Source: Trichoplax adhaerens (Eukaryota; Animalia; Placozoa). Taken from it: a stretch of DNA of 64,000 bases. Under the pieces are notes generated by a model. The model saw nothing but the letters and a program-made list of their open reading frames with translations. It did not search any database and was not told where the DNA came from. A program made the position numbers and the translations under genes. The DNA lies in the NCBI RefSeq assembly GCF_000150275.1, contig NW_002060943.1, positions 12,533,694 through 12,597,693 of the forward strand, given 5' to 3'. Shown one piece after another: positions 1-64,000 of the stretch (position 1 is the stretch's first letter; the number at the start of each line of letters is the position of its first letter).

Positions 1-694
1 GTAGTCTTGTGCGATGGGCTTGCAGTCAATTTAGCCAAAGGTAAAAATAAACTGATTTTAGACTTCCCAAGCGTCATATTTCAGCGGATGATTTATTGCA
101 GCTACTGGGTATTAGTGTACCAGTGTCTCTATTTACAATTCAACTGGATGGGAAATCAGTTATAACCTTATACTGCTGCAGGCTGTAAGGAACTTTAGAG
201 ACATATAACATGGGAGATAGGGTTCGTCTTATTGAATATTATTTACTGGGTTTCCTTCTGGCAAATCATGAAGCAAATCAGAAGGAAATCGAAGTGATGC
301 CGCGAGCAAGTGGAAACCAAGGTAACCACAACAGATCAAATTAAACGAATGCGAATCGTTGTAAATGTGATTAATAATTGTGACATGGAAGAAATGTTGA
401 TTTCTTGACGATCATCAGATAAAGTAGTTTGTGTACTGCATACGTTGAAATACTTGTAGACTGTACTAAAGGTAGAGAGGATTGATATATCTGTTTCCAA
501 TCTTGTGAATGTGGCTGCAGCCATAGCTCATGTTGCAAGCGCAAGCGATGACTGATCAAATAATAACGTGATAGCAGCTACAACGCATTTATACTGATGA
601 AATTGCCATAATATAACCTCAGTCTCGCTTTAAGATCATTAATGATATACGTTCTCGATTTATTGTTGTTGTTCTTGCATTAACGTTGCTTAGC

Positions 695-2702
695 ATGCTG
701 CAGAAATTGAGTGATGGTGACTTTATCGGCGTGATAGATTTGGATAATCAGCCAATATACTAGGAGAAGATATAAGCAATGTCTTATTCTTGAAAGACAG
801 TAATGACGTCAATCCTTGATCACTTGTTTAATGCACTGTACTCGTAGTATGACAGCTCTTTTCTGTCATTTCGATTTCTTTAGCTACGGCACAAGATCTC
901 ATCCAAGATAAAGTATCCTCCTATTTATCGTCAATTGTAGATGAAGATCAGTCGAATGATAGGTAATATCATATCGTAGACATTCACTCAACAATATCTT
1001 ATTAGCTTTACCTGATTGCGTTTTAATTTCTCGGTTGCATAAGAGCAGGCACTTAGTGATCCTTGTAGCTGGAGTTGCTTATTTGCAATGCTTCATACAA
1101 TGCAACTGGACTGGCCCTAGGATAGCTTCCGAGGCATTGCCTAGAGTACAAGAACTAAATCCATGTGCTCAAAAATTGCTCAGCTGCGATGAAGAAGTAA
1201 GCTTTCAACATGATACAGATCTTCATGACTTGTTACACTATACATAGCTATTACTCATGGTCCAAATTTTCCTCTAGCCTCCTTACCCTTTGGCTGATTT
1301 CTACGGTCTCTTATGGATCTCTCGATTATTGTTATTTAATTGCCGAAATCAATTGAGCTGCCCTAAAGGTAGTGATAAACTATTGTATATCCAAAGGACG
1401 TTTGGGCTCAGAGTTTAAAATAGATATTTAAGCAATCAATTGATTTCATAAATCCTTCCTCGACTAGTACATGCGTTGTACTGCATCGTCCGTCTATGTT
1501 ACTGTTTGAATAAAAAAGTACTTTTATCTGTAACACGTATTTTATGTATTTCAATAGACAGCTCCAATATGGTGCATAAGATGTCTTTATGCCCATCAGC
1601 AATTATTTAACGATACCATTCCAGATCTCATGCAAGCGATTTTCGCACAGATTGACATAGGTAAGATCTTACGGTAACGGATTGATGTTCATGCAAAGAT
1701 TTAATATACCAGATATAGCATCAAGGTTTACGTTGAATGTAAATGACATACGCGTATTTTTATTCCTAGTTACCGATGGTCTTTTGCAAGAGGAAGATTT
1801 TCCATCGTAAGGAATCTGTACTTGTTCGATTTAATATCGTTTTATATCCTTAAAATAGGTTCATTTTCAATACTTCATTGTATCTAATAAATATGGCTCA
1901 TGTAATATTATTGATAGGCTACTTTGCTGTCAAGTCTACGTGGAATTTTCTCACTTGAAACGGTGTTACTGTGGTTATTTTGAAGCTAAGGTATATGACC
2001 AAAATAGATACTTTTTAGATCTAGTACCACATATTAGCAAATTGAATTGATTGAACCATGTCTCACTCTTTTAGAAATTGCTTCGAAAAGCTGAGTCTGT
2101 GATCGGCTTAAAGTTGGAGCTAAAAGGTATCAGTCGTACGACAATTAATAATTCAGATTAATATCGTTATTAATGCAATAACTAAAATCCTTTCGCCTTG
2201 GTATTAGGTCGATTAGGAAAACGTACTCGTTTTCAGGAAAAAAAATTGGCTCAACTTACCGCTTCAATAAAGTGCGAAACGCTGAAAGGTTTGTAACTGT
2301 ATTTGTGAGCAGGAAGTTATCATTGCTACATAGCCTAGACCTGTATCATGTAGAATTTTTAAGTTAATGTGTCATTGGATTGTTGTTAGTCGTGTGCTTT
2401 CTTTTCTAAATAGATAATCGGATAAATATAGAAGAATTTTCGAAATTGGAAACTGCTGCCCTTCCGAAAGTATGACAGCACTCGCTTTTACACTTACTTG
2501 AGTAGATAACGTTAAAATAGAATTCGGAATATTTTTCTAAGATTCTAATTGTATAATTATTTGAACTGTTTTAATTCTGTACTGAAATTTAGGATGTTAC
2601 ATTGGATGATGATACCGTAATGCATCGCATTAAATTTTCGGACAATCAAGGAGACATTCCTGTTTTATTGCCTATAGAGGAAATAGTAATACTAGCCAAT
2701 GG
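695..2702 (+). pseudogene. TTC27: TTC27 (EMW1-like TPR protein 27), N-terminal third only; probable truncated pseudogene
   Basis: Chain of GT-AG exons translates to TTC27-diagnostic motifs: LVAGVAYLQCFIQCNWTGP (~1049-1196), WCIRCLYAHQQL (~1562-1660), GRLGKRTRFQEKKLAQL (~2208-2288), DVTLDDDTVMHRIKF..EEIVILA (~2593-2702). Apparent frameshift near 745. No usable donor after the last exon and no C-terminal TPR exons found in the window. Confidence 0.85.
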
Positions 2703-2704
2703 AT

Positions 2705-5578
2705 ATGCGCGCAAGCGATCATGGTAAATATAAGGAACCTTGGTCATTCCCTTGATATCACTTCACATTCGTAACCTTTGCTCCACTAATAAAATTTTAT
2801 TTTTCTATCTGTTGTATATCATATTTGAATGATATTTGGATAGGTACTGGTATCCAAAGCAAAAATTACTTAAAAGCGTATAATAGAGCAATAAAGCAAG
2901 GAAAGCGTCGCAATAATTTGATTCGTGCTATGTTTGTTGGGCCTCGTAATGTCGGTAAATCATCGATTATGAGAGTTTTCACTCAGCAAAGGCTAACCGG
3001 TCATGACTCACCGACACAAGTTGCTGAATGGTCGGAAAGAATGATCAAAATCAATGCTTATGACGTTTATGATGGGAAATTTTGTGCTATGAGTGAAATA
3101 TTAGAAAAAATGTAATCGCGTCTATAGAAGAATCGCCTCAAGTTACCAAAGAACTTGATGACAATCCAAACTTCAAGAAGCAGATTATCGAAACACCCAT
3201 ATTAAGTAAAGAGAATGCACAAGCTGCAACAGACGAATCATCATTAAATAACGTATGCCTCGTCTCTTCTGATACAACCCAAAGCGACAATCTAATAGTA
3301 TCGATCTCATCTCAAGTTACTAAGATTTCGCTAGAGAGTGAATTTAATTCGAGCACAATGCAAAACGACCTTCAAGACTATTTTGTATCCATTACGAAAG
3401 ACAACAAAGATGCAAAAGAGGATAGAAAATATGCTAAAATATGGGATTTCGGTGGCCACTCTGTCTATCACGTTACCCATCGGCCGTTTATATCCGCTAA
3501 TAATATTTATATTCTTGTCTTTAACATTACCCAAAATATTAATGGCAAAGTAAAAACAAGAGATGATTTACTACTTAATATCACCTATTTACAAGCCATG
3601 CAAGAATGGCTTACGTCGATTATAAGCGGCCATAGGGATCAAAGTGATATTAGCATCAATGTTGACAGTGTACCTGTGAAATATCATTGCCTATTGTTAT
3701 TCTTGTGGCTTCTCATGGCGATAGTCTTGATGGCAAAGAAGATAGAAATAGTCGATTTAAACAATTTGAGCAAGATTTAATTTCTTATATGCCAACTTAT
3801 TAGCGTAATATCTACTCTTCAGGTATTATTTTTAATTGTAAACCTGAAGATAATAACTTAGCTACGCTATCTCAACGTCGAGAATGTTGTCATCGTTTAC
3901 ATCTCATTATTAAAGAATTTGTTCTATCCTTATCATTTATTCGTAATCCAATTCCTATCAGGTGGTATATTATGGCTACAATACTCAATACATCTTTTCA
4001 CAGATATGAAAATCAAGAGTCATCATCCGTAATTAATCAAATTAGAGCAGCTCGTGTTCGTGATATTATGACTATGCAAGATGTAACATTATTAGCTCAA
4101 GATTATAGGTTGTATGAAAGTGAAGAGGAGCTAAAAGCGATGCTAATGTATTTACACGACTTAGGAGAGATTATATTTTATCAGAAAGCGGGCGATAACG
4201 GAATTATTATAACTAATGTCGATCGGTTATTAGATATATTTCGCGCGATCATTCAGTTAGATGAATGTTTAAGCGGAAGTTTAGAATTAAAATCTGAATA
4301 CAAGAAAGCGAGCCAAACCGGAAGACTATCAAGGGTGTACATCGAATATTCTCTTAAAAAATTTAAGTTAGATGAAAATAGCAAGAATTGTATATTAAAT
4401 TTGATGGAAACATATGATATTATTTGTTCGATTAGAAATGATAATATCGAAAATAGAGAAGATAGTCAATACTTTGTTCCATATTTACTTCGTCCCGATG
4501 TGAAACCTTTTGATTTAAGCAGATTTCATAAGTCGGATTGGCTATATATCGGCTACTCGTACAAAGAAGTTCCTCATATTCCAGATGGAATTTATTATTG
4601 TTTACTGTCATCGTGCTTAAGAGAATGGAATAATACAAAGGTAGAAATATGTTATCAATGCGCTAAATTTTATCTGAAAGAAGATCACTACTACCTTATC
4701 GTTAAAAAAGAGCAATCGTACATAGGCTTACGATATTGTTATCAAAAAATGGCCGACGCTAAAACTGACCGAATGTTTAAGAGCAAAATCAGAGACTGTA
4801 TACGCGAAAAGCGTCCTCACGATATTGTACTGAAGAAATTGTCGTCTATAGTTGCTGAAAGGATGCCCAAGTTTTACAATGCGACATGTTATTTTCACGT
4901 CCAATGTCCAGAATGTCATAAATTAACTAAAATAACGAGTAAATGTAGTCTAGAAGGTAATAAGATGACTGAATGTGAATATTGTAATGAATTCTTTTCA
5001 AGTCAATCTGCAAAGGATTGGAAAATTGATGAGGAGGAGCCAGAAATATGTAAGTTATACCTGAAATTTGATTTGCTAGTATAATTCTAATTGGATCTTA
5101 ACTAGAATAGCGATCGTTATACAATGCACAGTACAATATATTAGTATCTTTTATCAAAGTAGTATCGATGCCGAGATATAGTACATGATTATTTTACAAA
5201 TTATTAATGCAGAAGTATCAATTTTCAAGTAGTTCAATTTTATATCACTAATTAATTACATCTATTTTCAAATTAGCCGTTTCGAAAGAAGTAGATCCTA
5301 AAGAAGTAGATATCAGGCACTATTTTTCTTGTATTGCAAATTTAATCGAAACGGACTGGAAAAAGTTAGCAGCTGTATTAGATCCGAAAATTAGTACTAA
5401 AGTTATCCAAGAACAAAATCGAAACGATGTATTTGGCCAAGCGATAGAACTACTAAATAAATGGTACAATAAATATCCACATGTTGGTATTCGTCGTCTA
5501 GAAGTCGCCTTGAGACGCATAGGAAGAAGCGATATTGTTACTCGTATTAATCAAATTAATCAAGAATTAAATATATAA
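2705..5578 (+). pseudogene. Roco-family protein (Roc GTPase-COR-CxxC/CxxC-Death domain), disrupted
   Basis: P-loop GPRNVGKSS, G3 KIWDFGG, G4-like IVILVASHGD (shifted frame ~3685-3725), COR motifs IPIRW, LMYLHDLGEIIFY and YFVPYLL, then CPECH..CEYCN. Donor at 5050; death-domain exon 5277-5578 (IETDWKKLAAVLDPKI..LLNKW..LEVALRRIGRSDIV). Lesions: frameshifts at ~3105-3110 and ~3684, in-frame TAG 3801-3803. Putative first mini-exon 2705-2723 splices to 2844. Confidence 0.88.
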
Positions 5579-5920
5579 ATATAAATTTTGTAATAATTTT
5601 ACCATTATTTGCTTCTAAAACGAGCTAAATAGTGAAAAATGCATAAAAATTAACTAGGATTATCAGAGCTGTTCTCGTTATAATTCAACTTACGTAAAAG
5701 AAATTGCTAGCAGCTTTTACTCATTGGTAGCTATTATATCGCCTAACTAATTTACACTGAAATTTGGAATACTTATTGTTCAAGATTTGATAGTAACTAT
5801 TTTTATACTCGTCTGTTGTGAAATAATCACTTTCATATTAGCAGATTTTGTTGTGTGTGTAGAAGTATTGATCAATTGATAAAAAAAATTATACTAGTTA
5901 ATTTTGTAACTGGAAATAAA

Positions 5921-6229
5921 TACAATGCAATTTGGGATAAGTTGGCCCCAACAATTAAAACTCATGAATTATATACCCACCTAGTCCAAATTTGTGGTTC
6001 AATAATAATTAAGCTGACTTTATTCTTTTGACTAACTTTATTCATGTTACCAAATAACCTTGAGGAGGCTTAATATTTCTATTTGGTGTTTGAGTCGAAA
6101 TTTTAGTCTATAATATGGTATCAAAAGAATAAAAAATTCAATCATGTTTCTATCGAGAACTTTTCGTATTTCTTGGTCGGCAGCCTACCTCAAATTTTTG
6201 TTAAATCAGACACCCAAAAATTGTATTGT
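5921..6229. mobile_element. Possible MITE-like element with imperfect terminal inverted repeats
   Basis: TACAATGCAATTTGGG at the left end versus CCCAAAAATTGTATTGT at the right end; internal inverted pair TTGAGGAGGCT (~6060) / AGCCTACCTCAA (~6182). No clear TSD. Confidence 0.3.
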
Positions 6230-7902
6230 TTTCTCCATTAGCAGGCTGCTTTTCAGATATTTCGAATTTTGCGCATTTCTTTGCTATGCATGCAATCTAT
6301 ATATTCACTGATGGCTTGTTTTAGAATTATGATTCTGCTATTAATTTGATAGTAGATTCCTTTGCTGTCATTTCAGTTTATAGTTACTAACGATTCATTG
6401 CCTATTTCCTGACTCGAAGTATCGTCAGCACTATTCAAAAATAAGTACTAGGGTGTATTGCCATTTCTTAGCATAGGCTTTGTATCTCTAGGCTTTACAA
6501 CCACTAGTTTGACGACCAATTCACTTGACTGGCTATGCTCAAATTTGGTATCGTATGGTTTCGCCGCTAATGTTATAGTATATAATATAATAAATTAAAT
6601 CTTATGGGAGGCGCGTATGTAACTGTTTTAACGCGGTTCAGAGCAGATTTAGTTTTCATGAGTTTCGTTGTTTCATTACGTGGTTTATTATCCTGATTGA
6701 TATCGCTATTACGAAGCTGTGCGGTTGATAGATTAAGAATCTTCAAGACTTCAAAAATTAGGAGTTATTGAACAAAACCTCGTTTACAATGATACAACGT
6801 AATCGATCAGCTTAGGACCTCTAACGAGAAAGAACTATTTTACTGTACTAAACTACTCGCTTATATGCATTTCCATGTTAACAATCTTAGCTCCTTACTT
6901 ACTACACACTTCAGTATTAACATCTCAAATAAAGGATAGTTTACACCTTTTATGCAAAGCTCTAGTATGAGCACTGTAGCACTCCTCTTCAAAAGGATAC
7001 AGTTACATAGCTAGCTATATTTAATACTTAAGCCTCTAACGGAATATCTATCACACGTAGAACACTATAAATACAGTAGACATTACTAAATATATTAACT
7101 TAGAATACAATATTACTCTGTCTTACAGAAACTATCGAAGGCAATTAAATATACCGTAGACAATAAGGAAAATGTAGTATTTTGTAAATAATTACTTTTT
7201 ACTTGTACGAGAATTTATATCTGAGAAATTTTTGTTTGCTTGTATTATTCTCTAGATAATAGTTTGACTCCTTATATATCTGTCAGCTAAAACAAATTGA
7301 TTATATTTGCAAAAGATAAATTTGAATGCCAAGTCTAGCAAGAACATTATGCGGTTCTAGCATATCTATTCTTAAATAGTTGTACAAAACAATTTCACCT
7401 AATTTTAAGTATCGTTTAATACGTATTATGGCTACAAATTTTAGAAATATCCTTCAGAAAACATATATACCTAAATATCTTTACAAGAAAAATAGGGCAA
7501 TATGGAGTTAATTATCTCGTATCAATATTTTTCAAGCTGTTCATTTATACAATTCTTAAAATTTAAATTGAAAATTGACGGCTATATAACATAATATTTT
7601 ATAGATCACAAATAATTTCTTCTTGCATGATGATTTAAAATATTATATTTATTCTTTGGCACAATAAATATAAATATGCCAGTGTTATAGGAGTATAGTT
7701 TGCATGAAATATGCTGAAAAAAAAATCATTTGTGGATATATTAGTCTTATTTAATGGTATTTTCATAGAATCTTATAATACGGTATGTAATACTTTTAGT
7801 ATAATACTGGCCCTTGTAGTACATTATCTTTGCACCAATATGTCATGTATTGATACACAGACTAGCTTATAAAAGGAGTTGAAAAAAGAAATAAAGAGGA
7901 GC

Positions 7903-8261
7903 TTAAGCGCGTGTACTCGGTCGGTTGCGAGCTATACAATATAATCCGACTACGAATATAGCGAGAACAATAATTGAAGATAGACGATTGATACGTAGAA
8001 TGGGCTCTGCCTTTGGTATGTTTTTGGTGCCCACAATATCTTTTCTAGAAATTTCCAGCAAAGCTTTATCTAGCTTATCAGTTGTCGCATTTGTAGAATT
8101 TTTCTGACGCCATGTATTAAGAAATTTCAATGCCCGATTGAAATCATTATTTTCCTCTTCTTTGATTGCATTAACCGGAATTTCTGGGTCGAGTACTCTC
8201 GCTAATCTTGTCCAATCTGCTCCGATCTTGCTCGCAATATGACGAATGTAATTGTTTAGGC
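7903..8261 (-). CDS. Terminal exon: death domain plus C-terminal transmembrane anchor (3' end of ZU5-UPA-DD-DD-TM gene)
   Basis: AG acceptor at 8262-8263. Translation LNNYIRHIASKIGADWTRLARVLDPEI..ALKFLNTWRQK..LDKALLEISRKDIV, then LSSIIVLAIFVVGLYCIA and basic tail RNRPSTRA*. Confidence 0.85.
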
Positions 8262-10597
8262 CTTGAAAGTGAGCAAACGCATGATAAAATCGTCAATATA
8301 CCGATACTTGTCTTTGTTTGCAAATTTAATTAGCAGTACTATAAACAAAACGTTATTTTACAACGCACGGACTACATTATTTAGCATTATCCAAGATCAC
8401 AGAGAAAATTAAAATGTTTACTAATACTATTATAACCGCAATAAAGCGGAAAAAATATTGGTATGTGTAAGCTTTAATTATTCAACTCGTATTATTTCAA
8501 AGTCGAAAAAATCGTCAACTAGGTAACTGTAGTTAAAATGAAGGTCTTTACCTCAAGTATAATATTTAACAAAAGCTTACTAACTCCTATTTCGTAGCGT
8601 TTTTAAGATCAAAATTATGATTTATCTCAAAGTTATCCGGAAATGAAATGCAAATGACACCTGAAGAACTATTCTGAATTAAGCAATTTAGGAAAAACTT
8701 CGTATGGTGCGATATATACCACAAAGACAGCTTATACGTAAATGCAAACTGAATAACATTAGACTACTAACGAGAACAACCAATCATAGTAACATCAGTG
8801 CTATCAGTAATCATGGTATTTGTTTGCAGTATTATTACTCTATCAAGTCGTAGGTGTTAAATTTATTTATGAAAACGTGGTACTGCTTGTTAACTATGCT
8901 ATTCTTGCTTATATAATTATAATGTAAGTGGTATACTTAAACTCAGCTTCGTTGCCACAAGCTTCTTGAAAATACAAAGTGCAAATAATCCATGAAAAGA
9001 TAATTAAAGTAAAGATTGCTGCAAGACTAGTACTATTGAACTGACTGCGCAGACTAAATACTGCTTATTGTCATCAAATTGCGTTAGTTGCGGTAGTATC
9101 GAAAATTTAAAGGATGTGATAATCTCAAAAATTATTCTAGAGAATAACATTTTCAAAATTTAGCGTACAGAATCCATCTTTAACTTAATATATTGTCATG
9201 CTATATTATTTCATATACAATTGAGTGCAATGTAGCCCAAAATAGATCATGCCTGGAGCTTATACGGTGTAAAATAGAGGTTTGCAGTTTGCAGATTCTT
9301 ACAATCTTACAAGCATGATCCATTTTAGTGGTCATACGATATAAAGAAAGCTGTCACAAATATTAAAATGATAACGCTTTATTTTAAAACGGTACTTCTT
9401 CGCTAATGTAAAGTAAATCATAATATTATCTATCAATAAACATGCCTTGGATTTCTCGGTCAGCGCTGTTAGATAGTTCATCATCTTTCTTTAGATTTTT
9501 TCAATGGCTCGGCAGCTTTAAGAATGACATGTAAATAAAAAAAAGTTTAATCGATAGAACCTATGACTGACAATCCAATGTTTCTCCTTTTAATTTTAAT
9601 GCCAAATTTTATCAGTAAATATCGCTATTATTCTTATCTCTCTAAACACTTTAAATCCAAAATAATAAAACTAAAGAAAAATTTCAGTTAGCATGCAATA
9701 TCTAGAAAGTATGTTCACTAAGATAATCTAGCAGTGAATTTTTTTTTAATATATTGCCTTGTATGTTAGACTATGTACTATTCATCGTACTGCGTAAATG
9801 CTATGTATCTTAATTATGGTTGGTAACGTTTAGAACTGTTTGATCTCATTTCTAAGTTTAAATAATTATGCGTAATTAACACAGTATAGTCACGGTCCGA
9901 TTTTGGATGTAAAATGCGAACTTGAACATTCAAACAAGGAATATGTACAGTAAATCAATGAAAAATTTTGAGAAAATTTCTAGTCAAGTAATTGAATGAA
10001 AATTGATATGATTTTTAATTTTTTCAAGACAGAATATTTGTTGGATTCTGTTAGTATATCATGTTTTTTGCAGTCGTCTAACACCACATGAACTATTATC
10101 ATCTACGTTGAATTTGATTTTACAATCAATATTACCTTCTTCTACATTGACTACATCTCTAAAGCTAACAAATACGGCTAATAGCCGTATCTACCTCAGA
10201 TCTAGATAGTTGCAATAGTTGCAGTGTTAGTATATCTTACGTTACTTTATGACATCTAACGCTCCTCTGTAATATCTATAGTATTATTATAGGATTTATG
10301 GTCCAAAGTAATGAATCTATTTTCTATTAAACTATTTATTTCAATCTTTCAACAGTAGTATACCCTATTAGTATCTTTGCGGAGATATAGATGGTGATAA
10401 TCGTCGCTAAAAAACTGATTTGGGTTATAACGCAAAGTTTAATATGAAATTAAAGTCTTGTCGTGTTACGCTTGAGATACGCTATCGTATCTACAGTAAA
10501 TTAAAAATAGTCTATGAAAATTCATTTATCATAAATTGTGTAAATAATGAGAAGAAAATCTTGATAAACACTTTCTGTTTATAGCATAAAAGCTTAC

Positions 10598-10868
10598 CAT
10601 CTTCTTTTACAGCATTGGCTTTCCTTTTTAAATTTTTATATGTAGAAACAACTTTTAAAGAGTGCTTCAACTAATGCTTTCTTTGTGTAACTCCGACCTT
10701 TTCTACGCTTATAATTACTCAACATTTGCGCACATTGATCGTCAACTGATCCAATTTTTTCAGCTATAATTTTATCGATGTCGCCTTCATCAATTCCAAA
10801 TTCTCTTGCCAAAGTTTTCCACTTCGTTCCAATATCTTTTACGATTTTGCCGTTATACTTCTTGGCTG
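10598..10868 (-). CDS. Death-domain exon of the ZU5-DD gene (one-base frameshift near 3' end)
   Basis: AG/GT-bounded 271-bp exon: IVKDIGTKWKTLAREFGIDEGDIDKI..DQCAQMLSNY..LVEALFK. An extra base in the run at 10653-10656 gives TAA at 10636-10638. Confidence 0.82.
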
Positions 10869-11153
10869 CTACAATAATTTTATTTTATTTGCAAAAATAG
10901 GATCAGCGGCTACTTACGGTACATCATATTAAACAGTATAATAGAAAATCGAATGTAGCAAGAATGAACGATTCTCTCTATACTAAATATATTCCTCTTT
11001 CTAAGTTGAAATTGTTGAAAGCGCTTGCTATACAAACCAATTAAATGACTCTATCTTACAAATCAGGTAAGTCGCTACTATTACAGTATGCGATAGATTT
11101 TACTGTATTATCACTTAAAATAGTAAAAGAATGTTAGCCACAGTACAACTTAC

Positions 11154-11270
11154 AAGAATTGGGTTCGTCCATTTCTATCTCAACAGTTTCATTAGAATCG
11201 ACAGAGTCTTTAAATCGAATTCCGGGTGCACAACCAGCATTGAATTTCTCAGTTTCGTCTGATTCTTGTT
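11154..11270 (-). CDS. Acidic linker exon of the ZU5-DD gene
   Basis: Phase 1-1, 117-bp open exon with TAG acceptor and GTAAGT donor: QESDETEKFNAGCAPGIRFKDSVDSNETVEIEMDEPNS. Confidence 0.7.
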
Positions 11271-11413
11271 CTAGAGTTGAATCGACATTACAAAGATAAA
11301 GTATCATCAGCCATTAAAGAAACCAAAGTATAATGTCATTCGCTACTATGCATGCAAGCGCTCAACATTTCTATAAAGTATTATAACATCGTTAAACGTT
11401 AAAAGTATGAACT

Positions 11414-12087
11414 TGTTACGATACGTAAGCTCGCCCTAATTATTAAGTAATATTAAATATTGTTTGTATGGATTGACGTTTTATTAATTGTCATTTCTTC
11501 ATATAATCTGTTTAATCTTTGATTAATATGATAATGCACAGTTAGCGTTGTTGACAATTGATTTAATTAATTAATTATATGATTAAGGTGTTAAATTGTC
11601 ACCTCGTGTTTACTAGTTAATCTCTTTATTAATTTATTAATTAATTATCAGTTCTTAACAATAGAGGTTGTTAATTAATTATCTTATATAAAGTCTTTAA
11701 TGACAATATTCATAATAATTCCTATAACTTTAAAAGGATAGTTTTATTTTATGTGCACCAGGAGTTTCTGACGAGACTATAAAAGGCTGGTGCCTGAAGA
11801 TCCCTTTTAGTTAGTTAGTCGGTCGGATAGTCAACTATTTTTTCAATTGATATTTAATTGTAAAGTCTATAATCTCGGGTGCCGAGATTTTTTTCAGTAT
11901 TAAATGATAGTAAATCTCTGACTTTCTCGTCTACACTATCTGTGACGCTATAATTATACCATAGTATTCGGTCGTTGGAACTGAATTATTTGGTGGTATA
12001 GCTAATCTCGCCTGTTTAAGTTAGTAAGTGGTGTTCTCCGCAAGGATTGGCGTGTGTAGACTACTTTGTCACTAGTGGTGTGTGACA
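11414..12087. mobile_element. Solo LTR (674 bp) with 5-bp target-site duplication
   Basis: Starts TGTTAC, ends GTGACA, flanked by GAACT (11409-11413 and 12088-12092). Internal TATAAAAG near 11778. The paralogous sequence at ~24030-24060 shows the empty site (AAAAGTATGTACTCTTTTGG). Confidence 0.85.
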
Positions 12088-15000
12088 GAACTCTTTTGGC
12101 TTAAATGATTCTAATATAGTGTGATTTACATAACTCATTGTTGTTGTACTAACTGCAAGATATTCTCTTTAAAATGCAGAGTGTGAGAACCTATTGAAAA
12201 ACATACTTTAATTCAAAGAAGATTGTTGCAAAACACATTTTACTGAACAGAATTTGGCTTTTTACGCTTTGGTAGTACTTGTAACGATCAAAATTCAAAC
12301 GATTGCAGACGGTCATATTTAAAAATAAATAAATCATTTGCAGAAAATTATAAAATAGCGATAGCAAAATAAGACTACTGAAAAACGGATGATTGTAAAG
12401 AAATATTTCAGTTTACTCTGCAAGATTGCAGCAAATCTCGTATTGCAAAGTACGGTTCTGCACTGTAGGTGAAAATGACGAAATTTTTAAATGTGCGGAA
12501 TGTTGTTACACAAGTTTGTCAATTTACAATTATCTAAGTTTTAAAAATATCGACATATGTTTACAATGACTGACAGAGTATGTACAGTTGAAGGGGATAA
12601 TGGCCAATAAAAGTACTTACTTATGCACGTTATACTGTGTTGCGCCTTAAAGTGTGTACATTTCGAAAAGATTCTAGTTACTATATCGTAAGTTAGAGAA
12701 GTAGTCTTGCTTACTAAAGGTAAACTTGACTTGCTGTAAGTCACATAATACTAAATAATGATATCTTGCTATCTAAACTTTATTAAAAAAACTACTGACT
12801 AAGTCATTAGCTAATTGATTCATCAGTGTTGGTAAATGATGCAATTAACTAGAGAAAAGATGGTACTCTTTTCAACTTATTGAATAAGCTATTTAGTATA
12901 CAGTTAGATCCAAGCTTGCATCATTGTAGCTTACTGAAAATATACTGTTACTAGTTTTGGATTAAAATTATGCATTATGTATAGGCGATGAAGTGATTTT
13001 ATAAACGCTTTCTTGAAAAGCCGGTAGTAAAGATAAATGAGATGTGACGATCAATTTAGCATATGTATACTGTGTAGTGCCAGGCTTATTAGCCCTACAC
13101 AAAACTACTGCATTTTAGCTGAAATCACTGCAATGTGATAATCCTTTGCGATTTTTCGTTCTATCAGTAAAAAATCTTCGTTAGCGATCAGTTTGGGTAA
13201 TTTTGATAAGGTTCAGCAGTAAATAGTTCTTGTCGATTCTACTGCCTAGATGCAATCTCGTTTCTACTGCAATAAAGTTACTAACTTCATTAAACCCTAT
13301 ATGATATTAATTTGTAATAGCCTCACTGTGTGATAAAGCGTCTAACTTTAAGCAAAGACTTCCGTATCTTGAGAATAAATTACATCTTCCACCAAGGACC
13401 AGATTAGCTACGACTAACTTAACTTCGAAGACGAAATCTCCTGCTTATATGTACATTTAGTTGCAAAGTATCATCAGGATACAGAATTCAACATCTATCT
13501 TAGTTAGCCTAGGATTCGTTACTTGTGTATGTTAAGGTGTTACAAAGCATAGAAAATCAAAGCACAAATTACGCTATTGATAATAATGGCACAATTTACC
13601 ATATCTGTAGGACAATGCTTAATATTTTTGCATCGTTATTATTTGATCCAAAATCTATTTAATGTCTTTCATAATTCAAAGTAAAGAGAATAATTTCCAT
13701 AAAATTTAAAAATAATTTCTAAATAAAAGCTGTATATATAATATTTCTTCTGCAGGAATTTAAGTAATAATAATATTTCTTCTATCGTAAAGAATACCTT
13801 TGCTGGCTTGTCTCATATACTGGCACTGTAAGTTCAATAATGATACAACTACTTATTTGCATTTTAATTAAACGTAAATTAATAGCAACTGTTCATTACT
13901 TTTATTAGTTATCTTAAACAACCTATCAAAACTAAAGTATCTAGAAATGGAAACATTTACTGAAATGAATTCGCTTGTTGGCTTGTAAGGCATACAAATT
14001 TCTCTTTGCTACTCGATAAATATAATATCATAGCCATAATTCCAATTGAATTTTATTCACAATTTGATAATTCACCTATAGACCTTCACCTACTGTACAT
14101 CTTGAGCATTTGAGTTGCTATAAATTCATCCAAAGCTAGCCTTGCAAGGAGAAATATACCAAACCAATGCTTTTAGTTTACGGATATTTGAGGAAACTAC
14201 TAATCCTTCTAATTGCAATTTTATAGCGACTTTTTACACTTATTTGTTTCTACATTAACTAAAATTTGACTGGAAGACGTATTACAAATTGACGAACTCT
14301 TGTACTCCTTCGTAGTAGCCTAAAGTAGTGATATCCCTACTTTACCTATAAGTTGAAGTCGCGAAATTTAAGCTCAGTTACATAATTAAAGTTGAAATAT
14401 TTAAATGTAAAAGTTTAATAATGAATTCATGATAGCTGCATTACAGTGTCTTGTTTATAGAATCATTTCTGCAATAGAATTCTTTACAATCTAGCTACTA
14501 AGTTAAGCAACTACATTATGGAGATGGGAATAGGAATTTTTGTCTATGTTAGAATAATTTGATTAAGCTTAACCTTATTTAGTCAATTTCTAGTATTAAT
14601 ACATAGTATCATGTTTTATTACTACACCGACTATTGTAAGATAGCAATACTAAAATTGATGTTTATATGAAGAAGCTGAGAACAATCTTTTGATAGTTTG
14701 AATAACTGTGATTGAATTGATTTATGAGAGATTGTTGATTAATTTGAGAATGTTCTGTGTGTCGGTGATACCATTTGACTACCTTGTAATAGTCATTGGA
14801 CATCTTTACTGATAAAGACTACTGTCTTCATCAGCTACCTAAATTACTATGTAATCCACTAGAAGGTTTTGATGCTAGTAATGCAACTACTTAGCTAGAC
14901 TACGAAGCGTCAAGTTCTATCTGATATTTGGTTTAGGAATATACCAAGTAGATCGTAAATTGTGTTGCTGTTAATAGCTGATACGCTGAATTTACAGTAA

Positions 15001-15605
15001 CATTACTAGACCGTAAAGGCAATTTCTGTAACAAATCTACAATTAGAATTACAAGCGTAAGGCCTTATTGTAATGAAATGAAAAGTGTAGAGATCAAGCT
15101 ACAAAACTTTAACAAAATTTGATTCTACCTTCGTTGCACTCCGGTCGACTTAACGCTAATACTTTGACACCAAATAAAATTTGGGGAAATAACCGAACAA
15201 CAATATATTTCAAAGCAAAAATGGAGAGAAGTATAAACCGAACAACCTTACAAATACTTAGCTTTAAGTATTATTAAAATAAATGACAGACTTAAAAACT
15301 GTCAACGACCAAACATCCTTTCAAAAAGAAGAACGTTTTAACTTACGACAATTCGACCCCGAAGGCCTTTTAAATTAAACACGTTCTTCAAATAAAATCT
15401 TCTTCTACTCTCCCTCTAAATTTTCTAATTGCACTATCATTTATAGGCTTCGTAGAGCCGCCTGAGGTATTTAAAACTAAACATTTGCTAACCAATCGCT
15501 CTTAAGATCCGTTTTAGAAAACTACTTTGCACCATTTAAGAAAACAAAAATCATTNNNNNNNNNNNNNNNNNNNNNNNNNNNNNNNNNNNNNNNNNNNNN
15601 NNNNN

Positions 15606-15921
15606 TTTTCATCTTTCACAGTAGTATACCCTATTAGTATCTTTGCGGAGATATAGATGCTGATAATCGTCGCTAAAAAACTGATTTGGGTTATAACGCA
15701 AAGTTTAATATAAAATCAGAGTCTTGTCGTGTTACGCTTGAGATACGCTATCGTATCTACAGTAAATTAAAAATAGTCCATGAAAATTCATTTATCACAA
15801 ATTGTGTAAATAATGAGAAGAAAATCTTGATAAACACTTTCTGTTTATAGCATAAAAGCTTACCATCTTCTTTTACAGCATTGGCTTTCCTTTTTAAATT
15901 TTTACATGTAGAAACAACTTT
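15606..15921. repeat. Partial duplicate of 10339-10655 (intron plus 3' part of DD exon), next to an N gap
   Basis: Direct alignment by eye with only a handful of substitutions; similarity ends abruptly inside the DD exon. Confidence 0.9.
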
Positions 15922-16595
15922 ACACATATTATCTTTTTGTTATTATTTTTCGCGGGGGTCCAGGTCTTCTCTATCTGTTAAATGATCATAAAATTTTAAT
16001 TCTGAGACTACATTACAGTACTTTATCGTCATGTTATAAATCCCCTTTCTCTAAGGATAGGGTTTTGCTACTAAGTCAAATTTCTTTACAATTTGAATAG
16101 ACGATCAAATGCCCTTTCTTTAGATTAGGCATTTGCTCTATAGGGCTACTGCTATAGTAATCTATATAATACCTTGTAAAATAATGAAGAAGAAAAGATG
16201 GCGACATGATGATTTGGCAAGGTAAAACTTAAAGACACTATCACTTTCTAGGTATTTTGTATAGTAAAATAATACTAATTACATACTAAAAACTACAAAG
16301 GATTCTACTTTTAGTCCTTTTACTACATTATACTATTCTTATTGTCTTTTATTTACCATATAGTAACTAAATTATGTGCTATACAATTTGTTATAGTTTT
16401 TTTATAGTTACAACGGCTCCTACTTAAAAGTATTCGATCTCAATCACTTGACATGAATATTAAATTTATTAAATTTTGCAAACTACCTTAAATAGCCCTT
16501 TGTACCGTTATAGAATAAGAAATTATAATTCTGGTTAGAACTTAGAAGTAAAGAGAAGATATTTTCGACGTGATTATATTGATTTCATAAACTAG

Positions 16596-19500
16596 ATCTT
16601 TGCAATATTGTGGCCTCAATGCTTCCTTTGTAAATCAACTGATCCATTATTTGCCAGGCATATATGATTTGTGAGTGAAAAGAAAATAATAACGAATTTT
16701 TGCCAATAAGAGTTTGTAGAAACGCTAATTTTATGATATAGAACAATAATGAAGTAAACATTTAGAGTTATTTGAAGCACTCGTGTCAGTTACTGCATTA
16801 GAATTAGTAGACAATGTCAATGTAGAAATTAAATTGGTGATGAGTATTCTTATATTAAAGTTACTTTATTACAGCTTACTTGCAATAAAACACTAATCCG
16901 ACAAGTCTAGATTAAGCAAATTCTGGCATTGTAGATTTATTTTTCAGCATACTAATGAAAACTACAACAGGTGTAGATTACAACTACTTTATCACTAATG
17001 TTAGTCTTGTCATTCAAGACCAGTTAAACAACAAACAATTTTACTATCATATATTAGAACAGTATCGAGAACAGAGAACCAAATATCAACTACTAAACTT
17101 ATGCTGTAATTTATATGCGGACTTTATAAACTCCCACTTAGCCAGCGACAGTGCACACGAAATCATAAATAATACAAAATTAGATTAATGTAATTTAGCA
17201 TCCCTACTGACTATACCGTAGCAGATAGCATAAATTACTTTTATGTATATCAAAACTTATGATTAACCAACTAATTATCCGTAGCTCAGTACTTTACGAT
17301 AGGAAAGTATACAGTAAGCATAAGATAAGTATGCATTACCAGATATTGTCTGCATAGTTGCAAGAGTTGCAAGATGAACAGCAGCTTTAGTAAATAAAAC
17401 TACAATAAATTATAGCATTGATTACGGCGTTAGAGTACCTGACTCTGTAACATACCTTTCCTAGTTTTAACTTACATTTTCTAGCTTACAACAACATAAA
17501 TACATGAAACTGGTTTTTGAGAAGTAAATCGTCTTTTTCAGATCACTTGATGGTAATAACTTAATTGGTCTTAGAAAAGACTTTGTTGAAAAATTGTACT
17601 GTTTAGATGACGTGTACGTACGAGTATAAGTTTTATTTTAAGAAACAGATCAAAAGATTGTTATTTTCTAAAGTCGGAAATAATTAACGAATGTATGATC
17701 TTATCAATTAAGTTTTTCCATACTTTGGTAATCATTAATTAGGACATTAGGTTACACTCGCCTTTCTAGTAATGATATTTTTGAAATTTTATCAAAAAAG
17801 TCTGAATATACAAAGCTGTAAGTTGTTGTCGATATTTTCATATAACTTGGTAAAACATATCGTAGAATATCTTCTTTAAAGATTTGATACTACTCGTATT
17901 CTCTTAGCGCATAGAAGGGGCTATGAGAGCTATATGGAACTATAGCTAGTTTACAGTCGATATTATTACTACGAGTAGACATATGAAATGTTTGATATAT
18001 AATTATAATTTGAAAATTTTGAGTTTATTTGACGTTTTACAGTAAACTACATTATCCCATAGACATAAGTTACTCTTAGATACAATTTTTATAAATAGAT
18101 AACTACTCTTAATTTAATAGCGGAATTAATGCCTGCTTTTGTATCATCGTTTTAGCGAACTACATGGTCTTCAACTGCGTTCGTTCCCTCCAAAATCGCT
18201 ACCTTACATACTGTTACAGTGTTATATACTGTATTACAGTAGAAATATCTATATTAGGATAATTCTATTAGACTATCCTTATTTAGTTAACTTCTAATTT
18301 GGATATACTGTGTTTTAATATAGCACTGACTTTTTATGACAGTGACACTTATACACATACTGAAATTAATAGTTATAATAGGGAATGCAAATCATCTGCT
18401 TACAGTTCCAATCATTGTGATTGTAATTTACTTATGGTAGACTGTAAATTATCATGGAAATGTTCCGTGATAGGACATATCGTAATCTGACTATTCTGTA
18501 TTAGTCATTACATGTCTATGTTCGTAAATACTGTTGTCTGCATTAAGGGAGCAGTAGCTAAAATTAATATCTAATTCAGTAAATGATTCTAATGTTAATT
18601 GTATTAACTATGACTCATGAACTATTGAGGAGTAGTATATCAATGCAATATATCGTGAAATAATGAGAATTTCTCCAACTTAGCGTTTAACGTAAAATAC
18701 GAGGCGTTTAAGTCTTTGTGTAGTCTGCTAGTAGAGCAAAAGTGTTTGTGATAGTGCAGATATCGTTCCTTGATACGTGGTTCAAGAAATTGACTTATTG
18801 ATCGTATATTGCGTTATCTTGTTGCAAAGCTGTTTTGTGACACATACGCTCCGTAATAACTCTGTATGTGTACTTAAATTAGTGCATAATCTCCGTTCAC
18901 TACAATTTATGGTAGACGTCGAAAGTCTAACGCGACGGGAATAGTCAATTTTAGAAGTTTCATGAAACATAATTTTATCTGCCAGGATTGTAAGGAAATA
19001 ATTTCTTCCTAATCAATTATTAGGAGTTTAAAAGACAATCTCATCCAGTCTCTGGATGAAAGATTTATCAAGCTTCTAAATCTGGTATCGCATCTGTATG
19101 TTACTACTGTTTTTACATTATTAAATTACCGTCATCCATTCACTAAGACAGGCAGTGCATGCTAAAATTTAATAAATTACATTTAAACTGTACTAGCCCG
19201 CTCATCTAATATTCTGTTATTATAAGTTCAATTTTTAAAATAGCCTTACAGACATTTAAATTTTACTTTTTATCTTAAATTTACAATAAATGTCTTGTAG
19301 GTTTACATGTCATTAATATATACTAGTAAGTTATTAAATCATTTAATAGCGGTACATGTTTCAAAAATTTGATAAATTTCAAATAGCATCGATTCTATCT
19401 AACATAGTAGTGTTGTAACCTTGTTTAGGTTACATTCTTCTACTTAATATTGTATATTAATGGCATCCCACAGCATTTTTGAGTACTATAAATTAGAAAG

Positions 19501-20180
19501 GTATCGACTACATGTGATGTCGAATCAAGCACTACAAATGTAAAGCGTAAAAATTATAGTTCATGAAAACGAGTACAGTGTATAGAGTACAAATTCTAGG
19601 TGAATAAATCTACTGTTAACGGTATTAAGAACATATACAGAATGACATAAAGTACAGTAGAGTTCTGCAAAATTCCAAACTTCTTACTCCTACTTAAATT
19701 TGTAATCTTTAATCAATACTCTATATTGCTATTTTGCAGTATTATGGACTTAAGCTTTCGTGTTACTGTACGTAAGTCTAGTCTACCTTTAGCCCGTTGG
19801 GGCATACTTGGCTGTTGTAGCCTTAGTATTCGTACAGATTCAAAGACCCAGGTTTCCTTGTCGTGGGCTGACCACGACATAACTTAAATCACAAATTACC
19901 CAATGAATAAATATTGATGAAAGTTGAAAACTTTGAAACTTCATAAATGGATACTAATGAGAAATTTGGATGGTATATTATAACTTCGTAGTATTCGACT
20001 CCCATAACCTCTAAATTTAATAAGTTTGACACAATTTATAAGATTTATGGTCTTTTACATTTTTGCCCATGGAGCTTGAAATTCTTTATCATGAATTTTA
20101 CGCATATTAGAATTGGATAAGAATTCAGCCAAATAGCAATGAGATTAAATTATCGTAATTTAGTATCTCGAAACAGGTGC
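16596..20180 (+). pseudogene. Decayed LRR-receptor (LGR/TLR-ectodomain-like) exons
   Basis: Phase-2 LRR exons bounded by AG/GT: 16596-16670 SLQYCGLNASFVNQLIHYLPGIYDL, 17542-17613 SLDGNNLIGLRKDFVEKLYCLDDV, 19024-19095 SLKDNLIQSLDERFIKLLNLVSHL. LRRNT-like CDCNLLMVDC at ~18415; stop-riddled FAHGA*NSLS*ILRILELDKN at ~20060-20125. Confidence 0.6.
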
Positions 20181-21701
20181 AGACTTTTTGGTAACAGATT
20201 ATTTAATATACAATGCCTAGTTATCTTAAAAACATGAATTTAACTTTTGAGAGTAAAGTCTGCTTTAGATTTAAATGCAATCCTTTATGTAATAAACTAC
20301 TTAATATATTCAATTCTTTAAGTTAATCAGTTGTAACTATGTATCTGGATATTAAACGCCTGGGTTAAGAAATTATAATTAATAGACACTTCTATTAAGC
20401 TATCATAAATCAACGTAATACCAAGTTGTACCTATAATTCTAAGGTTGTAACTGCAAGCTAATGTCAAAATAGTTCAGATTGTGTACACTTTGAGTGCTG
20501 CATGTTATGATATCATTCTTATACCTTCTATTTTGAATTCTTTTTATATTCATATCAAAAAATAAAATTGTTATGTTTTTGGTAATTTTATTGACTGTAT
20601 ATTGAAAGCATATTAAACCTTTAAATCGTTGCTTATGGTGATTATATTACACACGCTGCTTGCTTTAACAACTTTTCCCCCAATTTTTGTACTGCAATAA
20701 CTGAATTTTTTTCAAGTAACTGACAAAATGTAGNNNNNNNNNNNNNNNNNNNNNNNNNNNNNNNNNNNNNNNNNNNNNNNNNNNNNNNNNNNNNNNNNNN
20801 NNNNNNNNNNNNNNNNNNNNNNNNNNNNNNNNNNNNNNNNNNNNNNNNNNNNNNNNNNNNNNNNNNNNNNNNNNNNNNNNNNNNNNNNNNNNNNNNNNNN
20901 NNNNNNNNNNNNNNNNNNNNNNNNNNNNNNNNNNNNNNNNNNNNNNNNNNNNNNNNNNNNNNNNNNNNNNNNNNNNNNNNNNNNNNNNNNNNNNNNNNNN
21001 NNNNNNNNNNNNNNNNNNNNNNNNNNNNNNNNNNNNNNNNNNNNNNNNNNNNNNNNNNNNNNNNNNNNNNNNNNNNNNNNNNNNNNNNNNNNNNNNNNNN
21101 NNNNNNNNNNNNNNNNNNNNNNNNNNNNNNNNNNNNNNNNNNNNNNNNNNNNNNNNNNNNNNNNNNNNNNNNNNNNNNNNNNNNNNNNNNNNNNNNNNNN
21201 NNNNNNNNNNNNNNNNNNNNNNNNNNNNNNNNNNNNNNNNNNNNNNNNNNNNNNNNNNNNNNNNNNNNNNNNNNNNNNNNNNNNNNNNNNNNNNNNNNNN
21301 NNNNNNNNNNNNNNNNNNNNNNNNNNNNNNNNNNNNNNNNNNNNNNNNNNNNNNNNNNNNNNNNNNNNNNNNNNNNNNNNNNNNNNNNNNNNNNNNNNNN
21401 NNNNNNNNNNNNNNNNNNNNNNNNNNNNNNNNNNNNNNNNNNNNNNNNNNNNNNNNNNNNNNNNNNNNNNNNNNNNNNNNNNNNNNNNNNNNNNNNNNNN
21501 NNNNNNNNNNNNNNNNNNNNNNNNNNNNNNNNNNNNNNNNNNNNNNNNNNNNNNNNNNNNNNNNNNNNNNNNNAAAATCGTTCAGATTGATTATAATTTT
21601 AGTTTCGCAAAGTATTAAAACAGTTTCTATTTACTGTTTCATTTGTAAAAAGTTATATAGAAACATTCTGCAACGTAATTTCTTCATTGATATTAGTATA
21701 C

Positions 21702-22661
21702 CTTCATTAAGGTTAAAGATTTTAGCGTTTGATCATTTTGATTACTACGAGGCTTGATAGTAATTCTAGCTGCACTAGTTAAAGGATCGTTTGGATTTAA
21801 AACTTTACAGTCGTAATCAAGATGATAGCAGACCCTTTCATTCCAATTCACGGTAAGCGTTCGAATCATCAATTCTTTATCCTCACACAGAAGGCGCCCA
21901 TTCTTGAATTCGATTTTATAGGAGCCATTTTCTAATATAACATCTTCTAATCCACAAGGCGAAAGGGCAATTCGCCGGTAGGGCTCAGGAATATTTTGCA
22001 TTATGTTATCGTCATCTACATTTTTACTCAATATTACAATCTTCAGATGAGTGGTTTTTAAATAGGAATCAATCGGCGATAAGTAAGCCACAGCTTTGAT
22101 TTCCTGCTGATATGAGGGAAATATATGCTTGAATAAAACTGATACTGCTGATTTAATATAGATTAAATAATCCGAAAAATGTTGAATAGGGACATTAATA
22201 CAATATGTATTCTCAATTTCTTGTATAGATATGGATTGGTAATCTAATTTCTGAATGTTCCAAACTTTATCTTCTTGACTTCGATGGCCTAATTTTAAAG
22301 GTAGGTCTTTAATGTTATCCACTTTGAAATACTGACACAATTCGCTAGCGGAAGGAATTGGTAACCGTAACATTACTTCAAATGATTCTTGGTAGCCAAA
22401 ATGGTATCCATCGGGCTCTAGTCGAATAATGGGTGATAAATAAATTAGATGTTCACCATCATCGACGGGTAGGCCAAAAATGTACGGGGCATCCGTGTAG
22501 AAGGTTGTTAATGTTATGGATAAATTATCCTTTAAAGCCTTTTTAGGAACGAATAGACGTAGCTGAGGTATTTCTGGTAAGGTTATGGTATGATTATCAG
22601 ATATTGTACAAAGTTCAGTTATTTGAGGATAGCCATTTAATGCTATAAAATAGGTTGACAT
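21702..22661 (-). CDS. ZU5-UPA exon (PIDD/UNC5CL-like, HFS motif), copy A
   Basis: ZU5 motifs LRLFVPKKAL, LSPIIRLEPDGYHF, VMLRLPIP, W..., VPIQHFSDYLI, followed by a ~150-aa UPA-like region. Donor AAG|GTATAC at 21701. The true exon start is upstream of the ORF Met and uncertain; small acidic upstream exons lie at ~22864-22932, ~23487-23576 and ~23661-23705. Confidence 0.8.
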
Positions 22662-24524
22662 TGTGTTAGAGAATATGCAAGGAAAAATGCTGCAAGTATG
22701 AATACGTTTCCATCTGCAGTATTTTGCGATGATATTACCAGTAAAGATTATTCCGCTTACAATCTATCACATTATAATCTCAATAATTGTAAATCTTATA
22801 CAATATTTCTATGATATCTTGATCCTAGAATGATAATTGTCAAAGTTATACTAATGATTTTACCCGGTATAAATCCTGGAAATATATTTAAGTGACTTTC
22901 GTTCTGGTAGTCAATATCAGTTATAGCATTTTCTAGAAAAATAACAATATTTATTAATGAATTTTAAGCTAAATCGAATTTTATTTAGTATTTATTAACT
23001 CTTCAATATTCCTATCTCAACTTTACAGTATGCTACCGCTTAATATAGTAGAGTTAAATGTCAAGGATTATGTTTAGTAGATGATTATTCATCAAACGTC
23101 TTACAACTTAACTGAAGAAAACTAAAATAAGCATTTATTTCTCTAAGTAATCTAGCTATCCCGATATTATAGTCAGCTCAAATTTATGGATTTGGCTTAA
23201 AACAGACTTTGAAGTAGCTATACATGTATCTTATTGCTGTATAATAATAGTAGAATTCTAATAATTCTATTCTATGCAAATATTTGCAAGCAGACATGAT
23301 TGTCCTATGTGGAACGCAGCGGCGGTGAAATTAAAATATTTCTTGTTATACAGGAGTTCTTTTACTTTGTGTGTACATTATTGTCAAGAATAGAATCCTT
23401 ATCGTAATTTTTAATCTTTTCAGAAAGAAAAGCATGACAAAAACAATAATGTGCATTGCATTGGAAACAGTTTACTAGAAACCAACCTGGAAGTTCTTTC
23501 GCAGCTTTTTCATTTTCAGCTTCTGCCCTTACGTGGCCAGCAATAGTATTACTGCTCTGTTCGCTACGTTCTATATCTACCAATGCAAGGTTACATCAAT
23601 TCTTCAATGTGAATTTATTTCCTATTTATTACAATGCTGTTATTCTTTATTCCTTTTACCTTCAACATCGCTTTGTATCAACTGTTGCTCTTCAGATATG
23701 TTACCTAGAAATTAAGTATGTGCAAGAACATTTACCATCATATTCAAACAAAACAAAAGGAAGATCCTGCGTGTACGTAGGATTTCAATCATATCATGCT
23801 ACTTTAAAAAATTTACAGTGGCACTACATTAACGTCAGGCAGATTACATAGAAGTATTCTTTACACGCTACCCGTAACTTATGTCAATTTTGTGCAACAT
23901 TCTTAACTAAAACGAAACGTTTATTCTATTTTTGATAATTTTTGATAATTTTGATAAGGTTCAGCAGTAAATAGTTNNNNNNNNNNNNNNNNNNNNNNNN
24001 NNNNNNNNNNNNNNNNNNNNNNNNNNCGTAAACGTTAAAAGTATGTACTCTTTTGGCTTGAATGATTCTAATATAGTGCGATTTACTTAACTCAATGTTT
24101 CTGTACTAACTGCAAGCTATTCTCTTTAAAAATACAGAGTGTGAGAACTTATTGAAAAATATACTTTAATTCAAAGAAGACTGTTACAAAACACATTTTA
24201 CTGAGCAGAATTTGGCATTTTACGCTTTGGTAGTACTTGTAACGATCAAAATTCAAGTGATTGCAGAAGGTCATGTTTAAAAATAAACAAATCATTTGCA
24301 GAAAATTGTAAAATAGCGATAGCAAGATAAGACAACTGAAAACGGATGATTATAAAGGAATATTTTAGTTTAGAGAATAATCGTTATTTGTTCAAAAATG
24401 ACATAAAATGTAGCTGTGTTCTGTAAAACGAAATTAATAATCTTTTAAAATTGAAAAGATACCGGTATTTGTTTGACTAGCATCAATATTCTCAAGCGTT
24501 AATCATATATTATCCATTTCTTAC

Positions 24525-25659
24525 TTGTAAGCTTGGAATTCGTGTCCATACCATCAGCTAAAGATGGCTAGAAAATCGTTCAGATTGATTATAATTTTAG
24601 TTTCGCAAAGTATTAAAACAATTTCTATTTACTGTTTCATTTGTAAAAAGTTATATAGAAACATTCTGCAACGTAATTTCTTCATTGATATTAGTATACC
24701 TTCATTAAGGTTAAAGATTTTAGCGTTTGATCATTTTGATTACTACGAGGCTTGATAGTAATTCTAGCTGCACTAGTTAAAGGATCGTTTGGATTTAAAA
24801 CTTTACAGTCGTAATCAAGATGATAGCAGACCCTTTCATTCCAATTCACGGTAAGCGTTCGAATCATCAATTCTTTATCCTCACACAGAAGGCGCCCATT
24901 CTTGAATTCGATTTTATAGGAGCCATTTTCTAATATAACATCTTCTAATCCACAAGGCGAAAGGGCAATTCGCCGGTAGGGCTCAGGAATATTTTGCATT
25001 ATGTTATCGTCATCTACATTTTTACTCAATATTACAATCTTCAGATGAGTGGTTTTTAAATAGGAATCAATCGGCGATAAGTAAGCCACAGCTTTGATTT
25101 CCTGCTGATATGAGGGAAATATATGCTTGAATAAAACTGATACTGCTGATTTAATATAGATTAAATAATCCGAAAAATGTTGAATAGGGACATTAATACA
25201 ATATGTATTCTCAATTTCTTGTATAGATATGGATTGGTAATCTAATTTCTGAATGTTCCAAACTTTATCTTCTTGACTTCGATGGCCTAATTTTAAAGGT
25301 AGGTCTTTAATGTTATCCACTTTGAAATACTGACACAATTCGCTAGCGGAAGGAATTGGTAACCGTAACATTACTTCAAATGATTCTTGGTAGCCAAAAT
25401 GGTATCCATCGGGCTCTAGTCGAATAATGGGTGATAAATAAATTAGATGTTCACCATCATCGACGGGTAGGCCAAAAATGTACGGGGCATCCGTGTAGAA
25501 GGTTGTTAATGTTATGGATAAATTATCCTTTAAAGCCTTTTTAGGAACGAATAGACGTAGCTGAGGTATTTCTGGTAAGGTTATGGTATGATTATCAGAT
25601 ATTGTACAAAGTTCAGTTATTTGAGGATAGCCATTTAATGCTATAAAATAGGTTGACAT
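24525..25659 (-). CDS. ZU5-UPA exon copy B (24700-25659) plus next small exon (24525-24567)
   Basis: Protein identical to copy A. The 43-bp exon PSLADGMDTNSKLT (phase 0 to 1) is phase-compatible with the 11154-11270 exon. Confidence 0.8.
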
Positions 25660-26208
25660 TGTGTTAGAGAATATGCAAGGAAAAATGCTGCAAGTATGAA
25701 TACGTTTCCATCTGCAGTATTTTGCGATGATATTACCAGTAAAGATTATTCCGCTTACAATCTATCACATTATAATCTCAATAATTGTAAATCTTATACA
25801 ATATTTCTATGATATCTTGATCCTAGAATGATAATTGTCAAAGTTATACTAATGATTTTACCCGGTATAAATCCTGGAAATATATTTAAGTGACTTTCGT
25901 TCTGGTAGTCAATATCAGTTATAGCATTTTCTAGAAAAATAACAATATTTATTAATGAATTTTAAGCTAAATCGAATTTTATTTAGTATTTATTAACTCT
26001 TCAATATTCCTATCTCAACTTTACAGTATGCTACCGCTTAATATAGTAGAGTTAAATGTCAAGGATTATGTTTAGTAGATGATTATTCATCAAACGTCTT
26101 ACAACTTAACTGAAGAAAACTAAAATAAGCATTTATTTCTCTAAGTAATCTAGCTATCCCGATATTATAGTCAGCTCAAATTTATGGATTTGGCTTAAAA
26201 CAGACTTT
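24572..26208. repeat. Near-identical duplicate of 21574-23210 (offset 2998 bp)
   Basis: Only one substitution noticed over ~1.64 kb; the copies diverge sharply after AACAGACTTT. Confidence 0.95.
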
Positions 26209-27724
26209 CTAGCTCCTCTTGCTCTTCTTGCTTCTCATGCTCCTCTTGTTTCTCCTCTTGCTTTTCTTGCTTCTCTTGTTCCTCTTGTTTCTCTTTGAGT
26301 GATTTCTCATTCGTAGAAATAGCTTCTTCACGCTTACCTTCAGCTTGATAGACATTTCTTAGATTGTTATATGACTTTGCGACATCTGGATGGTTGTGAC
26401 CCAAAACTGATTCTTGAATGTTATAGGATTGCTCGTACATAGAAATAGCTTCTTTATGCTTGCCTTGATCATTATAGACATTTGCAATGTTGTTATATGT
26501 ATCAGCAGTACTTGGATGATTGTTGCCAAGTTGCGTCAGTTTAATGTTGAGTGACTTGTTATACATTGATAGAGCGTCATCATACTTGCCTTGACGATGA
26601 TAGACACTTGCAATGTTGTTATATGTTGTAGCAATACTTGGATGATTGTCGCCAAGTTGTGTCAGATTAATGTTGAGTGACTTGTTATACATTGATAGAG
26701 CGTCATCATACTTGCATTGATGACAATAGACAATTGCAATGTTGTTATATATATCAGCAATACTTGAATGATTGTCGCCAAGTTGTGTTAGATTAATCTT
26801 GAGTGACTTGTTATACATTGATAGAGCGTCATCATACTTGCCTTGATTATCATAGACAATTGCAATGTTGTTATATGTATTAGCAATACTTGGATGATTG
26901 TCGCCAAGTTGTGTCAGTTTAATCTTGAGTGACTTGTTATACATTGATAGAGCGTCATCATACTTGCCTTGATCTTTATAGACACTTGCAATGTTGTTAT
27001 ATGTTGTAGCAATACTTGGATGATTGTCGCCAAGTTGTGTCAGATTAATCTTGAGTGACTTGTTATACATTGATAGAGCGTCATCATACTTGCCTTGACG
27101 ATTATAGACATTTGCAGTGTTGTTATACGTTGTAGCAATACTTGGATGATTGTCGCCAAGTTGTGTCAGTTTAATCTTGAGTGACTTGTTATACATTGAT
27201 AGAGCGTCATCATACTTGCCTTGATCATCATAGACTTGTCCAATGCTGTCATATAATACAGCAATACTTGGATCGTTATTTTCAAGAATTTTCAGTTTAA
27301 TCCTTAATGATTTATTGTATTCCTTTAAAGCCTCGTCATGCTTGCCTTGATTCTGGTAGACCAAGCCAATGTTATGATAGGACTTACTGACATCAAGATG
27401 TTCACTCCCTAACGATTTTAATTTTATTTGAAGTGATTTGTTGTAATCACTCAAAGCACCCATAAAATCACTTTGAAGTCGTTTACAGTCGCCCTGGATA
27501 TCGAAACAAGAAGAAATCTTGACCTCTTCTAGTTTCTTAGCTAACTTTTCTGCTTTTTCACTGTATTCATTGGCTTCTATCAATTGATATTTTTGCAGGT
27601 AAGATTGAGCCATAGCGAGATAAATAGAATATTCAAGTTGACGACGACTATCACTACTCTCCGCTATCGATTTGATTTGAGTTACAGCTTTTTGAAAATA
27701 AAATAATGCAATTGCCTTCGCCAT
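26195..27724 (-). CDS. Intronless TPR protein (42-aa KLC/NPHP3-type repeats) with acidic E/Q/K tail
   Basis: About nine repeats of LGDNHPSIAxTYNNIAxVYxxQGKYDDALSMYNKSLKIxL; near-identical 126-bp DNA units. Probable original start at 27797 is out of frame. Confidence 0.9.
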   Translation of the reverse strand: MAKAIALFYFQKAVTQIKSIAESSDSRRQLEYSIYLAMAQSYLQKYQLIEANEYSEKAEKLAKKLEEVKISSCFDIQGDCKRLQSDFMGALSDYNKSLQIKLKSLGSEHLDVSKSYHNIGLVYQNQGKHDEALKEYNKSLRIKLKILENNDPSIAVLYDSIGQVYDDQGKYDDALSMYNKSLKIKLTQLGDNHPSIATTYNNTANVYNRQGKYDDALSMYNKSLKINLTQLGDNHPSIATTYNNIASVYKDQGKYDDALSMYNKSLKIKLTQLGDNHPSIANTYNNIAIVYDNQGKYDDALSMYNKSLKINLTQLGDNHSSIADIYNNIAIVYCHQCKYDDALSMYNKSLNINLTQLGDNHPSIATTYNNIASVYHRQGKYDDALSMYNKSLNIKLTQLGNNHPSTADTYNNIANVYNDQGKHKEAISMYEQSYNIQESVLGHNHPDVAKSYNNLRNVYQAEGKREEAISTNEKSLKEKQEEQEKQEKQEEKQEEHEKQEEQEELESLF

Positions 27725-29980
27725 GATATTTCACGCCCTTTTTGCGTATAGATTCAATCTCGTCAAATATCGTAGAATTGCTAGTCTGATTGGCCATATT
27801 TTACTTTTCAACAACAATCAAAATATACAATTTGAGAAAAATAGTCACAATTTGTCTACTCGATAGGGTTAACAATTTTGATCGCTGTACAAATGAGTGA
27901 TAAAATACGTAAAGAGCACACTATCATGGATGCTCGATGCTTTCAAATCAAGATCAGCATTACAAAGTCTATTTCAGTTAGGAACATGCTCTAATTAGCC
28001 AAATCGGATACGCCTTTATTTGTTCGCGGTTTTCAATCATTCATCCATTATTCTCTTACAATTCATCAGGATGATGGAGAAGAAATAAATTAAAGTGGGC
28101 AGGCATTCTTGTCGATACTTCTTTCTATCCGTTTTTCTAATATATCAATCATCCAAGTCAATCATTATTATAATAATAATTAAAAAACGCATCATTAGCA
28201 CAACACTAGCATCAAAATGAGTCAAATGTTGAGGCTACATGTAAAATAAGTTAAAGATTAGCATAAACATGAATAAAATAGGAACATGATAATAGCTTCT
28301 ACGCATACCAATAACGATTGAATTAATAAACTTGCTTAATACAATTTACTGCAGTTGTAAATTGATGTAGAGCTTTATACTCAAGTGGCGTGGATTACTT
28401 GTAGCTTTCCGCTATTTACCATTGCTGCCTTATACAGTACTAATCGAGACTATTTCATGACTTATTTTTCACGTCAGACAGTTGATTTAGTCGATTATGC
28501 TCATGCTTTGACATTTCTCAGCAGTCAATAAATGTAGTATCATAAAATAAACTGATATGATTATTTTCTACATTACTTCACGATCTAAAAATCCAATTCT
28601 ATTAAGTTCATACTCAAACTCAAGATATTAATTAATGCTAATTACTATATTCATCATAAAGCAGTATACTATAGCTACAGGTTGCACCTTTGACGATACA
28701 GTGTCCATCTTATTTGTCAATATTGTGGAGTAGTATACAATTCGCATTTACTTCGTTAACATTGATTGGATAATAATTTTGCATCATCAAATTGATTGAT
28801 TGATGAAAACAAAATCAATTGATGACTAATTAAACTAAGGCTAATGTATAAATCACCTGCATAGCGCATGACACTTATGGTACTTACACGAGGATAAACT
28901 AGCATTCTATTAAATGTATAAATTTTATGTAAGATATTAAGATAGACTATTTTATTGCAGGTTTAGTTTTAATCTCATATAATGCCATGCATATAAGAGG
29001 TGATCTGTATTATTTCAATTTACGATGTAAGTGACTCGCACTCAATTCACCATACAAAATCTAAATAGCACAAATCATACAAGTTAAAGCCGTAGTGTAG
29101 ATTCACCATTTCATTTAAAATCTGCAGACTTTCAATCCTATATTCAAATATCATAGTTATCACACTGATGTCGAAAACATCAGTAACTGAAATTAAATAT
29201 GTACAGTATAATGAACACGATGCGATTAAATGTATCATTAAACGAGTATATATTCAGTGACCGACTCGCTAGCTTGATTAATTAATAATATTCAAGTAGC
29301 ACCCAATTAAAATATCTTTTGTATGGTAATCTACTACTGTAACTGTAAGCTAAATTAATAATATTCATGACTAGAAAGTACAATTGAAATTTTGCAAATG
29401 AGAACTGCAATCGTAGATTATAGGCTATAGGAAAAGGGTAATGAAGAAATACTGCGCGTTATGTAATATTAATGGTGTGGTTTTGCAATATAATTGTTTG
29501 TATTTTAATTTGCGTATTTTCATTAAGCAATAGCAATTAGCAGTAAGCAATAAGAACATATTCATTGAAACTAATGACAAATAGCGACGAGTATTCAGTG
29601 TCGATATATTTTAACATTAATCTACTATATCGCACATTGCCTACCACCGACTTCTTTCACTATACACGCTTAAAGAAATACTCACATAAAGCTAACACCA
29701 ATTGCATAGCTACTAGTGTCTGCATATGGAAACTTATTTTCCATAATCGTATGGAAAGGGCAGAATTGAATTATCAAGATATATGCATATGCTATGCATA
29801 TATAGCATGCATATAGTATATTGCGTGAATATAGCATGAGCCCAATGACTTTACTCCGATTAGGATTTATCTTTGCTATTAACTCATAATATATACTGAG
29901 CATCGAGCGAGTATATTGTCAACATCAAACTGGAACTTAATTAGTTTAAGTAAATATTCATATATATAGTTCAAGTTTAC

Positions 29981-30281
29981 CATAAACCGTGGCTCTATTG
30001 ATAAAGAAATAGTTATTATTTTGATAGAGAGATTCTTGAGCCGGCAGAAGTGGAAATAGTTGCCATTTCAGAGAATGACATAAATGTCTTTAGTAGCGAA
30101 CAGATACTTTATTATAGGGTGTAATTCGCGTAAGAGTGCGGTAGTTACTAGGAAGCAGCGTGCAAGCTGTGATGAAATAATACGAGAACCACTAACACTA
30201 TAACTATTATAGCTAACGCAAACTGAGGTAGAAATCGGTAGCATTTACAGCTTTGAAGATAGAAAATATACCATACTAGTC
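29981..30281 (-). pseudogene. Possible decayed Venus-flytrap (class C GPCR / receptor guanylyl cyclase) exon
   Basis: AG..GT-bounded segment giving, in shifting frames, SGSRIISSQLARCF, LPSNYRTLTRITPYNK and LCHSLKWQ. These resemble ANF_receptor motifs (S..A.LA, YPxFxRTxP, FxW). Several stops. Confidence 0.3.
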
Positions 30282-31850
30282 TATGAAAATGGAAGAGAAT
30301 GCAATTTGCCTATTAAAGTACAAACACAAAATCTTAATTTAAATCGGTAGAATTATCTGCAAAATGCTGTATCGTAGGTTGATTTTTGATTATTTTCCAT
30401 CCAAACAGTATTGACTTAATAGTTGTTTGCAATCGTACTTAAAGTCTTCGATTCATGTATAAGATTTATTCCTTAATGTGGATTGAATATGAATAGTCTA
30501 ACAGATTTTCATTACCTTCCAACTGAAGCTGAGGAAAACTTGAACAATAACTTGATTTAAGCTTAACTTATTGTAAAGGTAGCTGCGGATAATTATCGAT
30601 ATAACCGAACAGATAATAGTGATTTTTAAGTGCACTTTGTCCTAGTACAACAAATCGCATAATTACTACTTGCTTCTGTTAATACTGTATAATGTACAAG
30701 CTGCTAGAGACAATGTAGTAACCACATGGTGGTTAGCAAGATCTTGTCAAATAAACAGACTATTTACAATGGATACGGTATGTCTTCTGTGCAATAAAAC
30801 TGCTGTTAGGTGAGCACATACTACTATCGGATAAATATTCAATCTATTACATCTTTCATGATATTGTCGCAATCAGTCAATCTTACTATATTTTATATTA
30901 GAAACCTTTTTTATTAAATATGATTCAGCTCTAGCATTACTGTAATACGTGTTGTCAACGCTAAATTTATACATTAATGAGCAGTTTTAATCATACTGCC
31001 AATGGCAACAAAATCTTACTGAAAAACGTGATACATCGATGATCTAGTATTGGTTAGTGAAGCAGCCATAACAAAATAAAGCATCCTATTCAACATTTGA
31101 AAGAAATCCTGTATTTAGTATGAAAGAAATCTATCTAATACAGATACCAAAGTTTATCCCAGATTTATAATTATTGGATTATCATAGGAATATAGTTTCT
31201 TATTCATGTACGTATCTCTTGTAATTGTAGAAATGTTTGCATAACACAAAGCAATTGATTACTATGCAACATTGACATTGTCTCAAAATAAGATGAAAAA
31301 AACGCAGTATTACTAGATAAAGCCACTTAATCTAGCAAAAGGCAATTTCGAATAGTTTATGTAAATATTGCATATCAACATTTCGTTATTTCTATTTTAC
31401 ACTACGGATTATAAGGTAAAAGTATATAACCGTAAGAGCCAAAATAACTTGAGCAATCGATGCTGCTTGTCACAGCGATATATCTTAAATGAAATTAAAA
31501 AATTTTAAAATAGAAGCAAGTGTTATAGTTCATCCTTCAATATAGTAAAATAGCACCGTAAAAGCCATGACTGAAATAAACGATAAGAAAGTAGCTATAG
31601 CACACATCATGTCAGTTTATTAACAGACCTGCTGCAGTAAAAAAATAAAATATTCTCATATTGTCAACAATATCGGTAGAACGAATATAGGATTACTGTC
31701 GGTAAATTATGGAGAGACATGTTAAATCTTGATTGCTAACACAAGATAACTATCAAATCACGTAATGTTGATCCTTTCAAGAAGCTAATTGTTAGAAGCG
31801 GCTGATTCGTTGACTTTTGCTATCCTAAATTGATTTTTCAACTATAAATA

Positions 31851-34470
31851 TTAATACCATCTTTCAGGTGTGCCAATAAGCCCACTTCGTTGAGGATTCG
31901 TAAACTTATACGTAATAATATAAAATACAAGCGGTAGAGGAATTAATCCTAACAGCACTTGAGCTGCAATAGGTGGGTTTTTTAGTCCATTGGTTGCAGC
32001 AGCAATGCCTATGGCAAGAGCCAGCCAGTGTACCACAGTTATGATGGTTAATCGCTTACTTTTGATAACATCCAGAAAAGACTAGAAACAATGGCAATAA
32101 ATTAAACAAGATCTGTTATAATCTTATGAACGATTACCTATCGATATAGTATAATTAAATTATTTTGGATATTTCATTTTACAATCAGAGAAACGATCAT
32201 CCTTTTACTGCGTCCATGCTATTTAAGGTTACTAATGGTACGCTATGTTATTTTAATTCTGTTTTAAATGATTTCTACTTTCTCGATACTTACGCTGACG
32301 TTATTGCCGGCTAAGGTATAAGCAGTTGTAAGCGTTGCTGTTACTATTACAATGTATGGAAAACCAAAATCTAGGATATCAATGATAGTTTCATTAGCAA
32401 CGTTGATAAGACAGTAGAAAACGCATAGACGTTCCATACACCAATCCCCGAAGCAATTGACTTACAAAGTACTCCACCTAGAACGGCTTGTGTAACGATT
32501 AAGAGAGGAAAAAAATACAGTGCAGCATAGATAGACTTTTTCATGCCCAAAATATTGAATTTTGAGGCAATCATTGTTCTAGCAACGGCCATCAAGATTA
32601 AAGCGATGAAATAATATTTTAGTACGATACTATACCTATAAGTGTGAACACAAAAGCCATTCAAGATGAAATCAGTTAATGTGTACAATTCATTGGATGG
32701 GGATACAAGATGATCATTAAAATTGACTGGTGTTAAGCTCAGGCTATTCACAGCCAATATATCTATATTGACAGATTATATTATATGTCTACTTACAATG
32801 GACAAACAGCTTCAGCTGCACAATGAATGGTAATTTTGTAATCGATTGTGGGATTATAAAATATTGTGTACCAGTCTGATAATTCTTTAACGCCACAACC
32901 TTCTAATGTTAAGCTACCTATATTCCATAGCGAGAAGGAATGCGCTAGTCAGTCTCAAACGCCAACGCGTGAAATAGTTCTAGCTTGTATCAATTGATCT
33001 TAGCTGATTAAACCTATCTCACTTTTGAGCAAATGTACCTTTGCACGTAATCTGCTAATGTTTCTACAGATTGCTTAAAGCTAATAAGATTTATTCGTTC
33101 CAGAATTATATCAGAATAATACAGTAAAATAATAACTTTATCATCCTTTAATTACATTAGCAGTGTAAAACTCGCCTATTGTATCATTTACAAAAAATAG
33201 TTAATTTATATGCAATTTTACCTATAGGTCGAGATGTTAGAATGGATATTATTGCAGATACGATCGCTTCAAAGATCGCAGATCCATGCCATATTGCGAG
33301 CCGTTTGCTTTAATGTGCGTAAAAGTGATCGAGAAAGTTAATTAAAAGCATAAACATTGATTAAATTGACAATCTAGTGTATTATATTATGGCTGCTTTA
33401 TGTCAACAGTTACAACATCATGACTTCGAAACGAGTCATAACTCCTTTTAGTAATATTAATCATCTATTGAAGAAAAAGAATTAGAAAGCGCCCACATTG
33501 ATTAACAGCATGGTTTCAAACTACAAAGACATAAACTGCTACTTTATGGAATCGTTAGATATACGTAAAGATATAGCAACTTCATCATTGCTAACTGGTT
33601 TACCATCACCCACATTATTCACAGAATTGACAATCTAGTGTATTAGATGATGTTTTTTCATGCCTATGGCCACAACAACAATATGGCCTCGATTTAAGTA
33701 ACAACTACTTCAAGTGAAATCAATCTTCCATTATATCATTAGAGAAAAGAATTCTTGCTTTGCTTACCTATCAGTACGAACGTAATGATCGATAAAAAAA
33801 AAGTGCAACACCAAGGAAAAGGAACTCATAAATAGTAAGAAGAGCCAGTCATAGACGATTAAGGGAAGAGCACAAGGTTGGCAAATACCCGAGGCATTGG
33901 GTCGGAATCCGCAAAGGCAAGGCTACAATATCAACAATAAGTTGACATTTATTGAATCAATAAGTGAATAGTATCTAATTGATTTATTGTCATGGACGTA
34001 ATTGATGTCCACAAACTACATTATTGATGATGGAAATAATAAAGTATCGATCTATGTAGTGCATTCCAATCAAGACAGTGAAGAAAAGGAATCATTATAA
34101 CTAACTCAAGCAATGCAATGATCTTTTAAATTGAACGCAAGAAACTACATAACAAAATAAAGAGTTGACGATCGATATCATTGCCGATTAAACTTGTCAA
34201 TTTTCGCCCAAGGATGAGAAGGATTTATGCACTTCTTGATGTTACTACTGTCCAACTTTGTTCAAGATCAATAACCAATCTCACGATTATGTCAATCATG
34301 AATCGACTGATCATTTTTAACCATTCTTCTCCTAGGCAAAGTCATATTCGATAAGACTGTTTGAAATCATTTTCCATTTTGATTATTACTTACTCCACAT
34401 GCCGTTAACTGGCCGTTTTCTAATACAGTTCTACCACAGTATTTTCCAGTACAAGCATCCAGGGCATCCG
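31851..34470 (-). CDS. JKAMP: JNK1/MAPK8-associated membrane protein (multi-exon; first coding exon not located)
   Basis: Exons 34394-34470 (ACTGKYCGRT), 33768-33922 (CQPC..YDWLFLLFM), 33222-33307, 32797-32917 (LSDWYTIFYNP..HCAAEAVCPL), 32466-32636 (KSIYAALYFFP), 32294-32370 (FPYIV), 31851-32081 (HWL..FYIITYKFTNP). Confidence 0.93.
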
Positions 34471-34729
34471 CTAACAAATACAAATAAAAGAAAGTATTTT
34501 CTTCCATTCTACTTATCGAAACATTCTTAATCTTAATCAAACAACGATATTCTTAATTGGTCAATGCTATTTGAATAAAGGTCAACATGGAATTATTTTG
34601 TCTAATATTGTCTAGCAGCATTTCTGTTTTTATTTCTTAATCAGTTGTTTATGCTTGAAGAACTCATAATGAGTGAAAAAAGAAATGATATCGATGTAAA
34701 GGTGATCGCAGTCAGAATTGGGTAGTAGA

Positions 34730-34980
34730 GTGTAGAACTAATTCAACGATCGATCCGTTGCATGGAAATAATTCCACAATTGTTTATTGCATAGAAATAA
34801 CTCAACGATCGCTCCGTTGTATAGAAATAGTTCCGCGATCTACTTATTGCTTACAAATAATTCATCCGTTGATCGGTTGTACTGAAATAGTTTCAAGATT
34901 GATTAATTACATGGGAATAACACCACGATCGATCTATTGCAAGGGCAATCAATCGATCTAGTAGAAATAATTCTACAGTC
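34730..34980. repeat. Degenerate 30-bp tandem repeat
   Basis: Recurring GAAATAnTTCnnCGATCGnT units; visible as 10-aa periodicity in the spurious ORF 34758-34961. Confidence 0.7.
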
Positions 34981-36149
34981 CAACTATTTCATATCCATCA
35001 ATGCCACTGTCAATATAAACAATTCAATATGATCCAATACAAAGAAATCCTAATTCAAAAGATCGATTAAGGCTATGGATGAAGATTCCTGGCAAAGAGT
35101 GTTGCCATTTTACCGAGATTTGGTGTAGACAAATTTTCAATTTCCGACGGTACATCTACTGGAAAATCGTTCAATTACCGATCATGAAGGATAATACCGG
35201 CAACGAATCGTCTCAATAACTTTATGTTTTGATTCATCAGCCCCTGATGACAGTTTTACTGCATCGTTTTTCAACGACTAAAATCATATCCAGTGAATAT
35301 TTCTACCCATGCATACTGTACTCTACCCTAAATAATGTTGAAGACTGTAAAGTAAACGTTAACGATATCGCTAAAGGATGGATAAAGATATCAAATGGAC
35401 GTTTAAAAGATAGCCTGAGGAAAGCTTCTTCGATCAAGAGGTTGAATGAATGACAAATGATCAATAATATATATACAACTAATAGGAAATCAATTTGTAA
35501 TCAATGTTATCGTGTAGAAGAAATGCATTCAATTCGCTAGAACAGACCGATGCACTCGCTAATGCCCTTTTCTTCCCCGATATCCGTGATGGAGACTGGT
35601 CTTTTGAAACAGAGCTACTTTATTACCTAAAGATAGAATAGAAAAACTCACGCAATGGAAATGGATTGAATGACTCAAGAGTATGGGGATTGATTTTCAA
35701 GAGTTTGTTACTCTGTAGAAAGCCTTAGCATGAGTTTATACATTTTAGAGTTCATGTTAAGCCCGAAAATGTGTCAAGTACATCATTTCAGAATGGCTAC
35801 TAATTCTCATTCATTTATTTAAATTGTCATTAGTCGATGAGCACTATTTGCTTTAATATAGTGATTGATAGCCTGGTTCCATCATGGCAGTATTACGATT
35901 AAATTTTGATGTATCTTGTCTAATATGAGATCGATGGTACTACAAGAGATCATTTTAAATTGTCTAACAGTAGTATTTTCTGCATTCCAATTGCCTATGA
36001 GTAAACTATCCATGTTGATGAAATGACTGGCCAACACCATACCGATATACAATTTCACTCCGCAATGTAAATTATCGATATTCATTTTTAAGCATTTCTT
36101 CGAACTACAGTAGAAAAGATTTAAGCCAGTCAAAGAGTAAGGTGTTCTG

Positions 36150-36880
36150 GGGAAGGGATAAATTTAGTCAAGGTGATCCTCTTGAGAAGGATGTTGAGCA
36201 ATGAATCTTTCCCAATCATTTCTAGCTAGAAAAGATGTAAGTTACTTCAACAGCAACGATTGCTAGATCAAGGAATAGATCGAATTTAGGAATTCTTTTA
36301 AGAAAGATGTCTGGCAATGAATTCTTCCCAATCCACTTTAGCTAGAGAAGAGAGCTAATTCAAAAGTAATGGTATGTCCAATCATGGAATAGATCGAGTT
36401 TAGGTAATCGTTTTGAGAAGGATGTCGAGCAATGAATTCTTCCCAATCCTGTCATACTAGAATAGACTTGAGCTTCTTCAACAGCATGGTCGTCTAATTT
36501 AGGAATAGATCTATTGAAAGCAATCAGTTTGAGAAGGATGCCGAGCAAAGAATTCTTCTAACTATTTCCTACTAGAAACGACTTGAGCCAGTTAAACAGT
36601 AAGGTATTCTCGTAAATGGATAGATGTAGTCAAAGTGATCCTCTTAAGAAGGATATCGAGCAAGGAACTCTTTCAATTATTTCTCACTAGAAAAGACTTG
36701 AGTCAGTCAAACAGGAAGATAGTCTAATCAAGGAATAGATTTACTGTAAGGAATCATGTTACGAAGGATGTAGAGTCGTGCATTCTTCCCATCGTTTATA
36801 ACACAAAAAGACTCTTGACAGCCAATTAGTAAGAGAGCCAAATCAGGAAGGGAAGGATCTACTGAAAGTCATCATTTGGA
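36150..36880. repeat. Degenerate ~116-bp tandem repeat, ~6 copies
   Basis: Anchor TTGAGAAGGATGTnGAGCAATGAATTCTTCCCAATC recurs at ~36182, 36298, 36413, 36529, 36644 and 36760. Confidence 0.8.
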
Positions 36881-37220
36881 TACGCTCATTCTTATCATTA
36901 AAATCCAAATTACGCGTAGTCCAAGTACGATATTCACAACATTTCTACAGCGTTCAATCCATGGAAATGGAGTATCTTATCAATTAATCATGTCATCTGT
37001 GTTTTAATAAGTAAGCAAGAGATCTATAGACAGAGATCGCTATAATCTCTTTCATCATGAATCATGTTGAACATCATGTTGCGGTGGTGGACTAAGGATC
37101 ATTTTAGACTTCAATCCTTCCACCGATTTCGATCGATGTCTAGACATCATTTGCGTAAACTATCAATGGAGACAATGTTAGTATAGCTATGAAGAAAGGC
37201 CTTATGACAGTGTCTAGGAA

Positions 37221-37544
37221 ATGATTTGAAGGCGTAGGATAAGATCCATTTTAGACGAAATGGTCAACATGGAGAAAATGTCGATATCAAGTCGTAAGCG
37301 TTCAGAGCGAATGGGTGATCATGGACCAATGGTACGTCGATCGCTATTTCACTTTCCGTCAAGCTAGCAATATTATGGCAGCAATGATTTGAAGGCGTAG
37401 GATAAGATCCATTTTGGACGAAATGGTCAACATGGAGAAAATGTCGATATCAAGTCGTAAGCGTTCAGAGCGAATGGGTGATCATGGACCGGCGGTACGT
37501 CGATCGCCATTTCACTTTCCGTCAAGCTAGCAATATTATGGCAG
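37221..37544. repeat. Recent 163-bp direct tandem duplication
   Basis: ATGATTTGAAGGCGTAGG...AATATTATGGCAG begins at 37221 and 37384, with few differences. Confidence 0.92.
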
Positions 37545-39069
37545 AAATGAGAACAATCTGAGCATTCGGGTTATAGCGTAACTATCTCATTCTCCTCATC
37601 GCCTCTTTGAAATGAGAAAATGAATGCCCGATTGGCAAGCCGCTGTTGCCATGATGAGTTGTTGAAGGATCGTGGGTAGACGATGGATCATCTCATGAAC
37701 ACAAATTGAAGGCCCATGGCAAATCATTTTCATTCATCTTTTACTAAGCAAACTGCGAACCATTCGCACATTCTTTGTGGAAAAGAATGTAGTAGAAAGG
37801 AGGATTATTGACTACTTGTTGTTATTAGATCAACCATGATATCGCCATCGACAAGGTTGATGGATCTTGTCGAGCAAAATGAGTCCAGGTGAACCATGAA
37901 AATAGACAGCCAAGTAAGGCCCATGTTCTACTATTAACGACAACAATTTAAACTGTAAGGATTATGATGATACAATTTTCCATCATTCTATTATCCATGA
38001 TGAGTCTCATTTAGACTGTCTTTGAACCCTCTTGGTGATCCACACACCTAAAAGAGATCGTCCATGAATCGCCATGATGTTGATCGATGATGTCCAGGGA
38101 AACTATTCAATCTGGATCATGGATAGAGACAGTCGTGATTCTCCGTGGATTATAAGAGTTTAAACGACATGGATAATCAGTGCAACACCTCTACTGTAGT
38201 CTATCATCCCTAACTAGTTCAACTGTTACTGTCTTTTAAGTCTCTTCGTCATCCACTCTTACAAGATCTTCCATCCTATCGCTATCAACAGGCCAAATAG
38301 TCAACCTGAATCTCAACATCGACAGCCATGTTTCCCCTTCCTATTCCACTCGATACCACTTACCTTGTGTAAGAAATGAGAGTAGAAAGCCAACCAACGC
38401 TACGGCTATCATGTTGAATCCCAGCAGATGTCTGGAGCTCATTTCTTTCCACTTAATTACGCTTTAACGTGCATCCAAGGTGGATTTTATTGGCACCATC
38501 TTGATCATCTACAACGCCGATCGGAATGAGCCTGGACGGGATTCTTGTCGCTAGGTGATAGCCAACCACTATGGCTATCCTATGTATCATACATCGCTCG
38601 TATCCCTGTCATTCTCCTATAGTTTTTGTCTCTCTCTTTCAATGGACAGGTGTAGAGGTCTTTAGGCCAAATCCTTCTTTCGCTGATTGGATTATACAAT
38701 GACTATGGATATTTCCCTACTGAACGGAATAGGAGAGTATGATGGTAGTCAAGGTACTGAAACAGTCCAAATCTAGTCGAGGATCACACCGAGGCAAGAC
38801 TCCATATCTACACGGACAGTATGCCCGTGCTAGGATAAATTAGCGGGTACGCTATAAATGGTCGTCAGCGCGTTCGTTGACAATATGCAATGAAAGAAAG
38901 TAGACTAGTTACTGAGCCACATCGGATCAAATAGTCCATTAAAATGACTGGCAAGAGCATTAGATCATGCCAACTACTCAAATTAAGGAGAAGATGGCTC
39001 TCTAGCAATGCGAGGATGGATCTCTATCCTTCTTCCCAATAGGAATGGTGGCAATTGCTCATTTTGAAG

Positions 39070-40835
39070 GACTCATTAAGCTGTATGCGATCATGAACAG
39101 GGCTTATTAAGCTGTATGTGCCTATGAGCCGCTCTCATTAAGCTGTATGCCACCATGAGTAAGGCTTATTAAGTTATATGCGACCATGAGCAGGGCTCAT
39201 TAAGCTGTATGCCACCATGAGCAAGGCTTATCAAGCTATATGCGACCATGAGCAGGGCTCATTAAGCTGTATGCGATCATGAACAGGGCTTATTAAGCTG
39301 TATGTGCCTATGAGCAGCTCTCATTAAGCTGTATGCCACCATGAGTAAGGCTTATTAAGTTATATGCGACCATGAGCAGGGCTCATTAAGCTGTATGCCA
39401 CCATGAGCAAGGCTTATCAAGCTATATGCGACCATGAGCAGGGCTCATTAAGCTGTATGCGACCATGAGCAAGGCTTATTAAACTATATGCGACCATGAG
39501 CAGGGCCATGAAGCTGTATGCCACCATGAGTAAGGCTTATTAAGCTATATGCGACTTTGAGCAAGGCTCATTAAGCTGAATACCACCATGAGCAAGGCTT
39601 ATTATACTATATGCGACCATGAGCAGGGCTCATCAAGCTGTATGCGACCATGAGCAAGGCTTATCAAACTATATGTGACCATGAGCAGGGCCATGAAGCT
39701 GTATGCCATCATGAGCAAGGCTTATTAAGCTATATGCGATCATGAGTAGGGCTCATTAAGCCGTATGCCACCATGAGTATGGCTTATTAAGCTATATGCG
39801 TCTATGAGCACGGCTGATTAAGCTGAATATCACCATGAGCAAGGCTTATTATACTATATGCGACCATGAGCAAGGTTTATTATACAGTACTATATGCGAC
39901 CATGAGCAAGGCTTATTAAACTATATGCGATCACGAGTAGGACTCATTAAGCTGTATACGACCATGAGCAAGGCTTTCTTAAACTATATACGAGCATAAG
40001 CAGGGCTCATTAAGCTGTATGCGACCATGAACAAGGCTTATTAAACTATATGCGACCATGAGCAAGGCTTATTAAACTATATGCGATCACGAGTAGGACT
40101 CATTAAGCTGTATACGACCATGAGCAAGGCTTTCTTAAACTATATACGAGCATGAGCAGGGCTCATTAAGCTGTATGCGACCATGAACAACGCTTATTAA
40201 ACTATATGCGACCATGAGCAGGGCCATGAAGCTGTATGCGACCATGAGCAAGGCTTATTAAACTATATGCGACCATGAGCAGGGCCATGAAGCTGTATGC
40301 CACCATGAGCAAGGCTTATTAAGCTATAAGCGATCATGAGTAGGGCTCATTAAGCCGTATACCACCATGAGTAATGCTTATCAAGCTATATGCGACTATG
40401 AGCACGGCTCATTAAGCTGCATACAACCATGAGCAAGGCTTATTATACTATATGTGACCATGAGCAGGGCTCATTAAGCTGTATGCGACCATGAGCAAGG
40501 CTTTATTAAACTATATACGAGCATGAGCAGGGCTCATTAAGCTGTATGCGACCATGAGCAAGGCTTATTAAACTATATGCGACCATGGGCAGGACTCATT
40601 AAGCTATTTGCCACCATGAGCAAGGCTTATTAAGCTATTTGCGACCATGAACAAGGCTTATTAAACTATATTGTATGCGACCATGAGCGGGACTCATTAA
40701 GCTGTATGCCACTATGAGTAACATTTACTAAACTATATGCGACCTCGAACAGGACTCATTAAGCTGTATACCATCATGAGCAGTGGCTTATTAAGCTGTC
40801 TAAGCAGAGTTGATTAAGAGCTATATGCGAGCATG
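39070..40835. repeat. Minisatellite: 31-bp monomer, 62-bp dimer, local 186-bp higher-order repeat
   Basis: Alternating GGCTCATTAAGCTGTATGCCACCATGAGCAA / GGCTTATTAAACTATATGCGACCATGAGCAG; a six-monomer block repeats at 39072 and 39258. Confidence 0.97.
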
Positions 40836-41335
40836 AGAAGAGAGCTGGTCGATCAGTCCGAGAGTCCATTGCAGCTTGCACATGCTTAAGTCCAGCTTCA
40901 ATTGATTTTACAACGTATAGCCATCAAAATGGAGTGTGCTTATGATCATAATGATGGGTGGTTTTTACACGGTAGTGCAATAAAGTGTCTACAAATTACT
41001 ACGGTTACTTTCTTCCATCATACACATGCTTAATCAAGAATGGTTAATGTTAAATCTATCTTGCAAATATGTTGTCAATCCTTACCCCTAACAGGCCTAA
41101 GAAGTTGCTTTCTCAGTACTTTACTTTGCGTGATATAGGATCAAAGACGATATCGGTTTGTTGGAGAAAGCCAAATGATAATAATTACTATATGACATTG
41201 ATGCAAAGATTTGGTGTTTTATAATATTATTTTAATCTAGACAAGATCATCATTATCACTTGCGATTACAAATGCCTCAATATCTGTATAAAGACGAATA
41301 TACTCGCACGTTATGGTACAAAATGTGAACGTTAC

Positions 41336-41839
41336 TTATTTTTCTGCCGGGCTACCTTTGAGGTCTCTTTTTGTGGAAATAAAATGACGTCCAGCTTGTG
41401 ATGGACTGTGAGCAAACATGATCACGAGTATAGCAGTACAAAAAAAAAACTGAACCAATTTTAGCCTTTGATCACTACGGCCCTCACTCAATACGATTGA
41501 CATATTGGAAAGTATACTAATCCATCGTATGATACAATGCACTAAAACATCGTGTTGATGGAATACCAAAAACCATTTCAATAATCATTTCCTGTCATTC
41601 AGCATACAAAGTACATCACTCCTGTTCAAGTATTCTATTGCCATTTCTAAACGTTTCATGGTCACATTGACCTCCTATTTATTAAGCCAAACGCGAAGGA
41701 AAATGGATGTATCAATCAAACGCTGCTCTACGTTCGCTTACAATACTCATCGTAACAATTCTAGGATCTCATTTTAATGCCAATCGAGTCCACTCAGCAC
41801 CAGTTGTAATGGCAATATCCCCAAAATAATAAGTTCCGT
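41336..41839 (-). pseudogene. Decayed death-domain (+ possible TM) terminal exon, paralogue of 7903-8261
   Basis: After the AG acceptor (41840-41841): YYFGDIAITTGAEWTRLALK*DPRIVTMSI, frameshift, FLRVWLNK*EVNVTMKRLEMAIEYLNRSDV, later hydrophobic LVQFFFCTAILVIMFA. Confidence 0.75.
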
Positions 41840-44489
41840 CTATTCAAAAATAACTCTACCATTACTCAATAAAGTACAGTAAGTCTAATTTGTAAAGACA
41901 GTGATAATTATCTCAGTCATACGTAAAATGCAATCGCAAGATAGTAGTAGAACTGTCAAAGTTACAAGTTTTGAGCTCGTCGTGTTTATCAAGATTAAAT
42001 GCTGAGCATCAATCTAGAGATAGAGTGATGCTTTCATAAACTGTTATATCCTGATTAGTTTAGAAAGATTTCAAAGTGTAGGTGTACAGTATTAGTGACA
42101 TCATTTTCCCCATTATTTTCACAACGGAACAGCGATGTAAATTACAAATGCGATACGAAATAGAAAATTGGATGGTATGTTACTTCGTCAGATTCTATTC
42201 CATCTTATTGATGATGCTGCACACTCTAAACAGAAATGCATATCCATTTAATTCATTGAATCGCTTCCATCCTGTTGAAATCGTGTCATCAGCCATGATC
42301 GCAACAGCTTTGTTATTCATGGCGTTGGCTAGATTCGAACTATTCAATTCTGAATTATTGCTTGACATAAGCATTTGTCAGGTTTATGGAAGAAAATTCA
42401 ATTTCATAGCTATGACAGCCATGTTGGATTTATTGCTGTATCTTTTCGAGCCCATTATTGTATTGATCGAATTCAAATGATATTAATGACAGGCGTTTTC
42501 CATTTTGCACTTTTTTATTATTTTTCCATTACAGAATAAAAATGATCTCCTAACAGCAACGTTTGATTGATTTTCCAATTCGTTTGTACAAGATTACCTA
42601 ACCCGGGAAATGTTGCGATGATTGGCTTCGAATCAAGCCTATCCTACGCGTTTATTGGCAAAAGAATATACTCGACTGTAAAAATGGAAGAGAAGTAACC
42701 GGTGAACCATTCGTTGATCGAAATATTGACTGACTGGACTACCTACATAGGGTACTCTATTTCGAAAAAGCTCGTGGAAGGGATGATCGGTCCAACTGTT
42801 TGCCATACCCATACCATTGCCTGTAATGAACATGGCATGGGCAAACAAGAACTAGTTTCCACGAATAGGATTGATCCAAAGTCTGTCTGACATGAGATCA
42901 GGCGGTGCCTCCGTCTTCATGCGTCTCTATTCTACTGTATGCTACAGTCCAAGCGAGGTTTGCCGAAGAATCTCTCCGGCAGATTGAACCTTGATTTGGA
43001 CATGGACTACAAGCAAAAGTAGTCGATGCTTTGGACTAGCAAGACTACTCTGATGATTCATGGCGATATAGCAAGTTGTGTTGAAGAAGAGTAGAATAAA
43101 ATGGATCATAATCCCAGGCTTGAGGCATTGCAAGAAATGGCTCAGGCAGAGTGGACAATACTGCACATTGGATGCTGCTGACGTCGACTTGTAAAGTCGA
43201 CAGTGTACGGTAGAATTGCAACATGACGGGAATGTGTATACAGTATATACTGTACATTACTGCCGTTTCAGCATACTAAAATAGAATTGCAAAAATGCCG
43301 AAGTCTAGTAAAGTGTACTGTACAAGTGGACATGTACGCTTATGGCCAATCAAAGAGTAACAACCGAAATTGAAGATGCAAACTGCTGTTGTAAAAGCTG
43401 TTAAAACATGAAAATAGAGCTCATCTTGTTTACTATACTGCACGATATTAGTACACCTTCTGCTTTGGCCTTGTTGGCTAACTTGTGTTTGCAGTTTGTC
43501 GACGTGACGCGTGTGAAAGAGACTATTGTCGACAGTAGACTGTGTACAGTCTACACTCCAGTGCTGTGTACAGTACTGTACTGTCAGGGAGTCAAGGTTG
43601 GGCTTGCATTCAGAGTACAGTACATTGTACTGTAACCCAAGCCTATTGCGCTCAAAATGGACTAGACAATGCCAATGTTGAGTCATAGCACTCAGTCTGT
43701 ACTGTACTGTACACAGCGATTCAGTATTACAGTACAGTACTGTACTCACTGTACTGTAGTCAGTAGAGTGAAGTGTTTTTTCCGTCACTCTGAGTCACAC
43801 TGAGTCAAGCTTAATCGAGGTACATTCATGTACAATTACAAGAAGTGGCAGGCTACCGGCAACATTTGTCGTCGACCAACAACTGGCCGCAAAAGTCTGA
43901 TGGCTGATCGCGTGCCAATTGTTAAAGATCTTATTGAAAGATACCCTGATCGTAGTGTAATTGAACCTTAATTTTTTGTTAAATTAAGAACTTTGTTTGG
44001 TTACTACTGTACAGTGTACATTTTACTTACAACATATTTGTACATCTTCTTTTAAATTTGAGCATGTTGAACTCAATTTTTACTATTGGCATGAAGGATA
44101 TTATAGCAACTGGCGATACGAGAAACCTTTAAAGTTTCATTCAAAGCTCCCAAATTTGGCGAATAATATGCGCCATTTAGTTACATTTGCGCACTTTTTA
44201 CAATTTAGGACAGACTCTCTTCAAATGCATTACGTCATTACTGCCTACTGTAGAAGGGAACAGTATTGTAATTCTTGCTTTATATGTACTGTAGATCATT
44301 CATAAATGGGGATATAACGGTCAGTGATACTTTCATCATTTATGGACTTAAGAGCAAGTTTAACTTTCTAACTTTACCAGATTCAGATATTTCAGAATCT
44401 CTCCATCAACCTCATATATCATTCTATTATAGCTTTACTGTATTTTTAAAGAAAAATATGGCCCGAAAGTGACAAAATGTTATGAAACA

Positions 44490-45725
44490 GCCTGTACAGT
44501 ACAGAAGACTGAGTATATTACTGTAGTCACAGCATACAGTACAGTACTGTAGAGTGAAGTGTTTTTTCCTTCACCGTACAGTATGAGTCACACTGAATCA
44601 AGCTTGGGCTTGCAGTCAGAGTACAGTAGACTGAGTACATTACTGTAGTCACCGCATACAGTAGAGTGAAGTGTTTTTTCCTTCACTCTACAGTATGAGT
44701 CAAGCTTGAGCTTGCAGTCAGAGTACAGTAGACTGAGTACATTACTGTAGTAGTCACAGCATACTGTACAGTAGAGTGAAGTGTTTTTTTTGTCACTCTA
44801 TGAGTCACACTGAGTCAAGCTTGGGCTTGCAGTCAGAGTACAGTAGACTGAGTACATTACTGTAGTCACAGCATACAGTAGAGTGAAGTGTTTTTTTCTT
44901 CACTCTACAGTATGAGTCACACTGAGTCAAGCTTGAGCTTGCAGTCAGAGTACAGTAGACTGAGTACCTGTAGTCACAGCATACCGTAGAGTGAAGTGTT
45001 TTTTCCGTCACTCTGTTACACTGAGTCATGCTTGGGCTTGCAGTCAGAGTAGAGTACAGTAGACTGAGTACATTACTGTAGTCACAGCGTACAGTAGAGT
45101 GAAGTGTTTTTTTCGTCACTCTATATACTGTACAGTATGAGTCACACTGAGTCAAGCTTGGGCTTACAGTCAGAGTACTGTACACTTCAGTGAGTGTACA
45201 GTACGGTACTGTAGAGTGAAATGTTTTTTCTTCACTCATTGAGCCACACTCAGTCAAGCTTGGGCTTCCAGTCAGAGTACAGAAGACTGAGTGCAGTACA
45301 GTAGAGTAGAGTTACAGCATACAGTTCAAGTGTTTTTTTCTTCACTCTATGACTCACAGTGAATCAGGTTAGGATTCTAGTCAGAGTGCAATAGACTGAG
45401 TACAGTACTGTAGTCACAGGCTCACAGCATACTGTTCAAGTGTTTTTTTCTTCACTCTATGACTCACAGTGAATCAGGTTAGGATTCTAGTCAGAGTGCA
45501 ATAGACTGAGTACAGTACTGTAGTCACAGGCTCACAGCATACTGTTCAAGTGTTTTTTTCTTCACTCTATGACTCACAGTGAATCAGGTTAGGATTCTAG
45601 TCAGAGTGCAATAGACTGAGTACAGTACTGTAGTCACAGGCTCACAGCATACTGTTCAAGTGTTTTTTTCTTCACTCTATGACTCACAGTGAATCAAGGT
45701 TGGGATTCTAGTCAGAGTACAGTAG
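44490..45725. repeat. Tandem array of ~105-120-bp units, last ~4 exact 110-bp copies; related unit at ~43570-43810
   Basis: Unit AGAGTGAAGTGTTTTTTnCTTCACTCTA..GAGTCACACTGAGTCAAGCTTGGGCTTGCAGTCAGAGTACAG. Exact copies start at 45325, 45435, 45545 and 45655. Confidence 0.93.
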
Positions 45726-46425
45726 ACCGTGTACTGTAACGTCAGCCGACAGCCTACGTCACCTGCACTCAATGGGCTATATTGCGCTCAAAATGGACTC
45801 GACAATGTCTTGGCCAATATGGATCATCCTGTCGTGGTGATACTGCTGCTGAGCGTGAACACAACCAGCGGATACGACGGTAGTGTCGTCACAGTAAGTC
45901 AAGGTTGGGCTTCCAGTCGTTGTACTGTAAGCTACAGTACAATATACTGCAATACACGGTATAGACTGTAAGGGGTGGACTGTAGAAGGCCAACGCGATG
46001 TGCGGATCCATCGGTCAAAGTGGCGAGCATCATACCCATTCAGCAGTACAACGCAAAGCGTCCAGTAGGGGATGATGGACTGTAGGCAAAAAGGACTACG
46101 GTGGCGTCTGCAGTATTACAGTCGCTCTCTTGGCCTTGTCGGTTGTATTGTCTTTGTCCAATCTTGAAGGATCGACTGTTGGCGATTTGGTTGAAAAATT
46201 GGAATTGGTTGAGGATAGAATTAACATTTGTTGGAAGTTGTACAGCTTGCAGACACTTTACTACTGCTATTCAAACGCCAACCATTCCTGACGACATTAG
46301 CAATTGATCGCAGTGGTTGACTTGGCAACGTTGGGAGGACATTGTAGTGAAGACGGTAGCCATTGCAAAGACATTTGACGACAACGCCAGTACTGTAAGA
46401 ATACCACCAATTCGTTGAAAGAAAG

Positions 46426-49400
46426 ATGGGAGCCTTCTTGGATAAGGCAAGGGTCGAAAAGACCACTAGCAGCGGCTTTGGGAATGGCTTACACTACGGA
46501 TTATCCGCCATGCAAGGCTGGAGAGTGGGTATGGAAGATGCCCATACTGCGATTGTCAGTTTACCCCAAAATCGTGAAATTTCATTTTGGGGTGTTTTCG
46601 ATGGTCATGCCGGTTCGGCAACGTCAGCCTATTGCGCTAAAAATTTACTAGACAACGTCTTGGCCAATGTTGATCATCATAGTAGTTCTACTACTGCTGA
46701 CAGTCAAGACAATGTTAGCACCACCAGCGATACTGGTAGTAGTAAGAATGGTCTTAGTGTAGAAAGTTTACAACGTGGCTTACGGACTGGTTTCTTAAAG
46801 TTAGATGAGGTACTGTATTCTTTACGGACTCTTCAAGAGCAAAATAATGCCAATTATAACGAATCGGAAAGAATTGATAAAAGTGGCACTACGGCTGTGG
46901 TCGTTGTTGTAACCCCAACGCATATCATTTTTGGCAATTGTGGCGATTCTCGTGGGATATTATGCCGTAGTAATGAAGTCAATTTCGCTACTGAAGATCA
47001 TAAACCGTTTAAACCTCGAGAGAGGCAACGTATTGAACGAGCCGGCGGCTCTGTTGTTTTACAACGTGTCAATGGTTCCTTAGCAGTATCCAGAGCTTTA
47101 GGCGATTTTGAGTACAAATGTAATAGCGAATTGTCACAACTCGATCAATTGGTATCGCCAGAGCCCGACGTGATGTCCATAGCTCGAGATCCCAAAGACG
47201 AATTTATCGTATTAGCATGTGATGGTATATGGGACGTCATGAATAATACGGATGTTGCCAATTTTGTTCGATCACGCTTGGCCATCACCAATGACTTGGA
47301 AGAAATCTGTAATGAAGTGTTGAATACGTGCTTGGCAAAGGTTTGTGCATTGCTTTTCATTCCTTGACAATTTCATTGTAGCTAAAATAGCTTGTTGTAG
47401 TTTGTACACCTATCCTTCCATTTCCATCCGCTGGCCCATCTTCAACCTTGTCTTCCTACCCTATCCAATGCACTTTCAACCCTACTTTCCCTTTCATTTG
47501 AAACTCCAACAGTCAAAATGATATCCTCATTGGAACGCGCCCATTGATCCACTGGGTGTAATGATGATCAACTCAAGGCCGTTGTCGCCATATTGGATAA
47601 CGGTGGACCATTCCACTCTTGTCAGCGGATGGATTTCTCTTCCCTGCATCATCCACTTACCCCATTGAGCAAGTTTTAGTCAATAAATCGAGTCCGGCAG
47701 CGGGCCTGTCCACTCAACAACTTACCGTCAAGCATCAAGCGCTGTAGAAACACATCTCCTACTATCGCTCGATCAGCTTCTCCCACGAGCATCCCCTTGG
47801 AGATGTTTCTCAATAGGATTACCTTATAATACAGTGATATAAACTAGCGACATGATCCTGGATGGCCAGCCGTTGGTGCAATTTTTCAACCTTTTGAAGG
47901 GGGTTTTTTTTTTCCATCCTCCAATGGGACTATAGTATGCGCGATGCAGGTTGCTTTCCCCCATACAAATGATAGTAAAGCACTATTCTGAAGGACATGA
48001 CTGCGTCAATGCGTCAGCAAATCTTCCGTACCATGGTACAGGAGACTACTGGAGTTAAGCGCTTTTGTACGCCGACGTCTGGACGCTAGTGTATAGTAGA
48101 CTAGGGCACAATGGATTCTGTTTTCTGACCACTTTAAGGTAGCAACGTTGCAAGTAGACTACTTGCAACGGCAGTTTCAGGCTGGTCGACGGTTCTGTTA
48201 GGGCGATAGTCGCTAAGAAAGCAGTAATTCAATCAATCTTTACAGCCTAAGTACTGCAGTTGACTACCACTATTTAGGGACAGTATGTTCATCAAGCTAG
48301 ACGTCCAGGCTTTCACTTGGGCCGTATAGAAACAGAGGCAATAGTGTCATGCAAGACATCATTTTGTCCACGCGTAGACAATATTAACATGGCCGTTTTC
48401 CCATTTTTTCAACCCAATTAGTCTCCATCATGGATGGATCTCGATATCACCGTCCAACAGCACTTTCAGCTTGTCTACTGTACTCTACTGATTCCGAGTG
48501 GTCCCGAAGGGATGATCAATTCAATCAATCTTTACAGCCTTACTGTAGTGCGCTACAACTATTCGACGACAATACGTTTCATCAACCGATAGTGTTAAGG
48601 CTTAACTTAGGCAGTGTAGAAATGGAGGATGCGATCGAACCTTTTCAAGGGTGTCATGGAAAAGACGATTTGGGGCACGAGTGCACATTATAAACATTAG
48701 ACATGGCCCTTTTCCATTCTTGAAAGCGAGCAAGTCTCTATCATCGAAACGATGATGGATTACATTATGAATGGATAGGGATTATTCTACGCGACTGTAA
48801 AAACTTGTCGCTGTTGACCGACGTAATAACCTTATAACAAATCAGTGAGGAGATAGGATGTAGGCTGCTCTAGGGCATCAAGTTGCCTGTGCGTAGAGGA
48901 TAAAGTAACTGCTTTGGTGGACGTAATGTGGAATCGTGGGTGTGTATCATTAAACTCAGTACCGTAACATGCCTTTATACAGTACTGTATAATGTATGCC
49001 ACACTTGAGCGTCAATAATCCTATGTAGAATAGAACGATAGGCCGCTCAGATAGGATATGGTTCATAGCGAAAATACGCTACAAGATTGGATTGAAGTTT
49101 TGCCATGAAAGCCTCGTCCATGTACACGAGGTAGCCATGGATCACCTGATTTGAATGATGGGCAAACTGGAGTTACAAAATATCAATAACTATTGTAGCA
49201 AATTCTTTTCTATGTGTACCACCGACTCATCGATCGCTTCGCCACATTGTAGGCGCCATGAATGGGTTGAATTTGATCAACTTGATCTTATTATCTTGCA
49301 ATTGAGTTTGTTTCTTATGATTCTCACTTTTGAGAAATGAAGGAATGAATGACTGCAATTGATCTTACTACGCGTATCCACGCCTACAAAAGCAGTTGCT

Positions 49401-50703
49401 TCAAAATAGATTTGATAGAAGCATGACATATCTACTGATTTATTAACTGATTGCTTTTCATTTTATTTCTCGTATTCAGGGTAGCAAGGACAATATGAGT
49501 ATCATACTCATTACCTTTGATGGTGCTATAACTGTGGACGAAAATGCTAAATTAATGGTAAGCACTTAGCTTTGCGCTGATAAACGACCCTTGATAAACT
49601 AGAATGAGCTAACTGCAATAACAATTTGAATGAGTAGTGTTTCTTACTTAAGAGGATGATCACCAACGATAACAGTTTTATCTGACATGTTACAATCGAA
49701 TAATGTTAACAATGCTTCCAGTGTAGAGAAAAAAAATGCTAGACTACTTGGATTAAATCTCTATTCGTCGTATCAATGTACCGTACCATCAAAGGCATTC
49801 AAAGCAACGTGCTATTCTATGATATCATCAGTGACTGTACTAGCACAAGGGTGACTTTGAACACTTTAAGCCGCGTGTTGCTAGCAAAGCAAGATTATTT
49901 GTATACGATGAACGCAACCTAGTTTAGTACAGTTTTAATTCTTTAGTGAACGCTGCATTTCTAGTCGTCTATTATTTGCTAATCAACGAAAAGTTAACTC
50001 GTTATGTTAAAAGCGTCGATGTTCTACTCGCTACTTTTTACATTAGGAGCAAGAACTTGACAGGAAGATAGTAAAAGAAGTAACAGGTAAATTATCATCA
50101 TTGTCCAACTAAGCACTGATAAGTAGGGCGGCTGTTGTTAAAAGGCCTTTTTTAGCCTTGATTTTCAACGGAAGTAGTGTACTAAAAGTTAGGATAGCCT
50201 AAAACGTCGTAAATTACATTGTGTGCCTTCAGTGTATTGTTTCGCTAGCCTATTAATTGATTTAGCAAGCGTGCTGATTTTTTTTCTTATCGAATAGATA
50301 TACATAACAGACTTGGCTCCAATTGCAACTTGTACCAGGTGATGACAGAATTATCCCAAGACGATTCTCTGCGCCTACCTCCTGGAGGTGGCATCGAATG
50401 CAAGTAAGCTCAGTAGTGACGTCATTGTCAAAGCTTTCAAAATTTCGAGGTTACAAGATGCGTTTGAATTGACATCATTCTCACGTCGGTAATTTGAATA
50501 TTTATTTCCCAGGCAATTACTTGTCGAGAAAACTTTGTCCCAGTTAACCGGAAAAGAGGTAAATAGTTGCATGATTGGCTAACCTTACGTCACGGCGATA
50601 GGATTATTGCCATAATGGACATGATTTGCTGAAAGCGATAGTTATTCTCAACAGGTATACCTCGATAATGACAATTAATTATTTTGGATTGCAGGAATTG
50701 TAG
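46426..50703 (+). CDS. PPM1A: Protein phosphatase 2C, PPM1A/PPM1B type
   Basis: MGAFLDK, MQGWRVGMEDAH, VFDGHAG, NCGDSR, LACDGIWD in exon 46426-47340. Further exons 49480-49557 (GSKDNMSIILI), 50047-50086, 50298-50403 (LPPGGG), 50513-50558. Last exon uncertain. Likely co-orthologue of PPM1A and PPM1B. Confidence 0.95.
48225..48745. repeat. Old ~290-bp tandem duplication in PP2C intron 1
   Basis: AATTCAATCAATCTTTACAGCCT at ~48226 and ~48518, with colinear downstream similarity (GTGTCATG, ACATGGCC, AGTCTC). Confidence 0.6.
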
Positions 50704-52951
50704 AATATCAATTTGGCTGACTCACGAAATGAACTTTTTAATGGATGTTATCTAAAATGGGAGAATCCTAATTTAGTAAATTTGATACGATAAAGTATTC
50801 GTGTATGTGTATGCTATTTTAAATTATAAATTATAATACGTTATTAAGGAAAAGTGATCAATAGTGCAGTCGGCGATTAAGATAATAATTCAATTTAAAT
50901 GTCCCAGCAACAGGCTACTGTAATAATTTAACGCGATGATTACAGCACATTTTATCTACATCCAAATGTTGTGTACAAATTGGACTGGATGATATAATGC
51001 ACCAAAGATAGAAATTTGCACGAAAAGTTATGCGCGTGTGTGATAAGTGATAACAGTATAGTGATTATGCCATGTTCCTCTCAAGGAATCAATCATTATC
51101 TAGACCAGTATGACTGCTCAAGTAAAGAAGCCAACACTATAGTATCCCAAGCAATTGATTAGTTAGCTGAATGTTGACCTCAATATTCAAAAAAGGTTTT
51201 ACCTGTATAATCTGATGAGACGGATAGCTTGAATCGTCTTTCGGCAATATTACCTTGAGCGAATGAAGGTATTAACCATTGGTGTTATTCGATATCTTCG
51301 TCATCGACAGCACATCAACAAGACTAACAACTGTATTCAAGTATCATTATTTCTTGACTTGTTTGAACGTTGTATCATACCGATGATATAACATAGAACC
51401 TTATAAAAAATATAATTGCGGAACGATACTGTATGTAAGCTGTAAAGAATTTTACTTTGCGAATTGACAAAGCAATAATGTTTAGATCATTTGAGAACAT
51501 GCCTGTTCATGGAGCTAAAATAATTTAAAATAGGATAAGAAATATTCTATCAACAATTGCAAGCAATAGATTGATAGTGTTCGATCCTATCCTGTTATCA
51601 GCCAGTCACTAACTCATTATTATCTTTGTAGATTCCCGAAGTTCATTGTTAATAGAAAATAACTTATGATGCGTTTATAGTTTTAACTTGTACGTAAAGT
51701 GATTGATTTCTACAACACACTGATTTCTTATTTTTACTGTACAAAATACTGATTTTCGCCTTTTAACATTTTATGCGACTATCACGAAGATTAAATTTCT
51801 AAGCCGTATAACTTGTTAGTGGATTAGGTTCATAGTAGCGGCTTTAGAGATTATGTGTATCACTCTATGCAATGCTACGTCTGCTACATTTAATTTCTTG
51901 CCGTTTCTTTGCTGTCATAGTATATAACATTAATACCGGACTACTAGTAACTATGTGGTTCGATAATTATACCAATTTTGACAATTTAACTACAATGAAG
52001 GAAATAAACCGTAATGAAAGTTCAACCGTTAACGGCATTCTATGACAATACGACAAATCCACTGTCAAGTAATTGAAATGGAGACAGCATGCTATAGTAG
52101 GACGTTGCTCGATGAGACCGAGACATTTTACTTTCAAATGGCGATTCAAGCCTAAGAAAGTATTCAATTTGTATTGACATCACCCAAGATCAGAAAGACA
52201 TGGAATACGTACAACAATGATCCATTCATATTTATTTAGAGTCATATATCTACATAATTTACTGCTTCGAGTAGCATTCTATATACTGGATATAGAACAA
52301 TTTGTTATCATTCATATGGTCATTTCGTTGAATTTTGTGAAACACGATTTCAGTTTTTACAGCATAAGCGATGCTTACGTGTACTGTAAAACAGTAGGAT
52401 ACTTTAATAATTATAATTATTACAGTACATTAGTACCAACAAATGCCGGGAATAAAAAATTGCAAAATATTTCTGTGGCAGCCTTTCCATAAATTGAATA
52501 TAGCTGCTACATAAAATAAAATGTACTGTACTAGTCTCGGTCACGGTACTAGATAACTGTACCAAAATTGAATTTTGGATACCATTAGGATAAAATTTTT
52601 GATGAGAATCTTTGAGAGAATTCGGTCATAATACCAAATGTCAGTAAGCAGTTACGCTTGTAACACTTCGTAATAGTGATGTGGCCAATGGATTTCAATA
52701 GACAGGGCTATCAATCTGTTTAATGATTAACTTGTGAGCTTTATGCTAAATAAAGCCTTGGCATTCTCAGATGATGGCGCATTTGCAAGCAGGATTAAAT
52801 TGGCGATTCAGGTTCCACCATTGTTTCAGCGTACACTGATTAATTAATATAAAACAGTAAATTAGTTTAACAGTTGAAAACAGACAACTGATAAACTAAA
52901 AAGATAAAACCTTGATTAATAGTATTAGCACAAGCAATAGCAGTGCAATGG

Positions 52952-53812
52952 TTAATTTTCATTGCTAGCAAGACGACTGCTCTCCTTCTTCAAAAGCTCT
53001 TCATGCAGTCTGAGTTGCTCTTCAAGTTCCTTTTTATTTTGCAATTTCTTACGCTGTCTTTCCAAATCACGTTCAACACCTACTCTTAGCCTCTAACAGA
53101 TGAGAGAATAATTCGTAAGGTCAAAACAGAGAGATACTATAATTACAAACTATCGAACAAGGAAGGTCTGGGTAAAATTACGAGTTGAATATTTGGATTG
53201 TATACTAAAGCAGATACTTTATTATATAATTCATTAATCTATTCTCCGATTTAAATTTGTGCCATGTTATCTACTCTAAATTCTATACCTTAACATCAAC
53301 CCTATCTTTGAATTACTTCTATGACTGTAAAAATGTATCCATTATTACGGATGTATTTTATAAGGCGCAGTCAAACAATCCATGTGGTCATTATCTTTAA
53401 TAAATTAATGCTTATAACGACAACCATGTCGGCAGTAACCAGCATAGCAAACATTAAAACGTGCAACAACGCATGTGATCACATCTTCTAAATCGACACG
53501 TATAGCGACAACAACACCCGCAGTATCGAGCATAACCAAGGTTCAAAATACCCAATATCAATATCATAATCAGATACAATGTAAGGAAATAATTACTATA
53601 TCATTCTTAACTCATCTATTGATCGAATATTTCCTCAAGTCATTGATGAGACGATTGACAATTGTCTGATGCAACTGCTACCACACCTATCCTTGATCAA
53701 TGATCACGATCAATACCTTTCTATCTTCCTTCTGGCTTAGATAGACTCCTGTTACTATCCCAACAGAGAATAGGCAAGATAATCCGAGAACAACTTTAGC
53801 TCGAGCGGACAT
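52952..53812 (-). CDS. PET117: Cytochrome c oxidase assembly factor PET117 (2 exons: 53717-53812, 52952-53092)
   Basis: MSARAKVVLGLSCLFSVGIVTGVYLSQKEDRK|RLRVGVERDLERQRKKLQNKKELEEQLRLHEEL..* matches the PET117 pattern (KVVLGLS, RLRxGVxRDxERQ); canonical splice sites. Confidence 0.92.
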
Positions 53813-55059
53813 TATTCTTATGCTATAGCATTCAATTTCACTGCAGCAGGCCAGAACTTACATCGGATTTTGTTACTAAAAGAAAGCCAGAAAAATCTGC
53901 AGAGATCTTGCTAAGCAACCGGCTGACGATCCTTCAGCTCAGGTTATACTGTGTTCAGTAAGAGATACAGGGTCTCTTATATACAGTATAGTACAGTATC
54001 GGAAGATAGTGTCAACGAGAAGACTTTTAACTAGGAAGTTTGCAGTGGATGATTCTCATCTTCCACTCGTTCTGACTCTGGCCCGTACTACACGTACAGT
54101 ACCGTACAGTGTACAGTGTACAGTGTGCACTCCACACAGTGTAGTACTGTACACTGTAGTATGGGCTCGAAAGCAACTGCGCAGTTGCACATTTCCAATG
54201 CACCTCTGATGTCCAGTGTGCTGTAGCGTCTAAGACAGCCGTGAAATACCATACAGTAGTAGTATCGATTTTGAAAATTGCAAATCTACACCAAAAGTGC
54301 CAGGTAGACCAGCGAGCGAGTGAGTAAATTGCAAGAAACAGACGCGATAGTAAGCTATGACAGCCATGATGGATCTGTATGGCGCTTAGTGGAGAGGCGA
54401 ATAGAAATGGACGCACTTTCCAGTAGTTGTCAATCAATGGCAAAAATTAAAATCAATATGGCCAGAGTGGAAATAGAGTCAAAATTGGCCATAAAAATGG
54501 CCCGAAAGATTGCTAGCATTAGGCTGTATTGCTAAATTTGCTACCCTAAACTTGCTTTTGAATGTGGTTAAGGCATACGTGCACCTCTAACTTAGCACAT
54601 ACTGGCAACGAATGCCATGGCAACATTGTATCGATGCTTGCATGTTCCAAATGGAGATGGACTCTATCAATTGATATAGTTTGAATTGAATTGAACAGTT
54701 ACTGTTGATGATAAAGAGACTGTCAAAATTGAGTTGATGTGCATCACTTCTGACCGTAACAGTCACGCTACTTTCTCTGACCAAGCAAGACGGGCTTTTA
54801 AAAGTATGGAATGACTCGTAAAATACTTATATGTCGCAAGTTGAGTTGCGCGAAGTCGGATTGCGTACTTGCCATACGACTTTACAACAACTCTTTATGA
54901 TCAACAGACTATAAATTAAACTACTGGCAGTTATCTTCAACTAGACTTTATAAATAATCATTTTATCGCTTTCTTGAGCTAAATAGCATTCGGACAGTAT
55001 GTGCCTCACATATTGCAAATGAAGCCCTGCAAAATCGATCTGTATGATTTCGATCGGAT

Positions 55060-55790
55060 TCTGAAGGATATGATGATAAATGGATCCGATATCAAACTGC
55101 TGAGGAAGACTTTCAACCATTAATTGAATAGTATAGTAAAGTTATATTTCTGAAGAAAAATGTTAATGATAAATGGGTCCGATATCAAACTGCTGAGGGA
55201 GACTTTTATCCATCGATTGAATAGTTTAGTAAAGTTACATTTCTGAAGAAAAGGATTGATGATAAATGCATCCGATATTAAGCTGCTGAGGGATACTTTC
55301 ATCCATCGATCGAATAGTTTAGTAAAGTTACATTTCTGAAGAAAAGGATTGATGATAAATGGATTCGATATCAAACTGCTGAGGGATACTTTCATCCATC
55401 AATTGAATAGTTTAGTAGGTAATATTTCTGAAGAAAAGGATTGATGATAAATGGATCCGATATCAAACTGCTGAGGGATGCTTTCATCCATCAATTGAAT
55501 AGTTTAGTAGGTATTATTTCTGAAGAAAAGGGCTGATGATAAATGGATCCGATATCAAACTGCTGAGGGATACTTTCATCCATCAATTGAATAGTTTAGT
55601 AAAGTTATTATTTCTGAAGTAAAGGGCTGATGATAAATGGATCCGATATCAAACTGCTGAGGGACACTTCAACATTCAATTGAATAGTTTAGTAAAGTTA
55701 CATTTCTAAAGAAAAGGGTTGATGATAAATGGATCCGATATCAAACTGCTGAGGGACACTATCAATCATCAATTGAATAACTTGGTAGAG
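55060..55790. repeat. ~93-bp tandem repeat, 8 copies
   Basis: Unit TGATGATAAATGGATCCGATATCAAACTGCTGAGGGATACTTTCATCCATCAATTGAATAGTTTAGTAAAGTTACATTTCTGAAGAAAAGGAT. Confidence 0.95.
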
Positions 55791-56499
55791 TTAATATATA
55801 CAAGATATTATAGACGAATCAATCTTTCTTATAAACGATGCTATCAGCAAATTGTATTCGTTGCTTAGTGTAAAGTCGATGCCCACTATCGGTCTGTCAT
55901 CAACTTAAGGGGAATAGCTAATATCAATTCCGGAGGGTGAATGCAATCATCCTGGACCGATGCCTTATTAACGATGTTATCTTCAATACACTACTGTTAA
56001 CAGTTTCAAGGTACAATCGCAGAGATATGTCTAATAACTGCCCGCCTGTTATCGTCAAAAGTTCAATAATTAACTATATCAATGACTGTTCGTGATACAA
56101 TCATCTTTGATCGTTGCTTTATTAACGCTGCTGGTTTAACAGAACATAACGCTAAAATTTCCTCGATGGAATCGCCATTAGGAGTTAGATACTATTATGC
56201 GTTCTTCCAGACTGCTAAAGAGAGGACATTTCACGGAGTGACAGCCTGGTATGCGTAATATATTTTGCTTAAAGGTAGAAATTCTGCTGTAGAATAGGTG
56301 CAATTGATTGTACTGAAAGACAAAAGTGGTGATTATCACGAAAAAAGTAACCCGAAATATATTTGTGCTGATGATGCACGAGTAACAAAACTACTTTGTT
56401 GACAAACAATTAAGACGAGCAATAACTGCCGTACAATAAGCGATACTTGGACATAATTCTGTAAAGACGACTTTGTTTATTTTCTTGCATATGCTAACT

Positions 56500-58579
56500 C
56501 TAAAACTGGTGTTTTGAGCGAAGTCTTCGATATGGACGTTTCTCTGGATTGGCATTACGAATGTCGACGCCTGTGCTAATCATATTCCATATTATATATA
56601 CCATAAAAATAAGCAGGATTCGAGTCCAATAGGAATAGTGGCCATTTTCTGAAGCAGCTTCTTGTTCTGCTTCATCTATTTCTTGGGAAGCTAGTACCAG
56701 GTCAGGTGCAGCCTCTTTCTTTGGTTCTACAAGTTGTTCCAATTGATCAGAAATTTGTGGCAACAATTTATTCCAAAGATGAACAAATTTTATTCTGTAA
56801 CCATGGTGGATACTTGAATTAATCCCAGAAATGACCAAAATTGGCTGTTTTGAATCCTCATACCTCGGCCAGTGTGCTATTTCGTTATTAGGCTTACTGT
56901 AAAATAAAAAAGATATTATCATACTACACAGTTCAATTATTGCAGATACCATGGACGACTAAATATATCTAGCAGTTCATGATGATACCAGAATATAAAA
57001 ATAGGAGTATTTCTAGTTTACAATTTAATTCATCATCATCTAACATGTATCCAATCCATTACCCTGAACGTATAAATTCACTCCAATACTTAATGCTCTG
57101 ATGTAAAAGTGTAGGACTATATTGATTTAGGACCGGCACTCGCTTAAAGTAATTAACCGGGTTACCAAATAAATACACCATTTCAAATGGAATATCGGAG
57201 TTGGGAGATGTATCATCACCAAGCGAACTATCAACTAGATGATCTAAAATATAAAAGTAAGTCGATAAACCAAAATTGGCAAAATGATTTGCGCAAAACA
57301 CTGCCGGAAGGAGTATATTCCTATCGGTATTTAAGTACGTTATAGAAGTTTGCATAGGTGCTTTCCCGTGTTTATCTGTATAGCGGCCGTATGCATGAGC
57401 TATCAAAGGTTTAAATGGTGAAGATGGATCTATATAACGTGAAAGATGTTGAGTGAAATCATCGCTATCATCACTTTCATGTTTGGATTTATTACTATGA
57501 TTTGTGACAGCAAGTGCAAGGTGAGAATCTTGAGATAAACCAATCATAATATTTGCTTTATAAAATCGCCCCTGCTGTATCATTTTATCCGCTTTATCTG
57601 GAATACTGCGACCATCGATGACAGGTAAAAACTGCCAACTTGGGTTCTCTTTTACTAGCTGATCTTCCATTTTTAACAATGATCGCATGGTCATATTCTG
57701 AAATTGAACTAAAATCTCATTCATCGTCTCAGTGATAGAATCATTTACAGCAGAGCGTCCGGTTGAATTTGCCATGCGTAATACCATATCTAGCATTCTA
57801 TCTTCTTCAATATAGTGAAAACCATTTTCATTAAGCGGTGTACCACTTTGTAGTAAACATTGCTGGAATAATCCTCTACTGTTCGGAGAGAGTAAATGAA
57901 GCATTGTCATAGCTGAACCATGATCATATCCGCCTAAAGTTATTTTCTCCGTATTACCACCGAAATCACGAATAGTGTGAAAGATCCAATTTAAAGCCAT
58001 TTGTTGATCTAAAAGAGCGAGATTATAGACTAGTTCATCATCACCTGTGCCGTCTTTTTTGCCAATGGTAGGCAGAAAGCCAAATATACCACGTCTATAA
58101 CTCACTGTTATAACGATAATCTCTTCTTCTTGTACTAGCCGACGGCTTGATCGCCACGATGGATGCGTGTAGTCGTTATAAACATCACCTAGCCAAATCA
58201 AAACTGGTAACAACGTAGACGTATTAATCTCAGGAGTGTAAATACTCAAGTATAAGCAATCTTCGTTCTGAGTTGACAACCCTGATGAAGAAGAAAATGG
58301 TTTTGATCGTTGAGGACATAATGCTGGCGAAGTAGTTGCTTCGAAGGGATTCATCCATTCTTCAGAATAAGGTACTGGAGGCTTAAATCGTAATTTATTG
58401 ATTGGTGGTTGCGCGTATGGAATACCTAAAAATTCGTAGGAAAATTTACCTTTAGCACCGTATACAACATTGCCGCGAATTGGACCTCTCGATGTTGAAA
58501 TGAGTATCGTATTTCGAGCGGCTTCAATTTGGTGCATAACGATCAGACAAAAGATAAAACTGAAAAATTGATTCGCCAT
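56500..58579 (-). CDS. Non-catalytic carboxylesterase/cholinesterase-like type I membrane protein (neuroligin-like); exons 57063-58579 and 56500-56896
   Basis: Signal peptide, FLGIPYAQPP..LRFKPP, EDCLYLSIYTP, YRRGIFGFL, NLALLDQ..AL.W..FGG, PVIDG, YWSEFIRSG|KPN, WPRY; TM ILLIFMVYIIWNMI. The nucleophile elbow reads GYDHG instead of GxSxG. Confidence 0.9.
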
Positions 58580-61500
58580 ATTGTACAATCACCCGCTTCA
58601 AATTGAAGACAAGCGATGAAGAAATGTAAATAAGCTAAACTCAGAGTAGGCTGCGAGAAAATTGGATATTAGTCTGCTGCATGAGAAAGCCAGATGGCTA
58701 TAATGAATTAATCATTAGTTTGTATCAGAATTGGAACTTATGGTGTAATAACAAAATGATTATTAAACGACTGAAAGAAAAGATAATTAAATTAAGCGTT
58801 TCAACTACCGCACAATCCCCACCACGAATGTACTCGTATTTAAGATCTACTTAAAATGAAATGATCTCAACTTACTATAACTGCTGTTCAATAAGTCTTT
58901 TGCTAGCTACTCTATAATTAATGTCTTCCTAATTTATGCCATTTGCTTTTTTTTGTTCAGAGTCAGCTTGAACTTTAAAAATTGGGTCATTGATTGATTC
59001 GATAAAATTGTTTACTATTGTAGCAAAAATTGTTAGAGACATATCGTTGGAATTAAAAATCAGGCACCAAGGATAGACTCTAACTTTCCTTGGTGGGAAC
59101 AAATCCTCTAGCTTTATCATGGAATAAATAGCAATGCTACCTTACTTTCACCGTGTCTAAATCTCCCAAAACGCCAATTTATTAGTAACATGCTGCTTCT
59201 CGATCCGAGTGGAGAAAAGTACTGACCCTTCTGTTCTTGGTCAAGAAACAAAATAGCTTCATACTAATGAAATAAAGCTATTAGTCATTTTTCTAATTAA
59301 GAACACAGCTATCATTTAAAATATCTATCTTTAAATTACAGTAGCTTACATAAAATATTTCTTTACTTTCCCAAGTACGTAAATATTTCGGACAAATTAA
59401 AAATTACAACTGACGCTATAGTCTGATAAAAAGAGTAGTTACATCATCTACACCATAGAGGTAAAGGCCTTTCTTTTACCTCCACGACCCAAACAGTCAT
59501 GATGTTGGCAATGTGGAGAAATCTTACGTGAAGAAAATTATAGAAATTACTGCATTTATAACATGGAAACTGCTACAACATCGTTTAGGAATAATTCTCA
59601 GATGAGAGTTTCCAAAAAGAAATGCAACTGCACACTATCATTTAATATGGATTTATTAGGTTGCCACAAACAGCAATTTAGACTGCTCGTTCCATCTGTC
59701 ATGAAACTGAAGCAGTTTTGACAAATGACAAAAATGGACAGCATGAAGCCAAACGGAATCATTTAATTAAATGAAATTGTATATCATAACTTATAGACTT
59801 GAAAGCATGAAATGCTTTAAAATAGAGACTTTAAATTATTTGGCGTATCATTTCGAAATGGATGAGCAAGTTCAAGATTTGTTACAAGGTTTACTGACTT
59901 AAAATGGTTCGCTAGAATGAAAGGATTTTGTTTCAATTTTAATTTTAGTATTCATTAACTAGATCAAATAATACAAATATACAGCTAACACAATAACATT
60001 TTATAACAGAACTTTTAAAACTTTGTCATTTTGGACACAAAAATAAAATAAGTTATATGGATATGATAACGTAATGATTTCTAGACAAGTTAAACAGAGT
60101 AATATTGTTTTCTGCTTTACGAAACTTTAGCTCTATTTGTACCTTGCCTTTCGCGAAATATTGGCATGAATGTGTTTTGCGACGATGTCATTAATAATAT
60201 AAGTTCTAAACTTTTTATAAATTTTAAAGAAGATTGTTCTTAAAGAAGTATCAGGAAGAGAAGATAATTTGAAATAAAAATGATTCAAATGGCAGCTGCT
60301 ATTGTAATATGGCGTATGAAGCAAGGGCATCATGGCGGCTTTGGCTTTATATCGATTCTTTTGTGATTTTATTTTAGCAGGAAGATTTTACGCTTTGATC
60401 TACGCATCCAACCGGCAGCAGAAGTTCATTGATCTTGATATATTGGTATTTTACCCATATAATTTTATTGCTACAGGAGCGGCAATCATTTTTTTCCTTT
60501 GTTTATTCTGCATAAATGAAGCGAAACATGGTTAAAATGGAATATGAAATGAGGTTATTTGTTTTGCTCTAGTAATTGTAAGCCTTTCCTATCGTGATTG
60601 TATTACTAGCGGTTTAAAAGAGTCAAATTTCAATAGTAAACAGCCTCAAATGATCACTAAAAATCAATTTAAAGTGAAAATGATACGAAAAAGACATTGC
60701 TGGTTCTCTCGGTGGGCTATATGTTGACTATTCGTCATCCTGAATTAATCATACGTTAGGATGTTATTATGACTATGTTGCTGATGATACTTTTGATATT
60801 TGCTAGTTAAATTACTATCGACTGAAAATAGGCCTTTCCTGATTCTAGAGCATGTCAGATGAGTAAAATGTTTCCTTTGAGGGATTTATGTGGATTTTTG
60901 TTGTTCAGGAAGAAATGAAATTAAAAATAAGCTCAAACTATCTGCTATAAAGGACCATTTGGATTTGGATTTTGAATGGCAAAATTGTCAAAAATGCAAT
61001 TATCTATAGGTCAAAGTAAACAGTAGTGATAACAAATGGCTATGGGCTAATTCATCATTATATGGTACAACGGATGAATCCTATGTGGTGTTATCCACTG
61101 CGATTCGCCATTTTAAAGAATGACAACGGCTGCTCTATCTATAATTTCTTAATGATGGCTACAAAATATTTGAGCTAATGTTGTACTAAAACTATTGAAT
61201 GAATTGCTACATAATTCATTTGAAATAGTTGAACTCTTGTTTACGTAGATAATAATGAAGACTATTCTCTTAAACATTTTTTCTTAATTGCCACAGAATA
61301 GCTGAACAAATATAGTATTATAGCTAAAACAATTCCTTAGATATTATATCAAACAATTTCATTATGACTGCCAAAGAACACGGTAGTTCAACTCTTATTT
61401 CGTCCTGCTATATGGTACTAGGCTAACGATGATGGCTATTCTATCCAAAATTACTACTTGGTTGCTATAAAATAGTTCTACCAATTTTTTGCCAAGATTA

Positions 61501-61879
61501 TGGTCTTACCAAGGCTATTCTGTAGTAAATGTCTTCAAGATTGTTACACATTACAGTACTTAATAATATTTTGCTAAAAGAACTGCTTATGTCTGTAAAA
61601 GGATACTATAAGAACTTGTCATTCTTCTCATTCTTTTACAATTAAATGGTAAGTACAGTTTAACTCTATAAGTTGTTTACTTGCCATCATTTATAATTAA
61701 CTTGTAAAATAGTTCGATCTGTAACAGAAGAATTTAAAGGAATACACGATACTACGACTTTATCAAGTAGATACCTTGAGAAAAGACTTCAATTATGTTA
61801 CAGTAGAGGTAATGTTGACAGCCTAATAATTTTTTTTTCATATGATGAAAGCCGGCAAGTCCAATTTTAGACGCATAAA

Positions 61880-62130
61880 TCAAGGAAGTTTGGCGCAATA
61901 AAGTCCAGTTGAAAGTTTAGAGGTGTAAATAAAGGAAAATGAGCTCAGTAAACCGATGTCTATTTCAAATTTTACAAGTGCAAATGAAGGAAATAGAGCT
62001 CTACAAACTAATGTCCAGTTTCAATTTTACCACCGTAAACTAAGGAAGTTGAGCTCAATAAATGAAGACTCAATTTAAAATTTTTAAGTCTAAATTGAGG
62101 AAAATTAGCTGTATAAACTGATATTCATCT
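61880..62130. repeat. Degenerate ~55-bp tandem repeat, ~5 copies
   Basis: AAGGAAnnnGAGCTCnnTAAA anchors at ~61882, 61932, 61987, 62042 and 62097. Confidence 0.6.
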
Positions 62131-62321
62131 TTGATGGCTCATGATGATATCAATCTATTGGTGTTCTACGCGTCCATCGCAAAATTTATTTTTTTAAAAT
62201 CACTTGCCGGGAAAATTAAGATCCAACTTAGGAAATGACTATTATTGCCACATTTTACAGCTTAAGGAGTAAATGATTAAAAATCATTTGAGAATATCTT
62301 AATTTCACCAATTAAGGGCCA

Positions 62322-63875
62322 TCATCTAAGATACTCACCTAGATATGACCATAACTCGGCAAAAATCCAAGTGGAAAATAGTGTATTTACTTTATGATTT
62401 AATTCAGTAGTACCTGGTGATGGCCCTTCCGTCAATGCGTCTGGTAGAATGTTAGGATCTTCCTGTTGTAATCGTTTGGCGATGTTAAACGACTTTTGCC
62501 TCATCATTGAAGCTTCGTCATCTTTTTGCTGTTTCTCGTAGGCATTGGACATATTCTGATAGACTATTCCAACGATCGTATGATTCTCGGTGTATAAGTT
62601 TAGATAGATATCGAGTGCTTTATTGTACATAATCAGAGCATCGTCAACGCGATTTTGGTAAGATAATACTAATCCTAAATTATTGTATAACTGAGCAACA
62701 TCGGCAAGCTTGTCTCCGTTTACTTTCAGTTGAATCTTTAGGGAATTTTCATACATGAAGAAAGCTTTATCGCAATTATATTGGTGACGATAGATGTCAC
62801 CGATACTAGTGTATGAATGAGCCACCTCTAGATGATTTTCTCCGTATAGTTTGAGACGAATTTTTAGAGCTTTGCCAAACATGGAGAGAGCTTCTTTATA
62901 GGCAAATTGACGACAATGGATATCTCCCATATCATGGTATAACTGAGCAACATTGGAATGTTGGCATTCTTGTAATTTAAGTCGGATATTGAGCGCCTTT
63001 TGATGCATAGACAGAGCAAGTTCATATTGGCCTTGATGACGATAGGCTATTCCTATATTGTGGTAAGAATTGGCAATATCGAGAGGATTCTCACTTGCTC
63101 GTTCCGATTGAATACTTAACGCTTTTTCATACATTGAAATAGCTTTATCATACATTGATTGATTATCGTAAACTAGCCCGATATTATAGTATGAATGAGC
63201 TACACTGTCGTGTTTTTCTCCAAAAATTTCCACTCCAATATCGATCTTTTTTTGATACATGAGGAGAGCATCATCGTACTTTGATTGCTGAAAATAAACG
63301 TTTCCCATTTTCTGATAAATTTCGGCAACATCGGCATGATTCTCTCCGAGTTTGCTTAATTTAATAGGTAAAGCTTTTTGATACATTATAAGGGCATTGT
63401 CATAGGCATCTTGATCGTAATAGAGACAACCAAGAAGGAAATACGAGGTAGAAATTTCAAGATTGTCTTCATTTTGTAGTATTTCCTTCTTCATTTTCAG
63501 AGACTGGCCGAAATCTTCTATTGCTAAGTCGAATTGCCCCTGTAATCTCTTGCTTTCACCTTGTCTGTCTAGAATTCGAGCAAGTCCTAGATCGTCCGTC
63601 AACTTTTGGGCAATTTTGGAAATTTTTTGACATACTTGATTGACTTTCTTGTGTTTACATTCCTTTATGTAAGTATCAGCAATCTGAAGGTAAATTTCCA
63701 ACTGTACTTGATTGGAATCATTTGTGCGCGCGGGTAAATGTTGATGGTGGGAAAGAGCTCGTCGATAATATTTTCGAGCTTGTCGATAATCTCCATGAGT
63801 AAAACAACTTTGGCCCGCCCGACATAAAAATTCTATTTCTTCGCCAATCTCTGATTTATTTGCTGAATTTCCCAT
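62322..63875 (-). CDS. TPR protein (KLC/NPHP3-type 42-aa repeats), diverged paralogue of 26195-27724
   Basis: 517-aa ORF with repeats of GENHxxVAxSYxNIGxVYxxQxxYDxALxMYxKALxI. AG|GTGAGT donor at ~62338 suggests further 3' exons. Confidence 0.9.
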   Translation of the reverse strand: MGNSANKSEIGEEIEFLCRAGQSCFTHGDYRQARKYYRRALSHHQHLPARTNDSNQVQLEIYLQIADTYIKECKHKKVNQVCQKISKIAQKLTDDLGLARILDRQGESKRLQGQFDLAIEDFGQSLKMKKEILQNEDNLEISTSYFLLGCLYYDQDAYDNALIMYQKALPIKLSKLGENHADVAEIYQKMGNVYFQQSKYDDALLMYQKKIDIGVEIFGEKHDSVAHSYYNIGLVYDNQSMYDKAISMYEKALSIQSERASENPLDIANSYHNIGIAYRHQGQYELALSMHQKALNIRLKLQECQHSNVAQLYHDMGDIHCRQFAYKEALSMFGKALKIRLKLYGENHLEVAHSYTSIGDIYRHQYNCDKAFFMYENSLKIQLKVNGDKLADVAQLYNNLGLVLSYQNRVDDALIMYNKALDIYLNLYTENHTIVGIVYQNMSNAYEKQQKDDEASMMRQKSFNIAKRLQQEDPNILPDALTEGPSPGTTELNHKVNTLFSTWIFAELWSYLGEYLR

Positions 63876-64000
63876 TAAAAATATGGGGACTGAGATGGTG
63901 ATTGCTCTGTTTTAATACAAGACTTTTCTTTCTTGGATCGTAATAACAAACTGAAAGTGGTGAAAATTTTTCACCTTCAATCTCTCAAGCAATGAATAAT

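What the first reader, a model, noticed from the sequence alone, without database searches (positions are those of the whole stretch)
2705..27797. Candidate placozoan death-fold signalling locus: Roco-DD + PIDD-like ZU5-UPA-DD-DD-TM + hypervariable TPR sensor
Seen: three signalling-type genes lie together. The Roco and ZU5 genes are tail-to-tail. Their terminal death domains are unusually alike (DWKKLAAVLDPKI vs DWTRLARVLDPEI, with DP-x-I where many DDs have G-L/F-S), and both sit on phase-1 terminal exons. Known: death domains assemble homotypically; PIDD uses ZU5/UPA/DD with HFS autoproteolysis; Roc-COR is a dimerising GTPase switch; fungal NLRs use homogenised TPR arrays as variable sensors. 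Inference: the locus encodes a modular non-NLR innate immunity or cell-death system (TPR sensor, GTPase switch, membrane-anchored DD platform) evolving by exon shuffling and birth-and-death. The copies here are partly disabled, so function must be tested on intact alleles or paralogues.
Basis: partly seen in the sequence, partly recalled or inferred. Interest (0 to 1): 0.9.

Follow-up and report, generated by a model that had tools for sequence, protein, structure and literature searches.

The report
Decayed placozoan death-domain receptor gene cluster
This stretch of the Trichoplax adhaerens genome holds worn and partly mis-assembled copies of two large placozoan receptor-like gene families, TPR-Roc-COR-Death (already published) and a barely described TPR-ZU5-UPA(-Death) family that resembles PIDD and the NLRP1 FIIND module, and it is not a tidy three-gene signalling system.

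Summary

The gene models and the key inference do not hold.
- **Roco gene:** it lacks its TPR exon and carries two 1-bp frameshifts and a stop codon, so it is probably a pseudogene.
- **ZU5-UPA exon:** it is not next to the DD-DD-TM exons. It lies at least 13 kb and two to three gaps away, directly downstream of the TPR ORF.
- **Second ZU5-UPA copy:** read depth and the single differing base point to an assembly or allelic artefact.
- **The two "unusually alike" DDs:** they are 40% identical and are not sisters. DWxxLAxxLDPxI marks a subfamily of about 50 DD exons. These follow Roc-COR, ZU5-UPA or TPR exons across the genome, always at phase-1 junctions.

Paralogous loci show each architecture as exons in one orientation, read as one gene: TPR→Roc-COR→DD and TPR→ZU5-UPA→DD. 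The Roco family is published, and this scan had already found it on other DNA of this genome. I found no paper on the ZU5-UPA family (at least 27 exons, missed by Pfam). Modular exon shuffling is supported. Immune function and DD pairing are not shown.

The parts
2843..5050 (+). Roc-COR body of a TPR-Roc-COR-DD family gene, here probably a pseudogene. Homology to the C1333 paralogue starts at 2721, and there is no TPR exon upstream. It carries 1-bp deletions at about 3104 and 3683 and an AAG>TAG stop at 3801-3803. It ends at a phase-1 GTAAGT donor at 5050.
   Evidence: Pfam Roc and COR-A. tblastn of the Trichoplax sp. H2 orthologue P0001 (96% identical) needs three frames. DNA alignment to C1333 gives the indels and the stop. 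Donor phase.
5277..5575 (+). Terminal Death-domain exon of the Roco copy, with a phase-1 acceptor and the motif DWKKLAAVLDPKI.
   Evidence: Pfam Death E 8e-10. A 91% identical copy lies at C1404:966044. dN/dS is about 1 against that copy. Phase.
7906..8261 (-). Orphan terminal Death-domain exon (DWTRLARVLDPEI) with a C-terminal hydrophobic tail at 7930-7983. No upstream exons were identified.
   Evidence: Pfam Death E 8e-10. Copies at C1198 (98%) and C1333 (92%). The tail is found only in this lineage. dN/dS is about 1. Phase-1 acceptor.
10652..10869 (-). Orphan Death-domain exon of a second type (GIDEGDIDKII). In paralogues this type follows Roc-COR or precedes ZU5-UPA. Here its 3' end is cut by a 41-nt deletion at about 10652-10655.
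   Evidence: Pfam Death E 1.5e-11. Paralogue maps. It forms a separate clade in the tree.
12090..12415 (+). Low-copy element (16 copies) that accompanies this second DD type. In C1404 it lies between the COR exon and the DD exon. A second copy at 24047-24372 abuts gap 3.
13541..20729 (.). Non-coding segmental duplicate of C1414:12735483-12748188 (91-98% identical). It is interrupted by dispersed repeats at 15069-15555 and 18212-18842 and by gap 1 (15556-15605).
   Evidence: No domain hits.
21574..23210 (-). Second copy of the ZU5-UPA block, starting right after gap 2. It is probably an assembly or allelic duplicate, not a real tandem copy.
   Evidence: 99.94% identity to 24572-26208. Read depth of the block equals single-copy depth. 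The only differing base (24621 A against 21623 G) reads G in all runs.
24700..25641 (-). ZU5-UPA exon: an intact ORF with the HFS triad at 25171-25179, at the ZU5/UPA boundary.
   Evidence: AlphaFold2 pLDDT 92.5. Foldseek hits ankyrin-B ZU5-ZU5-UPA-DD (2e-11), UNC5b and the NLRP1 and CARD8 FIIND. Profile against PDB hits ankyrin-2 at 8e-15. HFS is kept in 18 of 30 relatives. Only 1 difference in about 900 nt in a DNA run of a second organism label.
25860..25931 (-). Small linker exon (..NIFPGFIP) with an AG acceptor and a phase-1 GT donor. It is conserved in paralogues (HLFPGMNP).
26198..27797 (-). TPR ORF. Six homogenised 42-aa units lie inside 26459-27373. An 8-nt indel at 27706-27709 separates Met27797 from the TPR frame in this assembly. 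The ORF ends in a stop at 26195-26197, and the only nearby GT (phase 1) is three codons earlier.
   Evidence: Pfam TPR_12 E 1.6e-130. Repeats. The 8-nt insertion is present in runs X2, X10 and X19, and RNA-library contigs cover 26169-28004 only. Frames.

Best explanation
The interval is a decaying, partly mis-assembled piece of a lineage-specific expansion of modular death-fold receptor genes in Trichoplax adhaerens. It is not a three-gene system.

**What the interval contains**
1. A 5'-truncated, frameshifted copy of the published TPR-Roc-COR-DD family.
2. Two orphan DD exons. One is of the type that normally follows Roc-COR, and one has a hydrophobic tail.
3. A TPR ORF that is intact in other individuals and present in an RNA library, followed by a linker exon and an intact, conserved ZU5-UPA exon with an HFS motif.

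Item 3 most likely belongs to a TPR-ZU5-UPA(-DD) gene. That is a PIDD-like or FIIND-like protein with TPRs in place of LRRs. Its DD exon, if it has one, would lie in or beyond gap 3.

**How members of these families would work (inferred from the named families, not shown here)**
- The variable TPR array binds a ligand or holds the protein inactive.
- Roc-COR acts as a nucleotide-dependent dimerising switch.
- Alternatively, ZU5-UPA cuts itself at HF|S and frees a UPA-DD fragment.
- The shared C-terminal DD subfamily then assembles with DD adaptors.

**Shown here:** the domains, the exon phases, the lesions, the recurrent order of the modules in one orientation, and module exchange. **Inferred:** that TPR and ZU5-UPA here form one transcript (about 45%), autoprocessing, DD assembly, and an immune or cell-death role.
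For: - **Organism:** the genome is T. adhaerens. TRIADDRAFT_52770 lies on the 13,260,704-bp contig that holds the window.
- **Roco lesions:**
- **Family sizes:** at least 110 Death exons, at least 49 COR-A matches and 27 ZU5-UPA matches.
- **Locus maps:** TPR→Roc-COR→DD in L010, L012, L015, L028 and L009. DD→Roc-COR→DD in L019 and L023. TPR→ZU5-UPA→DD in L006 and L007.
- **Trichoplax sp. H2 gene models:** P0017 and P0026 join TPR to ZU5-UPA.
- **ZU5-UPA relatives and fold:** distant relatives are LRR-ZU5-Death proteins.
- **Splice structure:** the linker exon has a splice acceptor, so the ZU5-UPA exon is not a first exon.
- **DD motif and tree:**
- **Paralogous segment:** it has DD plus Roc-COR where the window has ZU5-UPA.
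- **Duplicate block:** depth and base evidence point to one real copy.
- **Literature:** at least 17 ROCO genes with CARD, death, TPR and LRR domains in T. adhaerens, naming TRIADDRAFT_62498 (PMC4104024).
Against: - The one clear RNA library (X19, another organism label) covers only the TPR ORF and gives zero depth on the linker and ZU5-UPA exons.
- The TPR ORF ends in a stop, and its only possible donor (GTCTGT) is weak.
- The longest DNA contigs in two runs match 25768-26208 and then continue unlike the window. The TPR/ZU5-UPA junction is therefore not confirmed.
- No DD exon was found downstream of the ZU5-UPA exon.
- The Roco lesions were not checked against reads and could in principle be assembly errors.
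- The dN/dS values rest on only 13-17 differences.
- Gene models P0017 and P0026 are predictions.
Confidence: 0.6

Rival explanations
1. The TPR ORF is a stand-alone single-exon gene. The ZU5-UPA exon belongs to a separate neighbouring gene (linker, ZU5-UPA, then a DD exon hidden in gap 3), or is a silent relic.
For: - RNA-library contigs cover 26169-28004 only.
- The TPR ORF has its own stop.
- Gene models treat ZU5-UPA-DD as separate genes: P0019 (Trichoplax sp. H2) and P0015 (T. adhaerens). P0015 has a non-TPR N-terminus.
- The junction at 26208 is not bridged by the main contigs.
Against: - The linker exon has an acceptor and no in-frame start.
- TPR→ZU5-UPA adjacency in one orientation recurs in at least 5 loci.
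- The Trichoplax sp. H2 model P0017 joins them.
- The ZU5-UPA exon is intact and nearly invariant in the DNA run of a second organism label.
Confidence: 0.3
2. Three separate genes (Roco-DD, ZU5-UPA-DD-DD-TM, TPR) act together, and the two look-alike terminal DDs pair with each other on a membrane platform.
For: - The domains exist.
- The terminal DD exons are tail-to-tail.
- All junctions are phase 1, so a DD to DD-TM splice would stay in frame.
- The element cut by gap 3 is, in paralogues and in read contigs, joined to the region upstream of the second-type DD exon.
Against: - The Roco copy is disabled.
- There is no ZU5-UPA within 13 kb of the DD exons.
- Paralogues order the modules DD→ZU5-UPA→DD, not ZU5-UPA→DD→DD.
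- The two DDs are 40% identical and are not sisters.
- TPR lies upstream in the same orientation in paralogues, not as a separate partner gene.
- dN/dS is about 1.
Confidence: 0.08

Closest known systems
ROCO proteins: DAPK1 (Roc-COR plus a C-terminal Death domain), and the T. adhaerens ROCO expansion described by Civiero et al. 2014 (PMC4104024)
   Same: Roc GTPase directly followed by COR and then a C-terminal Death domain. Paralogues carry N-terminal TPRs, as already reported for T. adhaerens. The paralogue TRIADDRAFT_62498 is named in that paper.
   Different: There is no kinase and there are no ankyrin repeats. This copy lacks its TPR exon and is broken by two frameshifts and a stop. I counted at least 49 COR-A matches, against the 17 genes reported.
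PIDD1 (LRR-ZU5-ZU5-UPA-DD) and the ZU5-UPA-DD supramodule of UNC5 and ankyrins
   Same: The ZU5-UPA fold. The HFS triad sits at the ZU5/UPA boundary. In paralogues a DD exon lies 0.3-1.5 kb downstream. The nearest non-placozoan sequence relatives are LRR-ZU5-Death proteins.
   Different: TPR repeats stand in place of LRRs. There is one ZU5 rather than two, as far as the 316-residue model shows. The family is too divergent for Pfam ZU5 (E 0.055). It is expanded to at least 27 exons, where a single gene is usual. No DD was found for the window copy.
FIIND of NLRP1 and CARD8 (autoprocessing ZU5-UPA ahead of a death-fold domain)
   Same: Structural match to rat NLRP1 (7crw) and to CARD8 (7jn7). 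The F|S site is in the same place. In paralogues a repeat-type sensor region lies upstream and a death-fold domain downstream.
   Different: The downstream domain is a DD, not a CARD. There is no NACHT. Cleavage is untested.
Fungal and brown-algal NLR-like receptors with homogenised, hypervariable TPR arrays
   Same: The 126-bp units are 85-91% identical, and amino-acid changes sit at a few positions (30, 37, 40, 41). dN/dS among units is 1.7. Close paralogues have ORFs of different length.
   Different: There is no NACHT or NB-ARC. The sample of six units is too small to demonstrate selection.

Membership tests
ROCO (Roc-COR GTPases) | Roc GTPase domain with a P-loop | tested here: met
   Pfam Roc E 1.4e-7, above the cut-off. 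GPRNVGKSS and WDFGG motifs are present.
ROCO (Roc-COR GTPases) | COR domain directly C-terminal of Roc | tested here: met
   Pfam COR-A E 1.8e-10 at 3804-5081.
ROCO (Roc-COR GTPases) | One continuous reading frame (a working gene) | tested here: not met
   Two 1-bp deletions and a TAG stop, relative to the Trichoplax sp. H2 orthologue and the C1333 paralogue. Not checked against reads.
Death domain (PF00531) | Profile match above the curated cut-off | tested here: met
   Three exons score 39.1, 39.1 and 44.7 bits against a 22.6-bit cut-off.
ZU5-UPA-DD supramodule (PIDD1, UNC5, ankyrin) | ZU5 plus UPA beta-sandwich pair | tested here: met
   AlphaFold2 pLDDT 92.5. Foldseek 4d8o 1.9e-11 and 3g5b 4.9e-8. 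Profile against ankyrin-2 7.8e-15. Pfam ZU5 alone is below its cut-off.
ZU5-UPA-DD supramodule (PIDD1, UNC5, ankyrin) | Death domain directly C-terminal of UPA | tested here: not met
   No DD lies between 21.6 and 24.7 kb, and the expected place is cut by gaps. The feature is met in at least 9 paralogous loci.
PIDD1 orthologue | N-terminal leucine-rich repeats | tested here: not met
   The upstream exon is TPR_12, not LRR.
PIDD1 / FIIND autoprocessing modules | H-F-S triad at the end of ZU5 | tested here: met
   HFSDY at residues 155-159 of the 316-residue module. The triad is kept in 18 of 30 aligned relatives.
PIDD1 / FIIND autoprocessing modules | Actual self-cleavage | not testable with these tools
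   Needs expression of the protein and an S-to-A control.
NLR / STAND receptors | NACHT or NB-ARC NTPase | tested here: not met
   No such Pfam hit in any ORF of the interval.
Hypervariable homogenised repeat sensors (fungal NLR type) | Highly similar tandem units with variation focused on a few positions and dN>dS | tested here: inconclusive
   dS 0.05 and dN/dS 1.7. Variation sits at positions 15, 17, 30, 37, 40 and 41. Only six units were available.
Tail-anchored membrane protein | A single hydrophobic segment within about 30 residues of the C-terminus | tested here: met
   LSSIIVLAIFVVGLYCIA, Kyte-Doolittle 2.64, 8 residues from the end. It is conserved in the C1198 and C1333 copies. Membrane insertion is untested and the upstream exons are unknown.

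The most novel reading that the evidence does not exclude
Placozoans have an NLR-analogous receptor superfamily. In it, a hypervariable TPR sensor is joined by phase-1 exon shuffling to either a Roc-COR GTPase switch or a self-cleaving ZU5-UPA (FIIND-like) module. Both end in one DD subfamily that feeds a common DD adaptor. A PIDD/NLRP1-type "cleave and release" sensor would then have been expanded into a multigene family in one of the simplest animals. Domain surveys have missed it because Pfam ZU5 does not detect it.
Probability: 0.25. Interest if true: 0.75.

Novelty: new variant of a known kind. Interest (0 to 1): 0.4.

Why it matters
The Roco half is known biology. The useful result is the ZU5-UPA half.

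T. adhaerens carries at least 27 exons of a divergent ZU5-UPA module. The module keeps the HFS self-cleavage motif. It is often preceded by TPR arrays and followed by a DD exon. About eleven of the exons are clustered in the last 0.7 Mb of the largest scaffold.

Pfam ZU5 finds only three ZU5 domains in this genome. I found no paper that describes the family. In the placozoan immunity survey PMC6321704, ZU5 occurs zero times.

If these proteins self-cleave and signal through their DDs, they would place PIDD- or FIIND-style sensing in a very early-branching animal lineage. They would also give a natural example of sensor and switch modules being swapped between paralogues.

The window itself is a poor place to study this, because its copies are broken or cut by gaps. 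The report also flags gene model TRIADDRAFT_52770 (a double ZU5-UPA) as a likely assembly artefact.

Tried and rejected
- **DD-DD complex prediction:** Roco-DD (5279-5575) with the DD of the DD-TM exon (7993-8259) gave no answer, score 0.00. This is evidence neither for nor against binding.
- **Survey of architectures carrying this DD type:** The search for homologous proteins with the DD region of P0019 returned only the query itself.
- **Search for a Trichoplax sp. H2 orthologue:** The search for homologous proteins with P0013 returned only two T. adhaerens models.
- **Contig look-ups:** The look-up of encoding contigs for P0021 and P0016 found nothing on record.
- **Source names:** The listing of cluster members gave no useful names for the close ZU5-UPA relatives.
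- **More genome sequence:** The DD tree and the neighbour maps therefore rest on 28 loci, not all of the roughly 110.
- **Hidden ZU5-UPA exons:** a profile search of every open frame of 18 aa or more in the window found none between 8.3 and 21.6 kb.
- **The 326-bp repeat at 12090 and 24047 as a transposon:** rejected. It has only 16 copies, and those whose surroundings I could check lie beside the second DD type.
- **Earlier notes near this place:** none.
- **Joined models:** Every exon was searched by reference on its own.


Full report
**Source.** The genome has 105.6 Mb in 1414 contigs, and the window is C1414:12533694-12597693. A protein encoded in the window, P0013, is TRIADDRAFT_52770 of Trichoplax adhaerens, on a 13,260,704-bp contig. 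That is the length of C1414.

**What is in the sequence.**
- On the + strand, Pfam finds Roc (2756-3112 and 3097-3777), COR-A (3804-5081) and Death (5252-5575).
- On the - strand, it finds Death at 7906-8292 and 10639-10884, and a strong TPR_12 array at 26198-27730.
- The quoted motifs are exact.
- The DD at 7906-8292 ends in LSSIIVLAIFVVGLYCIA-RNRPSTRA, a plausible tail anchor. Among the sampled DDs this tail is found only in this lineage.
- All three DD exons have phase-1 acceptors, and the COR exon has a phase-1 GTAAGT donor.

**The ZU5-UPA module.**
- A 356-codon open frame at 24694-25761 (-), 436 bp downstream of the TPR ORF, gets only a weak Pfam ZU5 hit (E 0.055).
- An AlphaFold2 model of its 316 core residues is confident (pLDDT 92.5).
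- The model matches ankyrin-B ZU5-ZU5-UPA-DD (4d8o, 1.9e-11), UNC5b (3g5b), and the FIIND of NLRP1 and CARD8.
- A profile of the family hits ankyrin-2 at 7.8e-15.
- HFSDY sits at the end of the first beta-sandwich, and H-F-S is kept in 18 of 30 relatives.
- A search of 1.8 billion representative proteins found 35 relatives. The eight close ones whose source I could see are T. adhaerens or Trichoplax sp. H2 models, or unnamed ENA/Logan contigs. The five distant ones I scanned are LRR-ZU5 proteins, two of them also with a Death domain, which is the PIDD architecture.

**Gaps and the duplicate.**
- 21574-23210 equals 24572-26208 at 99.94% identity and starts at the edge of gap 2.
- In three DNA-like runs the block has single-copy depth (X1: 114-160 against 157 in the flank).
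- The only differing base (24621 A against 21623 G) reads G in every run. I therefore take the second copy for an assembly or allelic artefact.
- TRIADDRAFT_52770, which strings both copies together across gap 3, is then an artefact too.
- The longest contigs match 25768-26208 and then run on unlike the window, so the junction to the TPR ORF is unconfirmed.
- Order across gap 1 is supported. 13541-15068 and 16328-18211 are colinear with C1414:12735483-12738890, and are interrupted here by two dispersed repeats.
- No open frame of mine crosses a gap.

**Gene models.**
- A profile search of every open frame of 18 aa or more finds no ZU5-UPA between 8.3 and 21.6 kb. That stretch is duplicated intergenic DNA plus repeats.
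- In paralogues the order is DD(second type)→ZU5-UPA→DD, not ZU5-UPA→DD→DD.
- The ZU5-UPA exon is preceded by a small conserved linker exon (25860-25931) that has an acceptor, so it is not a first exon.
- The TPR ORF lies upstream, and the only GT near its end is a phase-1 site three codons before the stop.
- Trichoplax sp. H2 gene models P0017 and P0026 join TPR to ZU5-UPA.
- Against one gene: the single clear RNA library (X19) covers 26169-28004 only.
- That library and two DNA runs carry 8 extra bases at 27706-27709. These bases put Met27797 in frame with the TPRs. In the window's version an ATG at 27724 still gives 509 codons.

**The Roco copy.**
- Against the Trichoplax sp. H2 orthologue P0001 (96% identical) it needs three frames.
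- DNA alignment with the C1333 paralogue shows 1-bp deletions at about 3104 and 3683 and an AAG>TAG change at 3801.
- Homology starts at 2721, so the TPR exon present in C1333 (TRIADDRAFT_62498) is missing.
- dN/dS of its DD exon against the C1404 copy is about 1, as it is for the DD-TM copies. These values rest on few differences.
- The second-type DD exon has lost 41 nt at its 3' end.

**The "alike" DDs.**
- The genome holds at least 110 Death exons.
- Each window DD finds 45-50 relatives. The two match each other at only 40-41% identity, behind about 25 closer hits.
- DWxxLAxxLDxxI occurs in about 27 of 36 sampled DDs, after COR, after ZU5-UPA or after TPR.
- In the tree, the Roco DD pairs with its C1404 copy inside an 18-member clade. 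The DD-TM lineage sits apart on a long branch.
- Near-identical DDs follow COR (L015) and ZU5-UPA (L006). This fits exon or segment shuffling.

**Family picture.**
- Maps of 28 loci show TPR→Roc-COR→DD, DD→Roc-COR→DD and TPR→ZU5-UPA→DD, always in one orientation.
- There are at least 49 COR-A matches, many inside open frames of 700-800 codons.
- There are 27 ZU5-UPA matches, about eleven of them at 12.55-13.25 Mb of C1414.
- The window's TPR ORF is 87% identical to one at C1414:12755819. Between that ORF and the duplicated intergenic segment, the paralogous region carries DD plus Roc-COR where the window carries ZU5-UPA.

**Known or new.**
- Civiero et al. 2014 reported at least 17 T. adhaerens ROCO genes with CARD, death, TPR and LRR domains (PMC4104024; also cited in PMC11378527).
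- Two earlier follow-ups of this scan described TPR-Roc-COR arrays with swapped Death and CARD tails elsewhere in this genome. The scan has therefore seen the Roco family before, on other DNA.
- I found no paper on a placozoan TPR-ZU5-UPA-DD family.

**Verdict.** It is right about modularity, phase-1 shuffling and decay. It is wrong about the gene models and about the special DD pair.

Exons were searched one by one by reference.

Noticed in passing
window 39067-40799: Tandem array of a 31-bp unit, about 55 copies, 75% matches.
   Followed up: no
window 44586-45734; 55071-55793; 36111-36775: Three further tandem arrays: 110-bp units (10.5 copies), 93-bp units (7.8 copies, 90% matches) and 115/231-bp units. 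None was characterised.
   Followed up: no
window 15069-15555 and 18212-18842: Two high-copy dispersed repeats, each with at least 35-40 copies at 96-98% identity (326 and 964 first-look candidates). Both are inserted into a duplicated intergenic segment, and the first abuts gap 1.
   Followed up: partly
window 13541-27730 vs G000:C1414:12735483-12757321: A large segmental duplication about 190 kb away on the same scaffold. The paralogous segment has a DD (12752270) and a Roc-COR ORF (12750013) where the window has ZU5-UPA. This looks like a natural module replacement, but it was seen only through coordinates because no more sequence could be fetched.
   Followed up: partly
window 21696-25659 (TRIADDRAFT_52770): The public 718-aa gene model with two ZU5-UPA modules strings together the duplicated block across gap 3. 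It is probably an artefact.
   Followed up: yes
window 62325-63911 (-); 41588-41843 (-): A second TPR_12 exon of 529 codons with no recognised partner module. Two short degenerate Death-domain fragments also lie outside the finding.
   Followed up: no
window 46426-47367 (+), 57059-58588 (-), 32371-32757 (-): Ordinary genes lie next to the cluster: a PP2C phosphatase, a carboxylesterase and a JAMP-like membrane protein.
   Followed up: no
G000:C1368:19801, C1360:12115, C1339:3104, C1414:13247651: Open frames of 5795, 8698, 7814 and 3440 codons contain DD, TPR or ZU5-UPA matches. They may be giant single-exon members of these families.
   Followed up: no
L029 12160-15749 (Trichoplax sp. H2, NOWV01000087.1): Next to the TPR-ZU5-UPA gene lies a second gene that carries both a Death domain and a ZU5-UPA module. 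The two kinds are therefore clustered in Trichoplax sp. H2 as well.
   Followed up: partly

What the first reader, a model, noticed from the sequence alone, without database searches (positions are those of the whole stretch)
26460..27240. Homogenised TPR repeats with a hypervariable di-residue
The 126-bp units are almost identical even at synonymous sites, yet the two codons in VY-xx-QG differ in every unit (DD, NR, KD, DN, CH, HR, ND). Two other helix-A positions also vary (T/N/D; N/S/I). Concerted evolution plus diversification at binding-groove residues is the pattern known from fungal NLR repeats and resembles TALE RVDs, suggesting a shuffled recognition code.
Basis: partly seen in the sequence, partly recalled or inferred. 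Interest (0 to 1): 0.8.

Follow-up and report, generated by a model that had tools for sequence, protein, structure and literature searches.

The report
Placozoan TPR array with hypervariable groove
This is one, probably damaged, copy of a large Trichoplax gene family whose near-identical 42-residue TPR repeats differ almost only at the residues that line the ligand-binding groove. The pattern is already known from fungal immune-type receptors, and here it appears in one of the simplest animals.

Summary
ORF 26195..27724 (-) encodes a kinesin-light-chain-type TPR array. Its six core 126-bp units are 92.5% identical in DNA but only 84.6% identical in protein.

I collected 315 units from 25 arrays of the same genome. 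In these, six codons per unit (TPR positions 2, 5, 9, 12, 13, 31) change residue 2.2-4.2 times faster than silent sites. 392 unit pairs share an identical 102-nt backbone yet differ at the variable codons. These six positions are the homologues of the KLC1 residues that touch cargo peptides on the concave groove.

The TALE-like one-repeat-one-letter code does not: at least six positions vary, not two. Gene-specific concerted evolution is not shown either. The units form one pool across about 12 arrays.

There is no NOD domain. A related gene model joins the same kind of array to a Death domain, and a closer paralogue has a Death exon just downstream. These loci sit among Roc-COR, CARD and Death genes.

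The window copy itself looks broken. It has an 8-bp frameshift near the start, and its 3' end is replaced by a duplicated ZU5-like segment.

First readers of this scan noted the same pattern on other DNA of this genome.

Verdict: a new member of a known kind, of moderate interest.

The parts
26195..27724 (-). 509-aa open reading frame. It comprises a remnant of the N-terminal cap, 9 full TPR units of 42 aa plus a partial unit, and a short E/K/Q-rich tail.
   Evidence: ORF list. Pfam TPR_12 at 426 bits and TPR_10 at 251 bits. Unit HMM hits. AF2 model with pLDDT above 90 over the repeats. Foldseek match to the KLC1 TPR domain with TM 0.87.
26465..27220 (-). Six homogenised core units (aa 169-420). 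Unit borders are 27220/27094/26968/26842/26716/26590. In each unit the variable codons are unit positions 17, 30, 37, 40 and 41; positions 18, 33 and 36 vary only across the family.
   Evidence: Pairwise identity table. Per-codon pN and pS. Coordinates of each variable codon.
27221..27472 (-). Two divergent cap-proximal units (aa 85-168). They keep the same position in the paralogues and are 43-60% identical in protein to the core units.
26339..26464 (-). Divergent last full unit (aa 421-462). It keeps the same position in the paralogues.
27709..27710 (-). Junction of an 8-bp deletion relative to six paralogues. It shifts the frame that starts at the family's ATG.
   Evidence: MAFFT alignment of the 5' ends. 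Coordinates.
27654..27797 (-). Family start codon (27797-27795) and the shifted frame it now opens, which stops after 47 codons at 27654-27656. The 509-aa ORF instead starts at an ATG at 27724 that is out of frame in the paralogues.
26195..26208 (-). The last four codons and the stop codon lie in DNA that is not part of the TPR family. Homology to the paralogues' tail ends at 26209-26220. From 26208 downward the sequence is a copy of 21574-23210.
   Evidence: Alignment of the 3' ends. Self-comparison at 99.94% over 1637 bp. Coordinates.

Best explanation
The region is the internal part of a kinesin-light-chain-type TPR array of 42-residue units. It belongs to a large, recently expanded gene family of the placozoan Trichoplax.

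Shown here: the internal units are near-identical because they arose, and keep being reshuffled, by tandem duplication of units and blocks of units. The likely mechanism is unequal crossing-over, possibly with exchange between loci. Six codons per unit have been driven apart by diversifying selection. They are TPR positions 2, 5, 9, 12, 13 and 31, the homologues of the residues with which KLC1 grips cargo peptides on its concave groove. Positions 8 and 32 vary along with their neighbours. Almost every unit therefore presents a different groove segment (92 combinations in 100 units), and arrays of 5 to more than 20 units give a combinatorial protein- or peptide-binding surface.

Inferred: in intact relatives the array exon is spliced through a phase-1 intron to a Death-domain exon. 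These loci sit among Roc-COR, CARD and Death genes. The family therefore most likely supplies variable sensor domains for death-fold signalling proteins. That would be an NLR-like recognition repertoire without a NOD domain, serving immunity, symbiont control or allorecognition.

Shown here: the copy in this window is damaged. It has an 8-bp frameshift after codon 29 of the family frame. Its tail and Death-exon link are replaced by a duplicated ZU5-like segment. It is probably a pseudogene, or at best a truncated stand-alone TPR protein.
For: Fold and family:
- Pfam TPR_12 at 1.5e-130.
- phmmer against KLC1/KLC2 TPR domains at 4e-43, and against the Podospora 42-residue repeat protein 4Y6C/4Y6W at 1e-21 to 6e-23.
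- AF2 model with pLDDT above 90 over the repeats. Foldseek match to KLC1 TPR with TM 0.87.

Family size: at least 146 matches in the genome. I collected 315 distinct units in 25 arrays.

Selection:
- Per-codon pN over overall pS is 2.2-4.8 at seven codons and 1.7 at codon 18, against 0.8 or less elsewhere.
- On independent unit pairs the ratio is 5.6-6.9. 45-46 of 46 pairs have pN at the variable codons above pS of the backbone.
- 392 unit pairs have an identical 102-nt backbone but differ at 1-8 variable residues.
- Parsimony counts on trees give omega 2.2-4.2 for codons 17, 30, 33, 37 and 40 in subfamilies A and B (Poisson p from 7e-3 to 7e-11). Codon 41 gives 3.25 in A and 1.87 in B (p 0.04).
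- At codons 33, 37 and 41 the third base is almost invariant (pi 0.00-0.08), while the first base has pi 0.51-0.66 and the second 0.20-0.62.
- Unit positions 30, 37 and 40 are among the eight most variable in all seven subfamilies. Position 41 is in six, and positions 17 and 33 in five each.

Groove mapping:
- The Pfam TPR_1 register puts residue 281 at TPR position 1.
- Concave positions are 2, 5, 9, 12, 13, 33, 34 (PMC1261162).
- The KLC1 contact residues are K340, N259/N301/N343, V305/L347, R266, K309/N351 and R327 (PMC6214655). Through the alignment they fall on positions 2, 5, 9, 12, 13 and 31.
- Variability in helix A sits on one helix face (moment 0.58 against 0.26 when shuffled, p 0.008).

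Unit turnover:
- A 6-unit block is repeated at 100% identity on C1333.
- A 3-unit block recurs 13 units apart at 100% DNA identity on C962.
- A 5-unit block recurs 12 units apart, identical in protein, on C1413.

Architecture:
- Trichoplax sp. H2 model RDD37135.1 carries a similarly organised N-terminal cap, then TPR units, then a Death domain.
- Its array exon is 99% identical to G000:C1396. The Death exon lies 1.3 kb downstream across a phase-1 intron.
- Downstream of a close paralogue on the same strand lie a Death exon (3.5e-9), a Roc-COR ORF and a CARD-like ORF.
- Scaffold C1333 is a compact colinear version of window 2.7-27.9 kb, in the order Roc, Death, Death, TPR, TPR.

Damage to this copy.
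Against: - No ligand, expression or splicing data exist for this subfamily. The Death-exon link is inferred from a related gene model and from neighbourhood.
- Codon counts were made by my own NG86 and parsimony scripts on short units that recombine. No recombination-aware codon model was run.
- In the two less homogeneous subfamilies, omega at the same codons is only about 0.2-1.9.
- The assembly is old and gapped. Arrays this uniform are easily misassembled. The 3' truncation lies next to N gaps and a 99.94% duplicate, so it could be an assembly artefact.
- Backbone replacements in this copy number 8 non-synonymous against 2 synonymous, compared with 86 against 86 in the other arrays. That only hints at relaxed constraint, and I did not test it formally.
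- An ordinary cargo-adaptor role is not excluded.
Confidence: 0.7

Rival explanations
1. Neutral drift: the variable positions are unconstrained surface residues in units that duplicated very recently, with no positive selection.
For: The variable positions are solvent-exposed. The whole subfamily is young: 5' flanks are 97-98% identical and backbone distance is about 3%. In the less uniform subfamilies C and D, omega at these codons is near 1.
Against: Under neutrality the variable codons should diverge no faster than silent sites. They diverge 2.2-7 times faster. At codons 33, 37 and 41 the silent third base is nearly invariant, while the first base (and at codon 37 also the second) is highly diverse. 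392 pairs with identical backbones differ at up to 8 residues.
Confidence: 0.05
2. TALE-like code: each unit reads one symbol of a linear ligand such as a nucleic acid through its di-residue, so that unit order spells a target.
For: The di-residue sits at positions 12 and 13 of a two-helix repeat, just before the inter-helix turn, as TALE RVDs do. 21 di-residue types occur in 100 units.
Against: The units are 42 aa, not 33-35. At least six positions per unit vary with similar entropy. The di-residue alphabet is dominated by D, N and H, which suits nucleic acid poorly. No TAL-effector repeat family appears among the 25 Pfam families shown. The fold and sequence match peptide-binding KLC TPR domains.
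Confidence: 0.03
3. Ordinary scaffold or cargo-adaptor family: the arrays bind varied endogenous partners, as kinesin light chains do, and have no role in non-self recognition.
For: The closest solved relatives are KLC1 and KLC2. TPR arrays are general protein-interaction modules. No immune function has been tested in placozoans for this family.
Against: There are dozens of young paralogues with fast turnover of units and with positive selection on the groove. They are linked to Death, CARD and Roc-COR genes. A related gene model carries a Death domain. All this fits recognition receptors better than housekeeping adaptors.
Confidence: 0.15
4. Assembly artefact: the near-identical units and their mosaic differences come from collapsed or chimeric assembly of paralogous reads.
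For: The assembly has 1414 scaffolds with N gaps. Many arrays sit on short scaffolds of 3-18 kb. Three N gaps lie within 12 kb of this gene.
Against: Misassembly would not place the differences at the same first and second codon bases of the same six to eight codons in 25 arrays while keeping every frame open. The six core units span only 756 bp.
Confidence: 0.04

Closest known systems
Highly internally conserved (HIC) TPR repeats of fungal NLRs, such as Podospora anserina NB-ARC-TPR genes and the 42-residue repeat protein 4Y6C/4Y6W (Dyrka et al. 2014, PMC4986451; Ament-Velasquez and Saupe 2026, PMC13449251)
   Same: Both have KLC-type TPR units of 42 residues and near-identical repeats. A few hypervariable positions are under positive selection on the concave side. 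Repeat number varies between copies, and damaged copies stay nearly intact. phmmer E is 1e-21 to 6e-23 against 4Y6C/4Y6W.
   Different: This is an animal (placozoan), not a fungus. There is no NACHT or NB-ARC domain. The likely partner is a Death domain, and the neighbours are Roc-COR genes. No identical unit is shared between arrays here, unlike some Podospora gene pairs. Polymorphism among individuals is untested.
Kinesin light chain TPR domains (KLC1, KLC2; PDB 3NF1, 3ZFW, 6FUZ, 7AI4)
   Same: These are the best sequence and fold matches (E 4e-43; TM 0.87). They share the 42-residue period. The variable positions here are homologous to KLC1 cargo-contact residues, including N343, which sets isoform specificity (PMC6214655).
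   Different: KLCs have six conserved, non-identical repeats and one-to-one orthologues. Here the units are homogenised, their number is variable, the contact residues are diversified, and the N-terminal cap is different.
Placozoan TPR-Death and TPR-Roc-COR-death-fold proteins (Trichoplax sp. H2 RDD37135.1; ROCO genes of T. adhaerens, Civiero et al. 2014, PMC4104024)
   Same: The N-terminal cap before the array is organised in the same way. The genomic neighbourhood is the same (Roc-COR, Death, CARD). A phase-1 intron after the array exon is seen in the related model.
   Different: RDD37135.1 has six non-homogenised units and is only 41% identical. The window copy has lost the tail that would carry the donor site, and the nearest homologous Death exon is 15 kb away.
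TALE repeats with repeat-variable di-residues
   Same: Both are tandem two-helix repeats that are nearly identical except at positions 12 and 13 near the inter-helix turn.
   Different: The period differs (42 aa against 33-35). Here at least six variable positions occur per unit. The fold family is peptide-binding. There is no evidence for nucleic-acid binding or for a one-to-one code.

Membership tests
KLC-type TPR (Pfam TPR_12 / TPR_10) | Score above the Pfam gathering threshold | tested here: met
   TPR_12 scores 426.1 bits against a cut-off of 30.1. TPR_10 scores 251.5 bits against 27.5.
KLC-type TPR (Pfam TPR_12 / TPR_10) | 42-residue helix-turn-helix period forming a superhelix like the KLC TPR domain | tested here: met
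   TRF period of 126 bp. AF2 secondary structure alternates helices of 16 and 19 residues. Foldseek match to 7AI4 with TM 0.87 and rmsd 2.2.
HIC repeat sensor arrays (fungal NLR type) | Internal repeat identity of about 85% or more over at least 100 aa (criterion of Dyrka et al.) | tested here: inconclusive
   Six core units over 252 aa have a mean protein identity of 84.6% (78.6-90.5) and a mean DNA identity of 92.5%. This is borderline by protein and clear by DNA.
HIC repeat sensor arrays (fungal NLR type) | A few hypervariable codons under positive selection | tested here: met
   These are my own counting methods, not HyPhy or PAML.
HIC repeat sensor arrays (fungal NLR type) | Variable sites lie on the concave binding surface | tested here: met
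   The mapping uses the Pfam TPR_1 register, PMC1261162, and KLC1 contact residues from PMC6214655 carried over through the alignment. It rests on homology.
HIC repeat sensor arrays (fungal NLR type) | Repeat-number variation | tested here: met
   Paralogous arrays hold from 5 to more than 20 units, with recent block duplications. Variation among individuals cannot be tested with these tools.
NOD-like receptors (STAND NTPase plus repeats) | A NACHT or NB-ARC domain in the same protein | tested here: not met
   The ORF has only TPR-type Pfam hits. Intact paralogues start about 120 aa before the array with a cap that has no NTPase. The neighbours are Roc-COR, Death and CARD-like.
TALE repeats | Repeats of 33-35 aa that vary only at residues 12 and 13 | tested here: not met
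   The units are 42 aa, and six to eight positions vary with similar entropy.
Placozoan TPR-Death proteins | Array exon joined to a Death-domain exon | tested here: not met
   This holds for the window copy only. Its tail homology ends at 26209 and a stop follows in foreign DNA. In related genes the link is supported by a gene model or by a Death exon 2.4-3 kb downstream.

The most novel reading that the evidence does not exclude
Trichoplax carries a germline repertoire of homogenised TPR sensor exons whose groove residues are diversified. Each exon has its own conserved promoter-proximal flank and a 3' donor site. The exons are arranged in tandem upstream of shared Death (or Roc-COR, or CARD) exons. 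Together they would form a variable-sensor and constant-effector system without a NOD domain, used for immune, symbiont or allorecognition sensing. Damaged copies such as this one would survive as reservoirs of units for exchange.
Probability: 0.2. Interest if true: 0.85.

Novelty: new member of a known kind. Interest (0 to 1): 0.55.

Why it matters
Placozoans lack LRR-type NLRs and Toll-like receptors (Kamm et al. 2019, PMC6321704), so how they recognise microbes or non-self is an open question. A family of dozens of young TPR arrays with selection-driven diversity on the ligand groove, linked to death-fold signalling genes, is a concrete candidate for that role.

It would extend the mechanism of homogenised repeats with hypervariable contact residues from fungal NLRs to an early-branching animal and to a protein layout without a NOD domain. 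The family also offers a natural library of KLC-like grooves for studying how TPR specificity is encoded.

Tried and rejected
- Big word-based protein search. It was swamped by generic TPR_12 proteins at 31-52% identity. It returned no close paralogue or orthologue, only two Trichoplax sp. H2 models at 41-44%. It says nothing about orthologous arrays in other placozoans.
- Exact look-up of four ORFs. None is in the collection, so there is no annotation or accession for this gene.
- Within-array against between-array backbone distance. There was no difference, so I dropped gene-specific concerted evolution.
- Search for identical units shared between arrays. None was found. Identical units occur only as block duplicates within arrays.
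- Link between the TPR ORF and the 322-aa ORF just downstream. That ORF is absent beside the other paralogues fetched. It is a weak ZU5 match (E 0.045), has no PDB sequence match, and its AF2 model is unusable (pLDDT 36).
- Direct geometric mapping of the variable residues on the AF2 model. Coordinates are not exposed to scripts, so I used homology to KLC1 contacts instead.
- Marold et al. 2015 on the 42-residue repeat protein is not held in the library.
- Two of my own calls failed or were unusable: a mistaken coordinate conversion and two off-frame translations. I redid these.

Full report
**What is there**

The window is eukaryotic. It has about 31% G+C, N gaps and sparse ORFs, and it carries Roc-COR, PP2C and carboxylesterase genes. 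It is G000:C1414:12533694-12597693 in a 105.6-Mb assembly of 1414 scaffolds.

A Trichoplax sp. H2 protein (RDD37135.1) is 99% identical over residues 1-405 to another scaffold of this genome. The genome is therefore Trichoplax or a very close relative. An earlier follow-up note of this scan says the same.

The finding lies in a 509-aa ORF at 26195..27724 on the minus strand. No ORF of 80 aa or more overlaps it on the plus strand. Pfam gives TPR_12 at 1.5e-130 and TPR_10 at 9.2e-77. The nearest solved relatives by sequence are the kinesin light chain TPR domains (E 4e-43). The Podospora 42-residue repeat protein 4Y6C/4Y6W scores 1e-21 to 6e-23. An AF2 model has pLDDT above 90 over the repeats and matches the KLC1 TPR domain with TM 0.87.

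**Checking the observation**

TRF finds a 126-bp period at 26459-27273 with 91% matches.

The six core units (26465-27220) are 92.5% identical in DNA but only 84.6% identical in protein. 11 of the 20 variable nucleotide columns fall in 8 codons (Fisher p 7.5e-5). The two cap-proximal units and the last unit are much more divergent, at 36-60% protein identity. They keep their positions in the paralogues. This is what unequal crossing-over inside an array would produce.

**The family**

The genome holds at least 146 matches to this protein. From 30 loci I extracted 315 distinct full units in 25 arrays. The arrays fall into seven subfamilies, each with its own unit consensus.

The window gene belongs to subfamily A, which has 12 arrays and 93-100 distinct internal units, depending on the filter. 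In this subfamily eight codons stand out: unit positions 17, 18, 30, 33, 36, 37, 40 and 41. pN over overall pS is 2.2-4.8 at seven of them and 1.7 at codon 18. It is 0.8 or less at all other codons.

- On independent nearest-neighbour pairs, chosen on one half of the backbone and measured on the other, pN at the variable codons over pS of the backbone is 5.6-6.9. It exceeds pS in 45-46 of 46 pairs.
- 392 unit pairs have a 100% identical 102-nt backbone yet differ at 1-8 variable residues.
- Parsimony counts were made on a tree built from all sites, which is conservative for the variable codons. Omega is 2.5-3.6 in subfamily A and 1.9-4.2 in subfamily B for codons 17, 30, 33, 37, 40 and 41. Poisson p runs from 0.04 to 7e-11, and codon 41 in B is the weakest. 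Codons 18 and 36 do not exceed the silent rate.
- At codons 33, 37 and 41 the third base is almost invariant (pi 0.00-0.08). The first base has pi 0.51-0.66 and the second 0.20-0.62. This is the opposite of what relaxed constraint would give.
- Unit positions 30, 37 and 40 are among the eight most variable in all seven subfamilies. Position 41 is in six, and positions 17 and 33 in five each.
- In the two less uniform subfamilies, omega at these codons is only about 0.2-1.9.

**Where the variable sites lie**

The Pfam TPR_1 match puts residue 281 at TPR position 1. Unit positions 30, 33, 36, 37, 40, 41, 17 and 18 are therefore TPR positions 2, 5, 8, 9, 12, 13, 31 and 32.

Magliery and Regan found positions 2, 5, 9, 12, 13, 33 and 34 to be the most variable across all TPRs. 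They lie on the concave face, and positions 2, 5, 6, 9, 12 and 13 contact ligand in HOP (PMC1261162).

The KLC1-JIP1 and KLC1-TorsinA structures list the contact residues K340, N259/N301/N343/N469, V305/L347, R266, K309/N351 and R327 (PMC6214655). I carried these through the 42-residue period and the residue-by-residue alignment. They fall on TPR positions 2, 5, 9, 12, 13 and 31. These are exactly the six codons with omega above 1. KLC1 N343, at position 5, is the residue that sets KLC1 against KLC2 specificity.

Variability in helix A is confined to one helix face (moment 0.58 against 0.26 when shuffled, p 0.008).

**Homogenisation**

In subfamily A, backbone distance is the same within arrays (0.034) and between arrays (0.032; permutation p 0.85). 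The 5' flanks of the paralogues are also 97-98% identical. The data therefore show one young or homogenised pool of units across about 12 arrays. They do not show gene-specific concerted evolution.

Ongoing unit turnover is visible in three places:
- a 6-unit block repeated at 100% identity on C1333;
- a 3-unit block recurring 13 units apart at 100% DNA identity on C962;
- a 5-unit block recurring 12 units apart, identical in protein, on C1413.

No identical unit is shared between arrays. 100 units carry 92 different combinations at the eight variable positions. Neighbouring positions (17-18, 36-37, 40-41) and some helix-face neighbours are associated, but most pairs are not.

**Not a TALE-like code**

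The di-residue (entropy 2.4 and 2.1 bits) is no more variable than positions 37, 17, 30 and 33 (2.4, 2.1, 2.0 and 1.8 bits). The units are 42 aa. The variable residues are mostly D, N, H, K, R, S and Y. The closest folds bind peptides.

**Architecture and state of this copy**

Six paralogues start 73 bp upstream of the window ORF's ATG, with a shared cap of about 120 aa. The window copy has an 8-bp deletion (junction 27710/27709). As a result the family ATG at 27797 now opens a frame that stops after 47 codons. The 509-aa ORF begins at an ATG (27724) that is out of frame in the paralogues.

At the 3' end the paralogues continue for about 70-90 more residues of E/K/Q-rich tail. The window's homology ends at 26209-26220. 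From 26208 downward the DNA is a 99.94% copy of 21574-23210, which carries a 322-aa ZU5-like ORF. N gaps lie nearby, so misassembly of the 3' end cannot be excluded.

Backbone replacements in this copy number 8 non-synonymous against 2 synonymous. In the other arrays the totals are 86 against 86. This hints at relaxed constraint, but I did not test it formally.

**Architecture of intact relatives**

- The Trichoplax sp. H2 model RDD37135.1 has a similarly organised cap, six TPR units and a Death domain. In this genome its array exon ends in a phase-1 donor, and the Death exon follows after 1.3 kb.
- Downstream of a close paralogue (C1414:12.75 Mb), on the same strand, lie a Death exon (Pfam 3.5e-9), a 762-aa Roc-COR ORF and a CARD-like ORF. 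A phase-1 donor in that paralogue's tail and a phase-1 acceptor before the Death exon would join in frame. This is my reading and is an inference.
- Scaffold C1333 is a compact, colinear version of window 2.7-27.9 kb, in the order Roc, Death, Death, TPR, TPR. Its Death exon lies about 2.4 kb below the array. In the window the homologous Death exon (10494-10884) is 15 kb away.
- ROCO genes with TPR, CARD and death domains in T. adhaerens are published (PMC4104024). Placozoan NLRs with TPR or WD40 repeats are published too (PMC6321704).

**Comparison with what is known**

Near-identical TPR, ANK and WD repeats with positively selected concave positions define the HIC repeats of fungal NLRs (PMC4986451). 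A 2026 survey reports HIC repeats in NLR-like proteins of animals, plants and bacteria as well (PMC13449251).

I found no paper describing this for placozoans or for TPR-Death proteins. This is an absence in the held library only.

The finding is a new member of a known kind. Its novelty is the host lineage and the layout without a NOD domain. First readers of this scan flagged the same pattern on other DNA of this genome.

Noticed in passing
window 21574-23210 and 24572-26208: A 1637-bp direct duplicate at 99.94% identity. Each copy carries an identical 322-aa ORF (21693..22661 and 24691..25659, minus strand). The ORF has a weak ZU5 match (E 0.045) and an HFS tripeptide. N gaps flank the copies (20734-21573 and 23977-24026), so this is either a very recent duplication or an assembly artefact.
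   Followed up: partly
window 2834-5039 (+) and 5312-5539 (+): A Roc-COR gene (Pfam Roc and COR-A) followed on the same strand by a Death-like stretch. It is 95.6% identical in DNA to part of scaffold C1333.
   Followed up: partly
window 7927-8292, 10494-10884, 15760-15939 (all minus) and 41715-41828 (minus): Death-domain exons or fragments, 92-97% identical in protein to Death exons on C1333. The stretch at 41715-41828 is a weak fossil (39% over 38 aa).
   Followed up: partly
window 20636-20728 (-): A short match (58% over 31 aa) to the CARD-like ORF that follows Roc-COR at the paralogous locus. It is cut off by the N gap at 20734.
   Followed up: no
window 62322-63875 (-): A second TPR_12 ORF (517 aa, 6e-75). 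Its units are divergent and not homogenised.
   Followed up: no
L042/L013/L003 = G000:C1333:1-17321: This 18-kb scaffold is a compact colinear version of window 2.7-27.9 kb, in the order Roc, Death, Death and two tandem TPR arrays. Its first 1.9 kb match window 36464-38091 instead. It is either a diverged haplotype or a segmental duplicate.
   Followed up: partly
G000:C1333:11809-13572; G000:C1413:903496-905637; G000:C962:3-2144: Blocks of 6, 5 and 3 units are repeated within arrays. The blocks on C1333 and C962 are 100% identical in DNA. The block on C1413 is identical in protein. They reflect recent multi-unit tandem duplication or assembly repeats.
   Followed up: partly
L003 (G000:C1333, array start): One paralogue starts M-G-N-R-T-S where the others have M-A-N-Q-T-S. 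The glycine at position 2 followed by S at position 6 could be an N-myristoylation signal.
   Followed up: no
L040/L021 (G000:C1295) and L028 (G000:C1375): In another subfamily the end of the TPR ORF overlaps, in a different frame, the start of a Roc-COR ORF (Roc 5.9e-11, COR-A 4e-11). This suggests a TPR-Roc-COR gene joined by a short intron.
   Followed up: partly
window 36000-50000: G+C rises from about 0.31 to 0.38-0.44. The region holds the PP2C ORF (46426..47367).
   Followed up: no
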